Source: Flavobacterium sp.
GTDB taxonomy: Bacteria > Bacteroidota > Bacteroidia > Flavobacteriales > Flavobacteriaceae
Length of the DNA stretch: 64,000 bases
Reading direction: 5' to 3'
Assembly: GCF_004211145.1 (NCBI RefSeq)
Contig: NZ_SEBS01000015.1
Location: 27,760-91,759 of the forward strand
In this document: positions 1-64,000 of the stretch, in pieces
Layout of the letters: each line of letters opens with the position of its first letter
How positions within the stretch are numbered: position 1 is the stretch's first letter
The notes under the pieces: generated by a model
Told to the model about the DNA's origin: nothing
The model's input: only the letters and a program-made list of their open reading frames with translations
Databases searched by the model: none
Translations under genes and position numbers: made by a program

Positions 1-1207
1 CAGGCGGTTCCAGAGTCTGGGTGTCCGAATACGTGTGGCCGCAAGCGTCGGTAAGCGTAAAACTGTAATCGCCGAACGGAACGGTATTCGTGTCGTCGCC
101 GTAATCGGTCGTGGAACCTGAAAAGGGTCCGGGATGATTCGGGTTGTACGTCGTCGGATCGAAACCGGCGGGAAAAGATGTAAATACGATATTGTAAGGA
201 GCGACGTAAACCGACGGCTCGATATAGAAAAAGTATTGGCTGCACTCGCCCAACTGGGGCACGAATGAAGCCGTCAACGTCAAATCGACGACGTTGCCCG
301 GAAATGAAACCGTCGTGCCGCAAGCGTCGGTCACGGTCAAGTCGTACGTGTACATTTGGCCGTACCAGAACGGGATGGTCTGCAAAGCCGTGTACGAATC
401 AGGATTTCCCGTCGTGCCGATATTGCTCAAAACGACATTATTGGTTCCGTTCGGCGAATAAACCGTGTAAACCATTGTCAATGGATAGAGCAAATTATCA
501 TCGTCGAGATCGGCTGGATAAACGGGATTCGTGACGGTAATGTGGTTGCAATCGGGGAGTTCGGGAAGAAAACCCATGCCGCCTACATAGAATACGACTT
601 CGTTATGCGGAACCGTTACCGATATGGATTGTTTTGCGCCGCATATATCGGTCACGCGTAAGGTGTAAAGCCCGGGCAACAATCCCGTGAAGAGAGGCGA
701 ACTTTGCGGGCTTACGGTTTCAGGACCTTCGAACAATTCATACTCGAGCGGGAACCCGGCCGTGACGACTGCGGTTATCGTGCCGTCCTCGCAATGTTCC
801 TCGGTAAAAGTCGCGCTGATCTGCAAGGGCGTAATCATTTCTACGATCGTGACGTCCTGGGACGGAAACGTAGTCGGAACACCGCTCACAGTTACCGTCG
901 CAACCACGCGATACGTTCCGGCGTCCAGACCTGTGAGTTCGCCTCCGTTCGATGTCAGTATGGAAATAGGAGTGACGAGATCCGGTAGTTTGAAGATTCG
1001 GAATTCGAACGTCGCCGATGGAGCCGGATTGGTAATCGTACATGTAATCTTGGCGTTGCCGTCGCAGGTTTCGTCGGTCTTGCTTACGACGAGTTGCGCC
1101 GATGTTCCGGTCGAAAAAAACAACAGAAAAAACAGCAAAAGACTTCCCGCAAGCTTCGTTGAGATTGTTGCAATAGCGGAAATTCGTGGGCGTAAAATTA
1201 TTTCCAC
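1..1207 (-). CDS. Secreted Cys-motif repeat surface protein (SprB-repeat/adhesin-like), 3' end cut by window edge
   Basis: Absent from the ORF track because its stop lies left of position 1. The minus-strand frame is open from 1240 down to 1 (in-frame TAA at 1241-1243). Translation reads ..EIILRPRISAIATISTKLAGSLLLFFLLFFSTGTSAQ (signal-peptide-like). Repeated modules follow with Cys motifs (TDETCDGNAKITCTI, TEEHCEDGTITAVV, VTDICGAKQ, VTDACGTT, LTDACGH) typical of flavobacterial SprB-type repeats. There is no in-frame ATG, so GTG at 1207 is a best guess. Listed ORFs 265-534, 356-661, 687-1274 and 738-1277 are off-frame shadows. Confidence 0.55.
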   Translation of the reverse strand, partial: MEIILRPRISAIATISTKLAGSLLLFFLLFFSTGTSAQLVVSKTDETCDGNAKITCTITNPAPSATFEFRIFKLPDLVTPISILTSNGGELTGLDAGTYRVVATVTVSGVPTTFPSQDVTIVEMITPLQISATFTEEHCEDGTITAVVTAGFPLEYELFEGPETVSPQSSPLFTGLLPGLYTLRVTDICGAKQSISVTVPHNEVVFYVGGMGFLPELPDCNHITVTNPVYPADLDDDNLLYPLTMVYTVYSPNGTNNVVLSNIGTTGNPDSYTALQTIPFWYGQMYTYDLTVTDACGTTVSFPGNVVDLTLTASFVPQLGECSQYFFYIEPSVYVAPYNIVFTSFPAGFDPTTYNPNHPGPFSGSTTDYGDDTNTVPFGDYSFTLTDACGHTYSDTQTLEPP

Positions 1208-1303
1208 GGTTCGAATAGCAATTTGTTGTTGTTCGACAATTTACGAAAAATTCATGTCCGCCATTTTCATTTAACATTTTAAGACAATATTTGGTTTACT
1301 TGT

Positions 1304-1334
1304 TTGGCAGGTAAATAAATATGCCTTAATTTTG
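1304..1334 (+). promoter_or_regulatory. Candidate Bacteroidetes sigma-A promoter of rpsA (-33 TTG / -7 TAATTTTG)
   Basis: TAATTTTG at 1327-1334 matches the TAnnTTTG -7 consensus. TTG at 1304-1306 lies 20 nt upstream. This leaves a 5' UTR of about 110 nt before rpsA. Confidence 0.35.
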
Positions 1335-1451
1335 CACACCTTTTTGATGGAGAACGGATTTCCGGAAAGGCGCTAAAAAAACAAAAAAACAACTTCTGTT
1401 TTTAATCTGTTAAGAAATCCGGTAAAAGCAGGATACAAATTATTAATCAGC

Positions 1452-3221
1452 ATGTCTGAATTATTAAAAACACAAGAAGACTTTTTGAACAACTTCAACT
1501 GGAACAACTACCAAGAAGGTATCGACGCCGTTGATGAGACAAACTTGAAGGAATTCGAGGAACTCGTTTCAAAAACCTTCATCGCAACAGATCAGGAAGA
1601 AGTAGTGGACGGAACAGTCGTGAGAATGACTGACCGTGACGTAATCGTCGACATCAACGCCAAATCAGAAGGTGTTATCTCGTTGAACGAATTCCGTTAC
1701 AACCCGAACCTGAAAGTTGGAGACAAAGTAGAAGTCTTGATCGACGTTCGTGAGGACAAGACAGGACAACTCGTACTTTCTCACCGTAAAGCTAGAACCA
1801 TCAAATCATGGGATCGCGTTATCAACGCTCATGACACTGGCGAAATCGTAAACGGATTCGTGAAATGCCGCACTAAAGGTGGTATGATCGTGGACGTTTT
1901 CGGGATCGAGGCGTTCCTTCCTGGATCGCAGATCGACGTTAAGCCGATCCGTGACTACGATATCTACGTGAACAAGACCATGGAATTCAAGGTCGTGAAA
2001 ATCAACCACGAATTCAAGAACGTCGTAGTATCGCACAAAGCGCTTATCGAGGCTGACATCGAAGTACAGAAGAAAGAGATCATCGGGCAATTGCAAAAAG
2101 GTCAGGTACTCGAAGGTGTCGTTAAAAACATCACTTCTTACGGAGTATTCATCGACCTTGGAGGCGTTGACGGACTTATCCACATCACTGACCTTTCTTG
2201 GTCACGTATCAACCACCCAAGTGAAGTTCTTGAACTAGACCAGAAATTGAACGTCGTAATCCTTGATTTCGATGACGAGAAAACTCGTATCCAACTTGGT
2301 CTTAAGCAATTGAACGCTCACCCATGGGATGCTTTGAGTCAAGAGCTTAAAGTTGGTGACAAAGTGAAAGGAAAAGTTGTCGTTATCGCTGACTACGGTG
2401 CTTTCATCGAAGTTGCTGAAGGCGTTGAAGGACTTATCCACGTTAGCGAAATGTCTTGGTCTACGCACTTGCGTTCGGCTCAGGATTTCGTGAAAGTTGG
2501 CGACGTCGTCGAAGCTCAAATCTTGACTTTGGATCGTGAAGACCGCAAAATGTCACTTGGTATCAAGCAATTGACTCCAGATCCATGGACCGACATCACG
2601 TCTAAATACCCTGTAGGTTCTAAACACACAGGTATCGTTCGTAACTTCACAAACTTCGGTGTATTCGTAGAATTGGAAGAAGGAATCGACGGATTGATCT
2701 ACATCTCTGACCTTTCTTGGACTAAAAAAGTGAAACACCCTTCAGAATTCGTGAACGTTGGTGACAAACTTGAAGTTGTCGTATTGGAACTTGACGTAGA
2801 CGGACGCAAATTGTCATTGGGTCACAAGCAAACACAACCAAACCCATGGGATAAGCACGAAGCTGCCTTTGGAGTTGGAACCCTTCACGAAGGGACGATT
2901 GCTGAGATCGTTGATAAAGGAGCGACAGTTGACTTCGGAGATGACGTAGTTGCGTTCATCCCTGCGCGTCACCTTGAAAAAGAAGACGGCAAGAAACTTA
3001 AGAAAGGTGAAACTGCCCAATTCAAAGTAATCGAATTCAACAAGGAGTTCAAGCGCGTGGTTGCGTCTCACACTGCTACTTTCCGTGAGGAAGAGGAGAA
3101 GAACGTTCGCCAGTCGCAAGAAAGCTCGAACAACAACAACGCTTCGGCGCCGACGTTGGGAGACAACAACGACATCCTTGCCGGTTTGAAAGCTAAAATG
3201 GAGAAGAACGAGAAGAAATAA
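1452..3221 (+). CDS. rpsA: 30S ribosomal protein S1
   Basis: 589 aa with six tandem S1 RNA-binding domains (repeated G.V..I..FGAF/VF.D..G..GL.H.S..SW pattern). Followed by a strong terminator. Confidence 0.97.
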   Translation: MSELLKTQEDFLNNFNWNNYQEGIDAVDETNLKEFEELVSKTFIATDQEEVVDGTVVRMTDRDVIVDINAKSEGVISLNEFRYNPNLKVGDKVEVLIDVREDKTGQLVLSHRKARTIKSWDRVINAHDTGEIVNGFVKCRTKGGMIVDVFGIEAFLPGSQIDVKPIRDYDIYVNKTMEFKVVKINHEFKNVVVSHKALIEADIEVQKKEIIGQLQKGQVLEGVVKNITSYGVFIDLGGVDGLIHITDLSWSRINHPSEVLELDQKLNVVILDFDDEKTRIQLGLKQLNAHPWDALSQELKVGDKVKGKVVVIADYGAFIEVAEGVEGLIHVSEMSWSTHLRSAQDFVKVGDVVEAQILTLDREDRKMSLGIKQLTPDPWTDITSKYPVGSKHTGIVRNFTNFGVFVELEEGIDGLIYISDLSWTKKVKHPSEFVNVGDKLEVVVLELDVDGRKLSLGHKQTQPNPWDKHEAAFGVGTLHEGTIAEIVDKGATVDFGDDVVAFIPARHLEKEDGKKLKKGETAQFKVIEFNKEFKRVVASHTATFREEEEKNVRQSQESSNNNNASAPTLGDNNDILAGLKAKMEKNEKK

Positions 3222-3243
3222 TTTCTTTTCGCCTTAATAATAA

Positions 3244-3274
3244 AGCCTCGTAGAAATACGGGGCTTTTTTTTTT
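3244..3274 (+). terminator. Rho-independent terminator after rpsA
   Basis: Stem AGCCTCG (3244-3250) pairs with CGGGGCT (3259-3265), with one G-U pair. Loop is TAGAAATA, followed by T10. Confidence 0.8.
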
Positions 3275-3485
3275 GACGCAACCATTTAAAGAAAAAAACG
3301 TCTACCAATCACAACGCTTCGAATTATGTTAACTGTTCAATATTCCAATCGTAAACTATAGTTATGAAAAAATCTTCATTGTTATTTACCTGACATTCTT
3401 TAGTGGTCTTGTCTCAGAAGCCCAGGTTGTTTCTCTCCCAACCAATTTTAAGGCAAAACTGCTTACAGCTTCGGACGAGACTTAT

Positions 3486-5987
3486 ATGGCAAAAGACGTG
3501 AATGGAACCTGGGTTTCAATCGACACGAATTCTGACGGGCAAATCCAAGTAAACGAAGCCATCGCGATATACTATCTCGATGTTTCCGGCTCATGGGGGG
3601 ATTCAGGCCCTGGTGCCGGTAATATGTCGGGCATTGAAGCATTTGCAAACCTGCGAACGTTGAAGTGCCGAGGTGTGACGAACGTGATAAATTTTAACAT
3701 TAGTGGGCTTGCGAATCTGATCGAGATGGATTGCTCCAATATTACCGGCATCCAGTCGTTGGATTTTAGCGGGCTTACCCAATTGAAAAAACTCTCGTGT
3801 ACCGGAAATCTAATCCAACAAATTGACTGCAGTGATTTGGTGCAGCTAGAGGAATTAAACTGCGGCGGAAGCGGCCTCACATCTTTAAATATCTCCAATA
3901 TTCCGTCACTAAAGATTTTAAGATATTCCAGCAGCCCGAATCTGCCATTACCCGATTTTTCGCAACACTCTACGCTCGAAGAGTTAGATTGCTCGGTTAA
4001 CAATTATGTTTCATTGGATGTTACCATGCTTGCGAATCTAAAGAAACTCAGATGTGGCGGCAACGGTCTCGTTTCGCTGAATATGAGCGGTTTAAGTCAG
4101 CTGGAACATCTTGATTATTCCTACAGTCCGCAACTGCCGGATTTAGCACTCTCTTCCTGGCCAACCCTGAAACGTATATATTGTAAAAATAGCGGCCTTA
4201 GTCAGCTCGATTTGGCTGGTCTGGACGAACTGGAGATATTGCAATGCAATAATAACCAGTTTGCCTCGCTAGACCTCGAAGGAAAAGTACAATTAGTCCA
4301 CCTTGAATGTAGTAATAATCAATTGACCGAACTTGACCTGAGCGATTGCGTTTCCCTGAAACGGCTTTTCTGCAACGACAATAATTTGACGTCGATCGAT
4401 GTGGGCAACAGCCCTGAAATGGAGGTATTTTTTGCCAATAATAACAACCTGCAATCGATTTTTGCACCGACAATGCATATCATAACGAACGGTATTTCGG
4501 ATCTTATGTTTGACGGGAATCCTGACATAAGTTATATATGTGTACCAGAATCCCTTTTTGCCTATATAGATAATAAGCTCAATTATTACGGGATTGAAAA
4601 TTGCGAAGTGAATTCCTATTGCTCGTTCACGCCTCTAGATGCCTCATACGCCCTTACCGGCGTCCTTCGTTATGATTATGAGATGAACGGTTGTGACGGC
4701 TCTGACGATTATGCGAATTTTGTTCGCCTGAGTCTGACAGATGGCACTCAAACCGGCATCTCCCTCTATAATCAAGATACGTTTAACATACCATTGCCTG
4801 CAGGAAACCACACCTTGACGCCAATCTTGGAAAACCCTGAGTATTTTTTGGTATCGCCAAGTTCGGTCAGTGTGGTTTTTCCTGATGAGGAAAGTCCGTT
4901 ACAACATGATTTCTGCATTTCCCCGAATGGTACGTTCCCTGACCTTGAAGTCCTGTTGTTTTCGAGACATGTGTGTCTTCCTGGAGAAACGATAACTTAT
5001 CAATTGCTCATCAAGAATAAAGGAACGCAGGATCAATCAGGCACGGTACATTTGCAATATGACGAGTCTGTATTGGATTTTGTGGATTCCGATATTGCCT
5101 TAGCTACACAATCTGCGGGTGATCTTGTCTGGGATTTTGAAAACCTTGAGCCTTTCGAACGCAGATTGATCACGATCAAGTTCCATCTTAATTCACCTAT
5201 GGATACACCTCCATTGAACGGAGGCGATATTTTGAATTACACGGCCACGATATCATCAACACTTAGCGATACGCAACTACAGGACAATACGATCGTTTTT
5301 CATGAAACAATTGCCAATTCTTACGACCCGAATGATAAGATATGTATCGAAGGACAGGTTGTAGGTCCTGAAATGGCCGGCCAGTACGTGCATTATGTGA
5401 TCCGATTCGAAAATACGGGTGACGCGAACGCTCATAACATTGTCGTCAGGGATGTCATCGACACAACAAAATACGATATAGAAACTCTTATCCCTATGGT
5501 TTCCAGCCATAATTTCGAATTCCGTGCCATAAATGAACGTGTTGAATTTATTTTCAAGAATATCGACCTGCCTTTTGCGCCTGAGAGCAACAATGGGTTC
5601 ATTGCATTTAAAATCAAGACCAAACCTACCTTGACCGTTGGCGACACTTTCAGCAATTCGGCTTCGATTTACTTCGATTACAATTTCCCTGTTGTAACCG
5701 AACCCGCTATTACTGTTATCCAAACTTTGCAAACAGCCGACTTTGAGTTTTCAGAACATTTTGTGTTGTATCCGAATCCATCCGGCAAAGAAATACGCAT
5801 CGCCTCCAAAGATAATGCGGCGCTCAAATCGATCAGTTTCTATAACGCGCTCGGACAATTGGTGCTGACAAATGTAAGCCCACAGACCGATGCCACGATT
5901 GATGTGTCGACTTTATTGCAAGGACAGTATTATGTAAAAGTTTTTTCTGAAATAGGTACGTCGGTTACCAAGTTCCTTAAAAATTAG
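3486..5987 (+). CDS. Leucine-rich-repeat surface protein with T9SS C-terminal sorting domain (N-terminus problematic, see findings)
   Basis: The N-terminal half is tandem repeats of about 22 aa (L..L.C..N.L..LDLS.L..L). The middle contains NSYDPNDK...RFENTGDANAHNIVV, a conserved flavobacterial repeat-type domain. The last ~80 aa (FVLYPNPSGKEIRI...ISFYNALGQLV...GQYYVKV) look like a Por/T9SS C-terminal domain (CTD). The frame stays open upstream to 3333 and encodes a signal-peptide-like stretch with no in-frame canonical start. Confidence 0.85.
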   Translation: MAKDVNGTWVSIDTNSDGQIQVNEAIAIYYLDVSGSWGDSGPGAGNMSGIEAFANLRTLKCRGVTNVINFNISGLANLIEMDCSNITGIQSLDFSGLTQLKKLSCTGNLIQQIDCSDLVQLEELNCGGSGLTSLNISNIPSLKILRYSSSPNLPLPDFSQHSTLEELDCSVNNYVSLDVTMLANLKKLRCGGNGLVSLNMSGLSQLEHLDYSYSPQLPDLALSSWPTLKRIYCKNSGLSQLDLAGLDELEILQCNNNQFASLDLEGKVQLVHLECSNNQLTELDLSDCVSLKRLFCNDNNLTSIDVGNSPEMEVFFANNNNLQSIFAPTMHIITNGISDLMFDGNPDISYICVPESLFAYIDNKLNYYGIENCEVNSYCSFTPLDASYALTGVLRYDYEMNGCDGSDDYANFVRLSLTDGTQTGISLYNQDTFNIPLPAGNHTLTPILENPEYFLVSPSSVSVVFPDEESPLQHDFCISPNGTFPDLEVLLFSRHVCLPGETITYQLLIKNKGTQDQSGTVHLQYDESVLDFVDSDIALATQSAGDLVWDFENLEPFERRLITIKFHLNSPMDTPPLNGGDILNYTATISSTLSDTQLQDNTIVFHETIANSYDPNDKICIEGQVVGPEMAGQYVHYVIRFENTGDANAHNIVVRDVIDTTKYDIETLIPMVSSHNFEFRAINERVEFIFKNIDLPFAPESNNGFIAFKIKTKPTLTVGDTFSNSASIYFDYNFPVVTEPAITVIQTLQTADFEFSEHFVLYPNPSGKEIRIASKDNAALKSISFYNALGQLVLTNVSPQTDATIDVSTLLQGQYYVKVFSEIGTSVTKFLKN

Positions 5988-6004
5988 TAAGATAATTTTA
6001 AGAA

Positions 6005-6031
6005 GCCTCGTCAAGTACGGGGCTTTTTTTG
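6005..6031 (+). terminator. Rho-independent terminator after LRR gene
   Basis: Stem AGCCTCG (6005-6011) pairs with CGGGGCT (6019-6025). Loop is TCAAGTA, followed by T7. The stem is identical to that of the rpsA terminator. Confidence 0.8.
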
Positions 6032-6101
6032 TTATTAAAAGTTTAAGAAAAGGGCATTTAAGCCATAGTATCTTATATTTGAGTTCCGACAAAACTACGA
6101 T

Positions 6102-7067
6102 ATGAAACTTGGGATCCTGCTTACCACTGAAAATCGCCTCTTGAGCGTCGCCGCCATGCTCGACGTGTTCCAAACCGTAAACCGTTTTTACGTAGAGGTC
6201 GAACGCGATCCGTTTTTCGAGATCGAATTGTTGTATCAGGACGATTCCAGGCCGTTATTGTATTCGGAATACGAACTGACCAAACCCGACTCCCAGGCGC
6301 GTTACGACCTACTTTTGATTCCCGCGTTCAAGCCTGACGCGATGCCGTCCCAGCTCGCCACGAACCGCAATTGGATTCCGTGGTTGCAGAACCAATATGC
6401 GAACGGCGCACACATCGCCAGTTTTTGCACGGGCGCGTTTCTTTTGGCGGCGACCGGTTTGCTTGACGGAAAGCCCGCGACCACGCATATCAACGCCGAA
6501 TACGCATTCGCCTCGGCATTTCCAAAAGTCCTTGTCCAAGCCGACGCCGTCGTCACGGAGCAAGATCGCATCTTCACGAGCGGCGGCGCCACGAACAGTT
6601 TCCATTTGATGATCTATTTGATCGAGAAATTCTGCAGTCGCGCGGTTGCCGTTCGGACGGCTAAGATTTTTTCAGTCGATATCGATCGTAAACAGCAAAG
6701 TTACTTTGGCACTTTTCTGCCGATTGAAGATCACGGTGATTCGCTCGTGAAACAGGCGCAGCTTGAAATCCGCAAGAATTTCCGGGAAGCGAACACGATA
6801 GAGGAAATCATCGTCGATGTTCCGTCGAGTCGCCGCAACCTCGTACGCCGGTTCAAACAGGCCACGGGAATCACTCCGATCGAATATCTTCAAAAAACAC
6901 GTATCGAAGCCGCAAAGCAAATGCTCGAGCAATCGCGACACAGCGTGCTCGAAGTCATGCTCGATTCGGGTTACAACGATTTGAAATCCTTCAGGACGTT
7001 GTTCAAGAAAAACGTCGGGATGACGCCGACGGCTTATAGAGACAAGTTCAACGCGATACAATTCTGA
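6102..7067 (+). CDS. AraC-family transcriptional regulator with N-terminal DJ-1/PfpI (GlxA-type) domain
   Basis: The N-terminus has a GATase1-like fold signature (IASFCTGAFLLAATGLLDG). The C-terminus has a double HTH (RRNLVRRFKQATGITPIEYLQKTRIEAAKQML...GYNDLKSFRTLFKKNVGMTPTAYR). Confidence 0.85.
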   Translation: MKLGILLTTENRLLSVAAMLDVFQTVNRFYVEVERDPFFEIELLYQDDSRPLLYSEYELTKPDSQARYDLLLIPAFKPDAMPSQLATNRNWIPWLQNQYANGAHIASFCTGAFLLAATGLLDGKPATTHINAEYAFASAFPKVLVQADAVVTEQDRIFTSGGATNSFHLMIYLIEKFCSRAVAVRTAKIFSVDIDRKQQSYFGTFLPIEDHGDSLVKQAQLEIRKNFREANTIEEIIVDVPSSRRNLVRRFKQATGITPIEYLQKTRIEAAKQMLEQSRHSVLEVMLDSGYNDLKSFRTLFKKNVGMTPTAYRDKFNAIQF

Positions 7068-7281
7068 TTGCATAAGATTTTCACTTCTGCCAAAACAAAT
7101 GAAATTCGAAAGAAAAGCAAGAATTTTCGTCTTTTTTTGAGTTCTTTTTTCGGAAATTCAATTTTTTGACAGCGTAAATTTTTAAATCCTAAATTCGAAT
7201 GTCACAATATCCAATTCGTTGATTTTTCGTGATTTATTGTGTAGATTGCTGCTTTCGAAATCAATCACAACACAATATATA

Positions 7282-8685
7282 ATGGGGAAAATTACTTTGT
7301 TGCTACTTTTTGCGGTCTCAGGCTTCGCGCAATGCGTCACGGGTGTATCGACCGGGGTTTTTCATGGCGCAGTCATATTAGACAACGGCACTTTGCACAC
7401 TTGGGGCGGAGCTATGAATGACTGGGGAATGCTCGGCCAGGGAAACGTAAGTTATATTTATGAACCCACTCAGGCCGGTAACCAGACAAACTGGGCCAAA
7501 GTTTTTACCGGTGCGCTGACCACATTCGGCATCAAGACGAACGGAACATTATGGGGAACAGGCTGCAACGAACAAGGTGATTTGGGCATTGGAACATACG
7601 GGCCTTCCAACGTATCCAAGGTATTCGTACAAGTTGGCACGGCTACCAACTGGAAATCGGGGTCGGGAAGCAGCGATCACACCGTAGCCGTAAAAACCGA
7701 CGGCACGCTTTGGGCTTGGGGAAGCAATACGTACCGCCAACTTGGCGACGGAACCACAACTAGCCATTACACGCCGAATCAGGTCGGCAGCGAGACGAAT
7801 TGGAAAGATGCAGTTGCGATCCATCACGCGACGATCGGCGTGAAAACAAACGGCACGCTTTGGGGTTGGGGAAGCAATGGAGCGGGAGCCATAGGGCAAT
7901 TTACGGGAATCGGAAGTTCGAGCGTACCGTTGCAGATCGGTACCGATACGAATTGGTCAGCAATCGCATCAGGTGCTTACAGTCTTCATACGCTTGCACT
8001 CAAAAATGACGGCCGACTGTACGTTTTCGGGGGCGCGTGGTCAAGCGGCGTCGGGGCTTTGGGATTGGGGCCGCAGATCACATTTATGTCCTTTCCCGTG
8101 CAGATAGGTACCGATTCGGATTGGGCGAAGATCAGCGCCTATTTCAACACCTCGTTCGCGATCAAAACTGACGGTACACTTTGGGGCTGGGGACAGAATA
8201 ATTTAGGGCAGCTCGGCGACGGTACGACCCAGGACAGGAATGTTCCCACGCAGATCGGGACCGACAGCGATTGGGTTTCAGTACATGCCGGATATAATCA
8301 CACGGTTGCGCAAAAAGCCGATGGCAGCGTTTACGCTTGGGGACAAAATTCGTCAGGCCAACTCGGTATCGGAACCGCGCCCGATTCACACGTTCCGGTT
8401 ATGGTAATCAATTCGTGTTCGTTGCATGCGACGGAATTTTCGTCAAGCGAGTTCATCTTGAGTCCAAATCCAGCGAGTGAAAGTTTCGGATTTCGCGCGG
8501 GCAACGCGGCCATTTTAACGAATGTTTGCGTTTACGATCTTTCGGGCAGATTAGTAAAAATGCTAGCCGGTTTCCAAAGTTCGGATACGACCGTCGACAT
8601 TCACGATCTCGCATCAGGGATTTACAATGTAGTGGCAACCACGGCGTCGGGCACGACATCGACACACAAACTCGTAAAGGAATAA
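7282..8685 (+). CDS. RCC1-repeat (beta-propeller) protein with T9SS C-terminal sorting domain
   Basis: Repeated GTLW.WG.N..GQLGDGT modules. ATG at 7282 gives MGKITLLLLFAVSGFAQ, a signal peptide; the listed TTG start at 7219 is less likely. The C-terminus (FILSPNPASESF...VCVYDLSGRLV...GIYNVVATT) is a T9SS CTD-like tail. Confidence 0.85.
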   Translation: MGKITLLLLFAVSGFAQCVTGVSTGVFHGAVILDNGTLHTWGGAMNDWGMLGQGNVSYIYEPTQAGNQTNWAKVFTGALTTFGIKTNGTLWGTGCNEQGDLGIGTYGPSNVSKVFVQVGTATNWKSGSGSSDHTVAVKTDGTLWAWGSNTYRQLGDGTTTSHYTPNQVGSETNWKDAVAIHHATIGVKTNGTLWGWGSNGAGAIGQFTGIGSSSVPLQIGTDTNWSAIASGAYSLHTLALKNDGRLYVFGGAWSSGVGALGLGPQITFMSFPVQIGTDSDWAKISAYFNTSFAIKTDGTLWGWGQNNLGQLGDGTTQDRNVPTQIGTDSDWVSVHAGYNHTVAQKADGSVYAWGQNSSGQLGIGTAPDSHVPVMVINSCSLHATEFSSSEFILSPNPASESFGFRAGNAAILTNVCVYDLSGRLVKMLAGFQSSDTTVDIHDLASGIYNVVATTASGTTSTHKLVKE

Positions 8686-8701
8686 CTTTAAATTAGATAC
8701 G

Positions 8702-8730
8702 AAAATCCCGTTATTCACAGCGGGATTTTT
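8702..8730 (+). terminator. Hairpin terminator after RCC1-repeat gene
   Basis: AAAATCCCG (8702-8710) pairs with CGGGATTTT (8721-8729). Loop is 10 nt and the T-run partly lies in the stem. Confidence 0.6.
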
Positions 8731-8813
8731 CAGTTAAAATATGCTGCAATACGGCGTATGTTAAGATTCTCTGCAACTTTCACTACTTTTAACGGTAATC
8801 TAAAATCATCGTT

Positions 8814-10457
8814 TTGACCTCTCCATATTCTTATTCGGCCGGACCGTCGGATATTCCGTTGCTCGGACAAACCATCGGGCAAAATCTCAAAGAAATCGCC
8901 TCGAAGTTTCCCAACCACGAAGTACTTGTTTCGAATTCCCATTCGTATCGCGCGACATATTCGGAATTTCTGGAGCAGACTTCGATCCTCGCAAAAAGCC
9001 TGTTGCAAAAGGGAATGGGCAAGGGCGACCGCGTCGGGATTTGGGCACCGAACCGTCCCGAATGGGTTTTGTTGCAATATGCGACGGCTCGCATCGGCGT
9101 GATATTGGTCAACATCAATCCGGCGTATAGGTCGAGCGAACTCGAGTTCGTGCTTAATCAGTCGGGCATTAAATTGCTCGTTTCGGCGTTGACATTCAAG
9201 ACGAGCGATTACAAGCAGATGGTCGAATCGGTTCAGGAAAACTGCGAGGAATTGCAGGAAACTTTATATCTCGACAGGGATTGGATTGATTTTTTAGCTG
9301 TAGGAGATTCGATATCCGACGAAATTTTGGAAACCTTCGAAAACTCGGTTCAATTCGATGAACCTATAAATATCCAATACACGTCAGGCACAACAGGATT
9401 CCCAAAAGGCGTTACGCTCACACACCACAATTTGCTCAACAACGGCTATTTCATCGGTGTTCGTTTGAAGTATTCCGAGAACGACCGCGTGTGCATTCCC
9501 GTTCCATTTTACCATTGTTTCGGAATGGTGATCGGGAATTTGTGTTGCACGTCACACGGCGCCTGTATCGTGATTCCGTCCGAAAGTTTCGAACCTGCGA
9601 CGGCATTGCGCACGGTCCAGCAAGAGAAATGTACGTCGCTTTACGGCGTTCCGACGATGTTCATATCTGAATTGTCGCTTCCCGATTTTGACTCATACGA
9701 CCTTTCCACTTTGAGAACGGGCGTCATGGCAGGCTCGCCTTGTCCCGTTGAAATCATGAAACAGGTACAGTCGCGCATGTTCATGAAAGATGTTTCGATT
9801 TGTTACGGAATGACCGAAACGTCGCCCGTTTCAACCCAAACCGTCATCGGGGCGCCGTTTGAGAAACAGGTCGGAACGGTCGGGACGGTCCAGGATTATC
9901 TGGAAATAAAGATCGTCGACCCGACAACGGGCGAAATCGTACCCAGGAATACGGCTGGAGAGTTGTGTACGCGCGGTTATTCGGTCATGCTAAAATACTG
10001 GAACAATCCGCAGGCGACGGCGAGCGTCCTCGATGAGGCGCGTTGGATGCATTCGGGCGATATGGCGGTGATGGACGATGATGGTTACATCAATATTTCA
10101 GGACGCATCAAAGACGTGATCATCCGCGGAGGAGAGAATATTTCCCCTCGCGAGATAGAAGAATTCTTTTACGGACACGAATCGATCGAAGACATTCAAG
10201 TGATCGGCGTTCCTGATGAAAAACTCGGCGAAGTCGTCATGGCGTGGATAAAATTAAAATCCGGCAATAATTTGACCAAGGATGAACTAAAATCCTATTG
10301 CAAGGATCGCATCGCACATTATAAAGTGCCAAAATATTGGAAATTTGTCGAGAGTTTCCCGATTACGATCACGGGAAAAGTGCGCAAGGGAGAAATGCGT
10401 GAGATTTCGATCGCGGAACTCGCACTCGAGCATTTACTGAACATCAAAACGTCTTAA
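8814..10457 (+). CDS. AMP-dependent acyl-CoA synthetase/ligase
   Basis: AMP-binding motifs YTSGTTGFPKGV, YGMTETSP and GDM..MDDDGY..I.GRIKD. 547 aa. TTG start as listed, with no nearby in-frame ATG. Confidence 0.9.
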   Translation: MTSPYSYSAGPSDIPLLGQTIGQNLKEIASKFPNHEVLVSNSHSYRATYSEFLEQTSILAKSLLQKGMGKGDRVGIWAPNRPEWVLLQYATARIGVILVNINPAYRSSELEFVLNQSGIKLLVSALTFKTSDYKQMVESVQENCEELQETLYLDRDWIDFLAVGDSISDEILETFENSVQFDEPINIQYTSGTTGFPKGVTLTHHNLLNNGYFIGVRLKYSENDRVCIPVPFYHCFGMVIGNLCCTSHGACIVIPSESFEPATALRTVQQEKCTSLYGVPTMFISELSLPDFDSYDLSTLRTGVMAGSPCPVEIMKQVQSRMFMKDVSICYGMTETSPVSTQTVIGAPFEKQVGTVGTVQDYLEIKIVDPTTGEIVPRNTAGELCTRGYSVMLKYWNNPQATASVLDEARWMHSGDMAVMDDDGYINISGRIKDVIIRGGENISPREIEEFFYGHESIEDIQVIGVPDEKLGEVVMAWIKLKSGNNLTKDELKSYCKDRIAHYKVPKYWKFVESFPITITGKVRKGEMREISIAELALEHLLNIKTS

Positions 10458-10465
10458 AAAAGTTA

Positions 10466-10521
10466 GCCGCGAACTCGCGAATTTCAATCTGATTGCACAG
10501 ACGTATTCGCGACTTCGCGGC
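10466..10521. repeat. Inverted-repeat hairpin (GCCGCGAAnTCGCGAAT family) between convergent genes
   Basis: 10466-10482 (GCCGCGAACTCGCGAAT) pairs with 10505-10521 (ATTCGCGACTTCGCGGC). 16 of 17 positions pair; loop is 22 nt. Related copies occur at 24739-24807 and 57637-57706. Confidence 0.7.
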
Positions 10522-10549
10522 CAAAGTTCACTGCCTAAAGCATAAAAAA

Positions 10550-11947
10550 TTACTTCAAACTCCCGACCATATCCTCAGGTTTTACCCAAGCGTCAAAGTC
10601 TTCTGGGGTAACGTATCCCAAACGCACGGCTTCGTCTTTTAGCGTCGTTCCGTTTTTGTGTGCGGTCTGCGCGATCTCGGCCGATTTGTAATACCCGATT
10701 TTAGTATTCAACGCGGTTACCAACATTAGCGAATTGTCAACCAGTTCCTTGATGCGTTTGTGGTTCGGTTCGATGCCTTGCGCGCAATGTTCGTCGAACG
10801 AGACACAGGCATCGCCAAGCAAGCGCGCCGACAGCAGGAAATTCGCGGCCATGACCGGTTTGAAAACATTGAGTTCGTAATGGCCTTGCATGCCGCCGAC
10901 CGAGATCGCGACGTCGTTCCCCATGACCTGGGCGCAAACCATCGTGAGCGCTTCACATTGCGTCGGGTTTACTTTTCCGGGCATGATCGACGATCCGGGC
11001 TCGTTCTCGGGAATTAATATCTCGCCGATTCCGGAACGCGGACCTGAGGCCAACATGCGGATATCGTTCGCGATCTTGTTCAACGAAACCGCCAATTGTT
11101 TCAAAGCGCCGTGCGATTCCACGATAGCGTCGTGAGAGGCGAGGGCTTCGAATTTGTTCGGGGCCGTTACGAATGAATGACCTGTGAATTTCGCGATGTA
11201 TTCTGCGACTTTGACGTCGTAGCCGGCAGGAGTATTCAATCCTGTTCCGACTGCGGTTCCGCCAAGCGCGACTTCTGAAAGATGCGCCAATGTATTCTTG
11301 ACCGCTTTTATGCCGTAGTTCAATTGGGCGACGTAACCTGAAAGTTCCTGCCCGAGCGTAAGCGGCGTCGCGTCCATCAGGTGCGTGCGGCCGATTTTCA
11401 CGACATTCATGAATTCGGTTGATTTCGCCTGGAGCGTATCGCGTAGTTTTTCGACTCCCGGAAGCGTGACTTCGACGACCGCTTTGTAGGCCGCGATGTG
11501 CATTCCCGTTGGGAAAGTATCGTTAGACGATTGGGATTTGTTCACGTCGTCGTTGGCTTTCACGACCGCTTCACCTTCACCGATCTTGAATCCCGCGAGC
11601 ACCTGGGCGCGGTTCGCGATGACTTCGTTCACGTTCATGTTCGACTGCGTTCCTGAACCAGTCTGCCAGATGACAAGCGGGAATTCCGATTCGAGTTTGC
11701 CTGCGAGGATTTCGTCGCACACGGCTGCGATCGCATCGCGTTTCTCCACCGACAAAACGCCGAGGTCGTGATTCGCGTACGCTGCGGCTTTCTTAAGATA
11801 AGCGAAACCTTCTACGATTTCCTTCGGCATCGAGCCTGACGGACCGATCTTGAAGTTGTTGCGTGAACGTTCGGTTTGGGCGCCCCAGTATTTGTCGGCC
11901 GGGACTTTTACTTCGCCCATGGTGTCTTTTTCTATTCGGTATTCCAT
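10550..11947 (-). CDS. fumC: Class II fumarate hydratase
   Basis: 465 aa with [16 protein letters not shown] signature and [26 protein letters not shown]-terminus. Confidence 0.97.
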
Positions 11948-12330
11948 TGGTTGTTTAACTGTTTAATGGTTTAACTGTTTATTTGTTGATTCGTTGATTT
12001 TATTTCGCTGCGCTCCATACTGTTCGGCTGCGCCTCGGGTGTTGATTTGATTTATTGCCTCCCGTCGATGTGGTCGTTACTAATTGGGCTTCCGATCTTC
12101 CAAACCAAAAACTTCCGAACTTCCCATAGCAGCCCCGATTGAAGCGGCAGCCTTTTGCGGCGGAAGCGCATTTTTTGCCGACGTTTGGCGGCGACCGAAG
12201 GAAGCCCGTCAAACAAGTGCAAAAAAGCGATTCTGCTCAAAAGCTACAGCGGAAAGCGGGAAATGCTGCCCAAAAAAATAGCGTCCCAAAAGTACGCATA
12301 AATGTTTTTTTATAAAAATGTATTCGCCAG

Positions 12331-12361
12331 TTGGTCGGGAAAAATACTATTGTTACATTTG
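12331..12361 (+). promoter_or_regulatory. Candidate promoter (-33 TTG / -7 TACATTTG) for small membrane protein gene
   Basis: TACATTTG at 12354-12361 matches TAnnTTTG, and TTG at 12331-12333 lies 20 nt upstream. Its position argues for the ATG at 12389 rather than 12302. Confidence 0.4.
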
Positions 12362-12388
12362 CGTATAATTCAAAAAATTCCGGAAAAC

Positions 12389-12568
12389 ATGTTTGAATTT
12401 CAACAGTACTTAGGTTTCTTAATGTTCCTGTGTATTTTCACTATCGGCTTCTGGCTTATGATATTCCTTGTCAACTTCGTATTTTACTGGGTTGCAGGAG
12501 CGAGCTGGGAACTTTGGAAAGAAAAACGCGCCGCTAGGAAAGCAAAGTCAGAACAATCGGCAATCTAG
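12389..12568 (+). CDS. Small two-helix membrane protein (hypothetical)
   Basis: MFEFQQYLGFLMFLCIFTIGFWLMIFLVNFVFYWVAGASWELWKEKRAARKAKSEQSAI has hydrophobic helices and a basic tail. It is bracketed by a candidate promoter and a clean terminator. Confidence 0.5.
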   Translation: MFEFQQYLGFLMFLCIFTIGFWLMIFLVNFVFYWVAGASWELWKEKRAARKAKSEQSAI

Positions 12569-12586
12569 AAGCTGGTTGAAGAAATT

Positions 12587-12613
12587 AAAGGGAAGTTTGC
12601 GCTTCCCTTTTTT
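12587..12613 (+). terminator. Rho-independent terminator
   Basis: AAAGGGAAG (12587-12595) pairs with CTTCCCTTT (12602-12610). Loop is TTTGCG and the T-run continues past the stem. Confidence 0.75.
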
Positions 12614-12814
12614 GTTGGCTGTAAGTGAGTGTTTGTTTGCACTTTTAAAGTTTACTACATGGTTTTTTTTTACAGTTAAGATAGTTGAGAAAGTTAAGCG
12701 CTCCTGCACAGTAAACGTATCGGTTCGGTTTTGATTTGAAAAATCATGACTATTTATAAGAAGTCAGAAGTTCAGTATTCCGCACGCCCAAAACCTTTCA
12801 ATTGAATTAATGGT

Positions 12815-12844
12815 AAAAAAAAAGCGCCGGACAAATCCAGCGCT
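12815..12844 (-). terminator. Rho-independent terminator of TonB-dependent receptor gene
   Basis: On the minus strand, AGCGCTGGA..TCCGGCGCT forms 8 of 9 bp with a 4-nt loop, followed by T9 (forward A-run 12815-12823). It lies 14 nt past the stop at 12858. Confidence 0.7.
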
Positions 12845-12857
12845 CATATTCTAACGG

Positions 12858-15329
12858 TTACCCGGGGAATTCCTCGTTTCCGCCGCCATCGTTTCCACGC
12901 GGACGTTCTTCGCGCTCCGATTTCTTCTTGTTGAAACGGTATGTGAGTGAAAATGTCACCTGACGCACTCGCCATTGCATTTCGCTGTACGACTCCAAAA
13001 CTCCCGGTAAATAGGTTTCGGTGATGCGCTTGCGTGAGTTGAAAACGTCCTGGACGTTCAACGCAGCCGTAACCTTATCCTTCAAGAAATCCTTGCTGAA
13101 ACCTAGGTTCATGCTCGGTACGCCGCGGCTTTCACCTTGGGCGTTCTTTTGCGGGCCGTTGTAGTTGAAGTTGGTCTGCCAGTCGATTTTCAATGGCAAC
13201 GTCACTTTGGACGTCAGACGCGTCGACCATGAGTACGCGGTGTTGTCGAGGTTTTCAAGGATCGTTTCGGTCGTGCCGTCTTCGTTCGTTATCGTATAGG
13301 TGTAATCGCCGACGGTCTGGTTTCGGAAGAAGTTGAAGTTACTGTTCAATTTCCACCATTTGAAAGGCGAGTAGTTGAACGTGAATTCAAACCCGAAACG
13401 GTATTCGTCGCCCAAGTTCACAGGCGTTGAAAGGATAACCGGCGTGAGCGGGCTGTCGGGCGTTACCTGCGCCAGATCTCCGGATTCGCGTCGGATGACC
13501 TGGAATGAATCTTTCGTGTGGTTCAAATACATCGAGGTGCTGAACGTGAGTTTCTTCCAGCGCTTCAAATAACCGACGTCGAACGCATCGCTGAACGACG
13601 GGTTCAAATCAGGATTTCCCTGGAAGATGTTGATATTGCTCGAATAGTTCGAGAACGGGTTGATAAAACGGCCGCGCGGGCGTGAAATGCGTCGGCTGTA
13701 GCTCAGGGAGATGTTGCTTTCCTCGGCCAATTCATACGTCAAAAAAGCGCTCGGGAAGAAATTGTTGTAGCGTTTGTTGTTGAAATCCTGGGTGAAAAGT
13801 TGGTTCACGTCGATGTTCGAATCTTCCCAACGAAGGCCGAGCAAATACGAGAATTTATTGATTTTCGAACCGTATTGGACATACAACGCATTCACTTTTT
13901 CCTTGTATTCGAGTTTGTTCGTGTAACGCGAATCCGAATCGTATACACCTGTGTCTTCATTCAAAAGTCCGACGAAATAATCAGTGAGCAAACGGTTGTA
14001 CTCGCCTTTGAAACCGGCTTCGAACTGGCTGTTTTTCCCAATCGGCAACACGTAATCGGCCTGGATCACGTTGCGGTTCTGCTCCTGGATGTTGCGCGTG
14101 CTCTCGGCTCCGTAATTGATTTCAGAAAAATCCTTGTCGTCGTTGATCGAGAACGACCCGTTCAATGTCAACTTGTGGCCTTCTTTCTTGAAGTCTTTCA
14201 CGATCGTGGTCGAATATTCGTAGTTCTCGCTGTTTCCATCCTGATCGTTGAAACGCGTGTCGACACCTGTGAAAACGCGGTTTGCGTCGTAGTTGAAGTA
14301 CTTTACGATTTCAGGATTCTCGTTCGTATTTCGGCGCAGGTTGATCGCATTCGTCCACGTCAGGCTTTTGTCGAGATACCAGTCGAACCCGAAGTTGGAG
14401 TTGTATCCTTTGCTCAATCGGTCGTTCGTGCGGCGCTCGTTTATGTAACCCGTCGTGTTGTTGTCGTCGTCGAGATAACGCGTGTCGTTCAACATGTTTC
14501 CGGGACTCAATCTGTAGTTGTAACCCGTTGTCGTGAAAACGTTTATGTCTTTCGACTTGAAGTTCAGGTTACCTGACAATCCGTAATTATCCGGATCTCC
14601 GACGGTACCGATGAATGTTCCGTTTATGCCTTGGTTTTTTCCTTTTTTCAAGATGATGTTCAGCAAACCGCCGCCACCTTCAGAATCGTAACGCGCCGAT
14701 GGATTCGTGACGACTTCGACCTTTTCGATCGCGTCGGCGGGAATGATGCGCAAGGCTTCGGTGATGTTGATCGCATTCGAAGGTTTTCCATCGATCAGGA
14801 TACGCACATTTTCGTTTCCTCGAAGGCTGATGGTTCCGTCCTGGTCGACTGAGACCGATGGAATATTGTCGAGAACGTCGCTCACGGTTCCGCCTTTTAC
14901 CATCAAATCCTGTCCGACGTTGTAAACTTTCTTGTCGAGTTTGATTTCGACCGTCGTTCTTTCGTTTCGGACGACGACTTCATTCAAAAGCTGGGAATCC
15001 TCAGACAGCTCGACGCTTCCTAGATTTGTGTTTTCAGTGATAGCTTTCCCCGTCATCACGAACGATTTGAAGGAAATGAATTCGAAACTGATATTGTATG
15101 TCCCAGCGGGAACTTCAACCGAGAATTCACCTTTCGGATCCGTGATTCCGCCTGCTACAGGTTTCGGATTGTCGGGCAACGTAAAGGTTACGGTCGCATA
15201 TTCGAGCGGTTGCTTGGTTGTCTTTTCAACGATTTTTCCCGTGACTTTGACTTTTGGACCGGCTTGCGCGAAACTGCTTAAAGAAGTTATGGAAAGCAGC
15301 AAGGCGAAAACCCATTGTAATTTTTTCAT
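12858..15329 (-). CDS. TonB-dependent outer-membrane receptor with N-terminal carboxypeptidase-regulatory-like domain
   Basis: Signal peptide MKKLQWVFALLLSITSLSSFAQ. CarbopepD_reg-like VTGKIVEKTTKQPLEYATV. Plug motifs (DVLDNIPSVSVDQDGTISLRGN) and a beta-barrel ending in ..LTYRF. Confidence 0.9.
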   Translation of the reverse strand: MKKLQWVFALLLSITSLSSFAQAGPKVKVTGKIVEKTTKQPLEYATVTFTLPDNPKPVAGGITDPKGEFSVEVPAGTYNISFEFISFKSFVMTGKAITENTNLGSVELSEDSQLLNEVVVRNERTTVEIKLDKKVYNVGQDLMVKGGTVSDVLDNIPSVSVDQDGTISLRGNENVRILIDGKPSNAINITEALRIIPADAIEKVEVVTNPSARYDSEGGGGLLNIILKKGKNQGINGTFIGTVGDPDNYGLSGNLNFKSKDINVFTTTGYNYRLSPGNMLNDTRYLDDDNNTTGYINERRTNDRLSKGYNSNFGFDWYLDKSLTWTNAINLRRNTNENPEIVKYFNYDANRVFTGVDTRFNDQDGNSENYEYSTTIVKDFKKEGHKLTLNGSFSINDDKDFSEINYGAESTRNIQEQNRNVIQADYVLPIGKNSQFEAGFKGEYNRLLTDYFVGLLNEDTGVYDSDSRYTNKLEYKEKVNALYVQYGSKINKFSYLLGLRWEDSNIDVNQLFTQDFNNKRYNNFFPSAFLTYELAEESNISLSYSRRISRPRGRFINPFSNYSSNINIFQGNPDLNPSFSDAFDVGYLKRWKKLTFSTSMYLNHTKDSFQVIRRESGDLAQVTPDSPLTPVILSTPVNLGDEYRFGFEFTFNYSPFKWWKLNSNFNFFRNQTVGDYTYTITNEDGTTETILENLDNTAYSWSTRLTSKVTLPLKIDWQTNFNYNGPQKNAQGESRGVPSMNLGFSKDFLKDKVTAALNVQDVFNSRKRITETYLPGVLESYSEMQWRVRQVTFSLTYRFNKKKSEREERPRGNDGGGNEEFPG

Positions 15330-15358
15330 GAAAGGTAAATTTATTCGGCGTTCGAGTG

Positions 15359-15366
15359 CAAAATTA
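15359..15366 (-). promoter_or_regulatory. Candidate -7 box (TAATTTTG) for TonB-dependent receptor gene
   Basis: The reverse complement of 15359-15366 is TAATTTTG, about 30 nt upstream of the ATG at 15329. No convincing -33 TTG was seen. Confidence 0.3.
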
Positions 15367-15461
15367 GACTTTGGTTTAGCGGTTGTTTCATAAAGGTTTG
15401 TTAAAAGGGCGCACTTGTTCGCGATGCGGCTTCCGGCTTTCGACTTTACAATTAGATGACG

Positions 15462-15806
15462 TCATGACCTGATAACTTCGGCCGCTTTTTCTAAAGGACG
15501 TGCGACAACCGCTTTGTCCCCTTTGACGACGATTGGTCGCTCGATGAGTATCGGATGTTTCACGAGGATGTGAATTATTTCGTCGTTTGTGAGTGTTTCG
15601 TTTTTAAACGGCTGCCATTCAGGTTCTTTGGTTCGGACGATTTCGATGGCTTTTACGCGCAGTTTCTTTAAAAGCGATTGGATCTCGCGGAATTTTGGTT
15701 TTGTCTTGAGGTATTCGACGATCTCGTACCCGACTTTTTCGTCGTCCAAAAACGCCAGACATTCGCGGGATTTCCCGCAACGCGGATTGTGATAAACTTG
15801 TATCAT
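15462..15806 (-). CDS. ArsC/Spx-family reductase-like protein
   Basis: MIQVYHNPRCGKSRECLAFL N-terminal CxxS/R motif and 114 aa size are typical of the ArsC/YffB family. Confidence 0.85.
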   Translation of the reverse strand: MIQVYHNPRCGKSRECLAFLDDEKVGYEIVEYLKTKPKFREIQSLLKKLRVKAIEIVRTKEPEWQPFKNETLTNDEIIHILVKHPILIERPIVVKGDKAVVARPLEKAAEVIRS

Positions 15807-15881
15807 AAAAATATCCCTACATGAAATCGGGAGCGCAAAATTAGATTAATTTAGTAGATATAACGAACCAAACAATTTTCA

Positions 15882-16820
15882 ATGTTTATAGAACAAGCTT
15901 ACAAAGGCGACAATACGCCGTGGAAAGTGCTTTTGACCGCCGCGCTGACAACAGGAATTTTCGTCATCAATTTCGTTTTCGTATTCTTTTTCACGACGCC
16001 CGAGGAAACGGCCCAGATGTACGAAATGATCAAGAACCTGCCCAAGAATTTTTCACTGGTCGCCAACCTGCTTCCGTTTTTATTTTTGCTCGGCTTGCTG
16101 TTCCTGATGGTTTACGTGTTGCACAAGCGCAGCATTTTATCGTTGACGACATCGCGCAAAAAAGTCGATTTCGGTCGCGTATTGATGGGGTTTTCGGTGA
16201 TCACGATCATCACTATCGCGGGATTCGCGGTTTCCTATTACATCGACAGTTCGAACATTGTGTGGAATTTCGACCCGTTTAAGTTTACGGTTCTGGTCAT
16301 CATAAGTTTGTTGCTTTTTCCTGCGCAGATCGCGTTCGAGGAATATTTGTTCCGTGGTTACTTGATGCAGCAGATCGGAATCGCTTCGAAGAGCCGAGCG
16401 TTGCCGTTTATCGTGACATCGGTTATGTTCGGGCTTTTCCACAGCGCGAATCCCGAGGTTTTCGAATTGGGCTTCGGCGTGATGGCGTTTTACATCGGAA
16501 CAGGATTCTTATTGGGTATCATGACGCTGATGGACGAAGGTCTGGAGCTCTCACTCGGCTTTCATTTGGGCAATAACCTCATGGCTGCATTGCTCATCAC
16601 TTCCGATTTTACGGCGCTCCAGACCGACGCGATGTTCCGATATACGAAAATGGAAGACAACAGCGGAATGCTTACTGAAATGATCGTGTCGATTGCGATC
16701 ACATATCCGCTAATTTTATTAATTTTAGCTAAACGCTACAAGTGGACGAACTGGCGTCAGAAACTCTTCGGAAAAGTAGCCGACTTCACGATTATCCAAC
16801 CTAAAACCGACGCAGCATGA
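15882..16820 (+). CDS. CPBP-family intramembrane glutamic endopeptidase (CAAX protease-like)
   Basis: Polytopic membrane protein with EEYLFRGYL and FGLFHSAN motifs. Confidence 0.85.
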   Translation: MFIEQAYKGDNTPWKVLLTAALTTGIFVINFVFVFFFTTPEETAQMYEMIKNLPKNFSLVANLLPFLFLLGLLFLMVYVLHKRSILSLTTSRKKVDFGRVLMGFSVITIITIAGFAVSYYIDSSNIVWNFDPFKFTVLVIISLLLFPAQIAFEEYLFRGYLMQQIGIASKSRALPFIVTSVMFGLFHSANPEVFELGFGVMAFYIGTGFLLGIMTLMDEGLELSLGFHLGNNLMAALLITSDFTALQTDAMFRYTKMEDNSGMLTEMIVSIAITYPLILLILAKRYKWTNWRQKLFGKVADFTIIQPKTDAA

Positions 16821-17866
16821 CACATATCCCGACTTACAACAACGTGCATCACCGCTTCCTTTTGAACGGTTTTCACCTCGATCGCGACGATCTGTTGCGC
16901 GTGGCCTACAGTTTTATCAAGGAAGGCGACGAATATGAAAAGCACTGCGGCTTGTTCCTGCTCGATTGGTTCGACGACAAGGACGATATCGAGATCAATA
17001 CGTCAGGAACTACGGGAACTCCCAAGATCATCAAAATCGATAAACAGGCGATGGTGAATTCGGCGTTGGCGACGGGCGATTTCTTCGATCTTTCTCCGGG
17101 AAATAAAGCGTTGCACTGTTTGCCGACGAAATATATCGCGGGAAAAATGATGTTCGTGCGCGGTTTTATCCTCGGGCTTGACATGGATTTCGTGGCACCG
17201 AGCGCAAATCCGCTTAAGAATAACGACCAGAAATACGATTTCGCGGCCATGGTTCCGCTTCAGGCCGAGAATTCGATCGCCGATTTGGGCAACATCAAGA
17301 AACTCATAATCGGAGGCGCGAAAGTAAACGCCCAGCTCGAAAAGAAACTCGAAAAGTTACCCACCGAGATTTACGAAACCTACGGAATGACTGAGACGAT
17401 CACGCATATCGCCGCCAAACGGGTAGGGGAAAGCGCCTTTACGGTTTTGCCTCATGTGACGATCTCGTATGACGACAACAATTGCCTGGTCATCCATGCG
17501 CGCAGGATTTCAGGCGATGTGATCGTCACGAATGATCTCGTCGAATTGGTCAATGAAAGCCAGTTCGTGTTCTTGGGCCGACGCGACAATATCGTGAACT
17601 CCGGCGGAATCAAATTAATCCCGGAGCAGATCGAGGCCAAGTTGTCGGAAAAGATCAAGCAACGGTTTTTCGTCGCAGGTGAACCTGATGAATCCCTTGG
17701 GGAAAAATTGGTTTTGTTTGTTGAAGGTGAGGAGTTTTCGCTGCCTGATGATTTGTTTTCAGGTTTAGGAAAATATGAAAAACCGAAGGAAGTTCGATTT
17801 GTGGCTCAATTTTCAGAAACGGGCAGTGGGAAGATTAAACGGAGGGAAACGTTTAGTGAGAAATAA
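16817..17866 (+). CDS. Short AMP-binding enzyme (o-succinylbenzoate-CoA ligase-like)
   Basis: TSGTTGTPKIIKI, YETYGMTET and GRRDNIVNSGGIKL motifs. 349 aa. Its 4-nt ATGA overlap with the upstream CPBP gene suggests an operon. The MenE assignment is tentative. Confidence 0.75.
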   Translation: MTHIPTYNNVHHRFLLNGFHLDRDDLLRVAYSFIKEGDEYEKHCGLFLLDWFDDKDDIEINTSGTTGTPKIIKIDKQAMVNSALATGDFFDLSPGNKALHCLPTKYIAGKMMFVRGFILGLDMDFVAPSANPLKNNDQKYDFAAMVPLQAENSIADLGNIKKLIIGGAKVNAQLEKKLEKLPTEIYETYGMTETITHIAAKRVGESAFTVLPHVTISYDDNNCLVIHARRISGDVIVTNDLVELVNESQFVFLGRRDNIVNSGGIKLIPEQIEAKLSEKIKQRFFVAGEPDESLGEKLVLFVEGEEFSLPDDLFSGLGKYEKPKEVRFVAQFSETGSGKIKRRETFSEK

Positions 17867-17881
17867 TATAATTTTTTCTGA

Positions 17882-18176
17882 ACAGTTGAGATAGTTTAGA
17901 AAAGTTAAGCGATTTGGGTTTACTGTTTAGGTTTTTTGGTTAAAAGAAATATGGTTTTTATTATTGTGAATGTTGAGAGCATTGAGTTCATTAAGGAAAT
18001 CTAACCTTAACAACGCAATGCTCTCAATAATTTAAACTCTTTAGCAGACAGAATTAATCTAAAATTTCAAAATTATTGATTCTACATTTTGAAATAAAAA
18101 CAACTGAACGTTTAATGCGAAAGATTGGTAACGTTAAAAGTTTCTGATCTTAACTTTTCTCAACTATCTTAATTGT
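17882..18176. repeat. Nested inverted repeats in convergent intergenic region (CAGTTGAGATAGTT..AAGTTAAG family)
   Basis: The outer arms are 17882-17911 (ACAGTTGAGATAGTTTAGAAAAGTTAAGCG) and 18149-18176 (reverse complement ACAATTAAGATAGTTGAGAAAAGTTAAG). An inner perfect 12-bp stem joins TTGAGAGCATTG (17973-17984) to CAATGCTCTCAA (18016-18027), with TTAAGG/CCTTAA inside it. A third hairpin pairs ATTTCAAAAT (18064-18073) with ATTTTGAAAT (18086-18095). Confidence 0.7.
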
Positions 18177-18214
18177 TTAAAAATTTCAGGGTAGGATCAA
18201 AACTCAATGATAAA

Positions 18215-18637
18215 TTATTTCTGCATCTTAAAATAATAATCCGCCGAATGTTTCCCGCTGCCGTAAAACAAAAAGAACAAGCAGACCAATAAACAAACCG
18301 AAGAAAACAACAAATTCCGCACACTCATTTCAGTCACGAAATTCAACAACACCGCGCAAATCAAAATAGGCAATTGCGCCCAAATCGCCCAACGCGTCAA
18401 AAGTCCAAAGATGATCATGATGCCGCCCATCATGTGCGCCGCGGCCACGTAATGGAACACGAACATGCCGCCGTCAAAATTGCTCAACTGCGCGATCACG
18501 TCGGCAGTGGCTTGGCTGTTTTTGATAAACAGAACTCCCGTAATGAACAAAAAAGCGCCCAATGCGATACGCAACGCGTCGATTGGATAACTCGTGTGCG
18601 CGTTTGCCCATTTGTTCAAGCTTTTTACTCTATCCAT
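18215..18637 (-). CDS. DoxX-family membrane protein
   Basis: 140 aa, four predicted TM helices, DoxX-like pattern (ALRIALGAFLFITG.., AAAHMMGGIMIIFGLLTRWA). Confidence 0.7.
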   Translation of the reverse strand: MDRVKSLNKWANAHTSYPIDALRIALGAFLFITGVLFIKNSQATADVIAQLSNFDGGMFVFHYVAAAHMMGGIMIIFGLLTRWAIWAQLPILICAVLLNFVTEMSVRNLLFSSVCLLVCLFFLFYGSGKHSADYYFKMQK

Positions 18638-18708
18638 AATAAAGTTGTTTAAAATTACTACTCTAATTTACAACTATTTAAAATCAGATAGGTAAAATTA
18701 GGGATAAT

Positions 18709-20331
18709 TTAAATTCCTGATGTAGTGATCAAAAAGTATTGGGTCGGAACCTTGATTTCTGAAAGTTTCGCGATTTTAGACAGCGCTTGCTTTTCCTTTG
18801 TGGGCTCGAGTCGGAGTTTACGGTCGCCGATCATAATATCGACAGGCATCTCGAACCCATCGACCGCGTTGTCCCACCAATACGCTACGGTTCCGTTTTT
18901 TTCTTCGAATGAAAGTACCGGAATTTTCGTCGTACGCAAATACTGATCGAAAACAGGCGTAAGGTTCAAACCGCTTTCCTTGCTGAAAAAGTCGCAGACG
19001 GTTTTGGTATCGATGATCTTGTGTCGGTAGGTTTCCGAATATTTAAGCAACATCGCCCACCATTTCGCATCGTCGTTCACGACATGACGCAAGGTGTGAA
19101 GCAGCCATGCACCTTTCGGATACATATCGCCCGAACCTTCATTGTTCACGCCGAACTGCCCGATGATCGGCTCGTAATTATGGATGTTGTTGCGGATGCC
19201 GTTCATGTATTGGTTCGCCTTTTCATATCCGAGCGTGCATTCGATGTAAACGGCTTCCGAATACATCGTGAAGCCTTCGTGGATCCACATATCGGCGATG
19301 TCTTTTGACGTAATGCTGTTCCCGAACCATTCGTGTCCGCTTTCATGGATCGTGATATAATCGAACGTGAGGCCGATACCCGTTCCCGACATGTCGTTTC
19401 CGCGATATCCTTTCAAATAACCGTTCCCATACGCTACGGCGCTTTGGTGTTCCATGCCCAAATACGGCGTCTCGACAAGTTTGTAACCGTCTTCGGCGAA
19501 TGGATATTTCCCGAATTTACTCTGGAAACAATCCATCATCGGCTTCACTTCCTCGAAATGTTTTTTCGCTCTTTCCTTATTATAACTCAACACGTAATAA
19601 TCGATATCGAGCCCTTTGTAATTGTCATGTATGTGCACGTAATCGCCGATGTTTACCGTAATGTCGTACGTATTTATCGGGCTTTTCACTTCCCAATCCC
19701 AACGCGTGTAACCGTTTTTGAGATCCTTCGAACCTTTGAACCGACCGTTGGATACGTTCATCAAACCGTTCGGGACCGCGACCTTTATCGTGGCTCCTTT
19801 GTCGGGTTCGTCGGTTTGGGTGTCTTTCACGGGATACCATAAACTCGCGCCGGTTCCCTGGACCGCAACTCCCGCGAACGTCTTGCCGTTGATGTCTTTT
19901 TTCCAGTCGAAGCCGCCCTGCCACGGTGCACGCGGTGCTGCTATCGGCGTCCCTGAATAATAAAATCGAAGCGTTTTCTCAATACCTTTTGAAAGCGGTT
20001 TCGGAAAGTCAATGAAAACGGCGTTGAATTCGCGCTTGTACGTAAGTTTCTTTTTCTCGAAAACGATGCTGTCGATTTTCATGTTCTCGAACAGATCGAT
20101 CTGGATTTTGCTCGTCGGTTCGACAACTTTGAATGTGATGTCGTTGAAACCCGTAATCGTTTTGGCTTCAGTATCGATCCTGATGTCGAGGCCGTAATGC
20201 TGCACGTCGTAACAAGTACGTTCGGTGCGCAAACCTCCATGCAGCGAATCTTTTCGAGTGAAGCTGTGTTCGGCGAAAATCTGGGCCGACGCGCCCCATG
20301 AAACAAACAATAAAATCAAGGCTATTCTCAT
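18709..20331 (-). CDS. M1-family zinc metallopeptidase (aminopeptidase N-like)
   Basis: HESGHEWFGN zinc-binding HExxH motif plus downstream WIHEGFTMY (E ligand). Signal peptide MRIALILLFVSWGASAQ. Confidence 0.9.
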   Translation of the reverse strand: MRIALILLFVSWGASAQIFAEHSFTRKDSLHGGLRTERTCYDVQHYGLDIRIDTEAKTITGFNDITFKVVEPTSKIQIDLFENMKIDSIVFEKKKLTYKREFNAVFIDFPKPLSKGIEKTLRFYYSGTPIAAPRAPWQGGFDWKKDINGKTFAGVAVQGTGASLWYPVKDTQTDEPDKGATIKVAVPNGLMNVSNGRFKGSKDLKNGYTRWDWEVKSPINTYDITVNIGDYVHIHDNYKGLDIDYYVLSYNKERAKKHFEEVKPMMDCFQSKFGKYPFAEDGYKLVETPYLGMEHQSAVAYGNGYLKGYRGNDMSGTGIGLTFDYITIHESGHEWFGNSITSKDIADMWIHEGFTMYSEAVYIECTLGYEKANQYMNGIRNNIHNYEPIIGQFGVNNEGSGDMYPKGAWLLHTLRHVVNDDAKWWAMLLKYSETYRHKIIDTKTVCDFFSKESGLNLTPVFDQYLRTTKIPVLSFEEKNGTVAYWWDNAVDGFEMPVDIMIGDRKLRLEPTKEKQALSKIAKLSEIKVPTQYFLITTSGI

Positions 20332-20391
20332 GTATCGTGTTTTGTAATTGGTGGCGTAATCCCGCGGATTGTTACAACTTCAATAGAAAAA

Positions 20392-20883
20392 TCACTTTTT
20401 ACCCTGAAGTTCTTCGAGGAATTTGTTGGCTGTCGACGCTGAACCGCGTTTCTTTATGAGTATGTAATTTCCGTCCGAATCGACGGTGACCAAACCTTCA
20501 CAATCGCGATTTTCGCTGAAGAATGCGTTGTAGACCGTCGCGCCTTCGTCATATTTTATGTACTGGCTTGAAATCCCTTTTTCGAAACACATATAAAGTA
20601 CTTCGGATTTTACCCATTTCGCTTCTTTTGGTTCAGGTTTGTCGGGCTTGATGAATTTGTACGCGTCGCTCGCACAGTTTGCTTTTGGCTGGTAATAAAA
20701 AATCGTTATCACCTTAAGGCTGTCAAGATTCTTTCCGAAATTCTTCGAAAGCGACGACTTCAATTCGCGCAACATCGTGATCGACAGTTTGCCCTTGACT
20801 TTTTCCTTGTCGGTAGAAATCGCGGAATCCTGGGCTTGAGCCGAAAGCGCGAAAAATAGGAATAACAATAGCAACTTTTTCAT
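20392..20883 (-). CDS. Hypothetical secreted protein
   Basis: Signal peptide MKKLLLLFLFFALSAQAQ. No family recognised. Confidence 0.6.
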   Translation of the reverse strand: MKKLLLLFLFFALSAQAQDSAISTDKEKVKGKLSITMLRELKSSLSKNFGKNLDSLKVITIFYYQPKANCASDAYKFIKPDKPEPKEAKWVKSEVLYMCFEKGISSQYIKYDEGATVYNAFFSENRDCEGLVTVDSDGNYILIKKRGSASTANKFLEELQGKK

Positions 20884-20977
20884 AGTCGTGATTTTAGAAC
20901 TACGAATTTATTGAATTGAGGTTTAAGTTGGATGTAAATTTGACCAATGTATTTTTTAACTGTTGTTGTTTTTTTCA

Positions 20978-21168
20978 ACAATTAAGGTAGTTAAGGTTAG
21001 TTAAGACGGGAACGGGAATTTTGATGTTCTCAATTTATTTGAACCATTAAGATCATTAAGTTCATTAAGATTATTGAGGTCAGTAAATTGAGACTGGGAC
21101 TTTAATCGTTGTCATTGTACTTTAATTTCGGCCGATTTCTCAATACTCAAATCTCAATACTCAAATCT
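20978..21168. repeat. Word arrays (TTAAG/TTGAG words, then CTCAATACTCAAAT words) downstream of carboxyltransferase gene
   Basis: 20978-21008 is ACAATTAAGGTAGTTAAGGTTAGTTAAGACG. 21046-21100 carries CATTAAGATCATTAAGTTCATTAAGATTATTGAGG. 21139-21168 is CTCAATACTCAAATCTCAATACTCAAATCT and abuts the stop at 21175. The 18-nt string at 21146-21163 is identical to 25819-25836. Confidence 0.55.
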
Positions 21169-21174
21169 AAAGAC

Positions 21175-22803
21175 TCAAACCTGAATCACGCCCAAATTAA
21201 ACTTTTTCTCAATAGGGGCGTGGTTCGCCGCCTCAATTCCCATTGAAATCCACGTTCTCGTTTCAAGCGGATCAATGATTGCGTCGGTCCAAAGACGAGC
21301 CGCGGCGTAGTAAGGCGAAACCTGCTCGTCGTAACGCGCCTTTATCTTGTTGAAAAGTTCGGCTTCCTTGGCTTCGTCGACCGTTTCGCCTTTGGCTTTG
21401 AGCGACGAGGCTTCGATCTGCATCAGCACTTTCGCGGCCTGGGTTCCGCCCATGACGGCGAGTTCGGCGCTTGGCCATGCAAAGATCAATCTCGGGTCGT
21501 ATGCTTTTCCACACATGGCGTAGTTTCCGGCTCCATAGGAATTCCCGACGATTACCGTGAATTTCGGCACGACCGAATTCGAGACCGCATTCACCATTTT
21601 CGCTCCGTCTTTGATGATGCCACCGTGTTCCGACTTCGATCCGACCATAAATCCGGTCACGTCCTGAACGAAAACGAGCGGGATTTTCTTCTGGTTGCAA
21701 TTCGCGATGAAACGCGTGGCCTTGTCGGCCGAATCCGAATAGATCACGCCTCCGAACTGCATTTCGCCCTTCTTCGATTTCACGACCTTGCGTTGGTTCG
21801 CAACGATTCCGACCGCCCAACCGTCGATTCTCGCGTAACCCGTAATCAGCGTTTGGCCATAACCGGCCTTGTATTCGTCGAATTCCGAATTGTCGACGAG
21901 ACGTTTTATGATTTCCATCATATCGTATTGTTCGGCGCGCGACTTGGGCAAAATCCCGTAAATGTCTTTTTCGTCCGACAACGGCTTCTGCGGCTTCTCG
22001 CGATTGAATCCGGCCTTGTCGAAATCTCCGATCTTCGAGACGATGTTCTTTATGGTGTCGAGCGCGTCCTTGTCGTCTTTGGCCTTGTAGTCGGTCACGC
22101 CCGAAATCTCGCAATGCGTCGTTGCGCCTCCAAGCGTTTCGTTGTCGATGGTTTCCCCGATGGCGGCCTTTACCAAATAACTTCCGGCGAGGAAAATGCT
22201 TCCGGTTTTATCGACTATGAGCGCTTCATCGGACATGATCGGCAAATATGCTCCGCCCGCGACGCAACTTCCCATGACGGCCGCAATTTGCGTGATGCCG
22301 AGGCTGCTCATGATGGCGTTGTTGCGGAATATGCGCCCGAAATGCTCTTTATCGGGAAAGATTTCGTCCTGCATCGGTAAGTACACGCCCGCGCTGTCGA
22401 CGAGGTAAATGATCGGCAGACGGTTTTCCATCGCAATTTCCTGTGCCCGAAGATTCTTCTTGCCCGTAATCGGAAACCAGGCGCCGGCTTTCACGGTCGC
22501 GTCATTTGCCACGACCATGCATTGCTTGCCGCGTATGTAACCGATTTTTACGACGACTCCGCCTGATGGGCAACCTCCGTGTTCGGCATACATTCCGTCG
22601 CCCGTAAAAGCACCGATTTCTATGCTCGAGGCTTTTTCGTCGAGCAGGTAATCGATTCGTTCGCGAGCCGTCATCTTGCCCTCGGCATGCAGTTTCTCAA
22701 TGCGTTTTGCGCCACCGCCCAATTTCACGGTCGCGAATTTTTGTTTTAGGGAAGAAAGTAAAAGCTTGTTGTGGTCTTCGTTCTGGTTGAAGTTCAAGTC
22801 CAT
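21175..22803 (-). CDS. Acyl-CoA carboxylase carboxyltransferase (beta) subunit (methylcrotonyl-/propionyl-CoA carboxylase type)
   Basis: 542 aa with two crotonase-like carboxyltransferase halves. Motifs GGGAKRIEKLHAEGKMTARERI, ANDATVKAGAW and GNSYGAGNYAMCG. Confidence 0.92.
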   Translation of the reverse strand: MDLNFNQNEDHNKLLLSSLKQKFATVKLGGGAKRIEKLHAEGKMTARERIDYLLDEKASSIEIGAFTGDGMYAEHGGCPSGGVVVKIGYIRGKQCMVVANDATVKAGAWFPITGKKNLRAQEIAMENRLPIIYLVDSAGVYLPMQDEIFPDKEHFGRIFRNNAIMSSLGITQIAAVMGSCVAGGAYLPIMSDEALIVDKTGSIFLAGSYLVKAAIGETIDNETLGGATTHCEISGVTDYKAKDDKDALDTIKNIVSKIGDFDKAGFNREKPQKPLSDEKDIYGILPKSRAEQYDMMEIIKRLVDNSEFDEYKAGYGQTLITGYARIDGWAVGIVANQRKVVKSKKGEMQFGGVIYSDSADKATRFIANCNQKKIPLVFVQDVTGFMVGSKSEHGGIIKDGAKMVNAVSNSVVPKFTVIVGNSYGAGNYAMCGKAYDPRLIFAWPSAELAVMGGTQAAKVLMQIEASSLKAKGETVDEAKEAELFNKIKARYDEQVSPYYAAARLWTDAIIDPLETRTWISMGIEAANHAPIEKKFNLGVIQV

Positions 22804-22978
22804 AATGTCTATTGGCTGTGTGGGCTGAAAAAAAGTTGTAAATTGTTGTGGCGTAAAAGTACGAAATCGTTTGAAATAGCAACCCGGAGTTTTGAATCCC
22901 TGCTTAATCGGCGGCTTACATAAAGTTAATATTCGCTTAACATTGGATGTCTACCTTTGCACCATCAAAATCAGCTAC

Positions 22979-23623
22979 ATGAACCTGAACAGCATTTTCC
23001 AGTTTTTAGTACCAAAAGATAAAAAATTCTTCCCGCTTTTCGAGCAGGCATCGTTCAACCTTATCCTTTTGGCCGAAACGTTGCACGAAGCCATCAATGT
23101 CCCCAAAGAACAGCGCGAGGAATACTTCCGCAAGATAGAGGAACTGGAAGCTAAAATCGAAGAAATCACGCATAAAACGCACCTCGAATTAAGCAAGAAC
23201 TTCATCACGCCTTTCGACCGCGAAGACATACACTCACTCATCAAAGCCATCGACAACGTTGCCGATTACATGCACGGAGCGGCGAGTCGGATGCGTTTGT
23301 ACCAAGTGGAAAAAATCACGAAATCGATCCGTAAATTGACCGAGATCAACCTTGAGGCGTGTCAACTCATCGGAGTCGGGATCAAGGAACTCAAAAATCT
23401 CGAGAACCACAAAAGCATAGCCGACGTCTGTAAGAAAATCAACAAACTCGAAAGCAAGGCCGACACGGTTTTCGACAAAGCGGTTGCCGACATTTTCGAA
23501 AACGAAACCGACGCGAAAAACGTGATCAAGTATAAAGAAGTGCTTTCAGCTCTCGAATCGGCGTCGGACAAATGTAAAAGCGTCGCCAACGTTATCGAGC
23601 AGATTTCGGTAAAACACTCTTAA
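22979..23623 (+). CDS. DUF47-family (PhoU-like) phosphate-transport-associated protein
   Basis: MNLNSIFQFLVPKDKKFFPLFEQ N-terminus is typical of DUF47/TIGR00153. It sits directly upstream of the PiT transporter. ATG 22979 is preferred over the listed upstream start. TACCTTTG at 22952-22959 is a possible -7 box. Confidence 0.85.
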   Translation: MNLNSIFQFLVPKDKKFFPLFEQASFNLILLAETLHEAINVPKEQREEYFRKIEELEAKIEEITHKTHLELSKNFITPFDREDIHSLIKAIDNVADYMHGAASRMRLYQVEKITKSIRKLTEINLEACQLIGVGIKELKNLENHKSIADVCKKINKLESKADTVFDKAVADIFENETDAKNVIKYKEVLSALESASDKCKSVANVIEQISVKHS

Positions 23624-23646
23624 ATAATAAGTAACAACACTCAGTA

Positions 23647-24732
23647 ATGGATTTGACCTTACTTATTATCATCATTGTCCTTGCGCTTATTTTCGACTAC
23701 ATCAACGGTTTTCACGATGCGGCGAACTCAATCGCGACGATAGTTGCCACGAAAGTACTTACCCCGTTCCAGGCCGTGCTTTGGGCGGCGATGTTCAACT
23801 TCGCGGCTTACTTCATCTCGAAGTTTTGGATCGGGGAATTCAAGATCGGAAACACGATCGCGAAATCGGTCGACGAGAATTTCATCACGCTCGAAGTCAT
23901 TCTCGCGGGATTGATCGCGGCGATCATCTGGAACCTGGTTACCTGGAAATTGGGAATTCCGTCGTCTTCTTCGCATACGCTTCTGGGCGGATTCATGGGA
24001 GCGGCTTTGGCTCATGCGGGCGCATTTTCGGCGATCATCAACGGGGAAACCGTCGACGTGATCAATTACGCTAAAGTCGTCCCGACATTCCTTTTCATAT
24101 TCTTTGCGCCTTTGCTGGGTATGGTCATCGCGTATTTCATAACGATCATCATCCTCAATGTCTGTCGCAAGGCGAATCCGACGAAAGCCGACAAATGGTT
24201 CAAGAAACTGCAGTTGGTATCTTCAGCCTTGTTCAGTTTGGGACACGGTGGAAACGATGCCCAGAAAGTAATGGGAATCATCGGTGCCGCGGTCATTTGC
24301 TACAAGCTCGACATGGGCGACGCGGCTTTTTTGGCTGCCGATTCGGCCGACCGTTTCAAAATGTTCGTGAACGATGATTTCTGGTGGTGGGTTCCATTGG
24401 CGAGTTTCGTCGTGATCGCTGCAGGAACGATGAGCGGAGGTTGGAAAATCGTGAAGACCATGGGTTCCAAGATCACGAAAGTTACGCCTCTTGAAGGCGT
24501 GGCCGCCGAGACCGCGGGAGCCGCGACGCTTTACCTGACGGAACATTTGGGAATTCCGGTTTCCACGACACATACGATCACGGGAAGTATCATCGGGGTT
24601 GGAATCACGAAAAGGATTTCGGCCGTACGTTGGGGCGTGACGATCAATTTGTTGTGGGCTTGGATCTTGACGATTCCGGTTTCGGCCATTATCGCGGGAA
24701 TTTTCTATTATTTATTGAAGATTTTTATTTAG
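23647..24732 (+). CDS. pitA: Inorganic phosphate transporter, PiT family
   Basis: Polytopic protein with GFHDAANSIAT and GHGGNDAQK signature repeats. Confidence 0.93.
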   Translation: MDLTLLIIIIVLALIFDYINGFHDAANSIATIVATKVLTPFQAVLWAAMFNFAAYFISKFWIGEFKIGNTIAKSVDENFITLEVILAGLIAAIIWNLVTWKLGIPSSSSHTLLGGFMGAALAHAGAFSAIINGETVDVINYAKVVPTFLFIFFAPLLGMVIAYFITIIILNVCRKANPTKADKWFKKLQLVSSALFSLGHGGNDAQKVMGIIGAAVICYKLDMGDAAFLAADSADRFKMFVNDDFWWWVPLASFVVIAAGTMSGGWKIVKTMGSKITKVTPLEGVAAETAGAATLYLTEHLGIPVSTTHTITGSIIGVGITKRISAVRWGVTINLLWAWILTIPVSAIIAGIFYYLLKIFI

Positions 24733-24738
24733 AATTTT

Positions 24739-24807
24739 GGCCGCGAATTCGCGAATTTCATAAGATTCCATCTGAGATTATCCATTTGAGATTAGCGAAT
24801 TCACGGC
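24739..24807. repeat. Inverted-repeat hairpin (GCCGCGAATTCGCGAAT family)
   Basis: 24740-24756 (GCCGCGAATTCGCGAAT) pairs with 24791-24807 (ATTAGCGAATTCACGGC). 15 of 17 positions pair; loop is 34 nt and contains GAGATTA words. It starts 7 nt after the pitA stop and precedes the canonical terminator. Confidence 0.6.
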
Positions 24808-24821
24808 AAAAAAAAACATAC

Positions 24822-24843
24822 ACCGCAGCGATGCGGTTTTTTT
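24822..24843 (+). terminator. Rho-independent terminator after pitA
   Basis: ACCGCA (24822-24827) pairs with TGCGGT (24832-24837). Loop is GCGA, followed by T7; an A-run lies upstream. Confidence 0.75.
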
Positions 24844-24878
24844 ATTCCCGTTTCGTACCTTAGAATAAAATCAAAATC

Positions 24879-25778
24879 TTGAAAAAATACGTATTGCTGT
24901 TCGCGGCTTTGTTTTCAGTATCGGCATTTGCCCAAATCGACGCACTCGTCAGGAATTCCTCGAAACCTCGAACGATGGCGCAACGTTGGGAACTCGATTC
25001 CACCTCGACGCGAGGCACATTCATCATCACGCCTTACAAACCGATTTTTTTGCTTCCTGTCCGATGGACGAGCAGCACGAATGAGAAACCGCGGTCAGGA
25101 AACGGAAGCGAAGAATACATCGTTCCCGAAGGGCAGGACTATAACAACATCGAAACCAAATTCCAGATCAGTTTCAAGACGAAATTATTGCAGGGCATTT
25201 TCTGGAACCACGCCGATCTTTGGGTCGGATATACGCAGGTATCGCATTGGCAGGTTTACAACGGGTCGCTTTCGAGGCCGTTCCGCGAGATCAACTATGA
25301 ACCTGAACTAATAGTGAACGTTCCGATCAAATTCGATCTTTTCGGGTTCAAGGGCCGAATGGTAGGTGTGGCGTTCAACCACCAAAGCAATGGGAAAAGC
25401 CTTCCGTTCTCGAGAAGCTGGAACCGCATCATTTTTCACGCGGGATTGGAAAAAGGACGATGGAGCATTTACGCTCGTCCGTGGATTCGTTTGCCCGATG
25501 AGGAAGACGATAATCCGAACATAACCGACGAACTCGGGCGCGCCGATCTCAACGTGATTTACGCGAGTGAAGGGCATGTTTTGTCGCTTATCGGAAGCCA
25601 CAATCTGAGTTTCGGAACGGCTGTAAAAGGAAACCTCACGTTTTCATGGTCATTTCCCGTCAAAGGGAATTTACGCGGCTATTTGCAGGCGTCGCACGGA
25701 TATGGCGAAACGCTTATCGATTACAACCACAGGCAGACGACGGTTGGGATCGGGTGTTCGCTGGTGGAATGGCTTTGA
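24879..25778 (+). CDS. pldA: Outer-membrane phospholipase A1 (OMPLA)
   Basis: Signal peptide (TTG start) MKKYVLLFAALFSVSAFAQ. YKPIFLLP motif and catalytic-type HQSNG motif (AFNHQSNGKS). Confidence 0.85.
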   Translation: MKKYVLLFAALFSVSAFAQIDALVRNSSKPRTMAQRWELDSTSTRGTFIITPYKPIFLLPVRWTSSTNEKPRSGNGSEEYIVPEGQDYNNIETKFQISFKTKLLQGIFWNHADLWVGYTQVSHWQVYNGSLSRPFREINYEPELIVNVPIKFDLFGFKGRMVGVAFNHQSNGKSLPFSRSWNRIIFHAGLEKGRWSIYARPWIRLPDEEDDNPNITDELGRADLNVIYASEGHVLSLIGSHNLSFGTAVKGNLTFSWSFPVKGNLRGYLQASHGYGETLIDYNHRQTTVGIGCSLVEWL

Positions 25779-25784
25779 TAGTTG

Positions 25785-25837
25785 TGAGATTTGAGTCTTG
25801 GGTCTTGAGGTTGAGGCGCTCAAATCTCAATACTCAC
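25785..25837. repeat. Inverted-repeat hairpin (GAGATTTGAG / CTCAAATCTC words) between convergent genes
   Basis: GAGATTTGAG (25787-25796) pairs perfectly with CTCAAATCTC (25820-25829). The loop is 23 nt of TCTTGGGTCTTGAGGTTGAGG words. The right arm overlaps the last codons and stop of the DUF1697 gene. Confidence 0.7.
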
Positions 25838-26369
25838 TACTAAGTTCAATCAACTTTTTTATCGTCTTCCAATTCCTCGACGTCGCCTTGATGTTGAGTT
25901 TTTTCTCGAAAACGGCGTTGCTGAGTTTCGTATTTCCGGCCGAATCGGCGTACCACAAATAAATGCGTTTGTCGATCACATGGAATTCATCGCCGCGAAA
26001 ATCCTGTGATTTCATGACGGCGACATTCGTGACATCGGGAATCGCCGACATAAATCCAACGTACGGCTGCACGGAATCTTCAGGTGTTTTTGCCGCGAAA
26101 GGATTGTCGGCCAGCGCTGTTTTCAGTTCGTCGGGCGTCAACACGAACGTCGCGACATCGAACCCGAATTTCTGGAAAATTTTGTTCTTGATGATCATCT
26201 CGAGTTTCGCGGGACTGTCGTCGCTCTCGAAAAGAATGTTTCCGCTTTGGATATAGGTCGAAACGTTTGAAAGCCCCAGCTCGACCAATGCCGGGCGTAA
26301 GGCTTCCATTTTGATGACGTGATGTCCGCTTACGTTTATGCCGCGGAGTAAGGCAATGTATTTTTTCAA
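25827..26369 (-). CDS. DUF1697-domain protein
   Basis: MKKYIALLRGINVSGHHVIKMEALR N-terminus is characteristic of DUF1697. 180 aa. Confidence 0.8.
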   Translation of the reverse strand: MKKYIALLRGINVSGHHVIKMEALRPALVELGLSNVSTYIQSGNILFESDDSPAKLEMIIKNKIFQKFGFDVATFVLTPDELKTALADNPFAAKTPEDSVQPYVGFMSAIPDVTNVAVMKSQDFRGDEFHVIDKRIYLWYADSAGNTKLSNAVFEKKLNIKATSRNWKTIKKLIELSSEY

Positions 26370-27592
26370 CGCTTGAATATGTTATATCTGAAAATAAAAT
26401 TCGGACCTATCTGTATGGACGACGAAACGTTTTGGTTGCTCACCAAACCGGCACTTGACGAAAATCTCGCCTCGGCCGCAAATCTCTTATAAGCGAACCC
26501 TACGCCGGCACCAAACGTATAGGTAGAGGTAAAGATACCAAGATTATTGCTTTGAGTCATCTCTATTTCGTTGTTCAGGACCATACCGTAGTTGAAAACG
26601 CCATTTACGAAGATCTGGGAATCGGGCGAAATGAAAAAACGCCATCTCACGCCCAACGGAAACTTCAGCAAATTGTACTTGAGCGTCATGTGCTCGTCCA
26701 AAACCGTATTGATGGTATTGGTTTGTTCGACTTTTCCGATCGAATGGTAGGTCGGCTCAAAAATAATCGAGAGTTTACCATTGTTGGTCGGCAAAACATA
26801 CTCGATTTCAAGCCCGATGCTTACTCCGGATTTAGAAAATGAAAGGTCGCGCGAGTCTACAGGATGGTCGATTTCTCCTTTGTACAGATTGTATCCGACG
26901 GCTGGACTAAAGTTTAACACACCTTTTTTGCGTGCGAGTTTTGTCGTGGCGACCGGTTGTTCAGTCGCTGAAGGACTTAAACCGCCACAGGAGTTGATTT
27001 CGTCGAAATAGTCGGTAAGATCATCACGGTTATATTTCAGCCTTTCTATTTTCGCCGACTTGTCATCGGTAGCGCAATTCACTTCTGCCTTCAATTGTGT
27101 CCTGTACGCAACATTTTCGAGCAATGCATTGTTTTTACCGACATACTTTCTGTAGATCAACTGCTTGATGCTGTCGGCGTCCGTTTTATAGAAAAATAGG
27201 TTGACACCGTTATCGTCGTAGGCATAAAGGGTTTCCTTGCCTTCTGACAACACTTTGAGGAAAGCGGTTTTCTTGGTGAATTCCGGGATCCGCGTCCGGG
27301 GAAGATTCCCGTGGCGCTTCGTGGCCAGATCCATGTCGACGGTCGCCCGTGTGTATTTGGAAACGCCGTCAATACCGAATTCGGTCACTTTTGCCATTGT
27401 CGTCGTTTCAACCGAAGCGTCATCGGTCGTCTTGTATTCGAACGATGTAGGGTTGTTGCTCCAATCGAGATTCTTGATGAGGACTTCTTTTCTTTGTCCG
27501 TCATTTTGGATAAAATAGCCTTTTTGAAATGTTGTTTGTGAATAGATAAAAATAGGCAATAGCATGGCGATAGCCAGAATAGCTGATTTCAT
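26366..27592 (-). CDS. Hypothetical outer-membrane beta-barrel-like protein
   Basis: Signal peptide MKSAILAIAMLLPIFIYSQ. The C-terminal half shows alternating hydrophobic beta-strand patterns and a terminal aromatic (..FIFRYNIFKR). It overlaps the downstream gene by 4 nt. Confidence 0.6.
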   Translation of the reverse strand: MKSAILAIAMLLPIFIYSQTTFQKGYFIQNDGQRKEVLIKNLDWSNNPTSFEYKTTDDASVETTTMAKVTEFGIDGVSKYTRATVDMDLATKRHGNLPRTRIPEFTKKTAFLKVLSEGKETLYAYDDNGVNLFFYKTDADSIKQLIYRKYVGKNNALLENVAYRTQLKAEVNCATDDKSAKIERLKYNRDDLTDYFDEINSCGGLSPSATEQPVATTKLARKKGVLNFSPAVGYNLYKGEIDHPVDSRDLSFSKSGVSIGLEIEYVLPTNNGKLSIIFEPTYHSIGKVEQTNTINTVLDEHMTLKYNLLKFPLGVRWRFFISPDSQIFVNGVFNYGMVLNNEIEMTQSNNLGIFTSTYTFGAGVGFAYKRFAAEARFSSSAGLVSNQNVSSSIQIGPNFIFRYNIFKR

Positions 27593-27670
27593 GATTTCGT
27601 TTTATTGGTTTTGGTATACAATGGTAATCAAACCTTTTGGAATATCGACAAGTAAACGGAATATTTCCTG

Positions 27671-28495
27671 TTAAAATTTTAGTTCGGCAAGAACAGGCAA
27701 ATGATCCGACGGATACTTACAATCCCTTGAATCACTAAGCACGGCGAACTTTTTAACTTCGATATTCCCCGATGTAAAAATGTAATCGATAAGCAATGTG
27801 ACGGGCTCGTGAAACTTGAATCCGCTGAACGTCCCGGCCGGCCCAAATGGTTTCGTCTTACTAACGTTGCGCGCGTCATTCAATTCGTTGACGATGCTTT
27901 TATAGGCGCCGGTCGTCATTTCGCTGTTGAAATCGCCCGTTAGGATTACGGGAAGTTTTTTGGTGTTTATTTCGTTGATCTTTTGGAGGATGAGCTTCGC
28001 GCCGTTCGTACGCGCGACTTCGCCGATGTGATCCATATGCGTATTGAAAACATAAAATTTCTTTTTCGACTTTTTGTCCTCGAACAATCCGTAGCTGCAG
28101 ATGCGTTCGAGCGCGGCATCCCAGCCTTTTGACATTTTTTCGGGCGTCTCAGACAGCCAGAACGTATTTTGCGAAATCAGTTTGAACTTTTTCGCGTTGT
28201 AGAAAATCGCACTGTATTCGCCTTGGGTTTCCGAATTGTCGCGACCGCGCCCAATGTAGGCGTGATCGACCAAAACGCTGTCCAAATATTTGATCTGATG
28301 TAATTTTCCTTCCTGGGTTCCGATGAAATCGGCTTCGTTGTACGAAATCTGGTCGGCGAGGAATTCGCGTCGGAACTCCCAATTGTTTTCCCCGTCGCCA
28401 CCAAAATCCACGCGGATATTGTAAGACATGACTTTTATATTCTGGGCCGAGGCAGCGAATGCAAGTAGAAAAATGAGAAGGAATTTTGGGCGCAT
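27671..28495 (-). CDS. Endonuclease/exonuclease/phosphatase (EEP) family protein
   Basis: MRPKFLLIFLLAFAASAQ signal peptide from ATG 28495. EEP motifs VMSYNIR, GTQEG, NTHMDH, GDFN and SDHLPV. Confidence 0.85.
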   Translation of the reverse strand: MRPKFLLIFLLAFAASAQNIKVMSYNIRVDFGGDGENNWEFRREFLADQISYNEADFIGTQEGKLHQIKYLDSVLVDHAYIGRGRDNSETQGEYSAIFYNAKKFKLISQNTFWLSETPEKMSKGWDAALERICSYGLFEDKKSKKKFYVFNTHMDHIGEVARTNGAKLILQKINEINTKKLPVILTGDFNSEMTTGAYKSIVNELNDARNVSKTKPFGPAGTFSGFKFHEPVTLLIDYIFTSGNIEVKKFAVLSDSRDCKYPSDHLPVLAELKF

Positions 28496-28618
28496 GGACA
28501 AGTATTTACACAAATATAGCAAGCCGTTGCCAAATCCTGCAACAAAGCCCGCGAATAATATAACCGGTTCCCGAAATCGATTTCTAACTTTAAACTCTAA
28601 ACAAAAACAACCGAAATT

Positions 28619-29155
28619 ATGGACAGTATCAACAAAAACCAGAAAGAAGATAATTTTAAGGACGTATTCGGCGAAGAAGCCATCGACAAGATCAAGTCGC
28701 TTGCAGGAAAAGCGGGTTCGTGCTTCATGTGTACGAAGATTGAAACGGGAAACAGTTTTTCAGCCCGTCCGATGGCGCCCGAAAAAATCGACGACGACGC
28801 GAACTTCTGGTTCCTAAGCGCGAACGACAGCCATAAAAATAAAGAGCTCGAAAAAGATCCGGCCGTGCAATTGCTCTTCCAGGGCTCGAGTTACAGCGAT
28901 TTTCTTTCGATTTATGGACGCGCCGAAATCTCGCGCGACGCACAGAAAATCGACGAACTCTGGGACGCCCAAATGAAAACCTGGTTTACTGAAGGCAAGG
29001 ATGATCCGAGAATCACCGTAATCAAAGTCGTCCCGACCGAAGGTTACTACTGGGATACGAAGAACGGCATGCTCGTCGCGATGGCGAAACGACTTTACGG
29101 AGCGGCAGTCGGGGAGACGTATGACGATTCGATTGAGGGGAATATTCGGCCGTAG
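28619..29155 (+). CDS. Pyridoxamine 5'-phosphate oxidase-like FMN-binding protein (general stress protein 26 type)
   Basis: 178 aa with CFMCT....SARPM, FWFLS, SDFLSIYGRAEI and PRITVIKV.P..GYYWD motifs, typical of the GSP26/YdaG family. Confidence 0.8.
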   Translation: MDSINKNQKEDNFKDVFGEEAIDKIKSLAGKAGSCFMCTKIETGNSFSARPMAPEKIDDDANFWFLSANDSHKNKELEKDPAVQLLFQGSSYSDFLSIYGRAEISRDAQKIDELWDAQMKTWFTEGKDDPRITVIKVVPTEGYYWDTKNGMLVAMAKRLYGAAVGETYDDSIEGNIRP

Positions 29156-29499
29156 TTGCTGTAGGCTGTAGGCTTTAGGCTTTAAGCTTTAAGCAGTAGG
29201 CTTCTTTTAAGGTAAGGACGACGAGTTTGTTCAGATTGAAGTTAGTCGTTACGTGATTTGCTTTAGGCTGTATGCTTTACGCAATAGGCTTTCGTGTAAA
29301 GTGCGGATGACGATTTCGGTTAATATCTGACAATCTTTTATAAATAGAAAAAGCGGTTTTCAACAATTGAGAACCGCTTTTATTTTTAGTGTATCAGTTT
29401 GACATTTCGAATTCGAAACTGCGTCCAAGTTATTTGGAACCGTTGTTGAATCTAGGATACGTAAGGCCTAAAGCTTACAGCATAAAGCCTAAAGCAAAA
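29156..29499. repeat. TAGGCT/TAAGCT word arrays as inverted pair flanking a bidirectional terminator
   Basis: 29156-29204 reads TTGCTGTAGGCTGTAGGCTTTAGGCTTTAAGCTTTAAGCAGTAGGCTTC. 29257-29292 (TTTGCTTTAGGCTGTATGCTTTACGCAATAGGCTTT) is inverted against 29462-29498; the perfect 13-nt core is 29257-29269 against 29486-29498. The arrays begin directly after the stops of both convergent genes. Confidence 0.65.
29348..29387. terminator. Bidirectional Rho-independent terminator
   Basis: AAAGCGGTTTTC (29350-29361) pairs with GAGAACCGCTTT (29369-29380), including one G-U pair. Loop is AACAATT. An A-run lies upstream and a T-run downstream. Confidence 0.8.
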
Positions 29500-30600
29500 T
29501 TAAACTTCTTCCTCCCGTTGCCCCATCATCATCAAGAACGCCTTCAAAAACTCGTCGATCTCACCGTTCATCACGGCGTCGACGTTGCTCGTTTCGTATG
29601 AAGTCCGAACGTCTTTGACGAGTTTGTACGGTTGCATCACGTAGTTTCGGATTTGGGAACCCCATTCGATCTTCATCTTTCCGGCCTCGATGTCGTTGCG
29701 CTGTTCCTGTTGTTTCTTGAGTTCGATTTCATACAACTGGGATTTCAACATCTGCATCGCGCGTTGGCGGTTGTCGTGCTGTGAACGCGTTTCGGAGCAT
29801 TGTATCTGGATTCCCGTCGGCTTGTGGAGTAATTGCACTTTGGTTTCGACCTTGTTCACATTTTGTCCGCCCGCGCCCGACGAACGAGCCGTCGTGATTT
29901 CGATGTCGGCAGGATTGATCTCGATCTCGATCGTATCGTCGACCAGAGGATAAACATATACCGAAACAAATGAGGTATGGCGTTTCGCATTACTGTCGAA
30001 AGGCGAGATGCGCACCAATCGATGCACGCCGTTTTCACCTTTGAGCCATCCGAACGAAAAATCACCTTCAATCTCGAGCGTCACGGTCTTGATTCCTGCG
30101 ACTTCACCTTCCTGGAAGTTGAGTTCCTTTACCTTGTATCCGTGTTTTTCGGCCCACATCAAATACATGCGCATGAGCATAGACGCCCAATCGCAACTTT
30201 CGGTTCCTCCGGCGCCTGCTGTAATTTGGAGTACGGCTGACAGGGAATCGCCTTCGTCGGCGAGCATGTTCCGGAATTCGATGTTTTCGACGTGTGAATT
30301 GGCATTTGCGTATGCTTCGTCGAGTTCTTCTTCAGACAATTCGCCTTCACGATAAAATTCGAATGCGAGTTGGAGTTCATCGGCGAGCACGAGCGCTTTC
30401 TCGTAATCCTGTACCCAGGCTTTCTTGCCGCGCAGGATTTTAACGAACGCTTCGGCTTCCTTGGCGTTGTTCCAGAAGTTGGGCGCGAGCGTCTTCTCTT
30501 CGTCGTTCGCGATCTCTATTTGTTTTCTATCGATGTCGAGGTAATTGCGAAGCGCGTTGACACGTTCTGAAATATCTTTTACCTGTTCGGAATTCGTCAT
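29500..30600 (-). CDS. prfB: Peptide chain release factor 2 (single continuous frame)
   Basis: SPF tripeptide (..[15 protein letters not shown]..) and GGQ motif ([14 protein letters not shown]). ATG at 30600 (MTNSEQVKD..) is preferred over the listed TTG at 30621. There is no in-frame stop at the usual frameshift position (..RNYLDIDRK.. = TAC CTC GAC). Confidence 0.93.
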
Positions 30601-30717
30601 ATTTATATAATCTTGTGGCAAAAATACGCAAATAGAAACCTTTTGAAAAGCGTTGTTTCCAATTCGCTGGACGAAGCTCGCAATATTTATTTATCTTTAG
30701 GATATAAAACCTACACT

Positions 30718-31065
30718 ATGAAACTCACGAAAATTTTTTTACTCGCTTTTTTTGTTCTAATCGGCAGCCAATCAGCATTTTGCCAGGATTCGAAGGATGT
30801 GAAGCACAAACGCAGCTATTCGAAACCCGGAAATCGTCATAAATCGGCGACCCCGAAATTAGTCGACAACAGCGATCTAGTCGGAATCAAAGCGCCCGCG
30901 GCTTACCTGAAACTGCAAAGCCGTGGATTCGGGGAAGTCAAGGAAGTCCGCGACGGCGCCAACACGTACAAACTTTTCTTCAACGCCAAATCGTCACAAT
31001 GTATCAAGACGACGAGCCGTGACGGAAAAATTTCATCGGTAAAAGCGGCCACGAATTGCCAGTGA
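30718..31065 (+). CDS. Hypothetical small secreted protein
   Basis: ATG 30718 gives MKLTKIFLLAFFVLIGSQSAFCQ, a signal peptide. Followed by a strong terminator. Confidence 0.55.
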   Translation: MKLTKIFLLAFFVLIGSQSAFCQDSKDVKHKRSYSKPGNRHKSATPKLVDNSDLVGIKAPAAYLKLQSRGFGEVKEVRDGANTYKLFFNAKSSQCIKTTSRDGKISSVKAATNCQ

Positions 31066-31084
31066 CACATTTTACGAAAATTTT

Positions 31085-31115
31085 AAATCCTCATATTTCG
31101 TGAGGATTTTTTTTT
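31085..31115 (+). terminator. Rho-independent terminator
   Basis: AAATCCTCA (31085-31093) pairs with TGAGGATTT (31101-31109). Loop is TATTTCG and the T-run extends to 31115. Confidence 0.8.
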
Positions 31116-31160
31116 GGCCGTATTTTGCATAAGCCAAGCGGCAACAACAACGAATACTTT

Positions 31161-32186
31161 ATGGAAATAAATCTCGTAAGCGACACGGTGACCAAACCGA
31201 CACCTGAAATGCTCGAATATATGTTCAAGGCCGAAGTCGGGGACGACGTCTACAAACAAGACCCGACCGTAAACGCCTTGCAGCGAATGGTTGCCAATAT
31301 CTTCGGGATGGAAGACGCTCTGTTCTTTCCGTCAGGGACGATGGCCAACCAGACCGCGATAAAATTGCATACGAATCCCGGAGAGCAACTCATCGCCGAT
31401 AAATATGCCCACGTTTTCAATTACGAAGGCGGAGGCGTTTCGTTCAACAGCGGCGTCTCCTGCCATCTTTTGGAAGGCGATCGCGGCATGATCAACGCGC
31501 AGCAGGTCGAATCGGCGATCAATCCGCCCGATTTCTATCACAGCCCGCTCACGTCGTTGGTCTGCGTCGAGAATACGACGAACAAAGGCGGTGGCGCATG
31601 TTACGACATAGCCGAATTGCAAAAGATCCGTCAGGTTTGCGACAAGCACAATCTGAAATTCCATTTGGATGGCGCGCGATTGTGGAACGCTCTGGTCGCC
31701 AAACGCGAAAATCCGAGATTGTACGGTGAAACTTTCCACACGATTTCAGTCTGTTTGTCTAAAGGTTTGGGCGCTCCGATCGGATCGCTTTTGGTTTCAG
31801 ACAAGGAAACGATCAACAGGGCGCTGCGCATCCGGAAAATCCTCGGCGGCGGCATGCGTCAGGTCGGATATTCGGCGGCTGCGGGAATTTACGCTTTGCA
31901 GCACCACGTCGGGCGTTTGGCCGAAGATCACCGACGCGCGAAGGAACTCGGTTACATACTAAGCCAGAAAAATTGGGTACACCAAGTCGAACCGATCGAG
32001 ACGAACATCCTGATCTTTACGATAAATCCTCGTTTGAACGAGCAGGTTTTCCTTGAGAAATTGAAGCAGAAAAACATCCACATCAGCAGCATGGGACAAG
32101 GAAAATTGCGCATCGTCACGCATTTGGATTATCGCGAGGTTATGCATAGTTATGTGGTGGAAACGTTGCAGAAATTGGAATTCTGA
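31161..32186 (+). CDS. ltaE: Low-specificity L-threonine aldolase
   Basis: DTVTKPT..ML, GDDVY..DPTVN, GTMANQ and the PLP-lysine context LSKGLGAPIGS. ATG 31161 is preferred. Confidence 0.9.
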   Translation: MEINLVSDTVTKPTPEMLEYMFKAEVGDDVYKQDPTVNALQRMVANIFGMEDALFFPSGTMANQTAIKLHTNPGEQLIADKYAHVFNYEGGGVSFNSGVSCHLLEGDRGMINAQQVESAINPPDFYHSPLTSLVCVENTTNKGGGACYDIAELQKIRQVCDKHNLKFHLDGARLWNALVAKRENPRLYGETFHTISVCLSKGLGAPIGSLLVSDKETINRALRIRKILGGGMRQVGYSAAAGIYALQHHVGRLAEDHRRAKELGYILSQKNWVHQVEPIETNILIFTINPRLNEQVFLEKLKQKNIHISSMGQGKLRIVTHLDYREVMHSYVVETLQKLEF

Positions 32187-32671
32187 TGGGACTTTTTGAT
32201 TTTTTCCGACGGAACTCGGATCATGTCGATTGGGAATCAATCCAAAAATCAAGTGACGTCTATCCAGAAGAAACGATTGCCGTAATCCTGACCAAAACTG
32301 AATCGGGAAAAGCGGCGACCGGACAAATAAATACTGCTTACGTAAACTATCCGTACAAAAAGCAATGTGCTTACGATTTGCAGTTTTCGGTTGAAATGCC
32401 AAACGAGGACAATCCCGATTTTCCCGATATGATGTCGATTGAGGATTTCTTTCTCGACGCGCTCCGAAAAAAATGTGTCGCGCATCGCGTGTCGCGTGTT
32501 ACGACCGACTTTGGGTTTATCATGGACGTTTATGTGGACGACGCTCAATCGGCTCAGGAAATTTTGACCGAAATAAATGACAGGGAAAATCTTGGTTTTG
32601 AGTTCGGTTGCGGATTCAATTACGACCCGAAATGGAAAGAATACAAACGCGTTCTTAAAACGTTTACCTGA
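32186..32671 (+). CDS. Hypothetical protein (possibly DUF695-like)
   Basis: 161-aa ORF whose ATG overlaps the ltaE stop (TGATG). The family call is from memory only. Confidence 0.55.
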   Translation: MGLFDFFRRNSDHVDWESIQKSSDVYPEETIAVILTKTESGKAATGQINTAYVNYPYKKQCAYDLQFSVEMPNEDNPDFPDMMSIEDFFLDALRKKCVAHRVSRVTTDFGFIMDVYVDDAQSAQEILTEINDRENLGFEFGCGFNYDPKWKEYKRVLKTFT

Positions 32672-33323
32672 TTTGTCGCTTTAAACCAATCACCGAATCG
32701 CTGAGCACAAAAGCTTCGTTTTCATCGCGACGATTTGAATATCGCGTCAATACAAGTTCAGATTTGGTAAACCCGTATTTCCAGGCTTCTCCGTTGATCA
32801 GCATCGTACGCGAATCATAATTCCATAAGGTTCCGACTCTGGGCCGAACGGAAAAAGTTTTGAGTTTTCCGAAGTTTTCGATGCGCCCGTTTGGAGTGAA
32901 GATCACTTTTACATCTCCGTATTTATAAGTTCCCGCGATGAGTTTTCTGTTCAGATAATCGGAAAGCGCTTTGACATCGATTCCTTTTGGGCCGATAATT
33001 TTTTCGCTCGCATTGATTTTTATGAATTCTCCTTCGTGCGTATCGATGTTGATAAATGTTTCCAAACGTATCGTGGAATCGTTGACGATGCGGTTTTTTT
33101 CGTCTTCAAAATTTCTTTTGGAAATCGTTCCCCAGGTTTTTACTGTTCCGTAGTAGGTTATCTCGTTTTTGGAAACTTTGGCGAGATACTTTTCGGCATA
33201 ATCATCTTTGTAATTTTCTTTTTCGACGTAGTTTTTGAGAATGTAAATGCCTTCGTCGAAGGTCTGCTTTTTTTGACAGCGGAAAACGAAGAAAAGTGCG
33301 AACAGGATGATTAGGTTTTTCAT
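32664..33323 (-). CDS. Hypothetical secreted/lipoprotein
   Basis: ATG 33323 gives MKNLIILFALFFVFRCQKK, a signal/lipobox-like sequence. The upstream extension to 33389 is unlikely. Confidence 0.6.
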   Translation of the reverse strand: MKNLIILFALFFVFRCQKKQTFDEGIYILKNYVEKENYKDDYAEKYLAKVSKNEITYYGTVKTWGTISKRNFEDEKNRIVNDSTIRLETFINIDTHEGEFIKINASEKIIGPKGIDVKALSDYLNRKLIAGTYKYGDVKVIFTPNGRIENFGKLKTFSVRPRVGTLWNYDSRTMLINGEAWKYGFTKSELVLTRYSNRRDENEAFVLSDSVIGLKRQIR

Positions 33324-33492
33324 TGGAAAGAAATCGTTCGGCAACTTGACCGCGTTAGGGATACAAGCGAAAATCCTTTTGTAAAACAAAAGATTGCAGC
33401 GGTAGCCCGACGGCGCAACTTACTCGTCCAATTTACAAAAAACTTCCATGCGCCGGAACGCCCAAATCTTCATTCTGAAACTTCTCGACCGC

Positions 33493-33519
33493 AATCTTTC
33501 AATCTTTCAATCTTTCAAT
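33493..33519. repeat. Tandem 8-mer AATCTTTC x3 abutting ybaB stop
   Basis: AATCTTTC repeats at 33493-33500, 33501-33508 and 33509-33516, then AAT. AAAGATTGC at 33390-33398 is a short inverted partner of GCAATCTTT at 33491-33499. Confidence 0.7.
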
Positions 33520-33842
33520 TATTTAAACAAATCCATCCCCGGAATGTTCGGCATATTCATCTTCGTTACCGCCTCAAGTTCGGCCTCGTTCACTTTTGTC
33601 GCTCTTTCGATCGCCTTATTGAGTGTCAAAATCAAATAATCCTCGAGTTGTTCCTTGTCTTCAAGCAGCGAATCGTCGATGCTGATGGACTTGATTTTGC
33701 GGTTTGCTGTGATCGTGACCTTGAGCAAGCCGTCGCCGCTTTGCTCGTCAACGAGAACAGTGTCAAGGCGTTGTTTCGTCTCTTCGATTTTTTGTTGGGT
33801 TTCCTGCAGTTTTCCCATCATTCCCATTAAGTCTCCAAACAT
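33519..33842 (-). CDS. ybaB: YbaB/EbfC-family nucleoid-associated protein
   Basis: 107 aa. [27 protein letters not shown]-terminus and ..[20 protein letters not shown].. are typical of the YbaB family. Confidence 0.9.
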
Positions 33843-33974
33843 GTCTTTTATTTTTTAAATGCTTGCGAATTTACTAAATTGCAGCTAAACACCCTAGTTA
33901 AGAAAAGTTCAAAATCGTGTAAAAACGGTTTCTTTTACGTTAAATTTGCGCGACTCCAAAAAACAAGAAATAAA

Positions 33975-36035
33975 ATGCCGGAACCTTTAAAAGCCCCGAT
34001 TGCCGCGGTAAAACCTCACCGCCTCGAGATGCACGGGGATGTTCGCATCGATAATTATTATTGGCTCAACGACCGCGAGAATCCTGAGGTCATCGATTAT
34101 TTGAACCAGGAAAACGACTATTACCAAAAAATGACGGTGGGCCAAGAGCCGCTTCGTGAGGCGCTTTTCATCGAAATGAAGGCGCGCATCAAGGAGGACG
34201 ACGAGTCGGTGCCGTATTTCTACAACGGTTATTGGTATATCACGCGTTTCGAGACGGGAAAGGATTATCCGATCTATTCGCGTAAGAAGGAAAGTTTGGA
34301 TGCGCCCGAGGAGATCCTGTTCGATTGCAATGAAATGGCGAAAGGGCACGCGTTTTTCCAGCTTGGAGGCGTGAGCATTTCCCCGAACAATAAATTCGCG
34401 TCGTTTGGCGTGGATTCGGTCGGACGCAGGATCTATACGATTCAGATCAAGAATCTCGAGACGAACGAAATTTTCCCTGACGTGATCGAAAACGCCGCGC
34501 CGAATTGCGTGTGGGCGAACGATAACGAAACGCTTTTCTTTACACGCCAAGACAAAAAAACGTTGCGCTCCGACAAGATTTACCGACATAAATTGAATAC
34601 GCCGTCAAGCGATGACGTATTGGTTTTCCATGAAAAGGACGATACGTTCCACGTGGGCGTCCACAAGGAAAAGTCGAAGAAATTCCTCGTAATCAGTTCC
34701 TCGAGCACGCTTACGAGCGAATCCAGGATTTTACTGGCCGACAATCCCGAAGGTGAATTCGAGGTGTTCCAAAAACGTGTACGCGGCCTGGAATACAGCA
34801 TCTCGCATTACGGCGACAGTTTCTACGTGATGACGAACAAGGACGAGGCGATAAATTTCAAGTTGATGAAAACGCCTGAGAATGCCACATCAAAAGAAAA
34901 CTGGCAGGAACTGATCCCGCATCGCGAGGATGTTCTGCTTGAAGGCATCGACATTTTCAAGGATTATCTGGTTATCGAGGAACGTTCGAACGGCCTCAAT
35001 AAAATCCATATCAAACCGTGGAGTGGGGAAGGCGCGTATTATCTGCCTTTTGAAATCGAAACGTACACGGCTTACACGACGACGAACGTGGATTTCGACA
35101 CGAATATATTGCGTTACGGTTACCAGTCGATGGCGACGCCTTCATCGGTGATCGATTTCAATATGGAAACCAAAGAGAAAACCGTTCGCAAGGAGCAACA
35201 GGTTCTGGGCGGTAAATTCAGCAAAGAAAATTACATTGAAGAACGCCAATGGGCAACTGCTTCGGACGGCACTAAAATACCTATTTCCCTCGTTTACAAT
35301 AAGAACGCGAAGAAGGACGGCAAAAATCCGTTGTTGCAATACGCGTACGGTTCGTACGGAGCGTCGATGGATCCGTATTTTTCGACAACGCGCCTGTCAT
35401 TGCTTGACCGCGGCTTTATCTATGCGATCGCGCACATTCGCGGAGGCGAGGATTTGGGCCGACAGTGGTATGAAGATGGAAAATTGTTGCAGAAAAAAAA
35501 CACGTTCACCGATTTCATCGATTGTTCGAAGTTCTTGATCGCTCAAGGTTACACGTCGCCCGAACATTTATATGCGGAAGGCGGATCGGCCGGAGGCTTG
35601 CTCATGGGAGCCGTCGCGAATATGGCGCCCGAGTTGTACAACGGCATCATTGCACAGGTTCCGTTCGTGGATGTGGTCACGACAATGCTCGATGACAGCA
35701 TTCCGCTGACGACGGGAGAATACGACGAATGGGGAAATCCCAATGAAAACGAATATTACGACTATATGAAGTCGTACTCGCCTTATGACAACGTCGAGGC
35801 AAAAGCCTATCCCAACATGTACGTTTCCACGGGATTACACGATTCCCAAGTGCAATATTGGGAACCCGCGAAATGGGTCGCGAAATTGCGCGAAATGAAA
35901 ACAAACGACGCCTTACTTTTTCTCGATACGAACATGAAAGCGGGTCACGGCGGGGCTTCCGGACGTTTCGAGGCCTTGCGCGAGCTTGCAAGGGAGTTTA
36001 GTTTTTTACTAGATTTGGAAAAAATTAAAGACTGA
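33975..36035 (+). CDS. ptrB: S9A-family serine peptidase (oligopeptidase B / protease II-like)
   Basis: DNYYWLNDRENPEVIDYL N-terminus, catalytic GGSAGGLLMG serine motif and a C-terminal D/H region (GLHDSQV.., AGHGG). Confidence 0.88.
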   Translation: MPEPLKAPIAAVKPHRLEMHGDVRIDNYYWLNDRENPEVIDYLNQENDYYQKMTVGQEPLREALFIEMKARIKEDDESVPYFYNGYWYITRFETGKDYPIYSRKKESLDAPEEILFDCNEMAKGHAFFQLGGVSISPNNKFASFGVDSVGRRIYTIQIKNLETNEIFPDVIENAAPNCVWANDNETLFFTRQDKKTLRSDKIYRHKLNTPSSDDVLVFHEKDDTFHVGVHKEKSKKFLVISSSSTLTSESRILLADNPEGEFEVFQKRVRGLEYSISHYGDSFYVMTNKDEAINFKLMKTPENATSKENWQELIPHREDVLLEGIDIFKDYLVIEERSNGLNKIHIKPWSGEGAYYLPFEIETYTAYTTTNVDFDTNILRYGYQSMATPSSVIDFNMETKEKTVRKEQQVLGGKFSKENYIEERQWATASDGTKIPISLVYNKNAKKDGKNPLLQYAYGSYGASMDPYFSTTRLSLLDRGFIYAIAHIRGGEDLGRQWYEDGKLLQKKNTFTDFIDCSKFLIAQGYTSPEHLYAEGGSAGGLLMGAVANMAPELYNGIIAQVPFVDVVTTMLDDSIPLTTGEYDEWGNPNENEYYDYMKSYSPYDNVEAKAYPNMYVSTGLHDSQVQYWEPAKWVAKLREMKTNDALLFLDTNMKAGHGGASGRFEALRELAREFSFLLDLEKIKD

Positions 36036-36114
36036 TTAGATTTTTTTTGTTAATTTTGCAAGGATTCAAGGCTTGCCGAAAAGCATCCCACACCTTGATT
36101 AACTATTTTTTTTT

Positions 36115-37155
36115 ATGAAAGAAGAAATAAAAGCTTACAATAATGTCCTGGAATTAATCGGAAACACGCCTTTGATAAGGTTAAACCGTGTCACCGAAAA
36201 CCTCAAAGGAAATTTCTACGCCAAAGTAGAAGCTTTCAATCCGGGACACTCCACAAAAGACAGGATTGCCCTTTATATTATTGAAGAAGCTGAGAAAAAA
36301 GGAATTCTTTCACCAGGCGACACGATCATCGAGACGACTTCGGGTAACACCGGCTTCAGTCTCGCCATGGTCAGCATCATTAAAGGTTACAGCTGCGTTT
36401 TGGCCGTAAGTTCAAAATCTTCGAGAGATAAGATCGACATGCTCCGTTCAATGGGAGCGAAAGTATATGTTTGCCCGGCCCATGTTTCAGCCGACGACGA
36501 ACGTTCTTATTACAATGTTGCCAAGAGATTGCATGAAGAAATCAAAGGTTCGGTTTACATCAACCAATATTTCAACCAGCTTAACATCGACGCACATTAC
36601 AAGACTACAGGTCCTGAAATCTGGGAACAGACGGGCGGCCAAATCACGCATCTCATCGCGTGTAGCGGAACCGGTGGAACTATTTCAGGTGCCGCGAAAT
36701 TCCTAAAAGAGAAAAATCCGAACATCCGGATCCTGGGTGTCGACGCTTTCGGGTCGGTGCTTAAGAAATATCATGAAACCAAAGAATTCGACAACGACGA
36801 GATTTATCCGTACCGAATTGAAGGTCTCGGTAAAAACCTGATTCCATCGGCTACCGATTTCGATTTGATCGACAAGTTCATCAAGGTTACTGATGAAGCC
36901 AGCGCGCACGTGACACGTGAAATCGCCAAGAAAGAAGGTTTGTTCGTAGGTTATACATCGGGCGCAGTCCTGCAAGCGATCAAGCAATATGCCGAGGAAG
37001 GCGAATTCGACGAGAACAGCAATGTCGTCGCGATATTCCCTGACCACGGTTCGCGTTACATGAGCAAGGTGTTCAGCGATGAATGGATGAACGAGCAAGG
37101 TTTCTTTGACAGCGTGAATGCTGAGGAAGCTCAGAAGGTTGAATTTATTAAGTAA
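36115..37155 (+). CDS. PLP-dependent cysteine synthase / cystathionine beta-synthase family enzyme
   Basis: [11 protein letters not shown]-lysine context [21 protein letters not shown] and GTGGTISG motifs. 346 aa. A TAATTTTG -7-like box lies at 36051-36058. Confidence 0.85.
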
Positions 37156-37205
37156 TTGACAGTTGATAATTGACAATTGATAATTGACAATTGGTTTGAC
37201 AATAG
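37156..37205. repeat. TTGACAATTGATAA word array immediately after stop codon (left arm)
   Basis: TTGACAGTTGATAATTGACAATTGATAATTGACAATTGGTTTGACAAT starts at the first base after the TAA stop. 37165-37180 is the perfect reverse complement of 37857-37872. Confidence 0.8.
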
Positions 37206-37208
37206 TAG

Positions 37209-37235
37209 AACTCCGGATTATGTCCGGAGTTTTTT
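37209..37235 (+). terminator. Rho-independent terminator
   Basis: AACTCCGGA (37209-37217) pairs with TCCGGAGTT (37223-37231). Loop is TTATG, followed by a T-run. Confidence 0.85.
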
Positions 37236-37382
37236 CGTTTATAGGCTTTTTAGGATTTTGTGGGCGGGATTTATGTCTTTCATAGATTTGGGGCGGTCGA
37301 ATTTGAAATACATATAATTGGTGATGACTTTAGTCCGGACGTCGCGGGCATTTTTCGGATTGCTCCAACAATCGATTAAGTA

Positions 37383-37690
37383 TCATCGAATCATGAAAAT
37401 GCGTGACTCCATGTGTTTCATATCCCGAAATTTCGATGTTTTCTTTGCATCCGACCAAGTCATGGAATTTATACACGACTGTTTCGGGAGCGAATATGTC
37501 ATGTCCAAATCACCATCGAAGCATTTCATCACTATAGTGGATTTACCGCTAAACGGACCGCGCCCGATCTTTGCCGAGCTCAACAACCTGAAAACACACG
37601 GGCCTTTTTTGCAGCTGCTGTGTAGCGACTCGATCTCGCTTTCGGGAATTATCCGATGTCGATCTTCGTCCATCGCAAGCCAATTCCCGA
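37383..37690 (-). pseudogene. Possible C-terminal remnant of an alpha/beta-hydrolase (S9/dienelactone-hydrolase-like) gene
   Basis: Part of minus ORF 37383-37853. ..DEDRHRIIPESEIESLHSSCKKGPCVFRLL..GRGPFSG.. loosely resembles the G.D..VP...S..L..ALKK.G.PVE......GHGF C-terminal block. The listed ORF start overlaps the yebC terminator, so the full ORF is unlikely to be a gene. Confidence 0.25.
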
Positions 37691-37789
37691 TTCGGCTTGT
37701 TCGAATGTAACACGGAAGCGACCAATGCCAATGCAAGCATGAACCCTCCAAAAAGTTAACCCGCATCCAAAAAATTGATTTATCCGCAT

Positions 37790-37816
37790 AAAAAAAAGCC
37801 CCGGAATCCCAAGGCT
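37790..37816 (-). terminator. Strand-specific Rho-independent terminator of yebC-family gene
   Basis: The minus-strand RNA GCCUUGG-GAUU-CCGGGGC forms a 7-bp stem with two G-U pairs, followed by U8 (forward A-run 37790-37797). Confidence 0.65.
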
Positions 37817-37836
37817 CATATCTACTCCAAAAGCAA

Positions 37837-37885
37837 CAATTGTCAATTGTCAATCGTCAATTGTCAATTATCCATTGTCAATTAC
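37837..37885. repeat. TTGACAATTG word array (right arm, inverted) abutting yebC stop
   Basis: CAATTGTCAATTGTCAATCGTCAATTGTCAATTATCCATTGTCAATTACC ends one base before the stop at 37886-37888. In the gene's own sense it reads GTAATTGACAATGGATAATTGACAATTGACGATTGACAATTG. Confidence 0.8.
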
Positions 37886-38602
37886 CTACTCACTTTCTTC
37901 CATAGTATGATACACGTTCATCACGTCATCATCTTCCTCAATCTTCTCAAGTAGTTTTTCCACGTCGGCGACCTGAGCCTCCGTCAACGCTTTCGTAACC
38001 TGCGGAATTCTCTCGAAGCCCGACGACAGGATGTCGATGCCGCGGTTCTCCAATTCCTTTTGGATCGATCCGAAACTTCCGAAAGGCGCATAGATCAAGA
38101 TGCCGTCTTCATCCTCAAAAACCTCTTCGGCCCCGAAATCGATGAGTTCCAATTCCAATTCCTCAGGATCAAGATTTCCTTTTGCGATGCGGAAATTGCA
38201 TGTATGATCGAACATGAACTCGACAGAACCTTGCGTTCCCATCGTGCCGTTGCATTTGTTGAAATAGCTGCGGATGTTCGCGACCGTGCGGTTGTTGTTG
38301 TCGGTAGCCGTTTCGATTAGTATCGCTATCCCGTGAGGCGCGTAGCCTTCGAACAACGCTTCCTTGTAGTTCGCGGTGTCCTTGTCGGTCGCTTTCTTTA
38401 TCGCGCGTTCAACGTTTTCCTTTGGCATATTCGCCGACTTGGCGTTTTGGATAACGGCACGCAAACGGGCGTTGGCTTCCGGGTTAGGGCCGCCTTCTTT
38501 CACCGCCATGACGATGTCTTTACCGATTCTTGTGAACGCTTTGGCCATTGCCGCCCAACGTTTCATTTTTCTTCCTTTGCGGAATTCGAATGCTCTTCCC
38601 AT
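37886..38602 (-). CDS. yebC: YebC/PmpR-family DNA-binding transcriptional regulator
   Basis: MGRAFEFRKGRKMKRWAAMAKAFTRIGK N-terminus is diagnostic of the family. 238 aa. Confidence 0.93.
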   Translation of the reverse strand: MGRAFEFRKGRKMKRWAAMAKAFTRIGKDIVMAVKEGGPNPEANARLRAVIQNAKSANMPKENVERAIKKATDKDTANYKEALFEGYAPHGIAILIETATDNNNRTVANIRSYFNKCNGTMGTQGSVEFMFDHTCNFRIAKGNLDPEELELELIDFGAEEVFEDEDGILIYAPFGSFGSIQKELENRGIDILSSGFERIPQVTKALTEAQVADVEKLLEKIEEDDDVMNVYHTMEESE

Positions 38603-38863
38603 TTCTATTTTAACTTCAAAATTCGTTGTTCAATATTCAATGTTCGTTATTCTTTCTGCCACGAAGACACGGAGGCACAAAGTTTTCTACTCGTTGTTCT
38701 TTTTGACAGAAAGGCCCAGTGATGCAAAGACACGAAACTCTTTTCGGTGCGCAAAAATAGCATTTTAGTCAGATATTCAAAAGTTTTACGCCAAACGTCA
38801 CCACGTTTTTTTACAGGATTTTCACCAACGATAATAAGCAAGATTCTGTAACTTACAGCCAAT

Positions 38864-39946
38864 CTACACTTTATAAAAAGGCAATTTCACAACCTTAGCG
38901 GCAACATCGTTTTTTCGGATCCTGATGAAAATCTGCGTATCGGTAGACGCGAACGTCGACGGCACATAACCCAAACCGATTCCTTTGTTCACGCTCGGCC
39001 CCATGGTTCCCGATGTCACGACCCCGATCACATGTCCCAGAGAATCCACGATTTCATAATCATGTCTCGGAACGCCGCGTTCGGTCAATTCAAAACCGAC
39101 AAGTTTTTTGGAAAGGCCGGCTTCTTTCTGAGCTTTTAGATTTTCGGAGTTCGTGAAATCCTTCGTGAATTTCGTGATCCAACCCAAACCCGCTTCGAGA
39201 GGCGACGTCGTGTCGTTTATGTCGTTTCCGTAGAGACAGAATCCCATTTCGAGTCGCAACGTATCTCGTGCCGCCAATCCGACAGGTTTGATGTCGAAGT
39301 CTTTACCGGCCTCAAAAACCTTGTTCCAGATCATTTCGGCCTGATCGTTCTTGCAATAAATCTCGAATCCGCCTGATCCCGTGTAACCAGTCGCCGAGAT
39401 GATCACATCATTGAATCCAGCGAAATCACCGACTTCGAAATGATAATATTTGATTTCGGATAAATTTACCGATGTCAACGATTGCATCGCCTCAGCCGCT
39501 TTCGGGCCTTGGATCGCGAGCAACGAATAGTCGTCGGACGCATTCGTCATTTTCACGCCAAGATCGTTGTGGGACGAAATCCAATCCCAATCCTTTTCGA
39601 TGTTCGACGCGTTTACGACAAGCAGATATTTTTCGTCATTAAATTTATAAACGATCAAATCGTCAACGATTCCACCGTCGTTGTTGGGCAAACATGAATA
39701 TTGCGCGCGTCCTTCGGTCAACGTCGAAGCGTCGTTTGAGGTTACTTTTTGAATCAAGTCAATCGCTTTCGGGCCTTCCAGAAAGAACTCGCCCATGTGC
39801 GACACGTCGAAAACCCCGACCGATTTGCGCACGGCCTCGTGTTCGGCATTCACGCCCTCATAAGTGATCGGCATATTGTAGCCCGCAAACGGAAGCATTT
39901 TCGCTCCAAGTTGTTCGTGAATGTGCGTGAGCGCTGTATTTTTCAT
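38864..39946 (-). CDS. gcvT: Glycine cleavage system aminomethyltransferase T
   Basis: 360 aa with [41 protein letters not shown] and [10 protein letters not shown] motifs. Confidence 0.95.
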
Positions 39947-40463
39947 TATTCTCAGGATTTAGGTTTCGTGGCGCTAAAATAGACAAAAAAGAGGAATTGG
40001 CGAATTTGAAAACTAAGGAATCGGCGAATGTTTGAAACGTTTTCCGTCAATTTAATTTTAAGAAAATATGTGTGTTTCATGTAGCGCGTCATGACTGGAA
40101 TTCCTTACGGATAGCATCGCCCTTTCCCCGGGATCAAGGTCGGCATTTCCAAAATAAGCCAGTTGCAGGAAAAATACACATTTTGATAAATATTCTATTG
40201 GAGCTGTTCCGGCTGTCCGCTGCAATCTTTCTCGAAAAATGCGGGTTTGCGCACTTTGCGACGAGCTTCCGTCGGGCGCTGTCGCAAATCGGCAAACCCA
40301 TGCATTTTTCTTCAAAAGGATTTTCGCTGCCATCCGGGCTAGGGAAACATCCAAACGTCACGATCTGACATTTTAATCACGTGATGTCACTTTCATGTAT
40401 CGGTCAAATTGCGCTTTAAATTCGACCTTGAAAATATCTTCCTAAAAATAAACGACAAAAAAT

Positions 40464-40497
40464 TTGCGCAACCAAATAATTGCACATATATTCGCAA
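40464..40497. promoter_or_regulatory. Candidate ArsR-family operator (palindromes)
   Basis: Perfect palindrome TTGCGCAA at 40464-40471. Imperfect dyad TTGCACATATATTCGCAA at 40480-40497, about 25 nt upstream of the ArsR-family gene. Confidence 0.25.
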
Positions 40498-40520
40498 CCA
40501 CATAGTAGCAGATAAATCAT

Positions 40521-40847
40521 ATGGAAATAAGGCGTGACGTTTTTCAGGCGATTGCCGACCCGACCAGACGCGCAATCATCGGCCTCATCGCGACACAAGC
40601 GATGACTCCTAATACGATCGCGGAACATTTCGAGAACAGCAGGCAAGCGGTTTCCAAACATTTGCGCATACTCACGGAATGTGACCTGGTAAAACAGGAA
40701 TCAAAAGGACGGGAAATCTACTATTCGCTCGAAATAGAAAAAATGAAAGAGATCGACGTTTGGCTGGAACAGTATCGAAAAATCTGGGAAACCCAATTCA
40801 ATCAACTCGACGACGTATTAGCAACAATTAAAAAAAATAAGAAATGA
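40521..40847 (+). CDS. ArsR/SmtB-family transcriptional regulator
   Basis: [41 protein letters not shown] is a winged HTH. 108 aa. Confidence 0.88.
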
Positions 40848-41347
40848 ACAACAATTTGCAATTCGATTTTACCGTTGACAAAGCAGCGAAAACGGTATTC
40901 ATAACCCGGGAATTCGACGCGGAACTCTCATTGGTCTGGGACGCTTTCACCAAGCCTGAACTACTCGATCAATGGGTCGCGCCCAAACCGTGGTCATCCA
41001 GGACGAAATACATGAATTTTGAAGTCGGCGGACGACGGTTTTACGCCATGGTAAGTCCCGATGGTCTTGAACGCTGGTCGATCCAGGAATACAAATCGAT
41101 TACTCCGAAGACGAATTTCAAGATGCACAACGCATTTGCCGACAAGGATGAAAATCCCGAATTGCCGGGTTCCGACTGGAATTACAATTTCAGCGAACAG
41201 AACGGCATAACCAAAGTGAGCATTTCCATTTATAACGAATCGCTTGAACGTTTGGAAAGGATGATCGAAATGGGCTTCAAGGAAGGCTTCACGATGTCGA
41301 TCGAAAACCTCGAGAACGTATTGGCGACGCTATCGCAAAAGGAATAA
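40844..41347 (+). CDS. SRPBCC-superfamily protein (AHSA1/Aha1-like domain)
   Basis: 167 aa. ..[25 protein letters not shown].. is typical of the AHSA1-like family. The 4-nt overlap with the ArsR gene is a common pairing. Confidence 0.85.
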
Positions 41348-41413
41348 TGCAGCATTCCAAATCCGTGTTAAGTTGTTTGCCGATCTTCGTTTCTAATCGT
41401 AAATTGAAGTTCC

Positions 41414-42301
41414 TTGCGAACGACGATTAACCCGATAAAGAACCTCGAAGTGAAAAACCAACGAATCACGAAAACGGCGGCCAGGAAAATATACAGACCC
41501 GCGGCTCCGAACGCGCACAAAGGAACGCAAGGCCATGCGCTCTTGATCGGTGGCAGTTACGGCAAAATGGGATCGATCACGCTTTCGTCAAAAGCCGCAA
41601 TTCATTCGGGTGCAGGTTTGGTAACAGCATTCATTCCAGAATGTGGCTACGAAATCCTCCAAATTTCGATTCCCGAAGTCATGGTCATCACCGACGTCGA
41701 ACGAAAACATCTCTCCGGGATCGAATTCGAAATCACGCCGTCGGCAATCGGAATCGGGCCGGGAATCGGGCAGGAGCAACCCGTCCAGAAAGCGTTTCAC
41801 GATTTTCTCCAAACCGTAAAGGCGCCTTTGGTCATCGACGCCGACGGGTTGAACATACTGTCGGAGCATAAGGATTGGATTTCATTGCTTCCCCAAAATA
41901 CGATCCTGACGCCGCATCCAAAAGAACTCGAACGGCTCATCGGACATTTCGAAAGCCAGGAAGAAATTGAGAAATCCGCGATGAAATTCGCGCTCGAACA
42001 CAAAGTGATCCTGGTAATGAAAGGCGCTTCGACGCGAATCACCGACGGTAAGTCCATATTCGAAAACACCACAGGAAACGCCGCGCTCGCAACCGCAGGA
42101 AGCGGAGATGTGTTGACGGGAATCATCACGGGCTTGCTCGCACAAGGTTACGAACCGTTGTCGGCAGCTCAGCTCGGCGTTTATTTGCACGGCCTGACCG
42201 CCGATTTGGCGCTTCCCAAAACCGGAACCGAGAGTTTCACGGCTTCGGACATCATCGAAAATTTGGGGAAAGCTTTTTTGGAGATCAGTAATCCTTCCTG
42301 A
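41414..42301 (+). CDS. nnrD: ADP-dependent NAD(P)H-hydrate dehydratase (YjeF C-terminal type)
   Basis: [37 protein letters not shown] and [10 protein letters not shown] motifs. TTG start as listed. Confidence 0.88.
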
Positions 42302-42986
42302 CGATAGAATCTTTTTCGATATACGTTCCGTTTATAAGCCGCTTCGAATGATAATACAAACTGTCGGCGCCACCGAAATCGCGATTTTCAACAATCGACT
42401 CCAAAAGCACCGCTTTCCCGTTTTTCCATGCATAAACGTCTTCGCCAAACTCTGAAAGACCGACGTGCCAGGAGGAATAAATTCGCTTTGTCCTCGCATC
42501 GAAATCCGGATTGGCGATACTGTCCAGCGAAGGCTCGTGCACGAAACTCTTGCTTTCTTGATCGTACAGCCAAAAGCATAACGTCATCGTGTACATTCCC
42601 GTATAATTGCTGACCGAAATATCGGAAAAGCCATCAAAGTTCACGTCTTGGGAAATCGTAAAGGACATTTCACTGAAGTGTGAGAACGTCCAATCGGTAG
42701 TGAATTTAACGATTTGCGTTTTGTCCTTGATTAATTTCTTTTGAATCATCATCGAATCGGCGCGATACGTTCCATCCTTTATTTTCGTGCAGTATAATTC
42801 AAAAGAATGTTCGCGATTTTCGTGGGTAAGCCTATAGACGAGATTGGGAAGACTGTCTATTTTTGGTTCGATAAGGACGATTTTAGGTTCGTCGGGAATT
42901 TCGGCGGAGCCAGGCTCTTCAATTTTTTGTTGATTTTTCGAGCATCCGATTAGGGAGACCAAAATTAAAACCCACAATTTCTTCAT
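42285..42986 (-). CDS. Hypothetical lipoprotein
   Basis: [18 protein letters not shown] is a lipobox. Its start overlaps the upstream gene's stop by 4 nt. Its 3' end overlaps convergent nnrD by 17 nt. Confidence 0.6.
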
Positions 42987-43594
42987 GGGATTTTAGCGAT
43001 CACAACCAAATGAATTGAATTTTCATACGCGACCCTAAACGTTTCGAGTACTGAAAATCCCGCCATCGACAAAATTTTCCGTATATCATTTTCGTCATAG
43101 TAATGCACGAAAGCTGAAACCTTGCCATCGCTCGAAGCCATCCATCCTGATTTATCGTAATCGCCTTCGATGCAGGAAATATAAAACAAATCTCCGGTAT
43201 TCAACACTTTTACCGAATCACAAACTAATTTTTCAAATTCTTCCCTCGAAAAATACGGGACGATAAATCCGCAGACGATGGCATCGAAATTCCTTTCCAA
43301 GCTCGAAATGTGGCGCGCGTCCAAGACGATGCATTCCACTTCGGGATTATTTTTCTCGGCAAGTTCAACCATTGCGGGAGCAAAATCCGTGGCCAGGATT
43401 TTGAGGTCAGCACGTTTATCGAGAAAATAACGCGTGATGTTTCCGGGTCCGCATCCGATTTCCAGAATCTCGGCGTTCGATTTCAGCCGACTTAAAAAAT
43501 CAATATACGTAGCATCGTACAAATCCATCTTCATGAATTTGGTTTGATATTTTAAAGCATTTTCGTTGAAAACCTCTAACGTCGACTTTTTCAT
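42983..43594 (-). CDS. Class I SAM-dependent methyltransferase
   Basis: ILEIGCGPGN motif I plus a downstream acidic loop (ILATDFAP). Confidence 0.85.
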   Translation of the reverse strand: MKKSTLEVFNENALKYQTKFMKMDLYDATYIDFLSRLKSNAEILEIGCGPGNITRYFLDKRADLKILATDFAPAMVELAEKNNPEVECIVLDARHISSLERNFDAIVCGFIVPYFSREEFEKLVCDSVKVLNTGDLFYISCIEGDYDKSGWMASSDGKVSAFVHYYDENDIRKILSMAGFSVLETFRVAYENSIHLVVIAKIP

Positions 43595-44061
43595 TTTTTA
43601 TCCATTTCGGCGTGGAACGTCCTGTTGAAGCCATTTAATTTCTTCACGTAATGGTAACCCAACGCTTCGTAATCGCGATTCTCGTAAAAATTGTGTGACC
43701 GCGTATTCTTGAGGAACGTGTTTAGTTCAACAGTGTTGCAATCGTTTTTTATAGCCCAATTTTCGATGTGATCGAACAAAATCGTGCCGATTCCCTGAGA
43801 GCGATAATTCTCTAAAACCACGACATTGTCGACTTCGAGCTGTTTGCCCGAATAAAACCTGACCGTAACCCAACCGCTCGAAACCGCAAGCAAATCATCT
43901 GACTTGAACAAACCAAAACAGTTGTAATTTTCCATGCGGAACATTTTTTCAAGCAAAGTTGAAAGCTCCTGAACCGATTTATCAGGATTCAGAAGTGTGC
44001 CGAATTTGGCGATTTCGGGGATTTCATTTTTGGTAAGCTCACTAAATCGAAAGGCATCCAT
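43591..44061 (-). CDS. GNAT-family N-acetyltransferase
   Basis: VVLENYRSQGIGTILFDHIENWA is the acetyl-CoA-binding motif A. 156 aa. Confidence 0.85.
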   Translation of the reverse strand: MDAFRFSELTKNEIPEIAKFGTLLNPDKSVQELSTLLEKMFRMENYNCFGLFKSDDLLAVSSGWVTVRFYSGKQLEVDNVVVLENYRSQGIGTILFDHIENWAIKNDCNTVELNTFLKNTRSHNFYENRDYEALGYHYVKKLNGFNRTFHAEMDKK

Positions 44062-44071
44062 AACACAATTT

Positions 44072-45373
44072 TCATTCTCGCGAAGTTAGCAAAAACGATT
44101 TGAGCTGCTCATACGTTTTGATCTCCGAAAAAACTTTCGTTTTGTCCATGACGCTTTGAATTTGCTCCGGGATTTCGGGCGATATTCCCAAAACCGCTTC
44201 CACGACGTCCAAAAATTTCACGGGATGAGCCGTTTCGAGCAAGAATCCGACGGAATCCGGGAAATTGACCGATTCCTTCTTCAACCCCAAATATCCGACC
44301 GCTCCGTGAGGTTCGAGCAGATAACCGGTTTCAGCGTAAACTTTTTTCATGGCCGAAACGGTTTCCTCGTCCGAAAACGAATAAGCCGAAAACGCCTTTT
44401 CGAATTCCGATTTATCGTCGTTGTACAGTTCCCTGATGCGGATGAAGTTGCTTGGATTCCCGACGTCCATCGCGTTCGACAGTGTCGCGACCGATGGTTT
44501 CGCGTCGTATTTCCAATCGTCCAGGAAGCGCACGACCGTATCGTTTTCATTCGTCGAAGCTACGAAATGTTGAATCGGAAGGCCGAGTTTTTCGGCTAGG
44601 ATTCCCGCGCAGATGTTTCCGAAATTTCCGCTCGGACAAGAAACGACAAGCGGTTTGCCTAATTTCTTCAATTCCTTGTACGCGAAAAAGAAGTAGAACA
44701 TTTGCGGCAGCCAGCGCGCGATGTTTATCGAATTCGCCGACGTCAAATTTTCATGTTGCAGATCTTCGTCGAGAAACGCTCGCTTCACCATGTCCTGGCA
44801 ATCGTCGAAAACGCCATCGACGCGCAACGCCTTTATATTCTGTCCGAGCGTCGTGAGTTGGCGTTCCTGTACGTCGCTGACTTTTCCGTTCGGATATAAA
44901 ATTACGACGTCGACGCCCGAAACACCGAGAAATCCGCTTGCGACCGCGCCGCCCGTATCGCCCGATGTCGCGACGAGAACCGTGTTTTTCGCGTCGGGAT
45001 TTTCCTTGTTGAAATAGCCCAGACAACGCGCCATGAACCGCGCGCCGACGTCCTTGAACGCCATCGTCGGGCCGTGGAACAGTTCGAGCGAATAGGTGTT
45101 TTCATCAATTTTGACAAGCGGAAAATCGAACGAAAGTGTTTCCTCGATTATCTTTTTTAATTCGGCCTCGGGAATCTCATCACCGACGAATTGCTTTATC
45201 GCTTCAAACGCGATGTCGGCGTTCGAAAAATTTCCGATCCCGTCGAAAAAATCTTGGGGCAGACGCGTTATGCTTTCGGGAAAATACAAACCTTTATCGG
45301 GCGCTAGGCCTTGGATTACGGCTTCCCTGAAACTGACTTTTGGCGAATTATGATGTAAGCTGTAATAGTTCAT
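44072..45373 (-). CDS. thrC: Threonine synthase
   Basis: FHGPTMAFKDVG (PLP lysine), TSGDTGGA and SANSINIARWLPQ motifs. ATG 45373 (MNYYSL..) lies 1 nt after the thrB stop and is preferred over TTG 45388. Confidence 0.93.
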   Translation of the reverse strand: MNYYSLHHNSPKVSFREAVIQGLAPDKGLYFPESITRLPQDFFDGIGNFSNADIAFEAIKQFVGDEIPEAELKKIIEETLSFDFPLVKIDENTYSLELFHGPTMAFKDVGARFMARCLGYFNKENPDAKNTVLVATSGDTGGAVASGFLGVSGVDVVILYPNGKVSDVQERQLTTLGQNIKALRVDGVFDDCQDMVKRAFLDEDLQHENLTSANSINIARWLPQMFYFFFAYKELKKLGKPLVVSCPSGNFGNICAGILAEKLGLPIQHFVASTNENDTVVRFLDDWKYDAKPSVATLSNAMDVGNPSNFIRIRELYNDDKSEFEKAFSAYSFSDEETVSAMKKVYAETGYLLEPHGAVGYLGLKKESVNFPDSVGFLLETAHPVKFLDVVEAVLGISPEIPEQIQSVMDKTKVFSEIKTYEQLKSFLLTSRE

Positions 45374-45374
45374 G

Positions 45375-46304
45375 CTACTTTTTTTCAAGGATTTTAATGC
45401 CGCCTGGATTTACTTTCGACACATGGATTTCGTAAGGAACGTTGATTTGGTCGTACACGCGACTCATCGCCGAAGCGACGTTTCTCGCCGTTTCTTCTCC
45501 GCGACTCAGCGCAAATACCGACGGTCCGCTACCCGAAATCCCCGAACCCAAAGCACCGTGCGACTGGGCCGCGCTTTTTAGTTGGTCGAAACCCGGAATC
45601 AACATGCCGCGGATCGGTTCGACGATCTTGTCCTGCAACGAACGCCCGATCAAATCGTAATCCTTCGTGTACAATCCCGCGACGAAACCACCGACGTTTC
45701 CCCACTGGACGATAGCGTTTTGGAGCGTTATGTTTTGTTTGAGCACCGATCTCGCGTCGGCTGTCTTCAATTCGATTTGCGGATGGACGACGGTCGCGAA
45801 CAATTCCTCAGGCGATTCGATCCTGATCACGTCAAGCGGATCGTAACTGCGCACGAGCGTGAAACCACCCAAAAGGGCAGGAGCGACGTTGTCGGCGTGG
45901 GCGCTTCCCGATGCGAGTTTTTCGCCCTGCATCGCGAATTTTACCAAGTCCTTCAATTCGTATGGCCGTCCGAGCAATTCGTTGATCGCGAAAACGGCAC
46001 CCGCCGAACTCGCCGCCGAACTCCCGATTCCACTGCCGGCTTTGATCTTCTTGTTGATTTCTATTTCGAACCCGAAGTCGGTTTCCCATTCGCGAAGCAT
46101 TGCGAGAGCCGCGACTCCTGCAACGTTTTTCTGGGTTTCCAAAGGCAAATCGGCGCCTTCGATCTTGGAAATCCTCACGGTCCTTTCGTCGATCTTGCGC
46201 ACGGTCATCTCATCTCCGACATTGTCGAGACAGAGGCCAAGCACGTCGAAACCGCAGGAAAGGTTGGCAATTGTGGCGGGGGAGAATATTTTGATGTAGT
46301 CCAT
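45375..46304 (-). CDS. thrB: Homoserine kinase
   Basis: GHMP-kinase motif KIKAGSGIGSSAASSAG. 309 aa. Located between thrA and thrC. Confidence 0.93.
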   Translation of the reverse strand: MDYIKIFSPATIANLSCGFDVLGLCLDNVGDEMTVRKIDERTVRISKIEGADLPLETQKNVAGVAALAMLREWETDFGFEIEINKKIKAGSGIGSSAASSAGAVFAINELLGRPYELKDLVKFAMQGEKLASGSAHADNVAPALLGGFTLVRSYDPLDVIRIESPEELFATVVHPQIELKTADARSVLKQNITLQNAIVQWGNVGGFVAGLYTKDYDLIGRSLQDKIVEPIRGMLIPGFDQLKSAAQSHGALGSGISGSGPSVFALSRGEETARNVASAMSRVYDQINVPYEIHVSKVNPGGIKILEKK

Positions 46305-46322
46305 TTGCGACTTGCTACGCTC

Positions 46323-46439
46323 TTAGACACGCTGCGCTTTGGACACGCTACGCTTTAGATGCTATAAATTATTATAATTTGGTTGTACGTTTCAAAAGTC
46401 TAAAGCCCGCGCGGCGCGTCCAAAGCGCAGCGTGTCTAA
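46323..46439. repeat. Long inverted repeat in thrA-thrB intercistronic spacer
   Basis: TTAGACACGCTGCGCTTTGGAC (46323-46344) is the perfect 22-nt reverse complement of 46418-46439. The arms are built from GACACGCTnCGCTTTnGA words and extend imperfectly to about 46316-46360 and 46398-46459, reaching the thrA stop. Confidence 0.8.
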
Positions 46440-46454
46440 AGCCATCGGCGTGTC

Positions 46455-48902
46455 TTAGATATTCCCGACCCGAATCACATCCGCAAAAATCCCACTCGCC
46501 GTAACCGCAGCGCCCGCACCTGCGCCTTTTATCAAAAGCGGTTGGTCGACGTAGCGATCGGTGAAGAAAAGCACGATATTGTCCTTGCCTTCGAGGTTGT
46601 AGAACGGATGGTCTTTTGCGATGAACTGCAAGCCGACGCTCGCTTTTCCGTTTTCGAACTGGGCGACATATTTCAGTCGGCTGTCATTGGATCGGGCCTG
46701 TTCGTAAAGGTCGTTAAAATGCGCGGCGTTCGCTTCGAGGGATTCCAAAAATTCGGGAACTGATTTTGTTTCGAGACAGGCTTTGGGAAGGAACGACAGA
46801 TTCTCGATATCGCTCATTTCCATTTCGTAACCGCTTTCACGGATAAGGATTAGGATTTTACGGGCTACATCGACGCCACTTAAATCTATTTTCGGGTCAG
46901 GCTCCGTAAAACCCTGAACGCCTGCTTCTTTGACGACTTCTTTAAAACTCGTGTTTTCATTAAAATTATTGAATATAAAGTTCAGACTACCTGATAGGAC
47001 TGCCTGGATCTTATGTATTTTATCGCCCGAAGCTACCATGTGTTTGAGCGTATCAATGATCGGCAAACCGGCTCCGACGTTCGTTTCGAAAAGGAAAGGC
47101 GAATTGTATTTTCGGCTCAAATTTTTGAGATGATTGTAGTTGCCATATTCTGATGAACACGCGATTTTGTTGCACGTGACGACCGCGATATTATCTTCGA
47201 GATAATCGGCGTAGGTTTCTGAAACTTCGGCATTCGCGGTGATGTCGACGAAAATGCTGTTGCGTAAATTGAGCGCTTTTACCTTTTCGATGAACGTTTT
47301 TTTGTTCGCGGTTTCGCCATTCTCCATTCCGGATTTCCAGTCCTTCAACGAAATTCCTTCTTCGTCGAAAAGCATCTTGCGCGAGTTCGAAAGCGCAATC
47401 ACGCGCAGATTTATCTTGAGATTTTCACGCAGGAATTTCTTTTGTTGGTGCACTTGGTCGAGGAATTTTTCGCCGACATTTCCGACGCCCATCACAAATA
47501 GGTTGAGCTGTTTCGTATTGTCTTCAAAGAACTGCTCGTGCAACGTATTGAGCGCTTTTTTCACATCGCGTTCGTTGATGACGACTGAAATATTGCGTTC
47601 CGACGCACCTTGAGCGATCGCACGGATATTTACGTTGTTTTTACCCAACGTACTGAACATCTTGCCGCTGATTCCCTGGTGGTTTTTCATGCTTTCACCT
47701 ACGAGCGCGACAATGCAAAGCCCGTTTTCGACGATGCAAGGTTCGATTTTGTGTTGGGAGATTTCGACTGAAAATGCCTTGTTGATCGCAACACTCGCCT
47801 TATCGGATTCGCTGTCGAGAATCCCAATGCAGATCGAGTGCTCCGACGACGCCTGCGTTATGAAAATCACGTTGATGCCGTTGTCGGACAAGACTTCGAA
47901 CAATCGTTTCGAAGAACCCGCGACGCCGATCATTCCCGAGCCTTCGAGTGTCAGCAATGCGATTTCTCCAATATGCGTTATACCTTTTATCGGGTTTGAC
48001 GACGTATCGGGATTGTTTGATATCAACGTTCCGAACGCATCGGGTTCAAATGTATTTTTTATGTAGATCGGAATGTTCTTGTCCAAGGCCGGTTGGATCG
48101 TGGGCGGATAAAGCACTTTTGCACCGAAGTGCGACAATTCCATGGCTTCCTGGTATGAGATCGACTCGATAGGGCGCGCCTGTTTCACGAGTTTCGGATT
48201 TGCGGTGAACATGCCGTTTACGTCGGTCCAGATTTCGACTCGTTCCGCATTGACGGCCGCTGCGAAAATGGCTGCCGTGTAATCGGAACCGCCTCGTCCT
48301 AAGGTCGTGTTGTCGCCATCTTTGGATGAGCCGATAAATCCGGGCATTACGGTTACCCTGACAGGGTGTTCGCTAAAATAACTGACAGTCAAATTGTTAG
48401 TCATCTCAAAATCGACATTTGCTTTCCCAAAACGGTTGTCAGTTTTGATAAGCTCTCGGCTGTCTTTGTATTCGCTCGACGGAACGTATTGTTTGAGCGC
48501 TTCGGCAATGATGCACGACGACAATAATTCCCCGAATCCGACGATCGTGTCTGAAGTCCTGTTCGATAGTTCGCCCAGCAGGAAACATCCGTCAAGCAAC
48601 GTCTCTAAATGATTCAGGATACGTTTTGCATGGCTCAACAGGCTGCTTTGGATTTGTATCGGCAATAATTCCTTGATTGCGTCCAGGTGTTTTTTCTCGA
48701 TTTCGGATACGATTTCGCGGTACGATTCGTCTTTCGACGCTGCGGTCGATGCGGCTTTGAGCAATAAATCGGTCACGCCGCTAAAGGCTGAAACCACGAC
48801 GATGAGTTGTTCTTTTTCGCTTTTGTGCTTCACGATCTCACAGACCGCTTTAATATTTTGGGCACCGCTAACCGATGTCCCGCCGAATTTCAATACGTTC
48901 AT
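46455..48902 (-). CDS. thrA: Bifunctional aspartokinase / homoserine dehydrogenase
   Basis: 815 aa. N-terminal aspartokinase (MNVLKFGGTSV, GRGGSDYTA), ACT region, and C-terminal homoserine dehydrogenase (VMGVGNVG.., GAGAGAAVTASG). Confidence 0.95.
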   Translation of the reverse strand: MNVLKFGGTSVSGAQNIKAVCEIVKHKSEKEQLIVVVSAFSGVTDLLLKAASTAASKDESYREIVSEIEKKHLDAIKELLPIQIQSSLLSHAKRILNHLETLLDGCFLLGELSNRTSDTIVGFGELLSSCIIAEALKQYVPSSEYKDSRELIKTDNRFGKANVDFEMTNNLTVSYFSEHPVRVTVMPGFIGSSKDGDNTTLGRGGSDYTAAIFAAAVNAERVEIWTDVNGMFTANPKLVKQARPIESISYQEAMELSHFGAKVLYPPTIQPALDKNIPIYIKNTFEPDAFGTLISNNPDTSSNPIKGITHIGEIALLTLEGSGMIGVAGSSKRLFEVLSDNGINVIFITQASSEHSICIGILDSESDKASVAINKAFSVEISQHKIEPCIVENGLCIVALVGESMKNHQGISGKMFSTLGKNNVNIRAIAQGASERNISVVINERDVKKALNTLHEQFFEDNTKQLNLFVMGVGNVGEKFLDQVHQQKKFLRENLKINLRVIALSNSRKMLFDEEGISLKDWKSGMENGETANKKTFIEKVKALNLRNSIFVDITANAEVSETYADYLEDNIAVVTCNKIACSSEYGNYNHLKNLSRKYNSPFLFETNVGAGLPIIDTLKHMVASGDKIHKIQAVLSGSLNFIFNNFNENTSFKEVVKEAGVQGFTEPDPKIDLSGVDVARKILILIRESGYEMEMSDIENLSFLPKACLETKSVPEFLESLEANAAHFNDLYEQARSNDSRLKYVAQFENGKASVGLQFIAKDHPFYNLEGKDNIVLFFTDRYVDQPLLIKGAGAGAAVTASGIFADVIRVGNI

Positions 48903-48943
48903 TTTGTTTGTCTTGGTGTAAATGCAAGTGATTTTGTCTTTTC

Positions 48944-49038
48944 AAAACGAAAAAACACGGAGTACGGTTGATATGTTTTCAGATTACCCCAAAGGGGTTG
49001 TGGTAGTGCCAACCGTTGTTGCAACCGTAGTGGTCGTG
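48944..49038 (-). promoter_or_regulatory. Candidate transcription attenuator of the thr operon
   Basis: In the minus-sense RNA, CACG (49038-49035) pairs with CGUG (48959-48956). UACGGUUG (49029-49022) pairs with CAACCGUA (48970-48963). Together they form a 12-bp interrupted helix followed directly by U6 (48955-48950), CG and U4. The 5' arm is made of the Thr codons ACG ACC ACU ACG of the leader ORF. An internal ACCCC-UUU-GGGGU hairpin lies at 48998-48986, and an alternative partner ACGGUUG at 49016-49010. Confidence 0.45.
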
Positions 49039-49070
49039 ATGTAGAGAGTGTATGTGATTTGCGTTGGCAT
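48984..49070 (-). CDS. Thr-rich leader peptide (thrL-like), 28 codons
   Basis: Hand translation of the minus strand gives MPTQITYTLYITTTTVATTVGTTTTPLG*. That is 13 Thr and 2 Ile in 28 codons, ending 81 nt upstream of the thrA ATG. It is below the ORF-track length cutoff. Confidence 0.6.
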   Translation of the reverse strand: MPTQITYTLYITTTTVATTVGTTTTPLG

Positions 49071-49075
49071 GGTTC

Positions 49076-49105
49076 CAAAAGTAGTTCTTTTTTGAAAAAC
49101 CCCAA
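49076..49105 (-). promoter_or_regulatory. Candidate promoter of thr leader/operon (-33 TTG / -7 TACTTTTG)
   Basis: The reverse complement of 49076-49083 is TACTTTTG (TAnnTTTG). TTG (reverse complement of 49103-49105) lies 19 nt upstream. The -7 box ends 5 nt before the leader ATG, so the mRNA would be leaderless or nearly so. Confidence 0.4.
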
Positions 49106-49217
49106 GCAATTTGCCAATTTTTACGGATAATTCATAGCAATTAACAAAACCGTCATTTAAAATAAAGATGAATGGCGATTGTTATCTGTAAATTCCGAAA
49201 TCAAAAATTATAGCCGG

Positions 49218-50573
49218 TTACAGCGGCAACGCATCGAGAAGTTTTGATAATTCAGGATCGGATGGGCGAGGAGCATCGGCCGATACAATACTTCCGTTTG
49301 AATCGATGAGTATGAAACGCGGAATGCTTTCGACGATGTAACTGGCGACCAATTTAGAATTGAAGCCTAAACCGTCAATCAATTGCACACCTTGGAGATT
49401 TTCTTTTTTGACGAGATTCTGCCATTTTTCTTTGTCTCTTACATTGTCGATGGAAATACTGACGAACTCCACATTTTTTCCATTGTATTTCGCCTGGATT
49501 TCCTTAAGCGCGGGAATTTCCTCTCGACAAGGTTTGCACCAAGTCGCCCAAAAATCTATGTAGATATATTTTCCTTTGAGGTTTTCCATCGTCGTCCTGG
49601 AGCCGTTGAGATTCTCAAGATCGAAGCTTGGCGCGGGTTTTCCGGGAAGCAATGAGGCGAGTTTGGTAAACTTTTGAGTAATGTCTTTCTTAAGGACTTC
49701 ACTTTTGATCTCTTCCATCAACTTTTTATAGATGATTTCGCTGTTGGGATTACCGGCGTTGATGAAAAAACCGAAGCCGGCGAACATCGCATCCCGGATC
49801 ACAGGACTTTTAAAATGACGTTTGATTTTTTCGAACGGAAGTTTGTGCACGGTAGTCGTGTCCTGGGCCAAATTCGGTTGATCCTGTACGCTTCGCCTGG
49901 CCATATCCATAAAAACATTCGAGAACGTGAAATCGTCTTGATTGTCAAAAACCATCTTTGATTTTTCGGGCGTCGGAAAACTTTCTGAGGATTTATAATC
50001 AGGCAATTGCGCGATATCTTTGTGCCATTCGGGATAAATCCAGTATTCGTATTGGGTCGCATAATATTGGTCGCGTTCTTCCAATTTTTTGAACCGCGTA
50101 TTTTTTATATCCGACGATTTGTAAAGGCTGTCGCGACTTTTCGCCGTTTTCGCGATCGACGCCAAAAAGTCATTTTCGCCCAGCGTATAAAGCGCTTTTT
50201 GATCGGTTTTTTGTAACAGCACGGATTTGGCGGCCAAATATTGATTTTCCTTTGCCAGCGTTCCCTGAAATTTTAATGTTTTGAATAGATTTTTATAATC
50301 GGCATTTATGATAAGCGTTTTTCCGTTTTCAAGGTAAATCGACATTCCATCCAGTCCGGTGTGGAAATAATATTGGCCTTCGTAATCGAGCGCCAGTGTC
50401 GTCTTAAAACTTCCATCGGTCCCTAAATTTATTTTTTGGGACGTATACAGACCGATGATACTGATTTCATTTACCGCCGAATTGATGATTTTTCCCGATA
50501 TCACTGCCTTCGTTTGGGCGCGTATCGTAAACATAGAAGCGAAAAGGAACGTGAGAAGAATACTTTTTTTCAT
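49218..50573 (-). CDS. TlpA-family thiol:disulfide oxidoreductase (thioredoxin-fold, secreted)
   Basis: ATG 50573 gives MKKSILLTFLFASMFTIRAQ, a signal peptide. The C-terminal redoxin domain carries the WATWCKPCREEIP active site. Confidence 0.85.
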   Translation of the reverse strand: MKKSILLTFLFASMFTIRAQTKAVISGKIINSAVNEISIIGLYTSQKINLGTDGSFKTTLALDYEGQYYFHTGLDGMSIYLENGKTLIINADYKNLFKTLKFQGTLAKENQYLAAKSVLLQKTDQKALYTLGENDFLASIAKTAKSRDSLYKSSDIKNTRFKKLEERDQYYATQYEYWIYPEWHKDIAQLPDYKSSESFPTPEKSKMVFDNQDDFTFSNVFMDMARRSVQDQPNLAQDTTTVHKLPFEKIKRHFKSPVIRDAMFAGFGFFINAGNPNSEIIYKKLMEEIKSEVLKKDITQKFTKLASLLPGKPAPSFDLENLNGSRTTMENLKGKYIYIDFWATWCKPCREEIPALKEIQAKYNGKNVEFVSISIDNVRDKEKWQNLVKKENLQGVQLIDGLGFNSKLVASYIVESIPRFILIDSNGSIVSADAPRPSDPELSKLLDALPL

Positions 50574-50690
50574 GTGCTGTGGTTTGGTTTCTTTAACATA
50601 ACGGAAAACGTTTTCGTAAATTTTAATTCTTCTAAATTTTCTTGCCATATCCGGTTCAAATGCGGAATTTTGGAAACCTAAAATTTTAAG

Positions 50691-52196
50691 ATGGAAACCC
50701 ACCATTATATCAGTACCGACATTTTAACGCTCGATGCGTTAAGCGAAATCATTTCATCCGACAAAAAACTTGCGCTATCTGAAGAAGCACGACTCAATAT
50801 CCGAAAATGCCGCGAATATCTCGACGCGAAAATGGACAACCAGGACGAGCCGATTTACGGCATCAACACTGGTTTCGGTTCGCTTTACAACATAAAAATT
50901 TCGAACGACAACCTATCCAAATTGCAGGAAAATCTTGTCAAATCGCATGCGTGCGGAGCGGGAGAGGAAGTTCCGACCGAGATCGTAAAACTCATGCTGT
51001 TGCTCAAGATCCAGTCGCTGAGTTATGGTAATTCGGGCGTTCAGGTGGAAACCGTCGAACGTCTCATTGATTTTTACAACGAGGATATTTTACCGATAAT
51101 TTTCACTCAGGGTTCGCTCGGCGCTTCGGGCGACTTGGCTCCGTTGGCGCATTTATCGTTGCCGCTGTTGGGCGAGGGCGAAGTTTGGTTCAATGGGAAA
51201 AAAGAGCATTCGTCCGATATTTTGAAACATTTCAATTGGCAACCGATCGTGCTCAAATCGAAAGAAGGATTAGCGCTCTTGAATGGAACCCAATTCATGT
51301 TGGCGTACGGCGCGCACATTTTGATCAAAGCGCATAAATACTCGTATCTCGCCGATTTGATCGGGACGATTTCGCTCGAGGCGTTCGATGGCCGAAAAGA
51401 ACCGTTCAACGATCTGATCCACATCGTCCGACCGCACAAAGGCCAGATCGTCACGGCCGCTCGCATCAACGTTTTCCTCGAAGGAAGCGAAATCATCAAA
51501 CAGGCGAAAAAGCATGTGCAAGATCCGTATTCGTTCCGATGCATGCCGCAGGTTCACGGCGCTTCGAAGGACGCGATCGATTACGTGCACAAAGTTTTCA
51601 AGACCGAAATCAATTCGGTGACCGACAACCCGAACATCTTCATCGACGCCGATTTGATTTTATCGGGCGGAAATTTCCACGGACAACCGCTCGCATTGGC
51701 ACTTGATTTCCTCGGAATCGCTTTGGCGGAACTCGGAAACATTTCGGAACGACGAACCTATCAACTTATCTCCGGACTTCGCGGATTGCCGGCGTTTTTG
51801 GTCGACAATCCCGGATTGAATTCGGGGTTCATGATTCCGCAATACACGGCCGCGAGCATCGTTTCCCAAAACAAACATTTGGCGAATCCCGCGAGCACCG
51901 ACAGCATCGTGTCGAGCAACGGGCAGGAAGATCACGTGAGCATGGGCGCGAATGCCGCGACGAAAGCGTTGCGCATCATCGACAACCTCGAAACCATTTT
52001 GGCGATCGAGTTGATGAACGCGGCCCAGGCGATTGATTTCCGACGTCCTTTGAAGTCGGGCGAATTCATCGAAACCTTCCTGAAAGCCTACCGCGACGAA
52101 GTTCCGCATGTTAAGGAAGACCGCATTTTGCATTATGATATTGAGACGACGAAGGTGTTTTTGAGGAGTTTTGGGATTAGCGAAGAGTTACTTTGA
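50691..52196 (+). CDS. hutH: Histidine ammonia-lyase
   Basis: MIO-forming GSLGASGDLAPLAHL motif, YGINTGFG, and a Ser-His pair in NLVKSHACGAG (HAL-type rather than TAL/PAL-type). Confidence 0.92.
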   Translation: METHHYISTDILTLDALSEIISSDKKLALSEEARLNIRKCREYLDAKMDNQDEPIYGINTGFGSLYNIKISNDNLSKLQENLVKSHACGAGEEVPTEIVKLMLLLKIQSLSYGNSGVQVETVERLIDFYNEDILPIIFTQGSLGASGDLAPLAHLSLPLLGEGEVWFNGKKEHSSDILKHFNWQPIVLKSKEGLALLNGTQFMLAYGAHILIKAHKYSYLADLIGTISLEAFDGRKEPFNDLIHIVRPHKGQIVTAARINVFLEGSEIIKQAKKHVQDPYSFRCMPQVHGASKDAIDYVHKVFKTEINSVTDNPNIFIDADLILSGGNFHGQPLALALDFLGIALAELGNISERRTYQLISGLRGLPAFLVDNPGLNSGFMIPQYTAASIVSQNKHLANPASTDSIVSSNGQEDHVSMGANAATKALRIIDNLETILAIELMNAAQAIDFRRPLKSGEFIETFLKAYRDEVPHVKEDRILHYDIETTKVFLRSFGISEELL

Positions 52197-52198
52197 TG

Positions 52199-52337
52199 AT
52201 TAGCGGTTTCGAAAATTAGCGGATTCGAAAATTAGCGAATTAGCGAATGGTTTTTTGAAAAAGATAACATTCTCGTTGCTTATCGAACAAATCCGCTATT
52301 CCGCTAATCTGCTAATTCGCTAATCCGCTAATCTAAT
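52199..52337. repeat. ATTAGCGGA/ATTAGCGAA word arrays as inverted pair after hutH
   Basis: The left arm (52199-52250) is ATTAGCGGTTTCGAAAATTAGCGGATTCGAAAATTAGCGAATTAGCGAATGG. The right arm (52291-52337) is ATCCGCTATTCCGCTAATCTGCTAATTCGCTAATCCGCTAATCTAAT. The perfect 14-bp core is 52231-52244 against 52311-52324. More CTAATCC words follow to 52386. Confidence 0.75.
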
Positions 52338-52383
52338 TCATAAAATTATTCTAATCATCCACTAATCCCAATCATCTAATCCC

Positions 52384-52391
52384 TAATTTTG
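52384..52391 (+). promoter_or_regulatory. Candidate -7 box (TAATTTTG) upstream of aguB
   Basis: TAATTTTG lies 19 nt upstream of the ATG at 52410. Confidence 0.3.
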
Positions 52392-52409
52392 CACCCTAAA
52401 ACAACCGCT

Positions 52410-53285
52410 ATGTCAAACGTAAAAGTCGGATTGGTTCAAATGTCGTGTGTCGCCGACAAACAGGCAAACCTCGAGAAAGCCATTCGTGAAGTTCGCGTCG
52501 CCGCTGCAAAAGGCGCGCAAATCGTGTGTTTACAGGAACTTTTTACCTCGCTTTATTTTTGTGATGTCGAGGATTACGACAATTTCAAATTGGCCGAACC
52601 GATTCCGGGACCGAGCACCGAAACCTTGCAGTCGGTAGCGAAAGAACTGGGCGTTGTTATTATCGCTTCGTTGTTCGAAAAGAGAGCCGAAGGTCTGTAC
52701 CACAACACGACCGCGATCATCGACGCCGATGGTTCCTACCTCGGGAAATACCGCAAAATGCACATTCCCGACGATCCGGCCTATTATGAGAAATTCTATT
52801 TCACGCCCGGAGATTTGGGTTATAAAGTCTTCAAGACAAAATTCGCGACGATCGGCATCCTGATCTGTTGGGACCAATGGTATCCTGAAGCCAGCCGCAT
52901 CACGGCGCTCATGGGAGCCGAAATCATGTTCTACCCGACGGCAATCGGTTGGGCGACCGACCAGGACGAGGAAACGAACAAAGACCAATACAACGCCTGG
53001 CAAACGATCCAGCGTTCCCACGCCGTCGCAAACGGAGTTCCTGTCGTGAGCGTGAACCGCGTCGGTTTCGAACAAGACGGAGCGATGAAATTCTGGGGCG
53101 GAAGTTTCGTGACGAACGCTCAAGGCAAATTGATGTACTTGGGTTCGCATGAAGACGAGGAAACGGTCGTGGTCGACATCGACAAGAACGAATCGGATTT
53201 CTTCAGGATGCATTGGCCGTTTTTGCGCGATCGCAGGATTGATAGTTATCAGCCGATTACGAAGCGGTTTATTGATGAAGACTAA
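52410..53285 (+). CDS. aguB: N-carbamoylputrescine amidase (nitrilase-superfamily C-N hydrolase)
   Basis: MSNVKVGLVQMSC.., the E-K-C triad context (CLQELF, YRKMHIPD, ILICWDQW), and its position adjacent to agmatine deiminase. Confidence 0.9.
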   Translation: MSNVKVGLVQMSCVADKQANLEKAIREVRVAAAKGAQIVCLQELFTSLYFCDVEDYDNFKLAEPIPGPSTETLQSVAKELGVVIIASLFEKRAEGLYHNTTAIIDADGSYLGKYRKMHIPDDPAYYEKFYFTPGDLGYKVFKTKFATIGILICWDQWYPEASRITALMGAEIMFYPTAIGWATDQDEETNKDQYNAWQTIQRSHAVANGVPVVSVNRVGFEQDGAMKFWGGSFVTNAQGKLMYLGSHEDEETVVVDIDKNESDFFRMHWPFLRDRRIDSYQPITKRFIDED

Positions 53286-53295
53286 ATAATTAGAC

Positions 53296-53388
53296 AATTT
53301 GGAAATTTGAAAATTTGAAAATGCCTAACCGATTATCCTTCGTGTTTTGAGAAAAATTTCCAAATTTCCAAATTTTCAAATTTCCAAA
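53296..53388. repeat. GGAAATTTGAAAAT word arrays forming a 20-bp perfect stem between aguB and aguA
   Basis: 53298-53317 (TTTGGAAATTTGAAAATTTG) is the perfect reverse complement of 53369-53388. The arms are tandem 9-10-nt words. The right arm ends 5 nt before the aguA ATG. Confidence 0.85.
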
Positions 53389-53393
53389 CTAAA

Positions 53394-54455
53394 ATGACTC
53401 CAAAACAACTAAACTTCCACTTCCCAGCAGAATTCGAAAAACAAACCGCGCTTTGGTTATCATGGCCGCACAAAGAAGCGTCGTGGCCCGGGAAGATCCA
53501 TACGATTTACAATTCGTATTGCGAATTTATCTTGCGCGTGGCATCTCACCAAAAAGTCTGCATAAATGTTGCGAATGAGGAAATGCGCGAGTTTGCGTTG
53601 CTCAGCATCTACAATTCGAATTACGCTAAAGTGGTGTCGAACCTTGAGGCGCTGCTCGACAACGTCAAATTTTATTTTCATCCGACGAACGATGCGTGGT
53701 GTCGCGATCACGGGCCGGCGTTTTTGGTGAACCGTGAAACGCGCGAGAAGGCGATCGTGGATTGGGGTTACAACGCTTGGGGCGACAAATATCCGCCGTA
53801 TGATCTCGACGATGTGATTCCGACCGAAATCGGGAAAGCGCTCGGACTTCCGGTTTTCAATCCCGGAATCGTCATGGAAGGCGGAAGCGTCGAATTCAAC
53901 GGAAAGGGAACGTTGCTTACCACGACGGCCTGTCTGCTCAATAAAAATCGCAATCCGCATTTATCGCAATCGGAAATCGAAAAATATCTGGTTGATTTCT
54001 ATGGCGTCGACAACATTCTTTGGCTCGGCGACGGCATTATCGGCGATGATACCGACGGACATATCGACGATATCACGCGCTTCGTGAACGAAGATACGGT
54101 CGTGACGGTCGTCGAGGAAAACAAGTCGGACGAGAACTACAAAATACTTCAGGAAAACCTCGAGACCCTGAAAACGTTGCGCCTTGAAACCGGAAAGCAA
54201 CTTAATATAATCGAACTTCCGATGCCGAAACCCGTGATTTGGGACGACCAAGTCCTTCCCGCATCGTACGCAAATTTCTACATCTCAAACGAAAATGTAA
54301 TTGTCCCGACATTCCGCGATGCCAACGACGACAAGGCGCTTTCGATCTTACAGGATTGTTTCAAAACCCGCAAGGTCGTCGGAATCGATTCGACTGATTT
54401 GATTTGGGGATTGGGAAGTTTTCATTGTTTGAGTCAACAGGAGCCGGCGGTTTAA
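53394..54455 (+). CDS. aguA: Agmatine deiminase
   Basis: FPAEFE.Q...WL.WPH, NDAWCRDHGP, DGHIDD and a C-terminal GSFHCLSQQ (catalytic Cys). Confidence 0.93.
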   Translation: MTPKQLNFHFPAEFEKQTALWLSWPHKEASWPGKIHTIYNSYCEFILRVASHQKVCINVANEEMREFALLSIYNSNYAKVVSNLEALLDNVKFYFHPTNDAWCRDHGPAFLVNRETREKAIVDWGYNAWGDKYPPYDLDDVIPTEIGKALGLPVFNPGIVMEGGSVEFNGKGTLLTTTACLLNKNRNPHLSQSEIEKYLVDFYGVDNILWLGDGIIGDDTDGHIDDITRFVNEDTVVTVVEENKSDENYKILQENLETLKTLRLETGKQLNIIELPMPKPVIWDDQVLPASYANFYISNENVIVPTFRDANDDKALSILQDCFKTRKVVGIDSTDLIWGLGSFHCLSQQEPAV

Positions 54456-54859
54456 TTCGATAATTGAGTCGAGTAGTTAATTAGAAAATTAGCGGATTAG
54501 CGAATGATACTTGTCTTCCGTGGAGATTTGTATTTTATATTGACGATTGTTGGAGCTTGTCTTCAAGGGGCGTTTGCATCTTCAATGGTAGATTGTCGGA
54601 ATCCATTGTCAAGGCAGCTTGCTTATTCAATTTGCATTTTGTTCCTATTTCTTTGAATGATATGTTCCGATTAGAAAAATTTCTATTTGTTTGATTGACT
54701 AAAATTTTATCGCGAACAGATATTGTTTTCCATAAATTCAAATTCCTTTTATAAGAGCATTTTGGCTCCCAACGCGATCAAAACATCCATCTGCGGGATT
54801 GCCCATCCGCTAATCCGCTAATTTTCTAATTAACTAATTATCTCAATCATCAAATTAAT
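54451..54859. repeat. MITE-like unit: ~55-nt terminal inverted repeats (29 bp perfect) around a ~300-bp core
   Basis: 54474-54502 (TAGTTAATTAGAAAATTAGCGGATTAGCG) is the perfect reverse complement of 54808-54836. The imperfect extension runs to 54451-54506 and 54804-54859, and the left arm overlaps the aguA stop. The arms share ATTAGCGGATTAGCGAAT words with the hutH-downstream arrays. The core holds only a doubtful TTG-start 68-codon ORF (54535-54741, minus). Confidence 0.6.
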
Positions 54860-54936
54860 TATCTAAACACTTTCCCAAATCCTTTCCATCCCAAAAATAA
54901 CGTGCGTAACTTACGGTAACGTTAAATCACACAACT

Positions 54937-55182
54937 ATGGAAACTAACAACAACCGCGATCGACACCAGGAAGATCCGCAAGAAAAGAAACAGAACGCAC
55001 GCGAACACGATGAAAAATACATCGGAGCCGATAAGGACGTTTCGGGAAATGATATCGCAGATGAAGGCCGCGACGAGCGTTCGCATCACCAGCAGTTCGG
55101 GAACCGAAAATACGAATCGTTTAAAAACCATTCATCGGCCGACGATCAACCCACGACGAATACCGGACCCGGAAATATGTAA
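54937..55182 (+). CDS. Small hydrophilic His/Asp/Glu-rich protein (paralog 1), unknown function
   Basis: 81 aa with no hydrophobic segment. METNNNRDRH.. N-terminus and ..YESFKNHSSADDQPTTNTGPGNM C-terminus shared with the downstream paralog. It has its own terminator. Confidence 0.6.
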   Translation: METNNNRDRHQEDPQEKKQNAREHDEKYIGADKDVSGNDIADEGRDERSHHQQFGNRKYESFKNHSSADDQPTTNTGPGNM

Positions 55183-55189
55183 CGAATTG

Positions 55190-55215
55190 AGCCTGTGATT
55201 TTCACGGGCTTTTTT
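55190..55215 (+). terminator. Rho-independent terminator
   Basis: AGCCTGTGA (55190-55198) pairs with TCACGGGCT (55202-55210), with one G-U pair. Loop is 3 nt, followed by a T-run. Confidence 0.8.
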
Positions 55216-55295
55216 ATGCGGTGATTTTAACGCCGGATTTTTGATTTTCGCCAGAATGCTTCGTACTTTTATATTGATTTTCAAATGCATTTGAG

Positions 55296-55538
55296 ATGGA
55301 AACCAATCGCGACAATTTCGCGTCTGATCGGGATGATCAGCGTGAGAACGGCGAGGTTCTGAACAGTTTTCAGGAACCGGAAGGTATCAAAGATGGCGAT
55401 TTATCTGATCGCGACGAACATTCGCACGACAGGAAAAAACACCACGACCATCATCACATTGGGCGCTACAGGTCGTTTTCGAATTATTCGTCGGCGAGCG
55501 GCCAACCGAGCACGAATACGGGCCCGGGACTTTTTTAA
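55296..55538 (+). CDS. Small hydrophilic His/Asp-rich protein (paralog 2), unknown function
   Basis: 80 aa. METNRDNFASDRDD.. N-terminus, HSHDRKKHHDHHHIG His cluster, and C-terminal YRSFSNYSSASGQPSTNTGPGLF. It has its own terminator. Confidence 0.6.
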   Translation: METNRDNFASDRDDQRENGEVLNSFQEPEGIKDGDLSDRDEHSHDRKKHHDHHHIGRYRSFSNYSSASGQPSTNTGPGLF

Positions 55539-55559
55539 CGGTGTCATTCAAACAAAGCA

Positions 55560-55584
55560 AAGCCTGCGAGAAGCGGGCTTTTTT
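55560..55584 (+). terminator. Rho-independent terminator
   Basis: AAGCCTGC (55560-55567) pairs with GCGGGCTT (55573-55580). Loop is GAGAA, followed by a T-run. Confidence 0.8.
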
Positions 55585-55683
55585 ATTTCAGAAAATATGC
55601 CGATGATTTTTAAAGAGTGTAGAATGTAAACGAAAGATTTTCAATCTGATAAAAGCGTTCTTCCGATGCGATGCACAAAATAT

Positions 55684-56199
55684 CTAGACCGAAACGATAT
55701 TCTTGCGATTGCGTCGACGTTTAAAATGCGATTGGCGCATTCGGTCATGTTCGCCTGAAATGATGCTTATGTTTCCATCGGGTTCGAGCATCGCCAGTTT
55801 CACGTCCGAATAATGTTCGACGCCATGTTCACGCATCGCTTCACTCAACTCGTCGTGGCTGATATCGAGTTTGCCCAGTATCTTGAAATCGGGTTTTCCG
55901 TTGTGGATCAGTATCTGAGGTTTGTCGGACAACAGATTTCCGAAGAAACTCGATTTCGCGATGGTTTTCTTGATTACGAAGTTGAGCGCAAACAAGACCG
56001 TTGCGGCCGCCAATCCGCCCCAAAGAGACGTGTCGGGACCGACCATCGCATTCTGCACCGAATTGCTGATGAGTAAAATCAGGATGATATCGAACGTATT
56101 GAGCTGCGACAATTCTTTTTTCCCGAAAATCCGCAACGCGACGACCATGAACACATAAACCGCCGCGCTCCTGATCACGATGTCGAGATAGGGATTCAC
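55684..56199 (-). CDS. DUF421-domain (YetF-like) membrane protein
   Basis: [40 protein letters not shown] is typical of DUF421. Its start overlaps the rimK-like stop by 4 nt. Confidence 0.8.
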
Positions 56200-57572
56200 T
56201 TGATCTGAAGCTTAAAATTCTTCTCGATCGCCTTGATCATTTCACCCGCGATGTCCTTGTTCGTCGCGCCTTCGATGCCTTCGAGTCCCGGAGAAGAATT
56301 CACTTCGAGCAACAAAGGACCTTTCGACGATCGGATGATATCGACGCCCGCGACTTTCAGGTCCATGGCTTTCGCGGCCTTGATCGCGATTTTTTTCTCT
56401 TCGAGCGTGGGTTTTATGACCGACGCCGTTCCGCCCAAGTGAATGTTCGCGCGAAATTCCCCGGGTAAGGCCTCGCGCTGGATCGCGGCGACTACTTTTC
56501 CGTCGATTACGAACAACCTCAGGTCTTTTCCGTCGGCTTCCTTGATAAATTCCTGGACGAGAATGTTCGCGTTCAGACTCTTGAAAGCATTGATTACCGA
56601 TTCAGCGGCTTTCTTCGTCTCGGCCAAAACGACACCTTTCCCTTGTGTGCCTTCGAGAAGCTTGACGATAAGCGGCGTTCCTCCGACCATCTTGATCAAA
56701 TCATCGGTATCCAATGGCGAATTCGCAAAGCCTGTCGTCGGGATATCGACGCCGTGATTGAGCAACAATTGGAGCGAATATAATTTGTCGCGCGATTGCG
56801 TGATGGCGTGCGATGAATTAAGGCAATACACTTTCAAGGCTTCGAACTGACGCGTCAACGCACAGCCGTAAAACGTGATGCTCGGCCGGATTCTTGGGAT
56901 AATCGCGTCGTAATCGTTAAGGATTTTGCCGCCGCGATAATGGATTTCAGGATTGTGTGCGTCGAGTTTCATATAACATTCCTTGATATTCAGGAAATGC
57001 ATTTCGTGGCCGCGCATTTCGCCGGCTTCCATGATGCGTTTGTTGCTGTACAGTTCGGGATTGCTCGCGAGAAGCCCGATTCGAAGTCCGCTTTTCGCCT
57101 TCACTGCGTCGCGATATAAAACTTTAAGATTATCCGACGACGGCTCGCCCAGCACATACGTTTGAGATGGATCGACGATTATTCGACCGATCATCGCTTC
57201 CCGGCCCAACAACATCCTAAATCCCATTGAATCCCGATTCGTGAGCGTCATTTCAACGGGCCAGGTCTGTCCGTCGATTTCCAACTCGGTTCCTATCACG
57301 TAGCGTTGTTCGCGATATCCGCTCGAACTTTTCACGACGCGCTTCCCGATGAGCGGCGCCTCGCAATGCAACACGGTTTTAAGGTTTTTCTGTATCGGGT
57401 TCACGTCGAAACGGACCCAGTTTTCATCGTCTTTGCGGAAAGGCGCGATATTGATGGCGTGCAATGCCGAAGTTTTGGCGCCCGAATCGACGCGCGCTCG
57501 TATTTTAGGAATTCCAAGGGCAGGGAAGGAGCACCATTCCTCGCTTCCGATGACCAATTTTTGCTCTTGCAT
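56196..57572 (-). CDS. rimK: RimK-family ATP-grasp alpha-L-glutamate ligase fused to an N-terminal retropepsin-like (COG4067/DUF785-type) domain
   Basis: The C-terminal ~300 aa is ATP-grasp ([42 protein letters not shown]). The N-terminal ~140 aa ([33 protein letters not shown]..) resembles the domain annotated as 'ATP-dependent zinc protease'. Confidence 0.85.
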
Positions 57573-57703
57573 GAGGCTGATATTTGAATCAAAGTTATCT
57601 CTTTTGGACCTTTTTTCTCCTTAGTATTTAGAAAAATTTAGCCACGAATCACACGAATTTTCTGAACACAAGTCAATTCGGGAAATTCGCGCAATCTTCG
57701 GCT

Positions 57704-57738
57704 AAAAAACAAAACCCGCCAATTTCTCAGCGGGTTTT
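57704..57738 (-). terminator. Rho-independent terminator of clpC
   Basis: Forward AAAACCCGC (57711-57719) pairs with GCGGGTTTT (57730-57738). On the minus strand the hairpin is followed by TTTTGTTTTTT. Confidence 0.75.
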
Positions 57739-57757
57739 CAATATTAAATTATGATTA

Positions 57758-60304
57758 TCAATTCGTTGGTTCCTGCGCCTTTTGCACGGTTACAGTGAGT
57801 TCGTCGGCGGCATCATCGGCGAGATCCATGAAGATTTCGTCTCCGGCGCCGATTTTAGACGAAATGATTTCCTCGGCCAACGCATCCTCGACGTATTTCT
57901 GGATCGCCCTTTTCAACGGACGCGCCCCGAACTGCTTGTCGAAACCTTTGTCGGCGATGAACGCTTTCGCTTTGTCCGACAAACGCAACGTGTAGCCAAG
58001 TTCAGCGATACGAGCGTACAATTTCTTGAGCTCGATCTCGATGATCAGGTCGATGTCGTGTTTTTCCAACGGGTTGAATACGATCACATCGTCGATTCGG
58101 TTCAAAAACTCAGGCGCGAATGCTTTCTTCAACGCGTTCTCGATAACCGATTTCGCGTGTTCGTCGGCCTGGTTGACTTTCGCCGATGTGCCAAAACCGA
58201 CACCTTGACCGAAGTCTTTCAACTGACGCGCCCCGATGTTCGACGTCATGATGATGATGGTATTCTTGAAATCGATTTTACGGCCGAGTGAATCGGTGAG
58301 AAAACCGTCGTCCAGGACCTGCAACATCATGTTGAAAACGTCAGGGTGCGCTTTTTCAATCTCATCGAGCAAGACGACACAATATGGTTTGCGACGTACT
58401 TTCTCGGTCAATTGTCCGCCTTCTTCATATCCGACGTAGCCCGGAGGCGCTCCGACCAAACGCGAGATTGCGAATTTCTCCATGTATTCGCTCATGTCGA
58501 TACGAACCAAAGCATCTTCGGAATCGAAAAGTTCACGAGCCAAAACTTTCGCCAGTTGGGTCTTACCGACACCTGTCTGTCCGAGGAAAATAAACGATCC
58601 GATCGGACGGTTCGGGTCTTTCAATCCCGCGCGGTTACGTTGGATCGATTTCGCGATCTTTTGAACCGCTTCGTTTTGCCCGATGACTTTGTCTTTGATA
58701 AGATCCGGAAGTTTCGCGAGTTTGTTGCTTTCAGTCTGTGCGATGCGGTTCACGGGAATTCCGGTCATCATCGACACCACGTCGGCCACATTATCTTCGG
58801 TCACGACGATACGGTTGCTTTTCGAATCTTCTTCCCATTGCTCCTGGGCAATCGCAAGATCTTTCTCCAGACGTTTTTCGTCGTCGCGCAATTTCGCGGC
58901 TTCTTCGTATTTCTGTTTTTTGACGACCGTATTCTTGAGTTCGCGCACTTCTTCGAGTTGACGTTCCAAGTCAAGAATCTGCTTCGGCACGTCGATATTC
59001 GTGATGTGCACGCGTGATCCTGCTTCGTCCAAAGCATCGATCGCCTTGTCCGGAAGGAAACGCTCGCTCATGTAGCGGTTCGTCAATTTAACGCAGGCTT
59101 CAATCGCCTCGTCGGTATACGTGACGTTGTGGTGATCTTCGTACTTGTTCTTGATGTTGTTGAGGATCGTGATGGTTTCCTCGACCGATGTCGGCTCCAC
59201 GATGACTTTCTGGAAGCGTCTTTCAAGTGCTCCATCTTTCTCGATGTATTGACGGTACTCGTCCAAAGTTGTCGCTCCGATGCATTGGATTTCTCCACGC
59301 GCCAAAGCCGGTTTGAACATGTTCGAAGCATCGAGTGAACCAGTCGCACCGCCGGCGCCCACAATTGTGTGGATCTCGTCGATGAACAAAATGATGTCGT
59401 CGTTCTTCTCGAGTTCGTTCATGACGGCTTTCATTCTTTCCTCGAACTGGCCGCGGTATTTCGTTCCGGCAACCAAGCTCGCCAAGTCAAGCGTCACGAC
59501 CCTTTTGTTGAAAAGGATGCGCGATACTTTCTTTTGGATGATGCGAAGCGCCAGACCTTCGGCGATCGCCGATTTACCGACTCCGGGTTCTCCGATGAGA
59601 AGCGGATTGTTTTTCTTGCGTCGGCTAAGGATTTGGGAAACGCGTTCTATTTCTTTCTCGCGCCCTACTACGGGATCGAGTTTGCCTTCTTCGGCCATCT
59701 CGGTCAAGTCGCGACCGAAATTGTCGAGTACGGGTGTTTTCGATTTCTTGTTCGATTTGTTCTGGGGATTGTTGAAATTCCCCTCTTTCAAACTGTCATC
59801 TTGTCCGGGATCGTCGTTATACGATTCGTTCCTCGGAAGGTTTTCCATGAATTCTTCTTCGTTTGGCGTCATATTCAGATATTGTTCTTTGGCTGCGTCA
59901 TAGTCGATTTTGAGCTTGTTGAGCAGCTTGGTTGTTGGGTCATTTTCATTCCTCAAGATGCACAAAAGCAAATGTGCGGTACTGATTGATGTGCTTTGAA
60001 AGACCTTCGCTTCGAGGAATGTGGTTTTCAGCGCGCGTTCAGCCTGGCGCGTCAGGTGAAGGTTTTTCTTTTCATTGCTGATATCGACGTTCGGGTTGGC
60101 AGGACTGAGTATCTCGACTTTGCGGCGCAAATGCTCAAGATCGACCGAAAGGTTGTTCAGTATAGTGATCGCCTTTCCATTGCCGTCCCTGAGGATTCCC
60201 AGCATGAGATGCTCGGTGCCAATGAAATCATGACCCAACCGCAAGGCTTCTTCCTTGCTGTAGGTTATGACGTCTTTGACCCTTGGTGAAAAATTATCAT
60301 CCAT
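57758..60304 (-). CDS. clpC: ATP-dependent Clp protease ATP-binding subunit ClpC (class I Hsp100 AAA+)
   Basis: 848 aa. Double Clp_N repeat, two Walker A sites (GEPGVGKSA, GQTGVGKTQ) and a UVR-like linker (KQKYEEAAKLRDDEKRLE). Confidence 0.95.
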   Translation of the reverse strand: MDDNFSPRVKDVITYSKEEALRLGHDFIGTEHLMLGILRDGNGKAITILNNLSVDLEHLRRKVEILSPANPNVDISNEKKNLHLTRQAERALKTTFLEAKVFQSTSISTAHLLLCILRNENDPTTKLLNKLKIDYDAAKEQYLNMTPNEEEFMENLPRNESYNDDPGQDDSLKEGNFNNPQNKSNKKSKTPVLDNFGRDLTEMAEEGKLDPVVGREKEIERVSQILSRRKKNNPLLIGEPGVGKSAIAEGLALRIIQKKVSRILFNKRVVTLDLASLVAGTKYRGQFEERMKAVMNELEKNDDIILFIDEIHTIVGAGGATGSLDASNMFKPALARGEIQCIGATTLDEYRQYIEKDGALERRFQKVIVEPTSVEETITILNNIKNKYEDHHNVTYTDEAIEACVKLTNRYMSERFLPDKAIDALDEAGSRVHITNIDVPKQILDLERQLEEVRELKNTVVKKQKYEEAAKLRDDEKRLEKDLAIAQEQWEEDSKSNRIVVTEDNVADVVSMMTGIPVNRIAQTESNKLAKLPDLIKDKVIGQNEAVQKIAKSIQRNRAGLKDPNRPIGSFIFLGQTGVGKTQLAKVLARELFDSEDALVRIDMSEYMEKFAISRLVGAPPGYVGYEEGGQLTEKVRRKPYCVVLLDEIEKAHPDVFNMMLQVLDDGFLTDSLGRKIDFKNTIIIMTSNIGARQLKDFGQGVGFGTSAKVNQADEHAKSVIENALKKAFAPEFLNRIDDVIVFNPLEKHDIDLIIEIELKKLYARIAELGYTLRLSDKAKAFIADKGFDKQFGARPLKRAIQKYVEDALAEEIISSKIGAGDEIFMDLADDAADELTVTVQKAQEPTN

Positions 60305-60561
60305 AGTGTATTATTTGGGAGTAGAAATATTAGTTTTTTGCAGCTCTTTTTACAAAAACCGTTCCCTGCCAAATCTACTGACAGCTAAGTGACAAAAAAT
60401 ATGGCAATAAACGAGTTAAACAGTTACTAATTTATTAACGTCGGCAGTCGCCAAATTGTTAATAAAATAAGGGGAAATTAGCATTTGCGCTCGATAAAAA
60501 ACGCCTTGAAAACGTTATATTAGCAGGATTTTTATACTAAAATAATTTTAACAAACTGAAT

Positions 60562-63138
60562 ATGTCTGACGGATCGAAATTAATTCCGATTAACATTGAA
60601 GATGAAATGAAAACGGCCTACATCGACTACTCGATGTCGGTAATTGTGTCACGTGCGCTGCCAGATGTCAGGGACGGACTCAAACCCGTACACCGCCGCG
60701 TATTGTTCGGTATGTACGAGCTCGGCGTACTTTCAAATCGCGCCCATAAAAAATCTGCGAGAATCGTTGGGGAAGTCTTGGGTAAATATCACCCGCACGG
60801 CGACTCCTCAGTATATGACACCATGGTTCGTATGGCCCAGGAATGGAGCTTGCGTTACCTTTTGGTAGACGGACAAGGTAACTTCGGATCGATCGACGGC
60901 GACAGCCCTGCGGCGATGCGATACACCGAGGCCAGGATGAAAAAGATCTCAGAAGAAATCCTTGCCGACATCGACAAAGAAACCGTAGACTTCCAACTCA
61001 ACTTCGACGACACGCTCGAGGAGCCGAAAGTCATGCCAACGAAAGTTCCGAACCTTCTCATAAACGGAGCGTCGGGAATCGCCGTCGGTATGGCTACGAA
61101 CATGGCGCCGCACAACCTAACCGAGGTCATCGACGGAACGCTTGCCTACATCGACAACGAGGAAATCGAAATCGACGAATTGATGAACCACATCAAGGCG
61201 CCCGATTTCCCTACCGGCGGTGTCATTTACGGATACGAAGGCGTTCGTGAAGCGTTCAAGACCGGCCGCGGACGAATCGTCATGCGTGCCAAAGCGAATT
61301 TCGAGGAAGTAGACGGACGCGAGTGCATCATCGTGTCTGAAATCCCGTATCAGGTCAACAAGGCCGAAATGATCAAGAAAACGGCCGACCTCGTAAACGA
61401 CAAGAAAATCGAGGGCATATCGAACATTCGCGACGAATCGGACAGAAACGGAATGCGCATAGTATATATATTGAAACGCGAAGCCGTTCCGAACGTCGTC
61501 CTGAACACGCTCTATAAGTTTACCCAATTGCAGTCGTCTTTCAGCGTGAACAACATCGCGCTTGTAAAAGGCCGTCCGCAGTTGTTGAACCTCAAGGAAC
61601 TTATCCACTATTTCGTCGAGCACAGGCATGAAGTAGTCGTGCGCCGTACGCAATATGAGTTGCGCAAGGCCGAGGAACGCGCGCACATTTTGGAAGGTTT
61701 GATCATCGCGTCCGATAACATCGACGAAGTGATCCGCTTGATCCGATCATCGAAAGACGGTGACGAAGCGCGCTCGAAATTGATCGAAGCGTTCAAATTA
61801 TCTGAAATCCAGGCACGTGCGATCGTCGAGATGCGTCTGCGTCAATTGACTGGTCTCGAACAAGATAAATTACGCGCTGAATATGAAGAACTGATGAAAA
61901 CCATCCAACGCTTGAAGGATTTGCTCGCGAGCAAGGAACTCAGAATGGATCTCATCAAACAAGAATTGATGGAAATCCGTGAAAAGTACGGAGACAACCG
62001 TCGTTCGGTAATCGAATACGCAGGAGGTGACGTGAGCATCGAGGATCTGATCGCCGATGAAAGCGTCGTTATCACGATTTCGCATGCGGGTTACATCAAA
62101 CGCACGCCCCTTTCCGAGTACAAGACGCAGAACCGCGGTGGCGTCGGGCAAAAAGGTGTGGCGACACGTGACGCCGATTTCCTCGAGCATTTATACGTGG
62201 CGACGAACCACAACTATATGATGTTCTTCACGCAAAAAGGAAAATGTTACTGGATGCGTGTCTACGAAATTCCTGAAGGAAACAAGACAAGCAAAGGTCG
62301 CGCGATCCAAAACCTTATTAACATCGAGAACGACGATAAGGTAAAAGCATTCATTTGTACGAAAGATTTGAAGGACGTCGAATACGTGAACAATCATTAC
62401 GTGATCATGGTGACCAAACAAGGTCAGGTGAAAAAGACGTCTCTGGAACAATATTCGCGCCCTCGAACCAACGGTGTGGCCGCAATTACCATCAGGGAAG
62501 ATGACGAACTACTCGAAGCGAAACTGACGACCGGGAACAGCCAGGTTCTGGTTGCCGTGAAATCAGGGAAATTGGTTCGCTTTGAGGAAGGAAAAACGCG
62601 TCCGATGGGAAGAACCGCTTCAGGAGTCCGAGGCATCACATTGGCCGACGAAAAAGACGAAGTAATCGGAATGGTAACCGTAAACGACATGAATTCTGAA
62701 ATCCTCGTGGTTTCTGAGAACGGTTACGGGAAACGTTCCTCGCTCGACGACTACCGCATCACGAACCGCGGTGGAAAAGGAGTGAAGACGCTCAACATCA
62801 CCGACAAGACCGGAAAACTCGTGTCGATCAACAGCGTTACCGATGCCGACGACTTGATGATCATTAACAAATCGGGACTCACGATCAGGATGGCAGTCGA
62901 GGATCTTCGTGTCATGGGCCGCGCCACGCAAGGTGTGCGACTTATCAACATCAAAGGAAACGATTCGATCGCTGCCGTGACCAAAGTCATGAAAGAGGAA
63001 GAAGCGCTTGAGGTCGATGCTGAGGAAATCGAAGCGAACGGTCCGATCTCAGCCGAGGATATCACCGCAGAAGTTTCAGATGCGGCCGATGATTCGGACG
63101 ACACCGACGATGCGGACACCGATGAAACAAAAGAATAA
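60562..63138 (+). CDS. gyrA: DNA gyrase subunit A
   Basis: Active-site/QRDR context [20 protein letters not shown] and AAMRYTE (catalytic Tyr). C-terminal beta-pinwheel repeats and an acidic tail. Confidence 0.97.
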
Positions 63139-63153
63139 CACAATTTAAATAGT

Positions 63154-64000
63154 ATGAAAATCCAACAATTGTTTTTAGCGACAGCGCTTGTTGTTTCGGC
63201 AAGTGCGTTCGCGCAAAAAGACGAGCTTAAAACGCTCAAGAAAATCTACGCGATTGAAAAGCCGTCGCAAAAGGATCTTGCAGAGTACAAAGCGGCCGTC
63301 GCAAAAGCCGAACCTTTGGTTGCCAGCTCGACCGAATCCGATAAAGTTTATCTTGATTTCTACAAGGCGATGACTCCGATCATGGAAATTTCGGTTCCCG
63401 AGAATGCGAAGAACGTCCAGTTGGCGGAAAGCTCGGTAAGCGCTGAGAATCTTACGCGTCTGGCCACAGCTTTGAACGCCACGCTTGAATTCGAGAAAAA
63501 ATCAGGAAAAAAAGTGTACACCGACGACATTCTCGAAACATTGCAATCGCTCAAACCGCAAGCACTTACGTATGCGATTTCGTTGGGAAAGCAAAATAAG
63601 TTCAAAGAAGCTTCAGATGTACTGCACGCCATTTACCTGCTCGACAAAAAAGACGCCGACAATTTGTATTATGCCGCCAGTTACGCGGTAAATGCGCAGG
63701 ATTACGACACTGCGATGAAATATTACAATGAGCTTGTGGCAATGAAATACACGGGCGAAAAAACAAACTATTTCGCCAAGAATAAGGCCAACGACGCCGA
63801 AGTTACGTTCCCAACGAAAAAAGAACGCGACGACGCCGTTAAACAGAATTTGGTTTATTATGCCGCACGTGACGAGCAAGAGCCGTCGAAGCAAGCCGAG
63901 ATTTATGGCAACATGGTTAAAATCCTGATCAGCCAAAAGAAAAAGGATGAAGCGAAAACCGTGCTTACGCAGGCGCTTGCGGCGAATCCGAACGATGCCG
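63154..64000 (+). CDS. Secreted TPR-like repeat protein, 3' end cut by window edge
   Basis: Hand translation from ATG 63154 gives MKIQQLFLATALVVSASAFAQKDELKTLKKIY.., a signal peptide. The frame stays open to the window end and has TPR-like helices (..DNLYYAASYAVNAQDYDTAMKYYNELV..). It is absent from the ORF track because no stop lies within the window. Confidence 0.65.
   Translation, partial: MKIQQLFLATALVVSASAFAQKDELKTLKKIYAIEKPSQKDLAEYKAAVAKAEPLVASSTESDKVYLDFYKAMTPIMEISVPENAKNVQLAESSVSAENLTRLATALNATLEFEKKSGKKVYTDDILETLQSLKPQALTYAISLGKQNKFKEASDVLHAIYLLDKKDADNLYYAASYAVNAQDYDTAMKYYNELVAMKYTGEKTNYFAKNKANDAEVTFPTKKERDDAVKQNLVYYAARDEQEPSKQAEIYGNMVKILISQKKKDEAKTVLTQALAANPNDA

Follow-up and report, generated by a model that had tools for sequence, protein, structure and literature searches.

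The window, a 64,000-nt stretch of a Flavobacterium sp. contig, holds 19 short-period tandem arrays (TRF, period 6-20, score at least 40). Eighteen of these lie in the 8.5 kb of intergenic DNA that makes up 13% of the window, compared with a single array, at 48698-48727, in the 55.5 kb of coding DNA; 200 dinucleotide shuffles of the same spacers averaged 0.36 arrays and never exceeded two. In 11 spacers an array is accompanied by its own reverse complement. When each spacer was aligned with its own reverse complement and the best local alignment compared with shuffles, z values of 6 to 24 were obtained for 10458-10549, 17867-18214, 24733-24878, 25779-25826, 29156-29499, 46305-46454, 52197-52388, 53286-53393 and 54456-55683. 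In this test no pair was found in any of the six divergent spacers of the window, or in any of the six spacers of its first 10 kb. RNAfold gave z values of -1.6 to -9.5 for the 11 pairs on either strand, the two strands folding equally well, and values of -3.7 or better on both strands for 10 of the 11, the exception being the 48-nt spacer 25779-25826. The paired sites are:

10463..10524, no strand: GCCGCGAAYTCGCGAAT-family foldback in the convergent spacer between an acyl-CoA ligase gene and fumC; arms 10463-10482 and 10505-10524, spacer 22 nt; inverted alignment 18/20, z 8.9; RNAfold z -5.0, -5.5; aligns with family copies at 24730, 57628, L082 and L083
17875..18183, no strand: foldback of words TTGAGATAG, TTTAGAAAAG and TTAAG in the convergent spacer between a menE-like gene and DoxX; arms 17875-17909 and 18149-18183, spacer 239 nt with an inner hairpin; 30/35, z 8.3; RNAfold z -8.3, -5.2; 12-bp perfect core
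24735..24812, + strand: GCCGCGAAT-family foldback in the tandem spacer between Pit-like transporter and phospholipase A genes; inner (TCCATYTGAGATTA)x2 array at 24767-24794 (TRF); 22/26, z 6.8; followed by a separate classical terminator at 24822-24837
25785..25826, no strand: short (TTGAGDY)n array and its reverse complement, occupying a whole 48-nt convergent spacer from stop to stop; TRF 25791-25809; 8/8 core, z 6.0; RNAfold just z -1.6, -2.9
29158..29498, no strand: (GCTKTAG/GCTTTAA)n pair in the convergent spacer between a PPOX-like gene and prfB; direct copies 29158-29203 and 29257-29295, reverse complement 29459-29498 (TRF arrays), flanking a bidirectional terminator at 29349-29381; 33/40, z 12.1; word family recurs in L158, L163 and L167
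37153..37884, no strand: (TAATTGACAATTGA)n pair in the convergent spacer between a cysteate synthase gene and the next gene; arms 37153-37193 and 37844-37884, each separating a stop codon from the terminator belonging to that gene (37207-37233 on +, 37817-37796 on -), with an extra ~570 nt between the terminators; 37/41 positions match, 16-bp core; TRF scores 75, 73; word family also at the orthologous site in L092-L100
46314..46442, - strand: intra-operon pair of a 16-nt word, (GCTACGCTTTAGACAC)n, from thrA stop to thrB start; arms 46319-46348 and 46414-46442; 28/30, z 12.4; 22-bp core; RNAfold z -9.5, -8.7; word found at a different locus in L111
52199..52333, + strand: (ATTAGCGR[TTCGAAA])n pair past an aromatic-lyase stop codon (TRF); arms 52215-52248 and 52298-52332, degenerate CTAAT tail to about 52385; 29/35, z 8.5; 3' arm partly kept in L083
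52384-52391: conserved promoter-like TAATTTTG downstream of the preceding pair, before aguB; TAnnTTTG motif kept in L082 and L083
53288..53388, + strand: (AATTTGRA)n pair filling the aguB-aguA spacer; arms 53298-53322 and 53364-53388, the second stopping 5 nt short of the aguA ATG; 24/25, z 12.2; 20-bp core; word recurs at another locus in L014
54456..54857, + strand: TTAATTAG / ATTAGCGR pair beginning on the first base past the aguA stop codon; arms 54456-54506 and 54804-54854, spacer 297 nt; 44/51, z 23.7; 29-bp core; a small conserved gene lies downstream at 54937-55182
57637..57706, - strand: GCCRCGAAT-family foldback, third copy; arms 57637-57666 and 57677-57706; 23/31, z 0.4 and so not significant in the alignment test; RNAfold z -5.4, -4.9; a stem resembling a classical terminator follows at about 57718-57740

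These word-array pairs are a genuine shared architecture, distinct from classical terminators. All ten sites that an earlier note on this DNA had called clear were confirmed by the pairing test, by RNAfold against shuffled controls or, at 37153-37884, by the 37/41 match, and its statement that classical terminators are separate from the arrays holds at 24822, 29349, 37207 and 37817. Two of its ranges needed widening: the first arm begins 0-19 rather than 0-15 nt past the stop codon, except at 29156-29499, where the aligned arm begins 101 nt in and the array proper only 2 nt past the stop, and the perfect complementary cores span 8-29 rather than 10-29 bp. Arms measure about 20-50 nt in the window and up to about 120 nt in relatives, and each repeats, degenerately and in tandem, a 7- or 8-nt word or a 14/16-nt double of it. 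The remaining arrays and the RNA motifs of the window are:

11951..11999, - strand: unpaired (TTGTTTAA)n and (GTTGATTC)n arrays directly upstream of the fumC start codon (TRF); no significant fold by RNAfold
12127..12267, + strand: Flavo-1 RNA motif RF01705 (Rfam, 49.2 bits)
20982..21179, - strand: (TTAAGGTWAG)n, (CATTAAGRT)n and (TCTCAATACTCAAA)n arrays (TRF), the last adjoining the stop codon of the gene at 21175-22803
33344-33416, + strand: sub-threshold Flavo-1 copy (Rfam, 37.9 bits)
33390-33397: single reverse-complement word of the following array
33492..33519, - strand: lone perfect (CAATCTTT)x3.5 array adjoining a stop codon (TRF, 100% matches)
38615..38645, - strand: unpaired (TTCAAWATTCRWTG)n array just upstream of the start of the gene at 37886-38602 (TRF)
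40202-40344, - strand: Flavo-1 copy (Rfam, 55.0 bits)

Only one of the four sites previously listed as weaker, 57637-57706, survives as a word-array pair, since its fold reaches a z of about -5 and alignment places it in a recurring family. We rejected 12086-12275, which is a Flavo-1 motif scoring above the RF01705 gathering score of 42 bits. At 20978-21168 pairing of the three arrays was not significant (inverted z 0.6; RNAfold z -0.5, -1.5), and 33390-33519, which overlaps the sub-threshold Flavo-1 match, has an 8/8 core only (z 0.9) and no significant fold by RNAfold.

To place the window among its relatives we used 156 de-duplicated related loci (L numbers; 2.28 Mb), which cover two genomic neighbourhoods across many genomes and carry ORF-based gene calls. 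Arrays favour spacers that hold a gene 3' end: there are 1.24 arrays per kb of convergent spacer, 0.85 per kb of tandem and 0.23 per kb of divergent spacer, against 0.087 per kb of coding sequence, and inverted repeats are present in 30%, 13% and 5.5% of convergent, tandem and divergent spacers, respectively. The label "gene-3'-end" is too narrow, since arrays in tandem spacers are as frequent next to the start of the downstream gene as next to the stop of the upstream one (63 vs 60). The arms of a convergent spacer are placed on the outer sides of the classical terminator; those of a tandem spacer take up the room as far as the next promoter or start codon. Pairs also occur inside operons, as had been suggested, between thrA and thrB and between aguB and aguA in the window and in rpsK-rpsD-rpoA-rplQ in L088. 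Both arms are periodic in 37 of 168 hairpins, where 8.4 would be expected by chance, with a period of 7 in 18 cases, 8 in nine and 14/16 in seven. The arms of word-array hairpins average 36% GC, the median loop is 49 nt and the median distance to the downstream start 46 nt; a T-run follows the distal arm in only 19%. We found no target-site duplications at these hairpins and no transposase or other gene dedicated to the arrays. Mirror-image word-array hairpins are common in Bacteroidota, and the foldback population spans this phylum, with occurrences in a few others.

The arrays turn over rapidly. Orthologous spacers carry other words or none, even between genomes with about 90% identity, in which the proteins on either side share 86-96%. 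At the aguB-aguA junction the words include AATTTGRA, TTCATGG, CTCTGCG, CTTTGTG, GTTRCCG, TCGCGAAT and GTCCGRAA, with words other than that of the window in L007, L010, L011, L018, L081, L082 and L085, and some genomes have no spacer whatever. Each of these words is accompanied by its own complement: the pairs arise or are replaced as units. Downstream of aguA, the presence or absence of a pair accompanies a length difference of ~370 nt; L082 and L085 have none, and L081 has a different pair in which one unit is present in 22 perfect copies. Slippage, suggested earlier as one possible source, is thus clearly at work. The L081 arms differ by a fixed mismatch per unit and 5-fold in copy number: arms lengthen by slippage, and one can do so without the other. 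In the cysteate-synthase spacer the basal state is a plain bidirectional terminator, to which arrays were added on both sides in the window's clade. The arrays either side of the terminator are non-complementary in L122, L130/L141 and L110, such that the inverted-pair architecture, while common, is not obligatory. Several word families nonetheless recur at unrelated loci and in different genomes, as had been claimed: the GCCGCGAAT hairpin has three copies in the window and is also found in L082 and L083; ATTAGCGA, AATTTGAA, GCTKTAGG and the 16-mer are common to unrelated loci and genomes; and words are related through 76 links, compared with a null mean of 44.

The arm nearer the stop codon has more G than C in 17 tandem cases, with the reverse in three (p 0.002), and in 11 convergent cases versus one (p 0.001). 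This polarity survives masking of stop triplets and collapse to 22 independent families (15 vs 4, p 0.019), and is absent in non-array hairpins. It is transcription-related: read in gene sense, the first arm to be transcribed is rich in G and poor in C. Compensatory change between arms, raised in the earlier note, left no RNA signature: on the transcribed strand, G·U mismatches show no excess relative to A·C (34 vs 40, and 17 vs 15 in a second test), and arm-to-arm co-variation at one locus was not significant. Given the lack of a G·U excess and the equal folding of both strands, we see no sign of selection on the RNA helix itself. Moreover, where a terminator lies between the arms (37153-37884, 29158-29498), normal transcripts would hold one arm only. 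These terminators, the missing G·U signature, the non-complementary arrays and the arm asymmetry of L081 all count against the reading that we propose next.

We propose, with about an even chance of being right, that the pairs are fast-evolving foldback repeats with tandem-word arms, retained at gene 3' ends and akin to STRR hairpins and REP elements. They would have originated and spread as other intergenic repeats of the REP or STRR type, either by copy-and-paste of a preformed hairpin or as a palindrome growing outward, with slippage afterwards, and would survive where insertion does least harm, downstream of stop codons. If they act at all, they probably do so as RNA stem-loops: transcribed pairs would form long 3'-end or inter-cistronic structures that may, for example, be a barrier to 3'-to-5' exonucleases or insulate against read-through. 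Rho prefers C-rich, G-poor unstructured RNA, and for this reason the G-first polarity could deny Rho a loading site on a first arm that is waiting, unpaired, for its partner. The scarcity of T-runs, the lack of target-site duplications and of a transposase, and the non-significant co-variation at one locus count against our proposal.

The main competing explanation, to which we give perhaps half that weight, is neutral: slippage-prone 7-8-nt words expand between stop and terminator, the least constrained DNA of a compact genome, and are carried over to the far side of a terminator palindrome already in place, by template switching or by fold-back priming around it, without any function, such that the 3'-end bias merely marks where junk is tolerated. 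Rapid turnover with presence or absence at orthologous sites, the runaway expansion of a single arm in L081, arrays symmetric around pre-existing terminators, the existence of non-complementary arrays and the absent G·U signature all fit, and in prokaryotes at large no long simple-sequence repeat is commoner than the heptamer (Mrazek 2007, as cited in PMC4679880). Neither a consistent G-first polarity nor the recurrence of word families at unrelated loci and genomes, however, is predicted by a symmetric DNA-level process, and the GTCCGRAA arms around a four-helix-bundle gene are conserved across several families and orders, suggesting constraint. It is unlikely that the pairs instead punctuate operons at the RNA level, a long stem joining upstream stop to downstream start in co-transcribed genes, either as a target of RNase III processing, comparable to the stems through which 23S rRNA intervening sequences are excised, or by translational coupling, with the terminating ribosome melting the base of a stem that would otherwise cover the next start. 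Translational coupling is a role already put forward for STRR hairpins located between hupS and hupL (PMC2670836); the arms adjoin stop and start at aguB-aguA (12 and 5 nt), at thrA-thrB (14 and 12 nt) and in the rpoA-rplQ spacer of L088, the 3' arm extends into the first aguA codons in L008, L014, L086 and L087, and in several lineages arms bracket a gene of the 23S-rRNA-IVS protein family. Most pairs, however, are convergent or lie upstream of a separate promoter or terminator, as with the pair at 52199-52333, which ends before the conserved promoter-like motif, and the terminator after 24735-24812; the median distance to the downstream start and the lack of a G·U signature also speak against punctuation.

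Somewhat less probable still is that the pairs are themselves terminators, bidirectional in convergent spacers, in the form of long AT-rich hairpins without T-runs. The strong 3'-end association and very stable predicted stems would suit this, and at L083:8320-8357 a family member takes the canonical form of a hairpin plus T-run, but classical GC-stem/T-run terminators coexist beside or between the arms, the T-run frequency, arm GC content and median loop given above speak against it, and pairs also separate genes within the rpsK-rpoA-rplQ operon, which most bacteria transcribe as one unit. Least of all do we favour sites that act at the DNA level, whether protein-binding arrays or inverted repeats bounding invertible segments; such invertons are common in Bacteroidota. 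The repeated words do resemble iterated binding sites, arm complementarity is Watson-Crick rather than wobble, and arms can bracket genes. The dozens of unrelated words, however, rule out one sequence-specific binder, there is no adjacent recombinase gene, many inter-arm spacers are just 20-60 nt long and promoterless, and the polarity relative to transcription is left unexplained.

The foldback reading that we prefer places the pairs beside repeats already described. The earlier note had recognised no named repeat class, and indeed no Rfam family matches the word arrays in our search, but the class is not without precedent. Intergenic heptamer arrays are known in a few Bacteroidetes (PMC4679880). 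The pairs also resemble the STRR sequences of cyanobacteria, long known and unexplained, whose tandem 7-bp words give rise to hairpins in intergenic DNA, either close to the 3' ends of genes or within operons (PMC2670836).

The word arrays (degenerate tandem runs of a short word within spacers) and their pairing with reverse-complement arrays are real features of this DNA. With TRF (period 6-20, score at least 40), we called 19 arrays in the window, 18 of them in the 8.45 kb of intergenic sequence and one in the 55.5 kb of ORFs, against a mean of 0.36 and a maximum of 2 in dinucleotide-shuffled window spacers. Alignment of each spacer with its own reverse complement gave z-scores of 6 to 24, relative to shuffles, in nine window spacers. 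Eleven spacers hold a pair, that is, an array and its reverse-complement array forming the two arms of a potential hairpin, with perfect complementary cores of 8-29 bp. RNAfold z-scores for these pairs range from -1.6 to -9.5, and ten of the eleven reach -3.7 or better on both strands, so that the comparison with shuffled controls suggested in the earlier note came out in favour of folding; the 48-nt spacer at 25779-25826 scores just -1.6 and -2.9. The clearest pair consists of TAA-(TTGACAATTGATAA)n at 37153-37193 and (TTGTCAATTGTCAA)n at 37837-37884, the latter adjoining the stop codon of the convergent gene; 37 of 41 positions are complementary between 37153-37193 and 37844-37884. Typically, a run of a degenerate 7-16-nt word begins right after a stop codon, and its reverse complement lies farther along the same spacer. 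Reading of the individual sites confirmed this layout as first described, and all ten sites ranked as clear in the earlier note are upheld.

The weaker sites fared unevenly. That at 57637-57706 was retained: its alignment is not significant, but its fold z-score is about -5 and it belongs to a recurring family. The site at 20978-21168 has three arrays without pairing, and 33390-33519 has one perfect array and a single complementary word, beside a sub-threshold match to the Flavo-1 motif. The remaining site, 12086-12275, is itself a Flavo-1 match and not an array pair. Flavo-1 was the only Rfam family detected in the window at gathering or permissive thresholds.

Flavo-1 matches and unpaired arrays in the window
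12127-12267, plus strand: Flavo-1 (RF01705), 49.2 bits, Rfam threshold 42
40202-40344, minus strand: Flavo-1 (RF01705), 55.0 bits, Rfam threshold 42
33344-33416, plus strand: Flavo-1 (RF01705), sub-threshold, 37.9 bits against 42
11951-11999: unpaired array called by TRF, just 5' of a start codon
38615-38645: unpaired array called by TRF, just 5' of a start codon

In a flavobacterial transcriptome, Flavo-1 matches lie sense or antisense to transcribed regions alike, and many are untranscribed (PMC9723704); for this reason, Flavo-1 may not be an sRNA but one more repeat dispersed at the DNA level.

Pairs are restricted to spacers with a gene 3' end. They occupy six of the seven convergent spacers of the window, about five of ~20 tandem spacers and none of the six divergent spacers. 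The window, which has a GC content of ~46%, comes from a Bacteroidota chromosome and encodes cysteate synthase CapA, fumC and prfB, as well as aguB and aguA, assigned through homology and Pfam domains; its closest relatives are uncultured, with identities of at most 92% for aguA and at most 96% for CapA; the close MAGs L092 and L093 are 95-96% identical. The wider distribution was taken from a panel of 80 loci surrounding homologues of aguB and 80 surrounding homologues of CapA, to which syntenic contigs of the nearest aguA relatives were added (156 loci and 2.28 Mb after de-duplication; loci are numbered with the prefix L below). The panel samples two genomic neighbourhoods over many genomes; its genes were called as longest ORFs, and its orthologous spacers are partly non-independent, which was handled for the polarity test described below. 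The panel has 202 intergenic arrays. Coding sequence has 0.087 arrays per kb, and convergent, tandem and divergent spacers have 1.24, 0.85 and 0.23, respectively; tandem and convergent spacers are 10- to 14-fold denser than coding sequence, and the proposed excess of arrays holds for spacers that include a gene 3' end. The share of panel spacers with an inverted repeat scoring at least 30 is 30% for convergent, 13% for tandem and 5.5% for divergent ones, and such repeats are 3-5 times as frequent as distant direct repeats. Both arms are significantly periodic, as measured against shuffles, in 37 of 168 panel hairpins, where 8.4 are expected; the periods are 7 (18 cases), 8 (nine), 14/16 (seven), 10 (two) and 15 (one). 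The elements are spread lineage-wide, and examples also occur on contigs of Gemmatimonadales, Acidobacteriota and Verrucomicrobiota.

In L050, a contig labelled as an Alphaproteobacteria MAG, spacers are mosaics of at least five different heptamer or octamer arrays in series (2046-2644, 3818-3982, 6421-6695, 10889-10999, 12053-12299 and 18423-18611), and these mosaics reappear at different spacers in either orientation. Inverted (CACTCAAT)n and (TGATTGAC)n arrays enclose the gene at 2645-3817. This contig is the most extreme case that we observed. Several among L026, L029, L002, L103 and L035 (e.g., L029:10890-10975) carry a different hairpin repeat, GTCATTGCGAGGAACGAAGCAATC...GATTGCTTCGTTCCTCGCAATGAC and variants, inserted at the same types of site, including the aguB-aguA junction.

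The arrays are distinct from the classical terminators that accompany them. All four terminators named in the earlier note are present (24822, 29349, 37207 and 37817) and separate from the arrays, in several arrangements: at 29158-29498 the arms lie on both sides of a bidirectional terminator, at 37153-37884 each gene's stop codon is separated by one arm from the terminator of that gene, and at 24735-24812 the entire pair is 5' of a terminator. The pair at 52199-52333 stops before a promoter-like TAATTTTG at 52384-52391, which matches the Bacteroidetes -7 promoter consensus TAnnTTTG and is conserved in the related loci L082 and L083. The likely aguB ATG, at 52410, follows this motif at a distance of 19 nt. 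The true start of aguB is probably 52410, and not the TTG at 52389 given by the ORF finder. Arrays inside operons, another feature claimed earlier, are likewise confirmed. The arms span the whole spacer from stop to start at aguB-aguA and thrA-thrB in the window, and in L088 pairs lie between rpsK, rpsD, rpoA and rplQ, genes that are co-transcribed in most bacteria. Comparison of orthologues revealed that protein C-termini are conserved right to the stop codon, indicating that the arrays do not eat into genes. At the 3' end of the aromatic-lyase gene (52176-52184), the final codons GGG ATT AGC GAA GAG include one ATTAGCGA word, which is also the word of the array starting right behind the stop codon; orthologues have the same residues with other codons, and this copy is either chance or an array seed.

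We considered whether the long spacer within 37153-37884 carries cargo, and rejected both candidates: the plus-strand ORF at 37318-37710 has no relatives, and the minus-strand ORF at 37383-37853 matches only one ~60-residue unit of large repeat-domain (Calx-beta-type) proteins. The ~570 nt between the two terminators (37234-37795) are missing from sister genomes, and the minus-strand ORF inside this segment is probably a gene fragment. More generally, small ORFs in the long-spacer pairs of the window have no Pfam match, and these long spacers have no DNA relatives except for one inner hairpin. Separately, an 81-aa ORF rich in charged residues, with the C-terminus ...SADDQPTTNTGPGNM, lies 3' of aguA at 54937-55182 (and 55296-55538); it is kept in L081, L082 (where it is duplicated in tandem) and L085, and each is accompanied by a terminator of its own; the ORF belongs to no Pfam family.

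The elements turn over rapidly at orthologous positions, where words differ even over short evolutionary distances. The word at the aguB-aguA junction is AATTTGRA in the window, TCGCGAAT in L082, and TTCATGG, CTCTGCG, CTTTGTG and GTTRCCG in L007, L010, L011 and L018, respectively; L081 and L085 have another pair, and several genomes have no spacer at all. Downstream of aguA, the pairs in the window and L081 are unrelated, and L082 and L085 have none, their spacer being ~370 nt shorter. In most relatives, the CapA spacer (that of 37153-37884) consists of a bidirectional terminator alone, in 45-90 nt; in the window's clade, TAATTGAYAAT arrays have been added to either side of the terminator, and three lineages carry non-complementary arrays on the two sides. 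Co-variation of the two arms among related strains, a check proposed in the earlier note, was not borne out beyond a trend at this spacer, and we do not adopt concerted evolution between arms (own-pair score 36.1 against 32.0 across loci, equalled or exceeded in 397 of 5040 permutations).

Arrays also grow by slippage. Downstream of aguA in L081 (2590-2690), ~22 perfect units of CACTCAGG face a ~4-unit arm of CCGGAGTG, an imbalance that shows recent slippage in one arm, with a mismatch fixed separately in each arm; this is a very recent one-sided expansion at what is likely to be a hypervariable locus. Some words, moreover, belong to dispersed families. By alignment, we identified three copies of the GCCGCGAAYTCGCGAAT (GCCRCGAAT) hairpin in the 64-kb window, and others in L082 and L083; among these copies the arms are conserved and the loops are free. 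Most other pairs carry locus-specific words. Unrelated loci and genomes share ATTAGCGA, AATTTGAA, GCTKTAGG and the 16-mer, and there are 76 links of relatedness between words compared to 44 in a composition-matched null. The recurrence of word families at unrelated loci, as originally suggested, is real.

A different history applies to the four-helix-bundle gene found at the aguB-aguA junction. In many lineages, covering several Bacteroidota orders (L003, L008, L014-L017, L025, L027, L083/L084 and L086-L088), this spacer contains (GTCCGRAA)n, a ~120-aa gene of TIGR02436 / PF05635, the family of 23S rRNA intervening-sequence proteins and of the Avd proteins of DGRs, and (TTYCGGAC)n; the window has no copy. 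We rejected the idea that the arms carry this gene about as a roaming cassette: all copies of its subfamily examined for context, including those of Flavobacterium (such as L087 from F. pallidum, CP029187), sit at aguB-aguA, which makes the gene an old resident of the operon. The sole distant paralogue elsewhere (L028:16172-16507) is bracketed by (GGGACAA)n and (CCCTGTC)n. In four loci (L008:11370-11470, L014:11265-11330 and L086/L087:10361-10400), the 3' arm, (CTTTCGGAC)n, is in frame in the first aguA codons, giving N-termini such as MPQQNLPTSGLPNLPKQLGY; hence, arrays either extend N-termini with low-complexity sequence or lead to wrongly called start codons.

The elements have an orientation relative to transcription. 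The stop-proximal arm, read in gene sense, is G-rich and C-poor, with more G than C in 17 cases versus 3 in tandem spacers (p = 0.002) and in 11 versus 1 in convergent spacers (p = 0.001), an arrangement we refer to as G-first polarity. Ordinary, non-array hairpins have no G/C polarity. The bias persists after masking of all stop and anti-stop triplets, and when the cases are collapsed into 22 word families that are independent of one another (15 versus 4, p = 0.019); any bias from ORF-based start calls would act against it. Such a polarity is not expected of a symmetric DNA process, which argues for orientation relative to transcription. We rejected the possibility that the stop-proximal arm is a three-frame stop device, since stop triplets are at 8.3 per 100 nt in sense and 6.4 in antisense (p = 0.13), all frames are closed in just 10 of 36 arms, and the polarity outlives the masking of stop triplets. 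A structured RNA would tolerate G·U pairs and not A·C mismatches, but on the transcribed strand of tandem spacers the counts are 34 G·U versus 40 A·C for all hairpins, and they are 17 versus 15 for word-array hairpins; RNAfold z-scores are also alike on both strands. These wobble counts provide no evidence that an RNA helix is the target of selection.

We propose, with about even confidence, that the elements are foldback repeats that evolve fast, have arms built of tandem words and fall into the same broad category as STRR hairpins and REP elements. They may spread as preformed hairpins or by outward growth from terminator palindromes, and may persist 3' of stop codons because insertions are tolerated there. 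Their transcripts would form stem-loops that protect or insulate 3' ends. Rho prefers C-rich, G-poor RNA at rut sites. G-first polarity would be expected if a C-rich, G-poor first arm, unpaired during transcription of a 40-700-nt loop, were to load Rho, which a G-first arm would avoid. The main rival, which we consider somewhat unlikely, is that the pairs are functionless debris of slippage and palindrome extension; this accounts for the rapid turnover and for the lack of a wobble signature, but leaves the polarity and the shared word vocabulary unexplained.

Other functional readings explain less. Punctuation of operons through RNase III or translational coupling would suit the pairs inside operons, but it fits only those, and we regard it as quite improbable. 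We think it very improbable that the arrays themselves are terminators. Like an intrinsic terminator, they place a hairpin just 3' of a gene; however, terminators have a GC-rich stem, a short loop and a T/U-run, whereas here the arms are long, AT-rich (mean GC 36%) and imperfect, the median loop is 49 nt, T-runs 3' of the distal arm are not enriched (4 of 21, 19%), and classical terminators lie alongside. DNA-level binding sites or invertons would likewise be a poor fit, and are the least probable of these readings. An inverton occurs in both orientations within a population, with a site-specific recombinase close by; we noticed no recombinase among the annotated neighbours.

A bolder extension of the foldback reading, which we consider unlikely in its full form, is that Bacteroidota and some Gemmatimonadota, Acidobacteriota and Verrucomicrobiota harbour a large class of transcription-oriented foldback elements with 7-8-nt-word arms that spread as families without a known transposase and serve as a gene-boundary device. 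Their G-first hairpins would be invisible to Rho while insulating or punctuating transcripts, and one conserved case would bracket an Avd / 23S-IVS-family gene in the agmatine operon much as in an rRNA intervening sequence. If true, this would join the cyanobacterial STRR puzzle, open since 1990, to a phylum-wide system with a testable mechanism. In any case, with about one third of 3'-end spacers in the window occupied, the elements are a major component of the non-coding DNA of an ecologically dominant phylum, and they appear to have neither a name nor a curated model. If the arrays shape mRNA 3' ends, convergent read-through or operon expression, they are relevant to Bacteroidota transcriptomes and to the design of genetic parts. 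They also affect gene calling, through spurious ORFs and extended N-termini, of which the 'LPTSGLP' at the start of aguA is an example. Since they turn over rapidly, they could serve as markers for strain typing, as in STRR-PCR of cyanobacteria. The G-first polarity provides a new, concrete handle on function, and the finding as a whole ties in with the unexplained cyanobacterial STRR repeats.

Several known classes differ from these elements in their basic design. CRISPR arrays have 21-48-nt repeats and unique spacers of similar length, whereas here units of 7-16 nt follow one another directly and the orientation of the second array is inverted. MITEs have terminal inverted repeats and target-site duplications; the longest flanking direct repeats around our pairs average 3.45 nt, against 3.41 nt in position-shifted controls, although arm boundaries are fuzzy and short duplications are possible. 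Eukaryotic Foldback transposons have long terminal inverted repeats made of short tandem repeats around a middle that is variable and sometimes coding. Their anatomy is similar, down to arms that bracket genes, but they are much larger and their transposition is documented, whereas here there are no target-site duplications and no sign of transposition. Intervening sequences of 23S rRNA are segments bounded by inverted repeats whose long stem is cut by RNase III, and some have an ORF of the PF05635 / TIGR02436 family, to which the gene bracketed between aguB and aguA in many Bacteroidota also belongs; the elements described here, however, lie in mRNA spacers, and most window pairs have no ORF.

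Closer parallels come from bacterial intergenic repeats. REP, BIME and REPIN elements of proteobacteria are small hairpin repeats confined to extragenic sites, typically behind the 3' ends of genes or in operons and seldom at divergent promoters. A genome has multiple families of them, some form inverted doublets (REPINs), and roles in stabilising mRNA and in termination have been proposed (PMC3116915, PMC3733652). Location and hairpin are alike, but REP arms are single conserved 20-40-bp palindromic units with GTAG or CGTC tags and a link to RAYT (Y1) transposases, whereas here the arms are tandem short words and the copies far more diverse. Direct repeats of the heptamer TAACTGA are intergenic in Beggiatoaceae, Cyanobacteria and five Bacteroidetes (PMC4679880). 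These, like long simple-sequence repeats, share the short-word, mostly heptamer arrays adjoining start or stop codons; that work, however, concerned one word, in direct repeats mainly 5' of starts with a single inverted case, whereas the present elements use many words and are defined by the reverse-complement partner. We found no description of the paired array layout in Bacteroidota in the literature searched.

The nearest match is with the STRR of cyanobacteria. These short tandemly repeated repetitive sequences consist of 7-bp words in tandem and fold into intergenic hairpins, located close to the 3' end of the preceding gene or within operons such as hupS-hupL; stability, translational coupling and termination have been proposed as roles (PMC2670836). 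In Nostoc spacers, for example, (TTGTCAG)n is followed by CTGAC-type words (PMC2408588). Both systems have tandem words of ~7 nt in intergenic DNA, several word families per genome, and pairing with a reverse-complement array; the window elements are built of short tandem words, are intergenic (18 of 19 arrays) and can form hairpins (11 in the window, 37 in the panel). They differ in that the host is a member of the Bacteroidota (as judged from cysteate synthase CapA, Flavo-1 and the nearest relatives, Pedobacter and Flavobacterium) rather than a cyanobacterium, that periods of 8 and 14/16 nt are as prominent here as 7 nt, and that the words are not the classical STRR1-3 heptamers. Within the literature searched, we found no description for STRR of the stop-abutting inverted-pair layout, the G-first polarity or the turnover between orthologues. 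The earlier note's view that this is not a recognised named class is correct insofar as no Rfam family covers the arrays, and has to be qualified insofar as described relatives exist (PMC2670836). The elements work like STRR without strict membership; cyanobacterial STRR are their closest described relatives, and they are not categorically new.

Follow-up and report, generated by a model that had tools for sequence, protein, structure and literature searches.

We found a 28-codon reading frame at 49070-48984 on the minus strand of the window, which is the whole 64,000-nt stretch of Flavobacterium sp. DNA analyzed here, and the genes thrA, thrB and thrC were located downstream of it. All three genes exceeded the NCBIfam cut-offs (Table 1), and the thrA product showed 100% identity to a protein recorded as 'MAG: Flavobacterium sp.'. 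Translation confirmed that the frame encodes MPTQITYTLYITTTTVATTVGTTTTPLG, in which 13 codons specify Thr and 2 specify Ile, as described in the initial annotation of this DNA. That annotation had likened the frame to thrL, and the likeness was borne out by the thr genes downstream and by in-frame homologous ORFs in relatives. The thrA ATG is at 48902, and a U tract ends 41 nt before it.

Table 1. Features of the thr leader and operon, with the sequence or note that identifies each and its basis.
Feature	Position	Strand	Sequence or description	Basis or remark
TTG of leader promoter	49103..49105	-	-33-like element	read from sequence
-7 element	49076..49083	-	TACTTTTG (consensus TAnnTTTG)	Bacteroidetes type
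Leader ORF	48984..49070	-	28 codons + UAA	translation; in-frame homologous ORFs in relatives
P0a 5' arm	49063..49069	-	UGCCAAC, codons 1-3	pairs with 49013-49007; inverted repeat I4
Long-range helix, 5' arm	49022..49038	-	CACG..UACGGUUG, codons 11-17	pairs checked
First Thr run T12-T15	49026..49037	-	ACG ACC ACU ACG	read from sequence
P0b hairpin	49022..49036	-	CGACC-ACUAC-GGUUG, within ORF	in MFE fold
Second copy of ACGGUUGG	49009..49016	-	direct repeat D2, inverted repeat I3	window-specific competitor of long-range helix
P0a 3' arm	49007..49013	-	GUUGGCA, just ahead of final Thr run	inverted repeat I4
Final Thr run T22-T25	48996..49007	-	ACU ACC ACA ACC	abuts P1; conserved family-wide
Hairpin P1	48986..48998	-	ACCCC-UUU-GGGGU	sequence-invariant in 45 and 32 aligned leaders
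Conserved box	48966..48976	-	ACAUAUCAACC (family consensus ACAUAUMAUCC)	conserved alignment columns, 9-11 nt after P1
Long-range helix, 3' arm	48956..48970	-	CAACCGUA..CGUG, directly ahead of U tract	pairs checked
U tract	48944..48955	-	U6-CG-U4, candidate termination/pause site	read from sequence; also 5' arm of next hairpin
U-arm/A-arm hairpin	48935..48957	-	UGUUUUUUC-GUUUU-GAAAAGACA	MFE fold
thrA	46455..48902	-	bifunctional aspartate kinase/homoserine dehydrogenase I	NF006959, 1049.5 bits (cut-off 726)
thrB	45375..46304	-	homoserine kinase	NF002288, 414.8 bits
thrC	44072..45388	-	threonine synthase	TIGR00260, 289.4 bits

The leader ORF is preceded by a promoter in which the TTG and TACTTTTG are separated by a 19-nt spacer and the -7 element ends 5 nt before the ATG; the spacer and the distance to the ATG agreed with those described initially. 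A simple sigma-70 promoter and terminator scan revealed nothing in the leader, and the same terminator scan located canonical GC-rich terminators at other places in the 64-kb window. Most of 50 leaders had the -7 box 4-11 nt ahead of their AUG, at 4-5 nt in 15 of them, and no such box was detected in 4. In F. johnsoniae, transcription starts 4-5 nt after the -7 element (PMC6847099), and together with the position of the -7 box this spacing gives a 5' UTR of 0-1 nt for the window leader, which implies that the leader mRNA is probably leaderless or nearly so. The results support the view that the ORF is a leader of the thr operon, missing from the annotation, that is rich in Thr(/Ile) codons and served by a Bacteroidetes-type promoter of its own.

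Among the 383 ATG-ORFs of 20-80 aa in the 64-kb window, the leader ORF was the richest in Thr (46%, with 30% for the runner-up), and its Thr count corresponded to a binomial P of 2e-9 when 6% Thr was assumed. An in-frame Thr/Ile-rich ORF was present upstream of thrA in 57 of 84 Flavobacteriaceae loci, and in-frame ORFs rich in Thr/Ile(/Met) preceded thrA in Flavobacterium, Lutibacter, Galbibacter, Joostella, Aquimarina and others. Leaders of this type occur in cultured relatives such as Flavobacterium aquicola DSM 100880 (L002), F. succinicans (L011) and F. weaverense (L005). The ACC codon at hairpin P1 was in frame in all 50 leaders, and third codon positions were more variable than the others (1.39 bits versus 0.87 and 0.97). 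In particular, the regulatory positions were kept as Thr, Ile or Met, while the third positions and the remaining peptide drifted, a pattern that shows selection at the codon level. This in-frame conservation in relatives places the ORF beyond chance. The initial annotation had regarded a lack of Thr-rich small ORFs before thrA in related genomes as counting against it, and such an ORF was found to be conserved across the Flavobacteriaceae; as judged from sequence comparison, the leader peptide is real and conserved in this family.

The first Thr run, T12-T15, had been taken as the key run. It overlaps the 5' arms of both the P0b hairpin and the long-range helix, and it is kept in the closest relative, L081 (STTTTV); other relatives have only scattered Thr codons. 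The run that is conserved family-wide is instead the C-terminal T22-T25, which abuts an invariant hairpin. Each of the six codons preceding P1 was Thr in 26-50 of 50 leaders, and where Thr was missing the codon was usually Ile; Ser, Phe, Gly and others occurred at some of the six positions, and Met in a single case. Marine relatives have Met codons within the regulatory run, which suggests that their leaders may sense each of the three end products made by the aspartokinase/homoserine dehydrogenase branch.

The signature of the family includes a -7 box at most 11 nt ahead of the AUG and a final Thr/Ile run in frame with the ACC of P1. This hairpin has the form ACCC(C)-loop-GGG(G)U and contains or adjoins the stop codon; 9-11 nt further on there is a box YAUAU..CC, followed by a U tract and an A-rich complementary arm. 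This Flavobacteriaceae thrA leader signature was found in 57 of 84 loci, and the window leader carried every element of it. The 64-kb window contained a single occurrence of the P1 and box pattern, where 0.02 were expected; 57 of the 84 loci had one each, and the pattern always adjoined thrA. A cmscan search of Rfam 15 with the window leader (48500-49500) at E<=10 returned only a chance match to mir-308, and six related loci gave no match at E<=0.1. The Thr_leader covariance model (RF00506) was not matched at either threshold by the respective sequences, nor was Bacteroid-trp (RF01692), the window codons being Thr and the context thrA, and no T-box or riboswitch family of Rfam 15 matched the window leader or the six relatives. 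We found no description of a thr leader in Bacteroidota in the literature searched. There is no thrABC in F. psychrophilum, and all that the B. thetaiotaomicron table shows for BT_2403 is a 5' end 10 nt upstream of it. Attenuators in Bacteroidetes/Chlorobi are reportedly mentioned by Vitreschak et al. 2004 (FEMS Microbiol Lett 234:357).

The RNA core of the leader has a conserved order, comprising a structured 5' domain, the final Thr run, P1, the box, the U tract and the A-rich arm. In the 5' domain, the helix homologous to P0a showed two-sided changes with pairing kept in six of eight pairs of a 32-sequence alignment, and its covariation score of 0.192 was above the 0.05-0.11 of slid controls and was reached by none of 500 shuffles. 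The hairpin homologous to P0b showed both-sided changes in six of seven pairs. In the window, the P0a 3' arm overlaps the second copy of ACGGUUGG. Hairpin P1 had an energy z-score of -5.1 relative to shuffles; its 5' arm is formed by the last Thr codon and the Pro codon, and its 3' arm enters the stop codon UAA (48986-48984). The distance from P1 to the box was fixed regardless of the position of the stop codon. The box was predicted to be single-stranded in free RNA and to pair with GGGG only once the P1 5' arm was masked (mean 0.3 to 2.4 pairs), and this pairing was weak (mean -2.1 kcal/mol, z = -0.31). When RNAalifold was applied to whole-family MAFFT alignments, P1 alone was recovered, and the 5'-domain helices required a named structure. 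P1 was rejected as a terminator; its 3' flank is A-rich in the window, L003, L014 and L018 (U-rich in some loci), and the logic would be inverted, as a lagging ribosome would cause termination.

A stretch with at least 6 U in 7 nt was found at +30 to +55 from P1 in 60% of 42 non-redundant leaders and in 0-17% at other intervals. The segment 48903-48968, which contains the U-arm/A-arm hairpin, had an MFE of -7.9 kcal/mol, and a homologous hairpin with differing arm sequences was present in nearly all leaders (z = -1.6, p = 1e-12). This hairpin was rejected as a terminator, since a U tract never follows it, and as a DNA operator, since its arm sequences differ among clades and only the complementarity is kept. 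A hairpin before the U tract received no family-wide support (z = -0.09 at 37 °C and -0.06 at 20 °C), and the mean P(paired) just before the U tract was only 0.25 across the family. The window leader contained no canonical GC-rich hairpin with a U run, although such terminators are present at other sites of the genome. Because only ~15-20 nt lie between a ribosome at the stop codon and the U tract, there is no room for a local 3:4 hairpin (box to U tract), which was rejected as a family feature, being no better than shuffles at 37 or 20 °C. Decent hairpin and U-run terminators were found in L009-L011, L026, L030, L039, L040, L047, L083 and L022-L028. In L083, a clean 3:4 hairpin (AGCC..GGCU) is followed by U6; in L023 and L024, AUAGCC..GGUUAU is followed by a U-rich sequence (-4.6 kcal/mol); and in L022-L025 and L028, a hairpin of -10.5 to -12.8 kcal/mol abuts the U-rich tract, its 5' base being the last Thr codon. 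Most relatives are without a predicted hairpin abutting the U tract, and the read-out could be weak intrinsic termination, pausing or Rho.

The initial annotation had proposed a 12-bp interrupted helix followed by U6-CG-U4, and both were present in the window. CACG (49038-49035) pairs with CGUG (48959-48956), and UACGGUUG (49029-49022) pairs with CAACCGUA (48970-48963), giving 12 interrupted Watson-Crick pairs, of which the 8-nt part is inverted repeat I2, and the U tract (48955-48944) begins directly after them. Folding of the alternative structures of the window yielded a terminator-type conformer at -21.3 kcal/mol, but the MFE fold at -22.0 kcal/mol, only 0.7 apart, was the non-terminating conformer. 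In the MFE fold, the second copy of ACGGUUGG pairs with UCAACCGU (48971-48964) and ACUCCGUG is left unpaired before the U tract. In free RNA, CGUG was paired with a probability of 0.61-0.67, of which 0.31 was to codons 11-17. A ribosome on T12-T14 of the window was predicted to reduce P(paired) of the pre-U-tract CGUG from 0.64 to 0.03-0.08, with the 3' arm taken over by the second copy of ACGGUUGG, and a ribosome on T22-T23 was predicted to reduce the pre-U-tract value from 0.64 to 0.14-0.41. The pairing of ACGGUUGG with UCAACCGU was predicted to outcompete the long-range helix when T12-T15 was masked in the window. The notion that a ribosome on the Thr run masks the 5' arm was thus reproduced in the predictions for the window, although the MFE fold is non-terminating to begin with.

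The duplex energy of the long-range helix was -11.0 kcal/mol (z = -1.6 relative to shuffles). The same test on 49 homologous leaders gave a mean z of 0.02, and a locus as good as that of the window is therefore expected by chance at this family size. The pre-U segment showed no excess complementarity to any part of the ORF (mean z 0.02) or to the final Thr run (mean z -0.02, p<0.1 in 12% of loci), so that lineage-specific closing helices are statistically not demonstrable; when terminal helices were forced, most loci yielded only positive-energy or trivial 3-bp closures. In L081, whose thrA is 89% identical and whose leader peptide is MPTQVTYTFFSTTTTVATTLGTTTTPLG, the 8-bp part of the helix falls to 4 bp with no compensatory change, and the second copy of ACGGUUGG is lost. 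Additionally, the L081 MFE fold pairs the CGUG before the U tract with the CACG of the last Thr run (P 0.70), and a ribosome on T22-T25 lowers P(paired) of the U-tract-adjacent G and U from ~0.8 to 0.2-0.45. The helix was absent in L001, L076, L004 and L013. The long-range helix onto the T12-T15 region is present in the window, but it is not conserved, lies within chance expectation and is lost in the closest relative, and we consider it unlikely that exactly this helix does the work. If any helix closes on the U tract, it appears to be lineage-specific, with the closest relative using the last Thr run.

The element is very probably a Thr/Ile-sensing leader-peptide attenuator. The reading we prefer, with a probability of roughly 0.5, is that of a thrL-like regulatory leader of the Flavobacterium thrA-thrB-thrC operon in which the decision would be taken at U6CGU4 by a long-range helix. 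We infer translation of the leader ORF, stalling at its Thr codons, termination at the U tract and the identity of the closing helix. Transcription from the TTG/TAnnTTTG promoter would give an mRNA that is leaderless or has a 1-nt leader, so that a 70S ribosome could start once the 5' AUG emerges, and the speed of the ribosome across the 13 Thr and 2 Ile codons would indicate how much charged tRNA-Thr/Ile is available. The U tract would be the decision point in the window. If the ribosome has finished and gone, or was never loaded, CGUG would be closed by the long-range helix onto CACG..UACGGUUG in codons 11-17, which would enclose the invariant P1, and transcription would halt before thrA. 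If the ribosome is held on Thr codons, it would cover the 5' arm of the helix, the duplicate ACGGUUGG (49016-49009) would take CAACCGU, and RNA polymerase, meeting a U tract without a hairpin, would read into thrA. Hairpin-dependent termination at the U tract as the read-out falls just short of an even chance. The operon is most likely switched on at Thr shortage, and the RNA switch does not appear to resemble either the textbook type or the helix proposed initially.

Several of the results above speak against the preferred reading, among them the non-terminating MFE fold, the missing canonical terminator and the lack of a supported family-wide hairpin ahead of the U tract. It also assigns no function to the A-rich arm, although this partner of the U tract is conserved.

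A second reading, which is possible but clearly less probable than the preferred one, keeps the same leader peptide and takes the final Thr run and P1 as the sensor, with a read-out that is not a classical terminator. P1 would act as a pause hairpin and hold RNA polymerase at the box, 10-11 nt further downstream, until the ribosome has come up to the final run. Once the ribosome has been released at the stop codon within P1, a G-poor, C/U-rich stretch of ~70 nt (the Thr run, box, pre-U segment and U tract) would be left naked between the structured 5' domain on one side and the U-arm/A-arm hairpin on the other, and would recruit a termination factor (Rho) or a nuclease. A stalled ribosome would occupy the stretch and free GGGG for the CC of the box, and thrA would be expressed; the long-range helix of the window would be incidental. 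The invariance of P1, of the box and of their 9-11 nt spacing whatever the stop-codon position, and the prediction that the box is single-stranded in free RNA and pairs with GGGG only on masking of the P1 5' arm, are consistent with this reading, although that pairing is weak, as noted above. Composition also agrees, with a C/G ratio of 5.0 for the run and of 2.1 for the part from P1 up to the U tract and with 28% C and 14% G in the leader within a window of 46.6% GC, but the C-richness of the run follows automatically from its ACN codons. The lack of a family-wide hairpin ahead of the U tract, and stable flanking structures with covariation or low z-scores, fit as well, but several relatives (L009-L011, L083, L022-L028 and others) own decent hairpin and U-run terminators. 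Precedents exist in tnaC/Rho of E. coli and in mgtL and corL of Salmonella. The thrABC attenuator of Flavobacteriaceae would then be a leaderless leader ORF with factor-dependent read-out and without a terminator/antiterminator pair, which we regard as a minority possibility. Equally tentative are its parts, namely that the stop-codon hairpin would pause RNA polymerase at the box and synchronize the ribosome at the final Thr run, and that stalling or departure of the ribosome would set the access of Rho or another factor to the G-poor stretch between two structured domains. The U-arm/A-arm hairpin would belong to this device and could mark the limit of the loading zone, or could serve as a decoy by keeping the U tract away from the A-rich thrA start, which lacks a Shine-Dalgarno (SD) sequence.

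A textbook four-segment attenuator is improbable. Its segments would be ACCCC at the end of the Thr run (1), GGGGUA (2), the box (3) and the pre-U stretch (4), with 1:2 (P1) and 3:4 (terminator) forming when Thr is plentiful and 2:3 (antiterminator) forming if segment 1 is where the ribosome stalls. In order and spacing, the elements are similar to those of trpL and thrL, with the stop codon between or within 1:2 and a U tract after segment 4; 2:3 pairing arises when segment 1 is masked, and the hairpins of L083, L023 and L024 described above would serve as 3:4. In the window, however, 3:4 is at 0.0 kcal/mol and 2:3 at -1.3 kcal/mol, family-wide 3:4 is no better than shuffles at either temperature, and only ~20 nt lie between the box and the U tract. 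That the ORF is untranslated or non-regulatory, its ACN repeats reflecting chance or an RNA- or DNA-level feature or its peptide having a function of its own, would suit a tiny ORF without a 5' UTR, but this is very improbable given the frame kept in 50 of 50 leaders, the Thr/Ile/Met positions kept while the remainder drifts, the AUG at the predicted transcription start, and an element that is always beside thrA and holds the top Thr-rich small ORF of the window.

The element offers an annotatable regulatory mechanism for the thr operon of a large and ecologically important family, with a compact search signature that is not in Rfam 15 and a leader ORF that automatic gene callers mostly miss. 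Bacteroidota ignore SD sequences. A leader that would start at the transcription start site, with 70S ribosomes loading on the 5' AUG, is a natural case for attenuation and transcription-translation coupling in this phylum. The box, the U-arm/A-arm hairpin and the missing pre-U hairpin do not fit the textbook scheme and could reflect either an intrinsic terminator that is unusually weak or a variant that depends on a factor; the latter, if true, would be a hungry-codon, factor-dependent attenuator suited to a phylum without SD-led initiation.

We compared the leader with known systems. Like enterobacterial thrL (RF00506), it has a short ORF packed with Thr/Ile codons directly before thrA-thrB-thrC, and charging of tRNA-Thr/Ile is expected to be coupled to transcription of the operon. 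In contrast to thrL, the Flavobacterium leader fails the covariance model even at E<=10, its mRNA is predicted to be leaderless and is without an SD sequence, and an invariant GC hairpin incorporates its stop codon. It also has a conserved, predicted single-stranded box and no GC-rich terminator, its U tract is paired by a downstream A-rich arm, and its marine relatives add Met codons. The leader ORFs tnaC and mgtL/corL control Rho-dependent termination and sense free Trp, or Pro/Mg2+. They resemble the thr leader in that the position of the ribosome gates ribosome-free, G-poor RNA by the stop codon and no intrinsic terminator is needed, whereas the trigger in the thr leader would be hungry Thr/Ile codons and the involvement of Rho is hypothetical. 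The signal in pyrBI is UTP-dependent pausing, and termination is averted there by close coupling. The mechanism proposed in the initial annotation is similar in that a ribosome on a terminator arm blocks termination without a dedicated antiterminator; in contrast to pyrBI, the occluding ribosome would be one held by hungry codons, and the U tract follows the terminator arm only after 50-80 nt. The initial annotation had also considered leader-peptide attenuation to be best documented in Proteobacteria and a ribosome-occlusion version in a Bacteroidota thr operon to be worth verifying. The novelty at the level of the phylum is weaker than this implies, as leader-peptide attenuators have been predicted in Flavobacterium, namely for ilvE, hisG, aromatic and trp genes of F. 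psychrophilum (PMC9723704, SI D9, Table S7). The thr leader does not match the Bacteroid-trp leader (RF01692; PMC2864571) and is absent from the descriptions in PMC2864571 and PMC9723704. The Bacteroid-trp and F. psychrophilum leaders belong to the same phylum or genus and share with the thr leader tandem end-product codons before a biosynthetic operon, but they end in canonical hairpin and U-run terminators, such as GCCUUCCGAGAAAUCAGGAGGC-U7 of ilvE, and in this respect the thr leader differs from them.

The window revealed a short Thr-rich leader ORF upstream of thrA, the first of three adjacent thr genes. Its Thr content was the highest among the 383 small ATG-ORFs of the window (46% vs 30% for the runner-up), with a binomial P of 2e-9. 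Reading of the sequence confirmed the leader ORF with 13 Thr, 2 Ile and its own promoter, as well as the 12-pair helix followed directly by U6CGU4, both of which had been described in the initial annotation. A protein of a 'MAG: Flavobacterium sp.' matched the thrA product at 100% identity. Additionally, thrB overlapped the longest thrC ORF by 14 nt (45375-45388); this ORF starts with TTG, and the true thrC start may be further downstream.

Features of the thr leader and operon, with related elements in the window and in other loci
Feature	Position	Strand	Remarks
Promoter TTG	49105-49103	minus	Bacteroidetes-type; 19 nt to -7 box
-7 box TACTTTTG	49083-49076	minus	5 nt between its end and leader AUG
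Leader ORF	49070-48984	minus	translation MPTQITYTLYITTTTVATTVGTTTTPLG, then stop; 13 Thr, 2 Ile
P0a helix	49069-49063 with 49013-49007	minus	codons 1-3 to segment just before final Thr run
P0b hairpin	49036-49022	minus	enclosed by P0a
P1, ACCCC-loop-GGGGU	48998-48986	minus	sequence-invariant; holds or abuts stop codon
Box ACAUAUMAUCC	48976-48966	minus	9-11 nt past P1
U tract U6CGU4	48955-48944	minus	directly after long-range helix of initial annotation
U-arm/A-arm hairpin	48957-48949 with 48943-48935	minus	A-rich arm pairs back onto U tract
thrA	48902-46455	minus	score above NCBIfam cut-off
thrB	46304-45375	minus	score above NCBIfam cut-off
thrC	45388-44072	minus	score above NCBIfam cut-off
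Direct repeat D2, GGUUGCAACAAC / GGUUGGCACUAC	49009-49029	minus	12 nt, imperfect
Canonical GC-rich terminators elsewhere	37207-37233; 37817-37796; 55189-55211; 55559-55581	plus; minus; plus; plus	9-12 bp hairpins with U tracts
Met-containing regulatory runs			leader ORFs upstream of thrA in L048, L049, L052, L068, L069, L070, L077, L079

A one-genome-per-species scan yielded 80 Flavobacteriaceae thrA loci, and four closer relatives were added via their proteins, giving 84 loci (L001-L084). In Flavobacterium, Lutibacter, Galbibacter, Joostella, Aquimarina and other genera, thrA was preceded by a Thr-rich ORF of 26-40 codons. The compact signature ACCC-loop-GGGKT, followed by YATAT 6-15 nt later, matched once in the 64-kb window (0.02 expected) and once per locus in 57 of the 84 loci; in all 57 except L056, it was located just upstream of thrA and on the thrA strand. 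In all 50 leaders compared, the ACC codon at P1, the hairpin at the stop codon, was in frame with the leader ORF; Thr predominated at the six codons preceding P1, Ile being the most frequent replacement. Conservation upstream of thrA in relatives, which had been named as a check on the leader, was thus borne out. Entropy was higher at third codon positions (1.39 bits) than at first (0.87) and second (0.97) positions, which argues for selection on codons and not on a nucleotide repeat. These comparisons indicate that the Thr-rich ORF is a real leader peptide. In marine genera, the run mixed codons for Ile, Thr and Met (e.g., VIAIMTIMTLRGL and FFVTIIMTLLG), the three amino acids in which the aspartokinase/homoserine dehydrogenase branch ends.

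No leader was found in the ~250 nt upstream of thrA in the Winogradskyella-type loci (L046, L062, L063, L065, L071, L072, L075 and L078), where thrA has an apparent GTG start and lies directly behind another ORF, which ends in NDKPDLFQFLI; thrA presumably belongs to a larger operon there. The leader of L059 was replaced by a tRNA-like sequence (anticodon loop CUGAAAA) and then a hairpin with a U run, ~130-250 nt upstream of thrA. In L084 (1147-1260), an automatic gene caller had placed a 37-aa gene directly ahead of thrA, and 28-31 of its codons are the Thr-rich leader; the leader ORF is thus sometimes called, though without a Pfam match or name.

For most of the 50 leaders, the -7 box, TAnnTTTG, was located 4-11 nt ahead of the AUG of the leader ORF. 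Fifteen leaders, that of the window among them, had a gap of 4-5 nt and five a gap of 17-22 nt; no box was detected in four. The F. johnsoniae transcription start lies 4-5 nt downstream of the -7 element (PMC6847099), so the leader ORF would begin at the transcript 5' end or within a few nucleotides of it. The leader mRNA is therefore predicted from promoter spacing to be leaderless, a class comprising only ~5% of flavobacterial transcripts (PMC9723704). In Bacteroides thetaiotaomicron, the dRNA-seq table places an RNA 5' end 10 nt upstream of BT_2403 (thrA) without a -7 box (PMC7366714), and CACCC...GGGG is found within 50 nt upstream. This may be the processed end of a longer leader, so versions of their own may exist in other orders of Bacteroidota.

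Conserved elements within the leader ORF included a structured 5' domain and the final Thr run. In a sequence-based alignment of 32 leaders, changes on both sides were seen in six of eight pairs of P0a, whose 5' arm lies at about nt 12-19 in relatives, and in six of seven pairs of P0b. The covariation score of the domain was 0.192; slid controls gave 0.05-0.11, and in 500 shuffles no score was as high. P1 had a z-score of -5.1, and its distance to the box, which is predicted to be single-stranded in the free RNA, was constant at 9-11 nt whether the stop codon was at +5, +11 or +14. Because of this fixed distance, and by analogy with his/trp pause-hairpin geometry, P1 probably also acts as a pause hairpin that would synchronise ribosome and polymerase. 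The U tract followed 3-20 nt downstream of the box; at least six U in seven nucleotides occurred at +30 to +55 in 60% of 42 non-redundant leaders, compared with 0-17% for other intervals. In nearly all loci (e.g., L015, L022 and L041), the U tract was the 5' arm of a hairpin with an A-rich arm, and complementarity was kept while the arm sequences varied between clades (z = -1.6, p = 1e-12). As a terminator, this hairpin was ruled out on both strands. The direct repeat D3, AAGACAAA, is present in the A-rich arm (48933-48940) and just upstream of the thrA AUG (48907-48914), so the U tract could pair with either copy. One idea is that the A-rich arm serves as a decoy for the U tract, so that the thrA start region, which is A-rich and SD-less, does not become paired with it.

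We read the leader as a Thr/Ile-sensing leader-peptide attenuator, with a probability of about 0.85. Ribosome progress over the Thr codons would decide whether RNA polymerase continues into thrA, by attenuation at the U tract through a helix closing on the nucleotides ahead of it. The 5' arm of this helix would lie in Thr codons: in the window these are codons 11-17, in L081, the closest relative, those of the last run, and in L022-L028 the last Thr codon. A ribosome held on them would block helix formation. Hairpin-dependent termination at the U tract, possibly weak and NusA/NusG-assisted, is a tentative read-out to which we give slightly less than even chances. Weak termination of this kind is known from Bacillus.

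The helix proposed as the terminator in the initial annotation joins CACG with CGUG and UACGGUUG with CAACCGUA through 12 Watson-Crick pairs, and its conformer had an energy of -21.3 kcal/mol vs -22.0 for the MFE fold. In the latter, the second ACGGUUGG copy (49016-49009) pairs with UCAACCGU, and ACUCCGUG is left unpaired ahead of the U tract. The D2 repeat supplies two ACGGUUG copies competing for a single downstream CAACCGU; this duplication is specific to the window and already degraded in L081. The CGUG adjoining the U tract had an ensemble pairing probability of 0.61-0.67, about half with codons 11-17 and half with trivial CAC triplets located upstream of these. Placing a ribosome on T12-T14, in the first Thr run, reduced it to 0.03-0.08, and placing one on T22-T23, in the final run, to 0.14-0.41. 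Masking of the 5' arm by a ribosome thus agrees with the thermodynamics of the window, which behaves as had been proposed, with a built-in competitor helix, but the comparative test fails. The duplex z-score was -1.6 against shuffles; the mean over 49 leaders was 0.02, so one or two loci this good are expected by chance. L081, whose thrA is 89% identical (leader peptide MPTQVTYTFFSTTTTVATTLGTTTTPLG), differs by GGUUG to GGUCG and CAACCGUA to CA-CCGGA, which reduce the 8-bp part of the helix to 4 bp without compensation; the competitor helix is lost as well. There, CGUG closes on CACG of the last Thr run (ACC ACG ACC) in the MFE fold with a probability of 0.70. A ribosome on T12-T14 caused no change; with one on T22-T25, the two nucleotides adjoining the U tract dropped in pairing probability from ~0.8 to 0.2-0.45. 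The helix was altogether absent from L001, L076, L004 and L013. It is probably lineage-specific at best, and this exact helix is unlikely as the functional element; the observation and general interpretation of the initial annotation stand.

Across the family, a local hairpin between box and U tract was not better than shuffles (z = -0.09 at 37 °C and -0.06 at 20 °C), the pre-U-tract segment had no excess complementarity to the ORF or the final run, and the three nucleotides preceding the U tract had a mean pairing probability of 0.25. This fits the geometry: the stop codon lies at +5 to +14 and the U tract near +42, so that no more than ~15-20 nt would remain free beyond a ribosome at the stop, too little for the 3:4 terminator hairpin of a textbook attenuator. 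L022-L025 and L028 contained a hairpin of -10.5 to -12.8 kcal/mol pairing the last Thr codon (ACCC) with GGGU directly ahead of a U-rich tract and enclosing the GGGG:box pairing. Ordinary small hairpins with U were found in L009-L011, L026, L030, L039, L040, L047 and L083. Since canonical terminators occur elsewhere in the window (GC 46.6%), their absence here is a property of this leader and not of the organism. The main rival is a factor-dependent read-out, in which the G-poor stretch from Thr run to U tract, naked once the ribosome has left, would be open to Rho or a nuclease; a stalled ribosome would occupy it and free GGGG to pair with the box. The C/G ratio of the Thr run was 5.0, and that of the segment between P1 and the U tract 2.1; the 5' domain lies on one side of the stretch and the U-arm/A-arm hairpin on the other. 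GGGG:box pairing increased from 0.3 to 2.4 pairs when the 5' arm of P1 was masked, the only switch seen family-wide in ensemble calculations, although it is weak (-2.1 kcal/mol); we consider this rival less likely than not.

No Rfam 15 family matched the window leader or six relatives, and the leader is a member of neither Thr_leader (RF00506) nor Bacteroid-trp (RF01692). For Flavobacterium psychrophilum, attenuation by leader peptides is predicted at ilvE, hisG, aromatic and trp genes (PMC9723704; PMC2864571); each of those leaders has a canonical terminator, which the thr leader of the window lacks. F. psychrophilum has no thrABC. None of the literature searched describes a thr leader from Bacteroidota, though older comparative-genomics papers may mention one. 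The thr leader is a genuine, conserved and previously unannotated regulatory leader and a functional analogue of thrL. It departs from the textbook in its leaderless start, the placement of the stop codon inside an invariant hairpin, the conserved box, the lack of a conserved hairpin at the U tract, the U/A hairpin and, in some lineages, the Met codons.

What the first reader, a model, noticed from the sequence alone, without database searches (positions are those of the whole stretch)
54451..54859. MITE-like element: 29-bp perfect (about 55-nt extended) terminal inverted repeats around a 300-bp core, sharing words with the hutH-downstream array
54474-54502 and 54808-54836 are perfect reverse complements, the longest in the window. 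The imperfect extension reaches 54451 and 54859, so the left arm overlaps the aguA stop codon. TTAATT lies near both outer ends (54453-54458 and 54854-54859). The arms contain ATTAGCGGATTAGCGAAT, the same word string as the array 2 kb upstream (52199-52337). The core (54507-54803) has only one doubtful TTG-start ORF (68 codons, minus strand). It could be a non-autonomous mobile element, a gene remnant trapped between two arms, or an extreme member of the word-array class.
Basis: partly seen in the sequence, partly recalled or inferred. Interest (0 to 1): 0.65.

Follow-up and report, generated by a model that had tools for sequence, protein, structure and literature searches.

The report
Word-array hairpin around orphan spacer
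The inverted repeat after aguA is real, but it is not a MITE: it is one of many gene-end hairpins in this Flavobacterium built from tandem 7-9-base "words", here enclosing a unique 297-base non-coding spacer. Its layout matches the stem-bracketed cassettes that hold small "intervening-sequence" genes in other Bacteroidota.

Summary
Arms 54452-54506 and 54804-54858 are 55 nt and 87% complementary, with a 29-nt perfect part, around a 297-nt core. The MITE reading is not supported:
- There is no significant target duplication.
- The core is single-copy in the source metagenome and absent from 160 related loci.
- It has no protein, RNA-family, plasmid or phage match.
- F. agri lacks the whole insert, and F. 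selenitireducens has a roughly 290-nt 8-mer array without a core at the same site.

The arms are tandem 8-nt words. Seven spacers between genes in the window carry such inverted word arrays, against 0 in 20 shuffles. The arms start 0-31 nt from stop codons. Short arm modules recur between loci.

In other Bacteroidota the same architecture brackets TIGR02436 (23S-IVS four-helix-bundle) or TIGR04256 (GxxExxY) genes. One locus keeps only the arms and a gene remnant.

Best reading: a locus-bound, IVS-like long-range stem made of inverted simple-sequence repeats around an orphan loop. It probably forms on aguA read-through RNA as an RNase III-type processing or insulating stem, but that function is inferred only. 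A neutral origin by slippage and template switching is the main rival. Interest is moderate.

The parts
54452..54506 (+). Left arm, 55 nt, made of 8-nt words (..TTAATTAG AAAATTAG CGGATTAG CGAATG). It overlaps the aguA stop codon (54453-54455). The perfect part is 54474-54502. It carries stop codons in all three frames.
54507..54803 (.). 297-nt core (the loop). It is AT-rich (GC 0.28-0.39), has no 7-8-nt periodicity, no excess RNA structure, no protein or RNA family match, and is single-copy in the source metagenome.
54804..54858 (+). Right arm, the reverse complement of the left arm (CATCCGCT AATCCGCT AATTTTCT AATTAACT AATTATCT..). The perfect part is 54808-54836. The outer words CTAATTATCTCAATCATC are shared with the F. 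selenitireducens array at the same site.
54804..54900 (+). G-depleted, C-rich tract (2 G and 26 C in 97 nt) running from the right arm to the sp1 promoter region.
53394..54455 (+). aguA (agmatine deiminase), the upstream gene. No canonical intrinsic terminator follows it.
54937..55182 (+). sp1, an 81-aa hydrophilic protein and the downstream gene. Its upstream block (about 54870-54936) aligns with F. agri and F. selenitireducens, and it has its own terminator at 55189-55211.
52199..52333 (+). Sister hairpin between hutH and aguB (arms 52199-52248 / 52290-52333, loop about 41 nt). It shares a 23-nt inner-arm module (AAAATTAGCGrATTAGCGAATG, 22 of 23 identical) with the element.
53288..53388 (+). 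Class member between aguB and aguA (AATTTGrA words, loop 31-37 nt). It occupies the site that holds TIGR02436 or TIGR04256 cassettes in other Bacteroidota.
37142..37895 (.). Class member with a 650-nt loop between convergent genes. Both arms overlap the two stop codons. By eye from the sequence, the loop holds two terminator-like hairpins, and no ORF in it matches a family.
29158..29498 (.). Class member (GCTkTAG 7-mers) between convergent genes. The arms lie 1-2 nt from both stop codons.
17875..18183 (.). Class member (AGTTnAGAn words, 239-nt loop). Its words recur at 12676-12692 and 20971-20992.
46314..46442 (.). Class member (16-nt period, 55-nt loop) between two minus-strand genes.

Best explanation
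The element is a locus-bound, single-copy long-range hairpin. Two 55-nt arms, each a tandem array of 8-nt words (an inverted pair of long simple-sequence repeats), start at the aguA stop codon and end about 78 nt before sp1. They enclose a 297-nt orphan, non-coding, AT-rich spacer.

Shown:
- It belongs to a class of at least seven such inverted word arrays in this window, in spacers between genes, with arms 0-31 nt from stop codons.
- The same class occurs in related Flavobacterium and other Bacteroidota.
- In other Bacteroidota the same architecture brackets small TIGR02436 (23S-IVS four-helix-bundle) or TIGR04256 (GxxExxY) genes, and it can decay to arms plus a gene remnant.

Inferred:
- The arrays grow and change by replication slippage. 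The two arms stay complementary through arm-to-arm templated copying (quasi-palindrome template switching) rather than through point compensations.
- On aguA read-through RNA the arms close a stem of about 55 bp. Like the stems of 23S rRNA intervening sequences, this stem would be an RNase III substrate. Cleavage would separate the aguB-aguA message from sp1 and discard the loop.
- The loop is most simply a cargo-less or fully decayed cassette.
For: Anatomy and significance.

Arm periodicity: period 8 in the arms.

Class and position at stop codons.

Module sharing between loci: the 23-nt inner module is shared with 52227-52249 and with L002:5897-5922. Other word families are shared among 12.7, 17.9 and 21.0 kb.

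Relatives: F. agri has a 121-nt spacer with no array. F. selenitireducens has about 290 nt of 8-mers at the same site, with homologous outer words on the right arm. Hairpins sit at the same hutH-aguB and aguB-aguA positions in relatives but use different words.

Cassettes elsewhere: 21 of 31 TIGR02436 gene hits are bracketed by significant word-array IRs. L098 and L101 carry TIGR04256 genes in strong IRs. L061 keeps the arms and only the 3' remnant of the gene. 15 loci have bare hairpins at that site.

Folding: the whole element folds at -120.8 kcal/mol, z = -6.7, with the arms as the closing stem.

Precedent: the Coxiella 23S IVS has a 28-bp terminal IR stem, tandem heptamers that vary in copy number, a decaying S23p ORF, and RNase III cleavage in the stem (PMC4990558).

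Other points: no canonical terminator follows aguA, while sp1 and sp2 each have one. The junction of core and right arm is kept, with 2 to 6 differences, in two wastewater samples.
Against: - There is no direct RNA evidence. Only assembled contigs were available, and none from the same-sample metatranscriptome covers the core.
- Arm mismatches in 21 oriented hairpins show no excess compatible with G:U pairing (13 against 12, with 37 of other kinds). RNA-level selection on pairing is therefore not demonstrated.
- The core has no detectable TIGR02436 or TIGR04256 remnant. The 80-aa frame scores -0.0 bits against the IVP profile, a score many shuffles exceed, so the 'decayed cassette' idea is by analogy only.
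- This window has six or more different word types, which argues against one cognate cassette family.
- F. agri does without any array at this site.
Confidence: 0.5

Rival explanations
1. Neutral mutational by-product. Intergenic simple-sequence arrays expand by slippage and are mirrored by template switching or gene conversion. The inverted pair and the spacer it encloses have no function.
For: Words turn over completely between species that are 81-83% identical in aguA. F. agri lacks the array at this site. F. selenitireducens has a runaway array of about 290 nt. Mismatches show no G:U bias. MacGregor 2015 (PMC4679880) reports heptamer arrays in Flavobacteriia that close relatives lack.
Against: The arms sit 0-31 nt from stop codons, and hairpins recur at the same gene junctions across species despite the word turnover. 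The arrangement is always inverted, never direct. The same architecture is kept around TIGR02436 genes whose divergence tracks that of aguA (Spearman 0.68).
Confidence: 0.3
2. Non-autonomous mobile element of the MITE, foldback or REPIN kind. The arms are transposition ends and the unit inserted after aguA.
For: It has long terminal inverted repeats. Arm modules of 17-27 nt recur at other loci in the window and in L002. Arm depth in the source metagenome is 5-15 times that of the core. The insert is absent from F. agri. Eukaryotic foldback elements also have terminal repeats made of tandem subrepeats (my own knowledge).
Against: The core is single-copy (depth 12.9, equal to its own contig). 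The loops of the loci that share the arm module are unrelated. The best flanking direct repeat is TTAATT, 6 nt; a repeat at least that long arises in 103 of 300 random placements, and TTAATT is part of the arms. F. selenitireducens has arrays but no core at the same site, so there is no clean boundary between filled and empty sites. No transposase was linked to it.
Confidence: 0.1
3. Inverton. The 29-bp perfect repeats are recombinase sites and the 297-bp core flips to switch sp1 expression.
For: The geometry, an IR around about 300 bp just upstream of a gene, is typical of Bacteroidota invertons (my own knowledge).
Against: Neither strand of the core holds a Bacteroidetes -7 box (TAnnTTTG). 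The conserved sp1 upstream block lies outside the arms. No strand-switch joints appear in the contigs, which is weak evidence. Sister members of the class have loops of 37-56 nt, or sit between convergent stop codons.
Confidence: 0.05
4. The stem encloses a small gene: the 50-aa hydrophobic peptide (54504-54656, +), the 68-80-aa minus-strand frame, or an sRNA. The arms would then act as a 5'-3' closing stem as in hok-type mRNAs.
For: The ORFs exist. The 50-aa ORF is hydrophobic and starts at the inner end of the left arm.
Against: The ORFs have no homologues. HMMER against 1.84 billion representatives gave two weak multi-stretch hits that I take to be compositional. The 50-aa ORF gave none. 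Pfam and NCBIfam gave none. Rfam found nothing. The core folds no better than shuffles (z = -0.01 and +1.35). T-rich DNA produces hydrophobic ORFs by chance.
Confidence: 0.05

Closest known systems
23S rRNA intervening sequences (IVS), e.g. Coxiella burnetii and Leptospira (PMC4990558)
   Same: Terminal inverted repeats form a long stem (28 bp in Coxiella, 55 bp here) around a loop of several hundred nt. Total size is similar (428 against 409 nt). Both have tandem 7-8-nt repeats of variable number in the stem region. The cargo ORF tends to decay. In other Bacteroidota the same word-array stems enclose the same gene family (TIGR02436/PF05635).
   Different: This element is not in an rRNA gene but between aguA and a small protein gene. 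No S23p/IVP ORF or remnant is detectable. RNase III cleavage is untested.
Long simple-sequence repeats (LSSR) and heptamer arrays in bacterial intergenic regions (Mrazek 2007 as cited in PMC4679880; MacGregor 2015)
   Same: Tandem 7-8-nt units, intergenic, present in Flavobacteriia, absent or different at the orthologous spacer of close relatives, with stop codons in all frames.
   Different: Here the arrays come as inverted pairs that enclose most or all of the spacer between the genes and form a long stem. The papers I read do not describe that arrangement.
REP / BIME / REPIN dispersed palindromes
   Same: Extragenic, hairpin-forming, sited at gene ends, with short modules shared among loci.
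   Different: No genome-wide family of near-identical units is seen. Words differ from locus to locus and the loops are unrelated. No RAYT was linked to it.
MITEs and eukaryotic foldback elements
   Same: Terminal inverted repeats around a non-coding core. Foldback terminal repeats are also built of tandem subrepeats.
   Different: No target duplication, a single-copy core, no cognate transposase, and no clean empty site.

Membership tests
MITE | Terminal inverted repeats | tested here: met
   55-nt arms at 87%, with 29 nt perfect.
MITE | Target-site duplication flanking the repeats | tested here: not met
   The best flanking direct repeat is TTAATT (6 nt), which lies inside the arms. A repeat of 6 nt or more arises in 103 of 300 random placements.
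MITE | Multiple copies with a homologous internal sequence | tested here: not met
   Core depth of 12.9 equals its own contig in the source metagenome. There is no other copy in the window or in 160 related loci, and none in plasmids or phages.
MITE | Precise empty site in relatives | tested here: inconclusive
   F. agri lacks the insert. F. selenitireducens has arrays without a core at the same site, so the boundaries are diffuse.
MITE | Autonomous partner transposon with matching ends | not tested
   The full genome was not available.
23S rRNA intervening sequence | Inserted in a 23S rRNA helix (25 or 45) | tested here: not met
   It lies between aguA and sp1, and the window has no rRNA.
23S rRNA intervening sequence | Terminal inverted repeats closing a long stem around the loop | tested here: met
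   (MFE -120.8 kcal/mol, z = -6.7).
23S rRNA intervening sequence | S23p / four-helix-bundle ORF in the loop (present in some IVSs) | tested here: not met
   No hit even at E of 50 or below. The 80-aa frame scores -0.0 bits against the profile.
23S rRNA intervening sequence | Excision by RNase III | not testable with these tools
   Only assembled contigs of RNA runs were available.
Long simple-sequence repeat (5-11-nt units) | Tandem short units longer than chance, intergenic, variable between relatives | tested here: met
   TRF rows and period-8 autocorrelation of 0.72. Differences between relatives.
REP / REPIN | Many near-identical copies across the genome | tested here: inconclusive
   Only a 23-nt module is shared (two loci in the window plus L002). 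Arm depth is 5-15 times core depth in the metagenome, but the organisms of origin are unknown.
REP / REPIN | Associated RAYT transposase | not tested
   The full genome was not available.
Inverton | Promoter inside the invertible segment | tested here: not met
   No TAnnTTTG on either strand of the core.
Inverton | Both orientations present in reads | not testable with these tools
   The runs are held as contigs only. No strand-switch joints are listed.

The most novel reading that the evidence does not exclude
The inverted word arrays may be the ends of an unrecognised family of cassettes that live in hairpin loops, in effect 'IVS elements outside rRNA'. In Bacteroidota these would carry TIGR02436 or TIGR04256 genes inside long stems built of short tandem words. 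The many bare gene-end hairpins, and this element with its orphan 297-nt loop, would be their cargo-less derivatives. That would link 23S intervening sequences, intergenic heptamer or octamer arrays, and two very common families of small genes of unknown function in one system.
Probability: 0.25. Interest if true: 0.75.

Novelty: new variant of a known kind. Interest (0 to 1): 0.45.

Why it matters
The element itself is a modest curiosity, but it points to a rule of genome architecture. In this Flavobacterium and across Bacteroidota, spacers at gene ends are bracketed by inverted arrays of short tandem words, and the same brackets enclose the two gene families that are otherwise known from 23S rRNA intervening sequences.

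If the stems are RNase III sites, they would be a widespread way of cutting and insulating operon transcripts. That would also give a testable context for TIGR02436 and TIGR04256 proteins, which are abundant and whose function, to my knowledge, is unknown.

It also warns annotators that long terminal inverted repeats in Bacteroidota intergenic DNA should not be called MITEs by default.

Tried and rejected
- **Core as a decayed four-helix-bundle gene.** By eye the minus-strand frame (NLNLWK..TNRNF..KQAA) seemed to match the N-terminal motif of the family. BLASTP gave E = 0.7 on a different, trivial alignment. The profile score was -0.0 bits, and many of the 2000 shuffles scored higher, up to 11.7. 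Rejected.
- **Core as a decayed word array.** There is no 7-8-nt periodicity (z between -1.4 and +0.1). Rejected.
- **Core homologues.** None were found by blastn or tblastx against the window and 160 loci, Pfam or NCBIfam, HMMER against 1.84 billion representatives, a word-indexed search of the 50-aa ORF, plasmids or phages, or Rfam.
- **Exact look-up of aguA.** The protein is not on record in the contig index.
- **Metagenome scan for closer relatives.** Nothing above 80% aa identity turned up, so population-level comparison was limited to two short wastewater contigs.
- **The 'skips 297' and 'skips 295' joints in the contigs.** I read these as other loci with the same words, not as an empty allele. 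The contig that spans the element has the same depth as its flanks (12.1 to 12.9).
- **G:U-bias test for RNA-level selection.** No signal.
- **Literature.** I found no paper describing inverted word-array brackets or GxxExxY cassettes.

Full report
**Observation**

The arms are 54452-54506 and 54804-54858, 55 nt each and 87% complementary, with 297 nt between them. A 29-nt part is perfect, 54474-54502 against 54808-54836. It is the longest inverted repeat in the window. With my own seed-and-extend finder the window has 8 inverted repeats of at least 24 nt at 7 loci, and each of 20 Markov shuffles has none. The left arm overlaps the aguA stop codon (54453-54455). NCBIfam confirms hutH, aguB and aguA. 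The word string shared with 52199-52337 is confirmed.

**Organism and relatives**

Two Flavo-1 RNA hits place the window in Flavobacteriia. The sequence is held by a phyllosphere metagenome run. An aguA-based scan of species-representative genomes gave these nearest relatives:
- Flavobacterium agri (L001), 92% aa identity in aguA.
- F. selenitireducens (L002), 91% aa identity in aguA.

Both keep the gene order hutH-aguB-aguA-sp1-sp2. The three are about equidistant, at 81-83% nucleotide identity in aguA. A metagenome scan found nothing closer than 80% aa.

**Tests of the MITE reading**

- *Copy number.* In the source metagenome the core (54516-54803) has depth 12.9, which is exactly the depth of the single contig that spans it. 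The arms reach 63-198 because other contigs carry similar words. The core has no match elsewhere in the window, in 160 related loci, in plasmids or in phages.
- *Target duplication.* The best flanking direct repeat is TTAATT, which lies inside the arms. A repeat of that length or longer arises in 103 of 300 random placements.
- *Empty site.* F. agri has a 121-nt aguA-sp1 spacer with no array. F. selenitireducens has about 290 nt of 8-mers at the same place, (ATTAGTCN/ATTAGATN)n followed by (ATTATCTN)n, and no unique core. Its outer right-hand words match the window's right arm (21 nt at 95%). The arrays therefore look ancestral to at least two of the three species. The core is private to the window lineage, and there is no clean boundary between a filled and an empty site.
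- *Core ORFs.* Pfam and NCBIfam give nothing. HMMER against 1.84 billion representatives gives two weak multi-stretch hits for the 80-aa frame, which I take to be compositional. The 50-aa plus-strand ORF has no homologue.
- *RNA.* Rfam finds nothing. The core folds no better than shuffles, with z = -0.01 and +1.35. It is AT-rich and shows no residual 7-8-nt periodicity.

The junction of core and right arm recurs with 2 and 6 differences in two wastewater samples, so the element is stable within the species.

**What it is**

The arms are tandem arrays of 8-nt words. The window holds at least seven loci with inverted pairs of such arrays, each with its own words of period 7-9 or 16:

| Left arm | Right arm | Loop (nt) |
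|---|---|---|
| 17875 | 18149 | 239 |
| 29158 and 29257 | 29463 | 170-264 |
| 37142 | 37844 | 650 |
| 46314 | 46409 | 55 |
| 52199 | 52290 | about 41 |
| 53288 | 53354 | 31-37 |
| 54452 | 54804 | 297 |

The arms begin 0-31 nt from stop codons. Between convergent genes the two arms abut the two stops, and by my reading of the sequence the ordinary terminators lie in the loop. In 8 of 10 arms that follow a stop codon, the words put further stop codons in all three frames.

Short modules are shared between loci:
- The 23-nt inner end of the left arm (AAAATTAGCGrATTAGCGAATG) recurs at 52227-52249 and at the aguB-aguA hairpin of F. selenitireducens.
- AGTTnAGA words link 12.7, 17.9 and 21.0 kb.

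Hairpins occupy the same hutH-aguB and aguB-aguA junctions in relatives but use different words. The present element is the member with the longest arms and a mid-sized loop.

**Link to cassette genes**

In Mucilaginibacter and other Bacteroidota, the aguB-aguA spacer holds a gene of about 117 codons between word-array arms. It is PF05635/TIGR02436, the '23S rRNA intervening sequence' four-helix-bundle protein.

- Across 31 hits to this gene, 21 have a bracketing inverted repeat that scores above every shuffle. The arms use two word families, CCATAG/CGATAG and AGTCCGnA.
- L098 and L101 instead carry a TIGR04256 GxxExxY gene inside strong word-array arms.
- L061 keeps the arms and only the 3' end of the four-helix-bundle gene.

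I surveyed the aguB-aguA junction in 140 loci (with the gene content of the long no-hit spacers read):

| State of the aguB-aguA spacer | Loci |
|---|---|
| Under 40 nt, no inverted repeat | 39 |
| 40-250 nt, no significant end repeat | 56 |
| 40-250 nt, bare hairpin (includes the window) | 15 |
| TIGR02436 gene present (includes the L061 remnant) | 26 |
| TIGR04256 gene present | 2 |
| Over 250 nt, no repeat and no cassette gene found | 2 |

Divergence of the four-helix-bundle gene tracks divergence of aguA (Spearman 0.68). At that site the cassette is therefore old and mostly inherited vertically.

The window itself has no trace of either gene family. A resemblance I saw by eye between the core's minus frame and the four-helix-bundle N-terminus failed the profile test.

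**How it probably works**

The whole element folds with the arms as a closing stem, at -120.8 kcal/mol and z = -6.7. No canonical intrinsic terminator follows aguA, whereas sp1 and sp2 each have one.

The best precedent is the 23S rRNA intervening sequence. In Coxiella, 28-bp terminal inverted repeats close a 428-nt element. The stem region holds tandem heptamers whose number varies between strains. The S23p ORF is decaying, and RNase III cuts in the stem (PMC4990558).

I therefore infer that read-through RNA from aguA forms a stem of about 55 bp. RNase III would cut that stem, which would separate the aguB-aguA message from sp1 and discard the loop.

This inference is untested. Only contigs of RNA runs were available, and none from the same-sample metatranscriptome covers the core. 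A 237-nt contig from a wastewater 'RNA-Seq' library spans the end of the core, the right arm and the start of sp1, but it may derive from DNA.

Arm mismatches in 21 oriented hairpins show no G:U-compatible excess: 13 against 12, with 37 of other kinds. That fits arms kept alike by slippage plus arm-to-arm templated copying better than by point compensation, and it leaves a purely neutral origin as the main rival.

**Other rivals**

- *Inverton.* This is unlikely. The core has no TAnnTTTG box on either strand, and the conserved sp1 upstream block lies outside the arms.
- *Enclosed small gene or sRNA.* There are no homologues and no excess structure.
- *REPIN-like mobility of the arms.* This stays possible at a low level, because modules are shared between loci, but the loops are unrelated and no whole-unit family is seen.

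**Comparison with what is known**

Intergenic heptamer arrays in Flavobacteriia that close relatives lack have been described (MacGregor 2015, PMC4679880, citing Mrazek 2007). The stem-loop architecture with tandem heptamers is known from 23S intervening sequences. I found no description of inverted word arrays that bracket the spacers between genes, or of TIGR02436 and TIGR04256 genes sitting inside such brackets outside rRNA.

**Verdict**

The feature is real and the MITE label is wrong. It is best filed as a new variant of known kinds: an inverted simple-sequence repeat with IVS-like stem architecture around an orphan loop. Interest in the element itself is moderate. The wider class it belongs to deserves follow-up.

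Noticed in passing
L028:5541-6024, L048:5523-6001, L067:5517-6002, L059:8270-8723 and about 20 further loci: TIGR02436/PF05635 ('23S rRNA intervening sequence', four-helix-bundle) genes sit between aguB and aguA in many Sphingobacteriia, Cytophagia and Chitinophagia. 21 of 31 hits are bracketed by inverted arrays of CCATAG-type or AGTCCG-type words. L059 has the same arrangement at a different locus.
   Followed up: yes
L098:2506-2934 and L101:2551-2931: At the same aguB-aguA site, two metagenome contigs carry a TIGR04256 GxxExxY gene instead, again inside strong word-array inverted repeats (words TTACACGGAG and ATTTACTTG/ATTTTAGG).
   Followed up: yes
L061:5847-5993: Word-array arms enclose an 83-nt loop that holds only the last codons of a four-helix-bundle gene. 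This is an intermediate between a cassette and a bare hairpin.
   Followed up: partly
L002:7062-7352: F. selenitireducens has about 290 nt of uninterrupted 8-mers, (ATTAGTCN/ATTAGATN)n then (ATTATCTN)n, between aguA and sp1. This is a very long simple-sequence array for a bacterium.
   Followed up: partly
window 54937-55182 and 55296-55538: Two tandem paralogous genes encode 80-81-aa, very hydrophilic proteins with a conserved C-terminus (SSAxDQPxTNTGPG). Each has its own canonical terminator. They have no Pfam or NCBIfam match and are conserved in F. agri and F. selenitireducens.
   Followed up: partly
window 12676-12692, 17881-17909/18149-18183, 20971-20992; also 21138-21179 with 25819-25836, and 24767-24794 with 10466-10486: Other word families (for example AGTTnAGAn) are shared between distant spacers of the window, so arm modules are dispersed and not only of local origin.
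   Followed up: partly
window 11947-11999: TTTAACTG/TTTAATGG words lie directly upstream of the start of the minus-strand gene 10550-11947. They recall the TAACTGA heptamer arrays described in Beggiatoaceae, Cyanobacteria and some Bacteroidetes. A partly complementary array lies at 12663-12698, and a Flavo-1 RNA and a small ORF lie between them.
   Followed up: no
window 12127-12267 (+) and 40202-40344 (-): Two Flavo-1 RNA (RF01705) matches lie above the gathering score. Each is about 142 nt against a 76-position model, so each carries a large insertion.
   Followed up: no
window 54804-54900: A 97-nt tract with 2 G and 26 C runs from the right arm to the sp1 promoter region. Similar G-poor CTAAT-rich words follow the right arm of the hutH-aguB hairpin (52334-52390). 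This composition is like that of a Rho-utilisation site.
   Followed up: partly
window 37194-37843: The 650-nt loop of the 37142/37844 inverted repeat holds, by my reading of the sequence, a terminator-like hairpin at each end and only implausible ORFs with no Pfam match. It may be another orphan core.
   Followed up: partly
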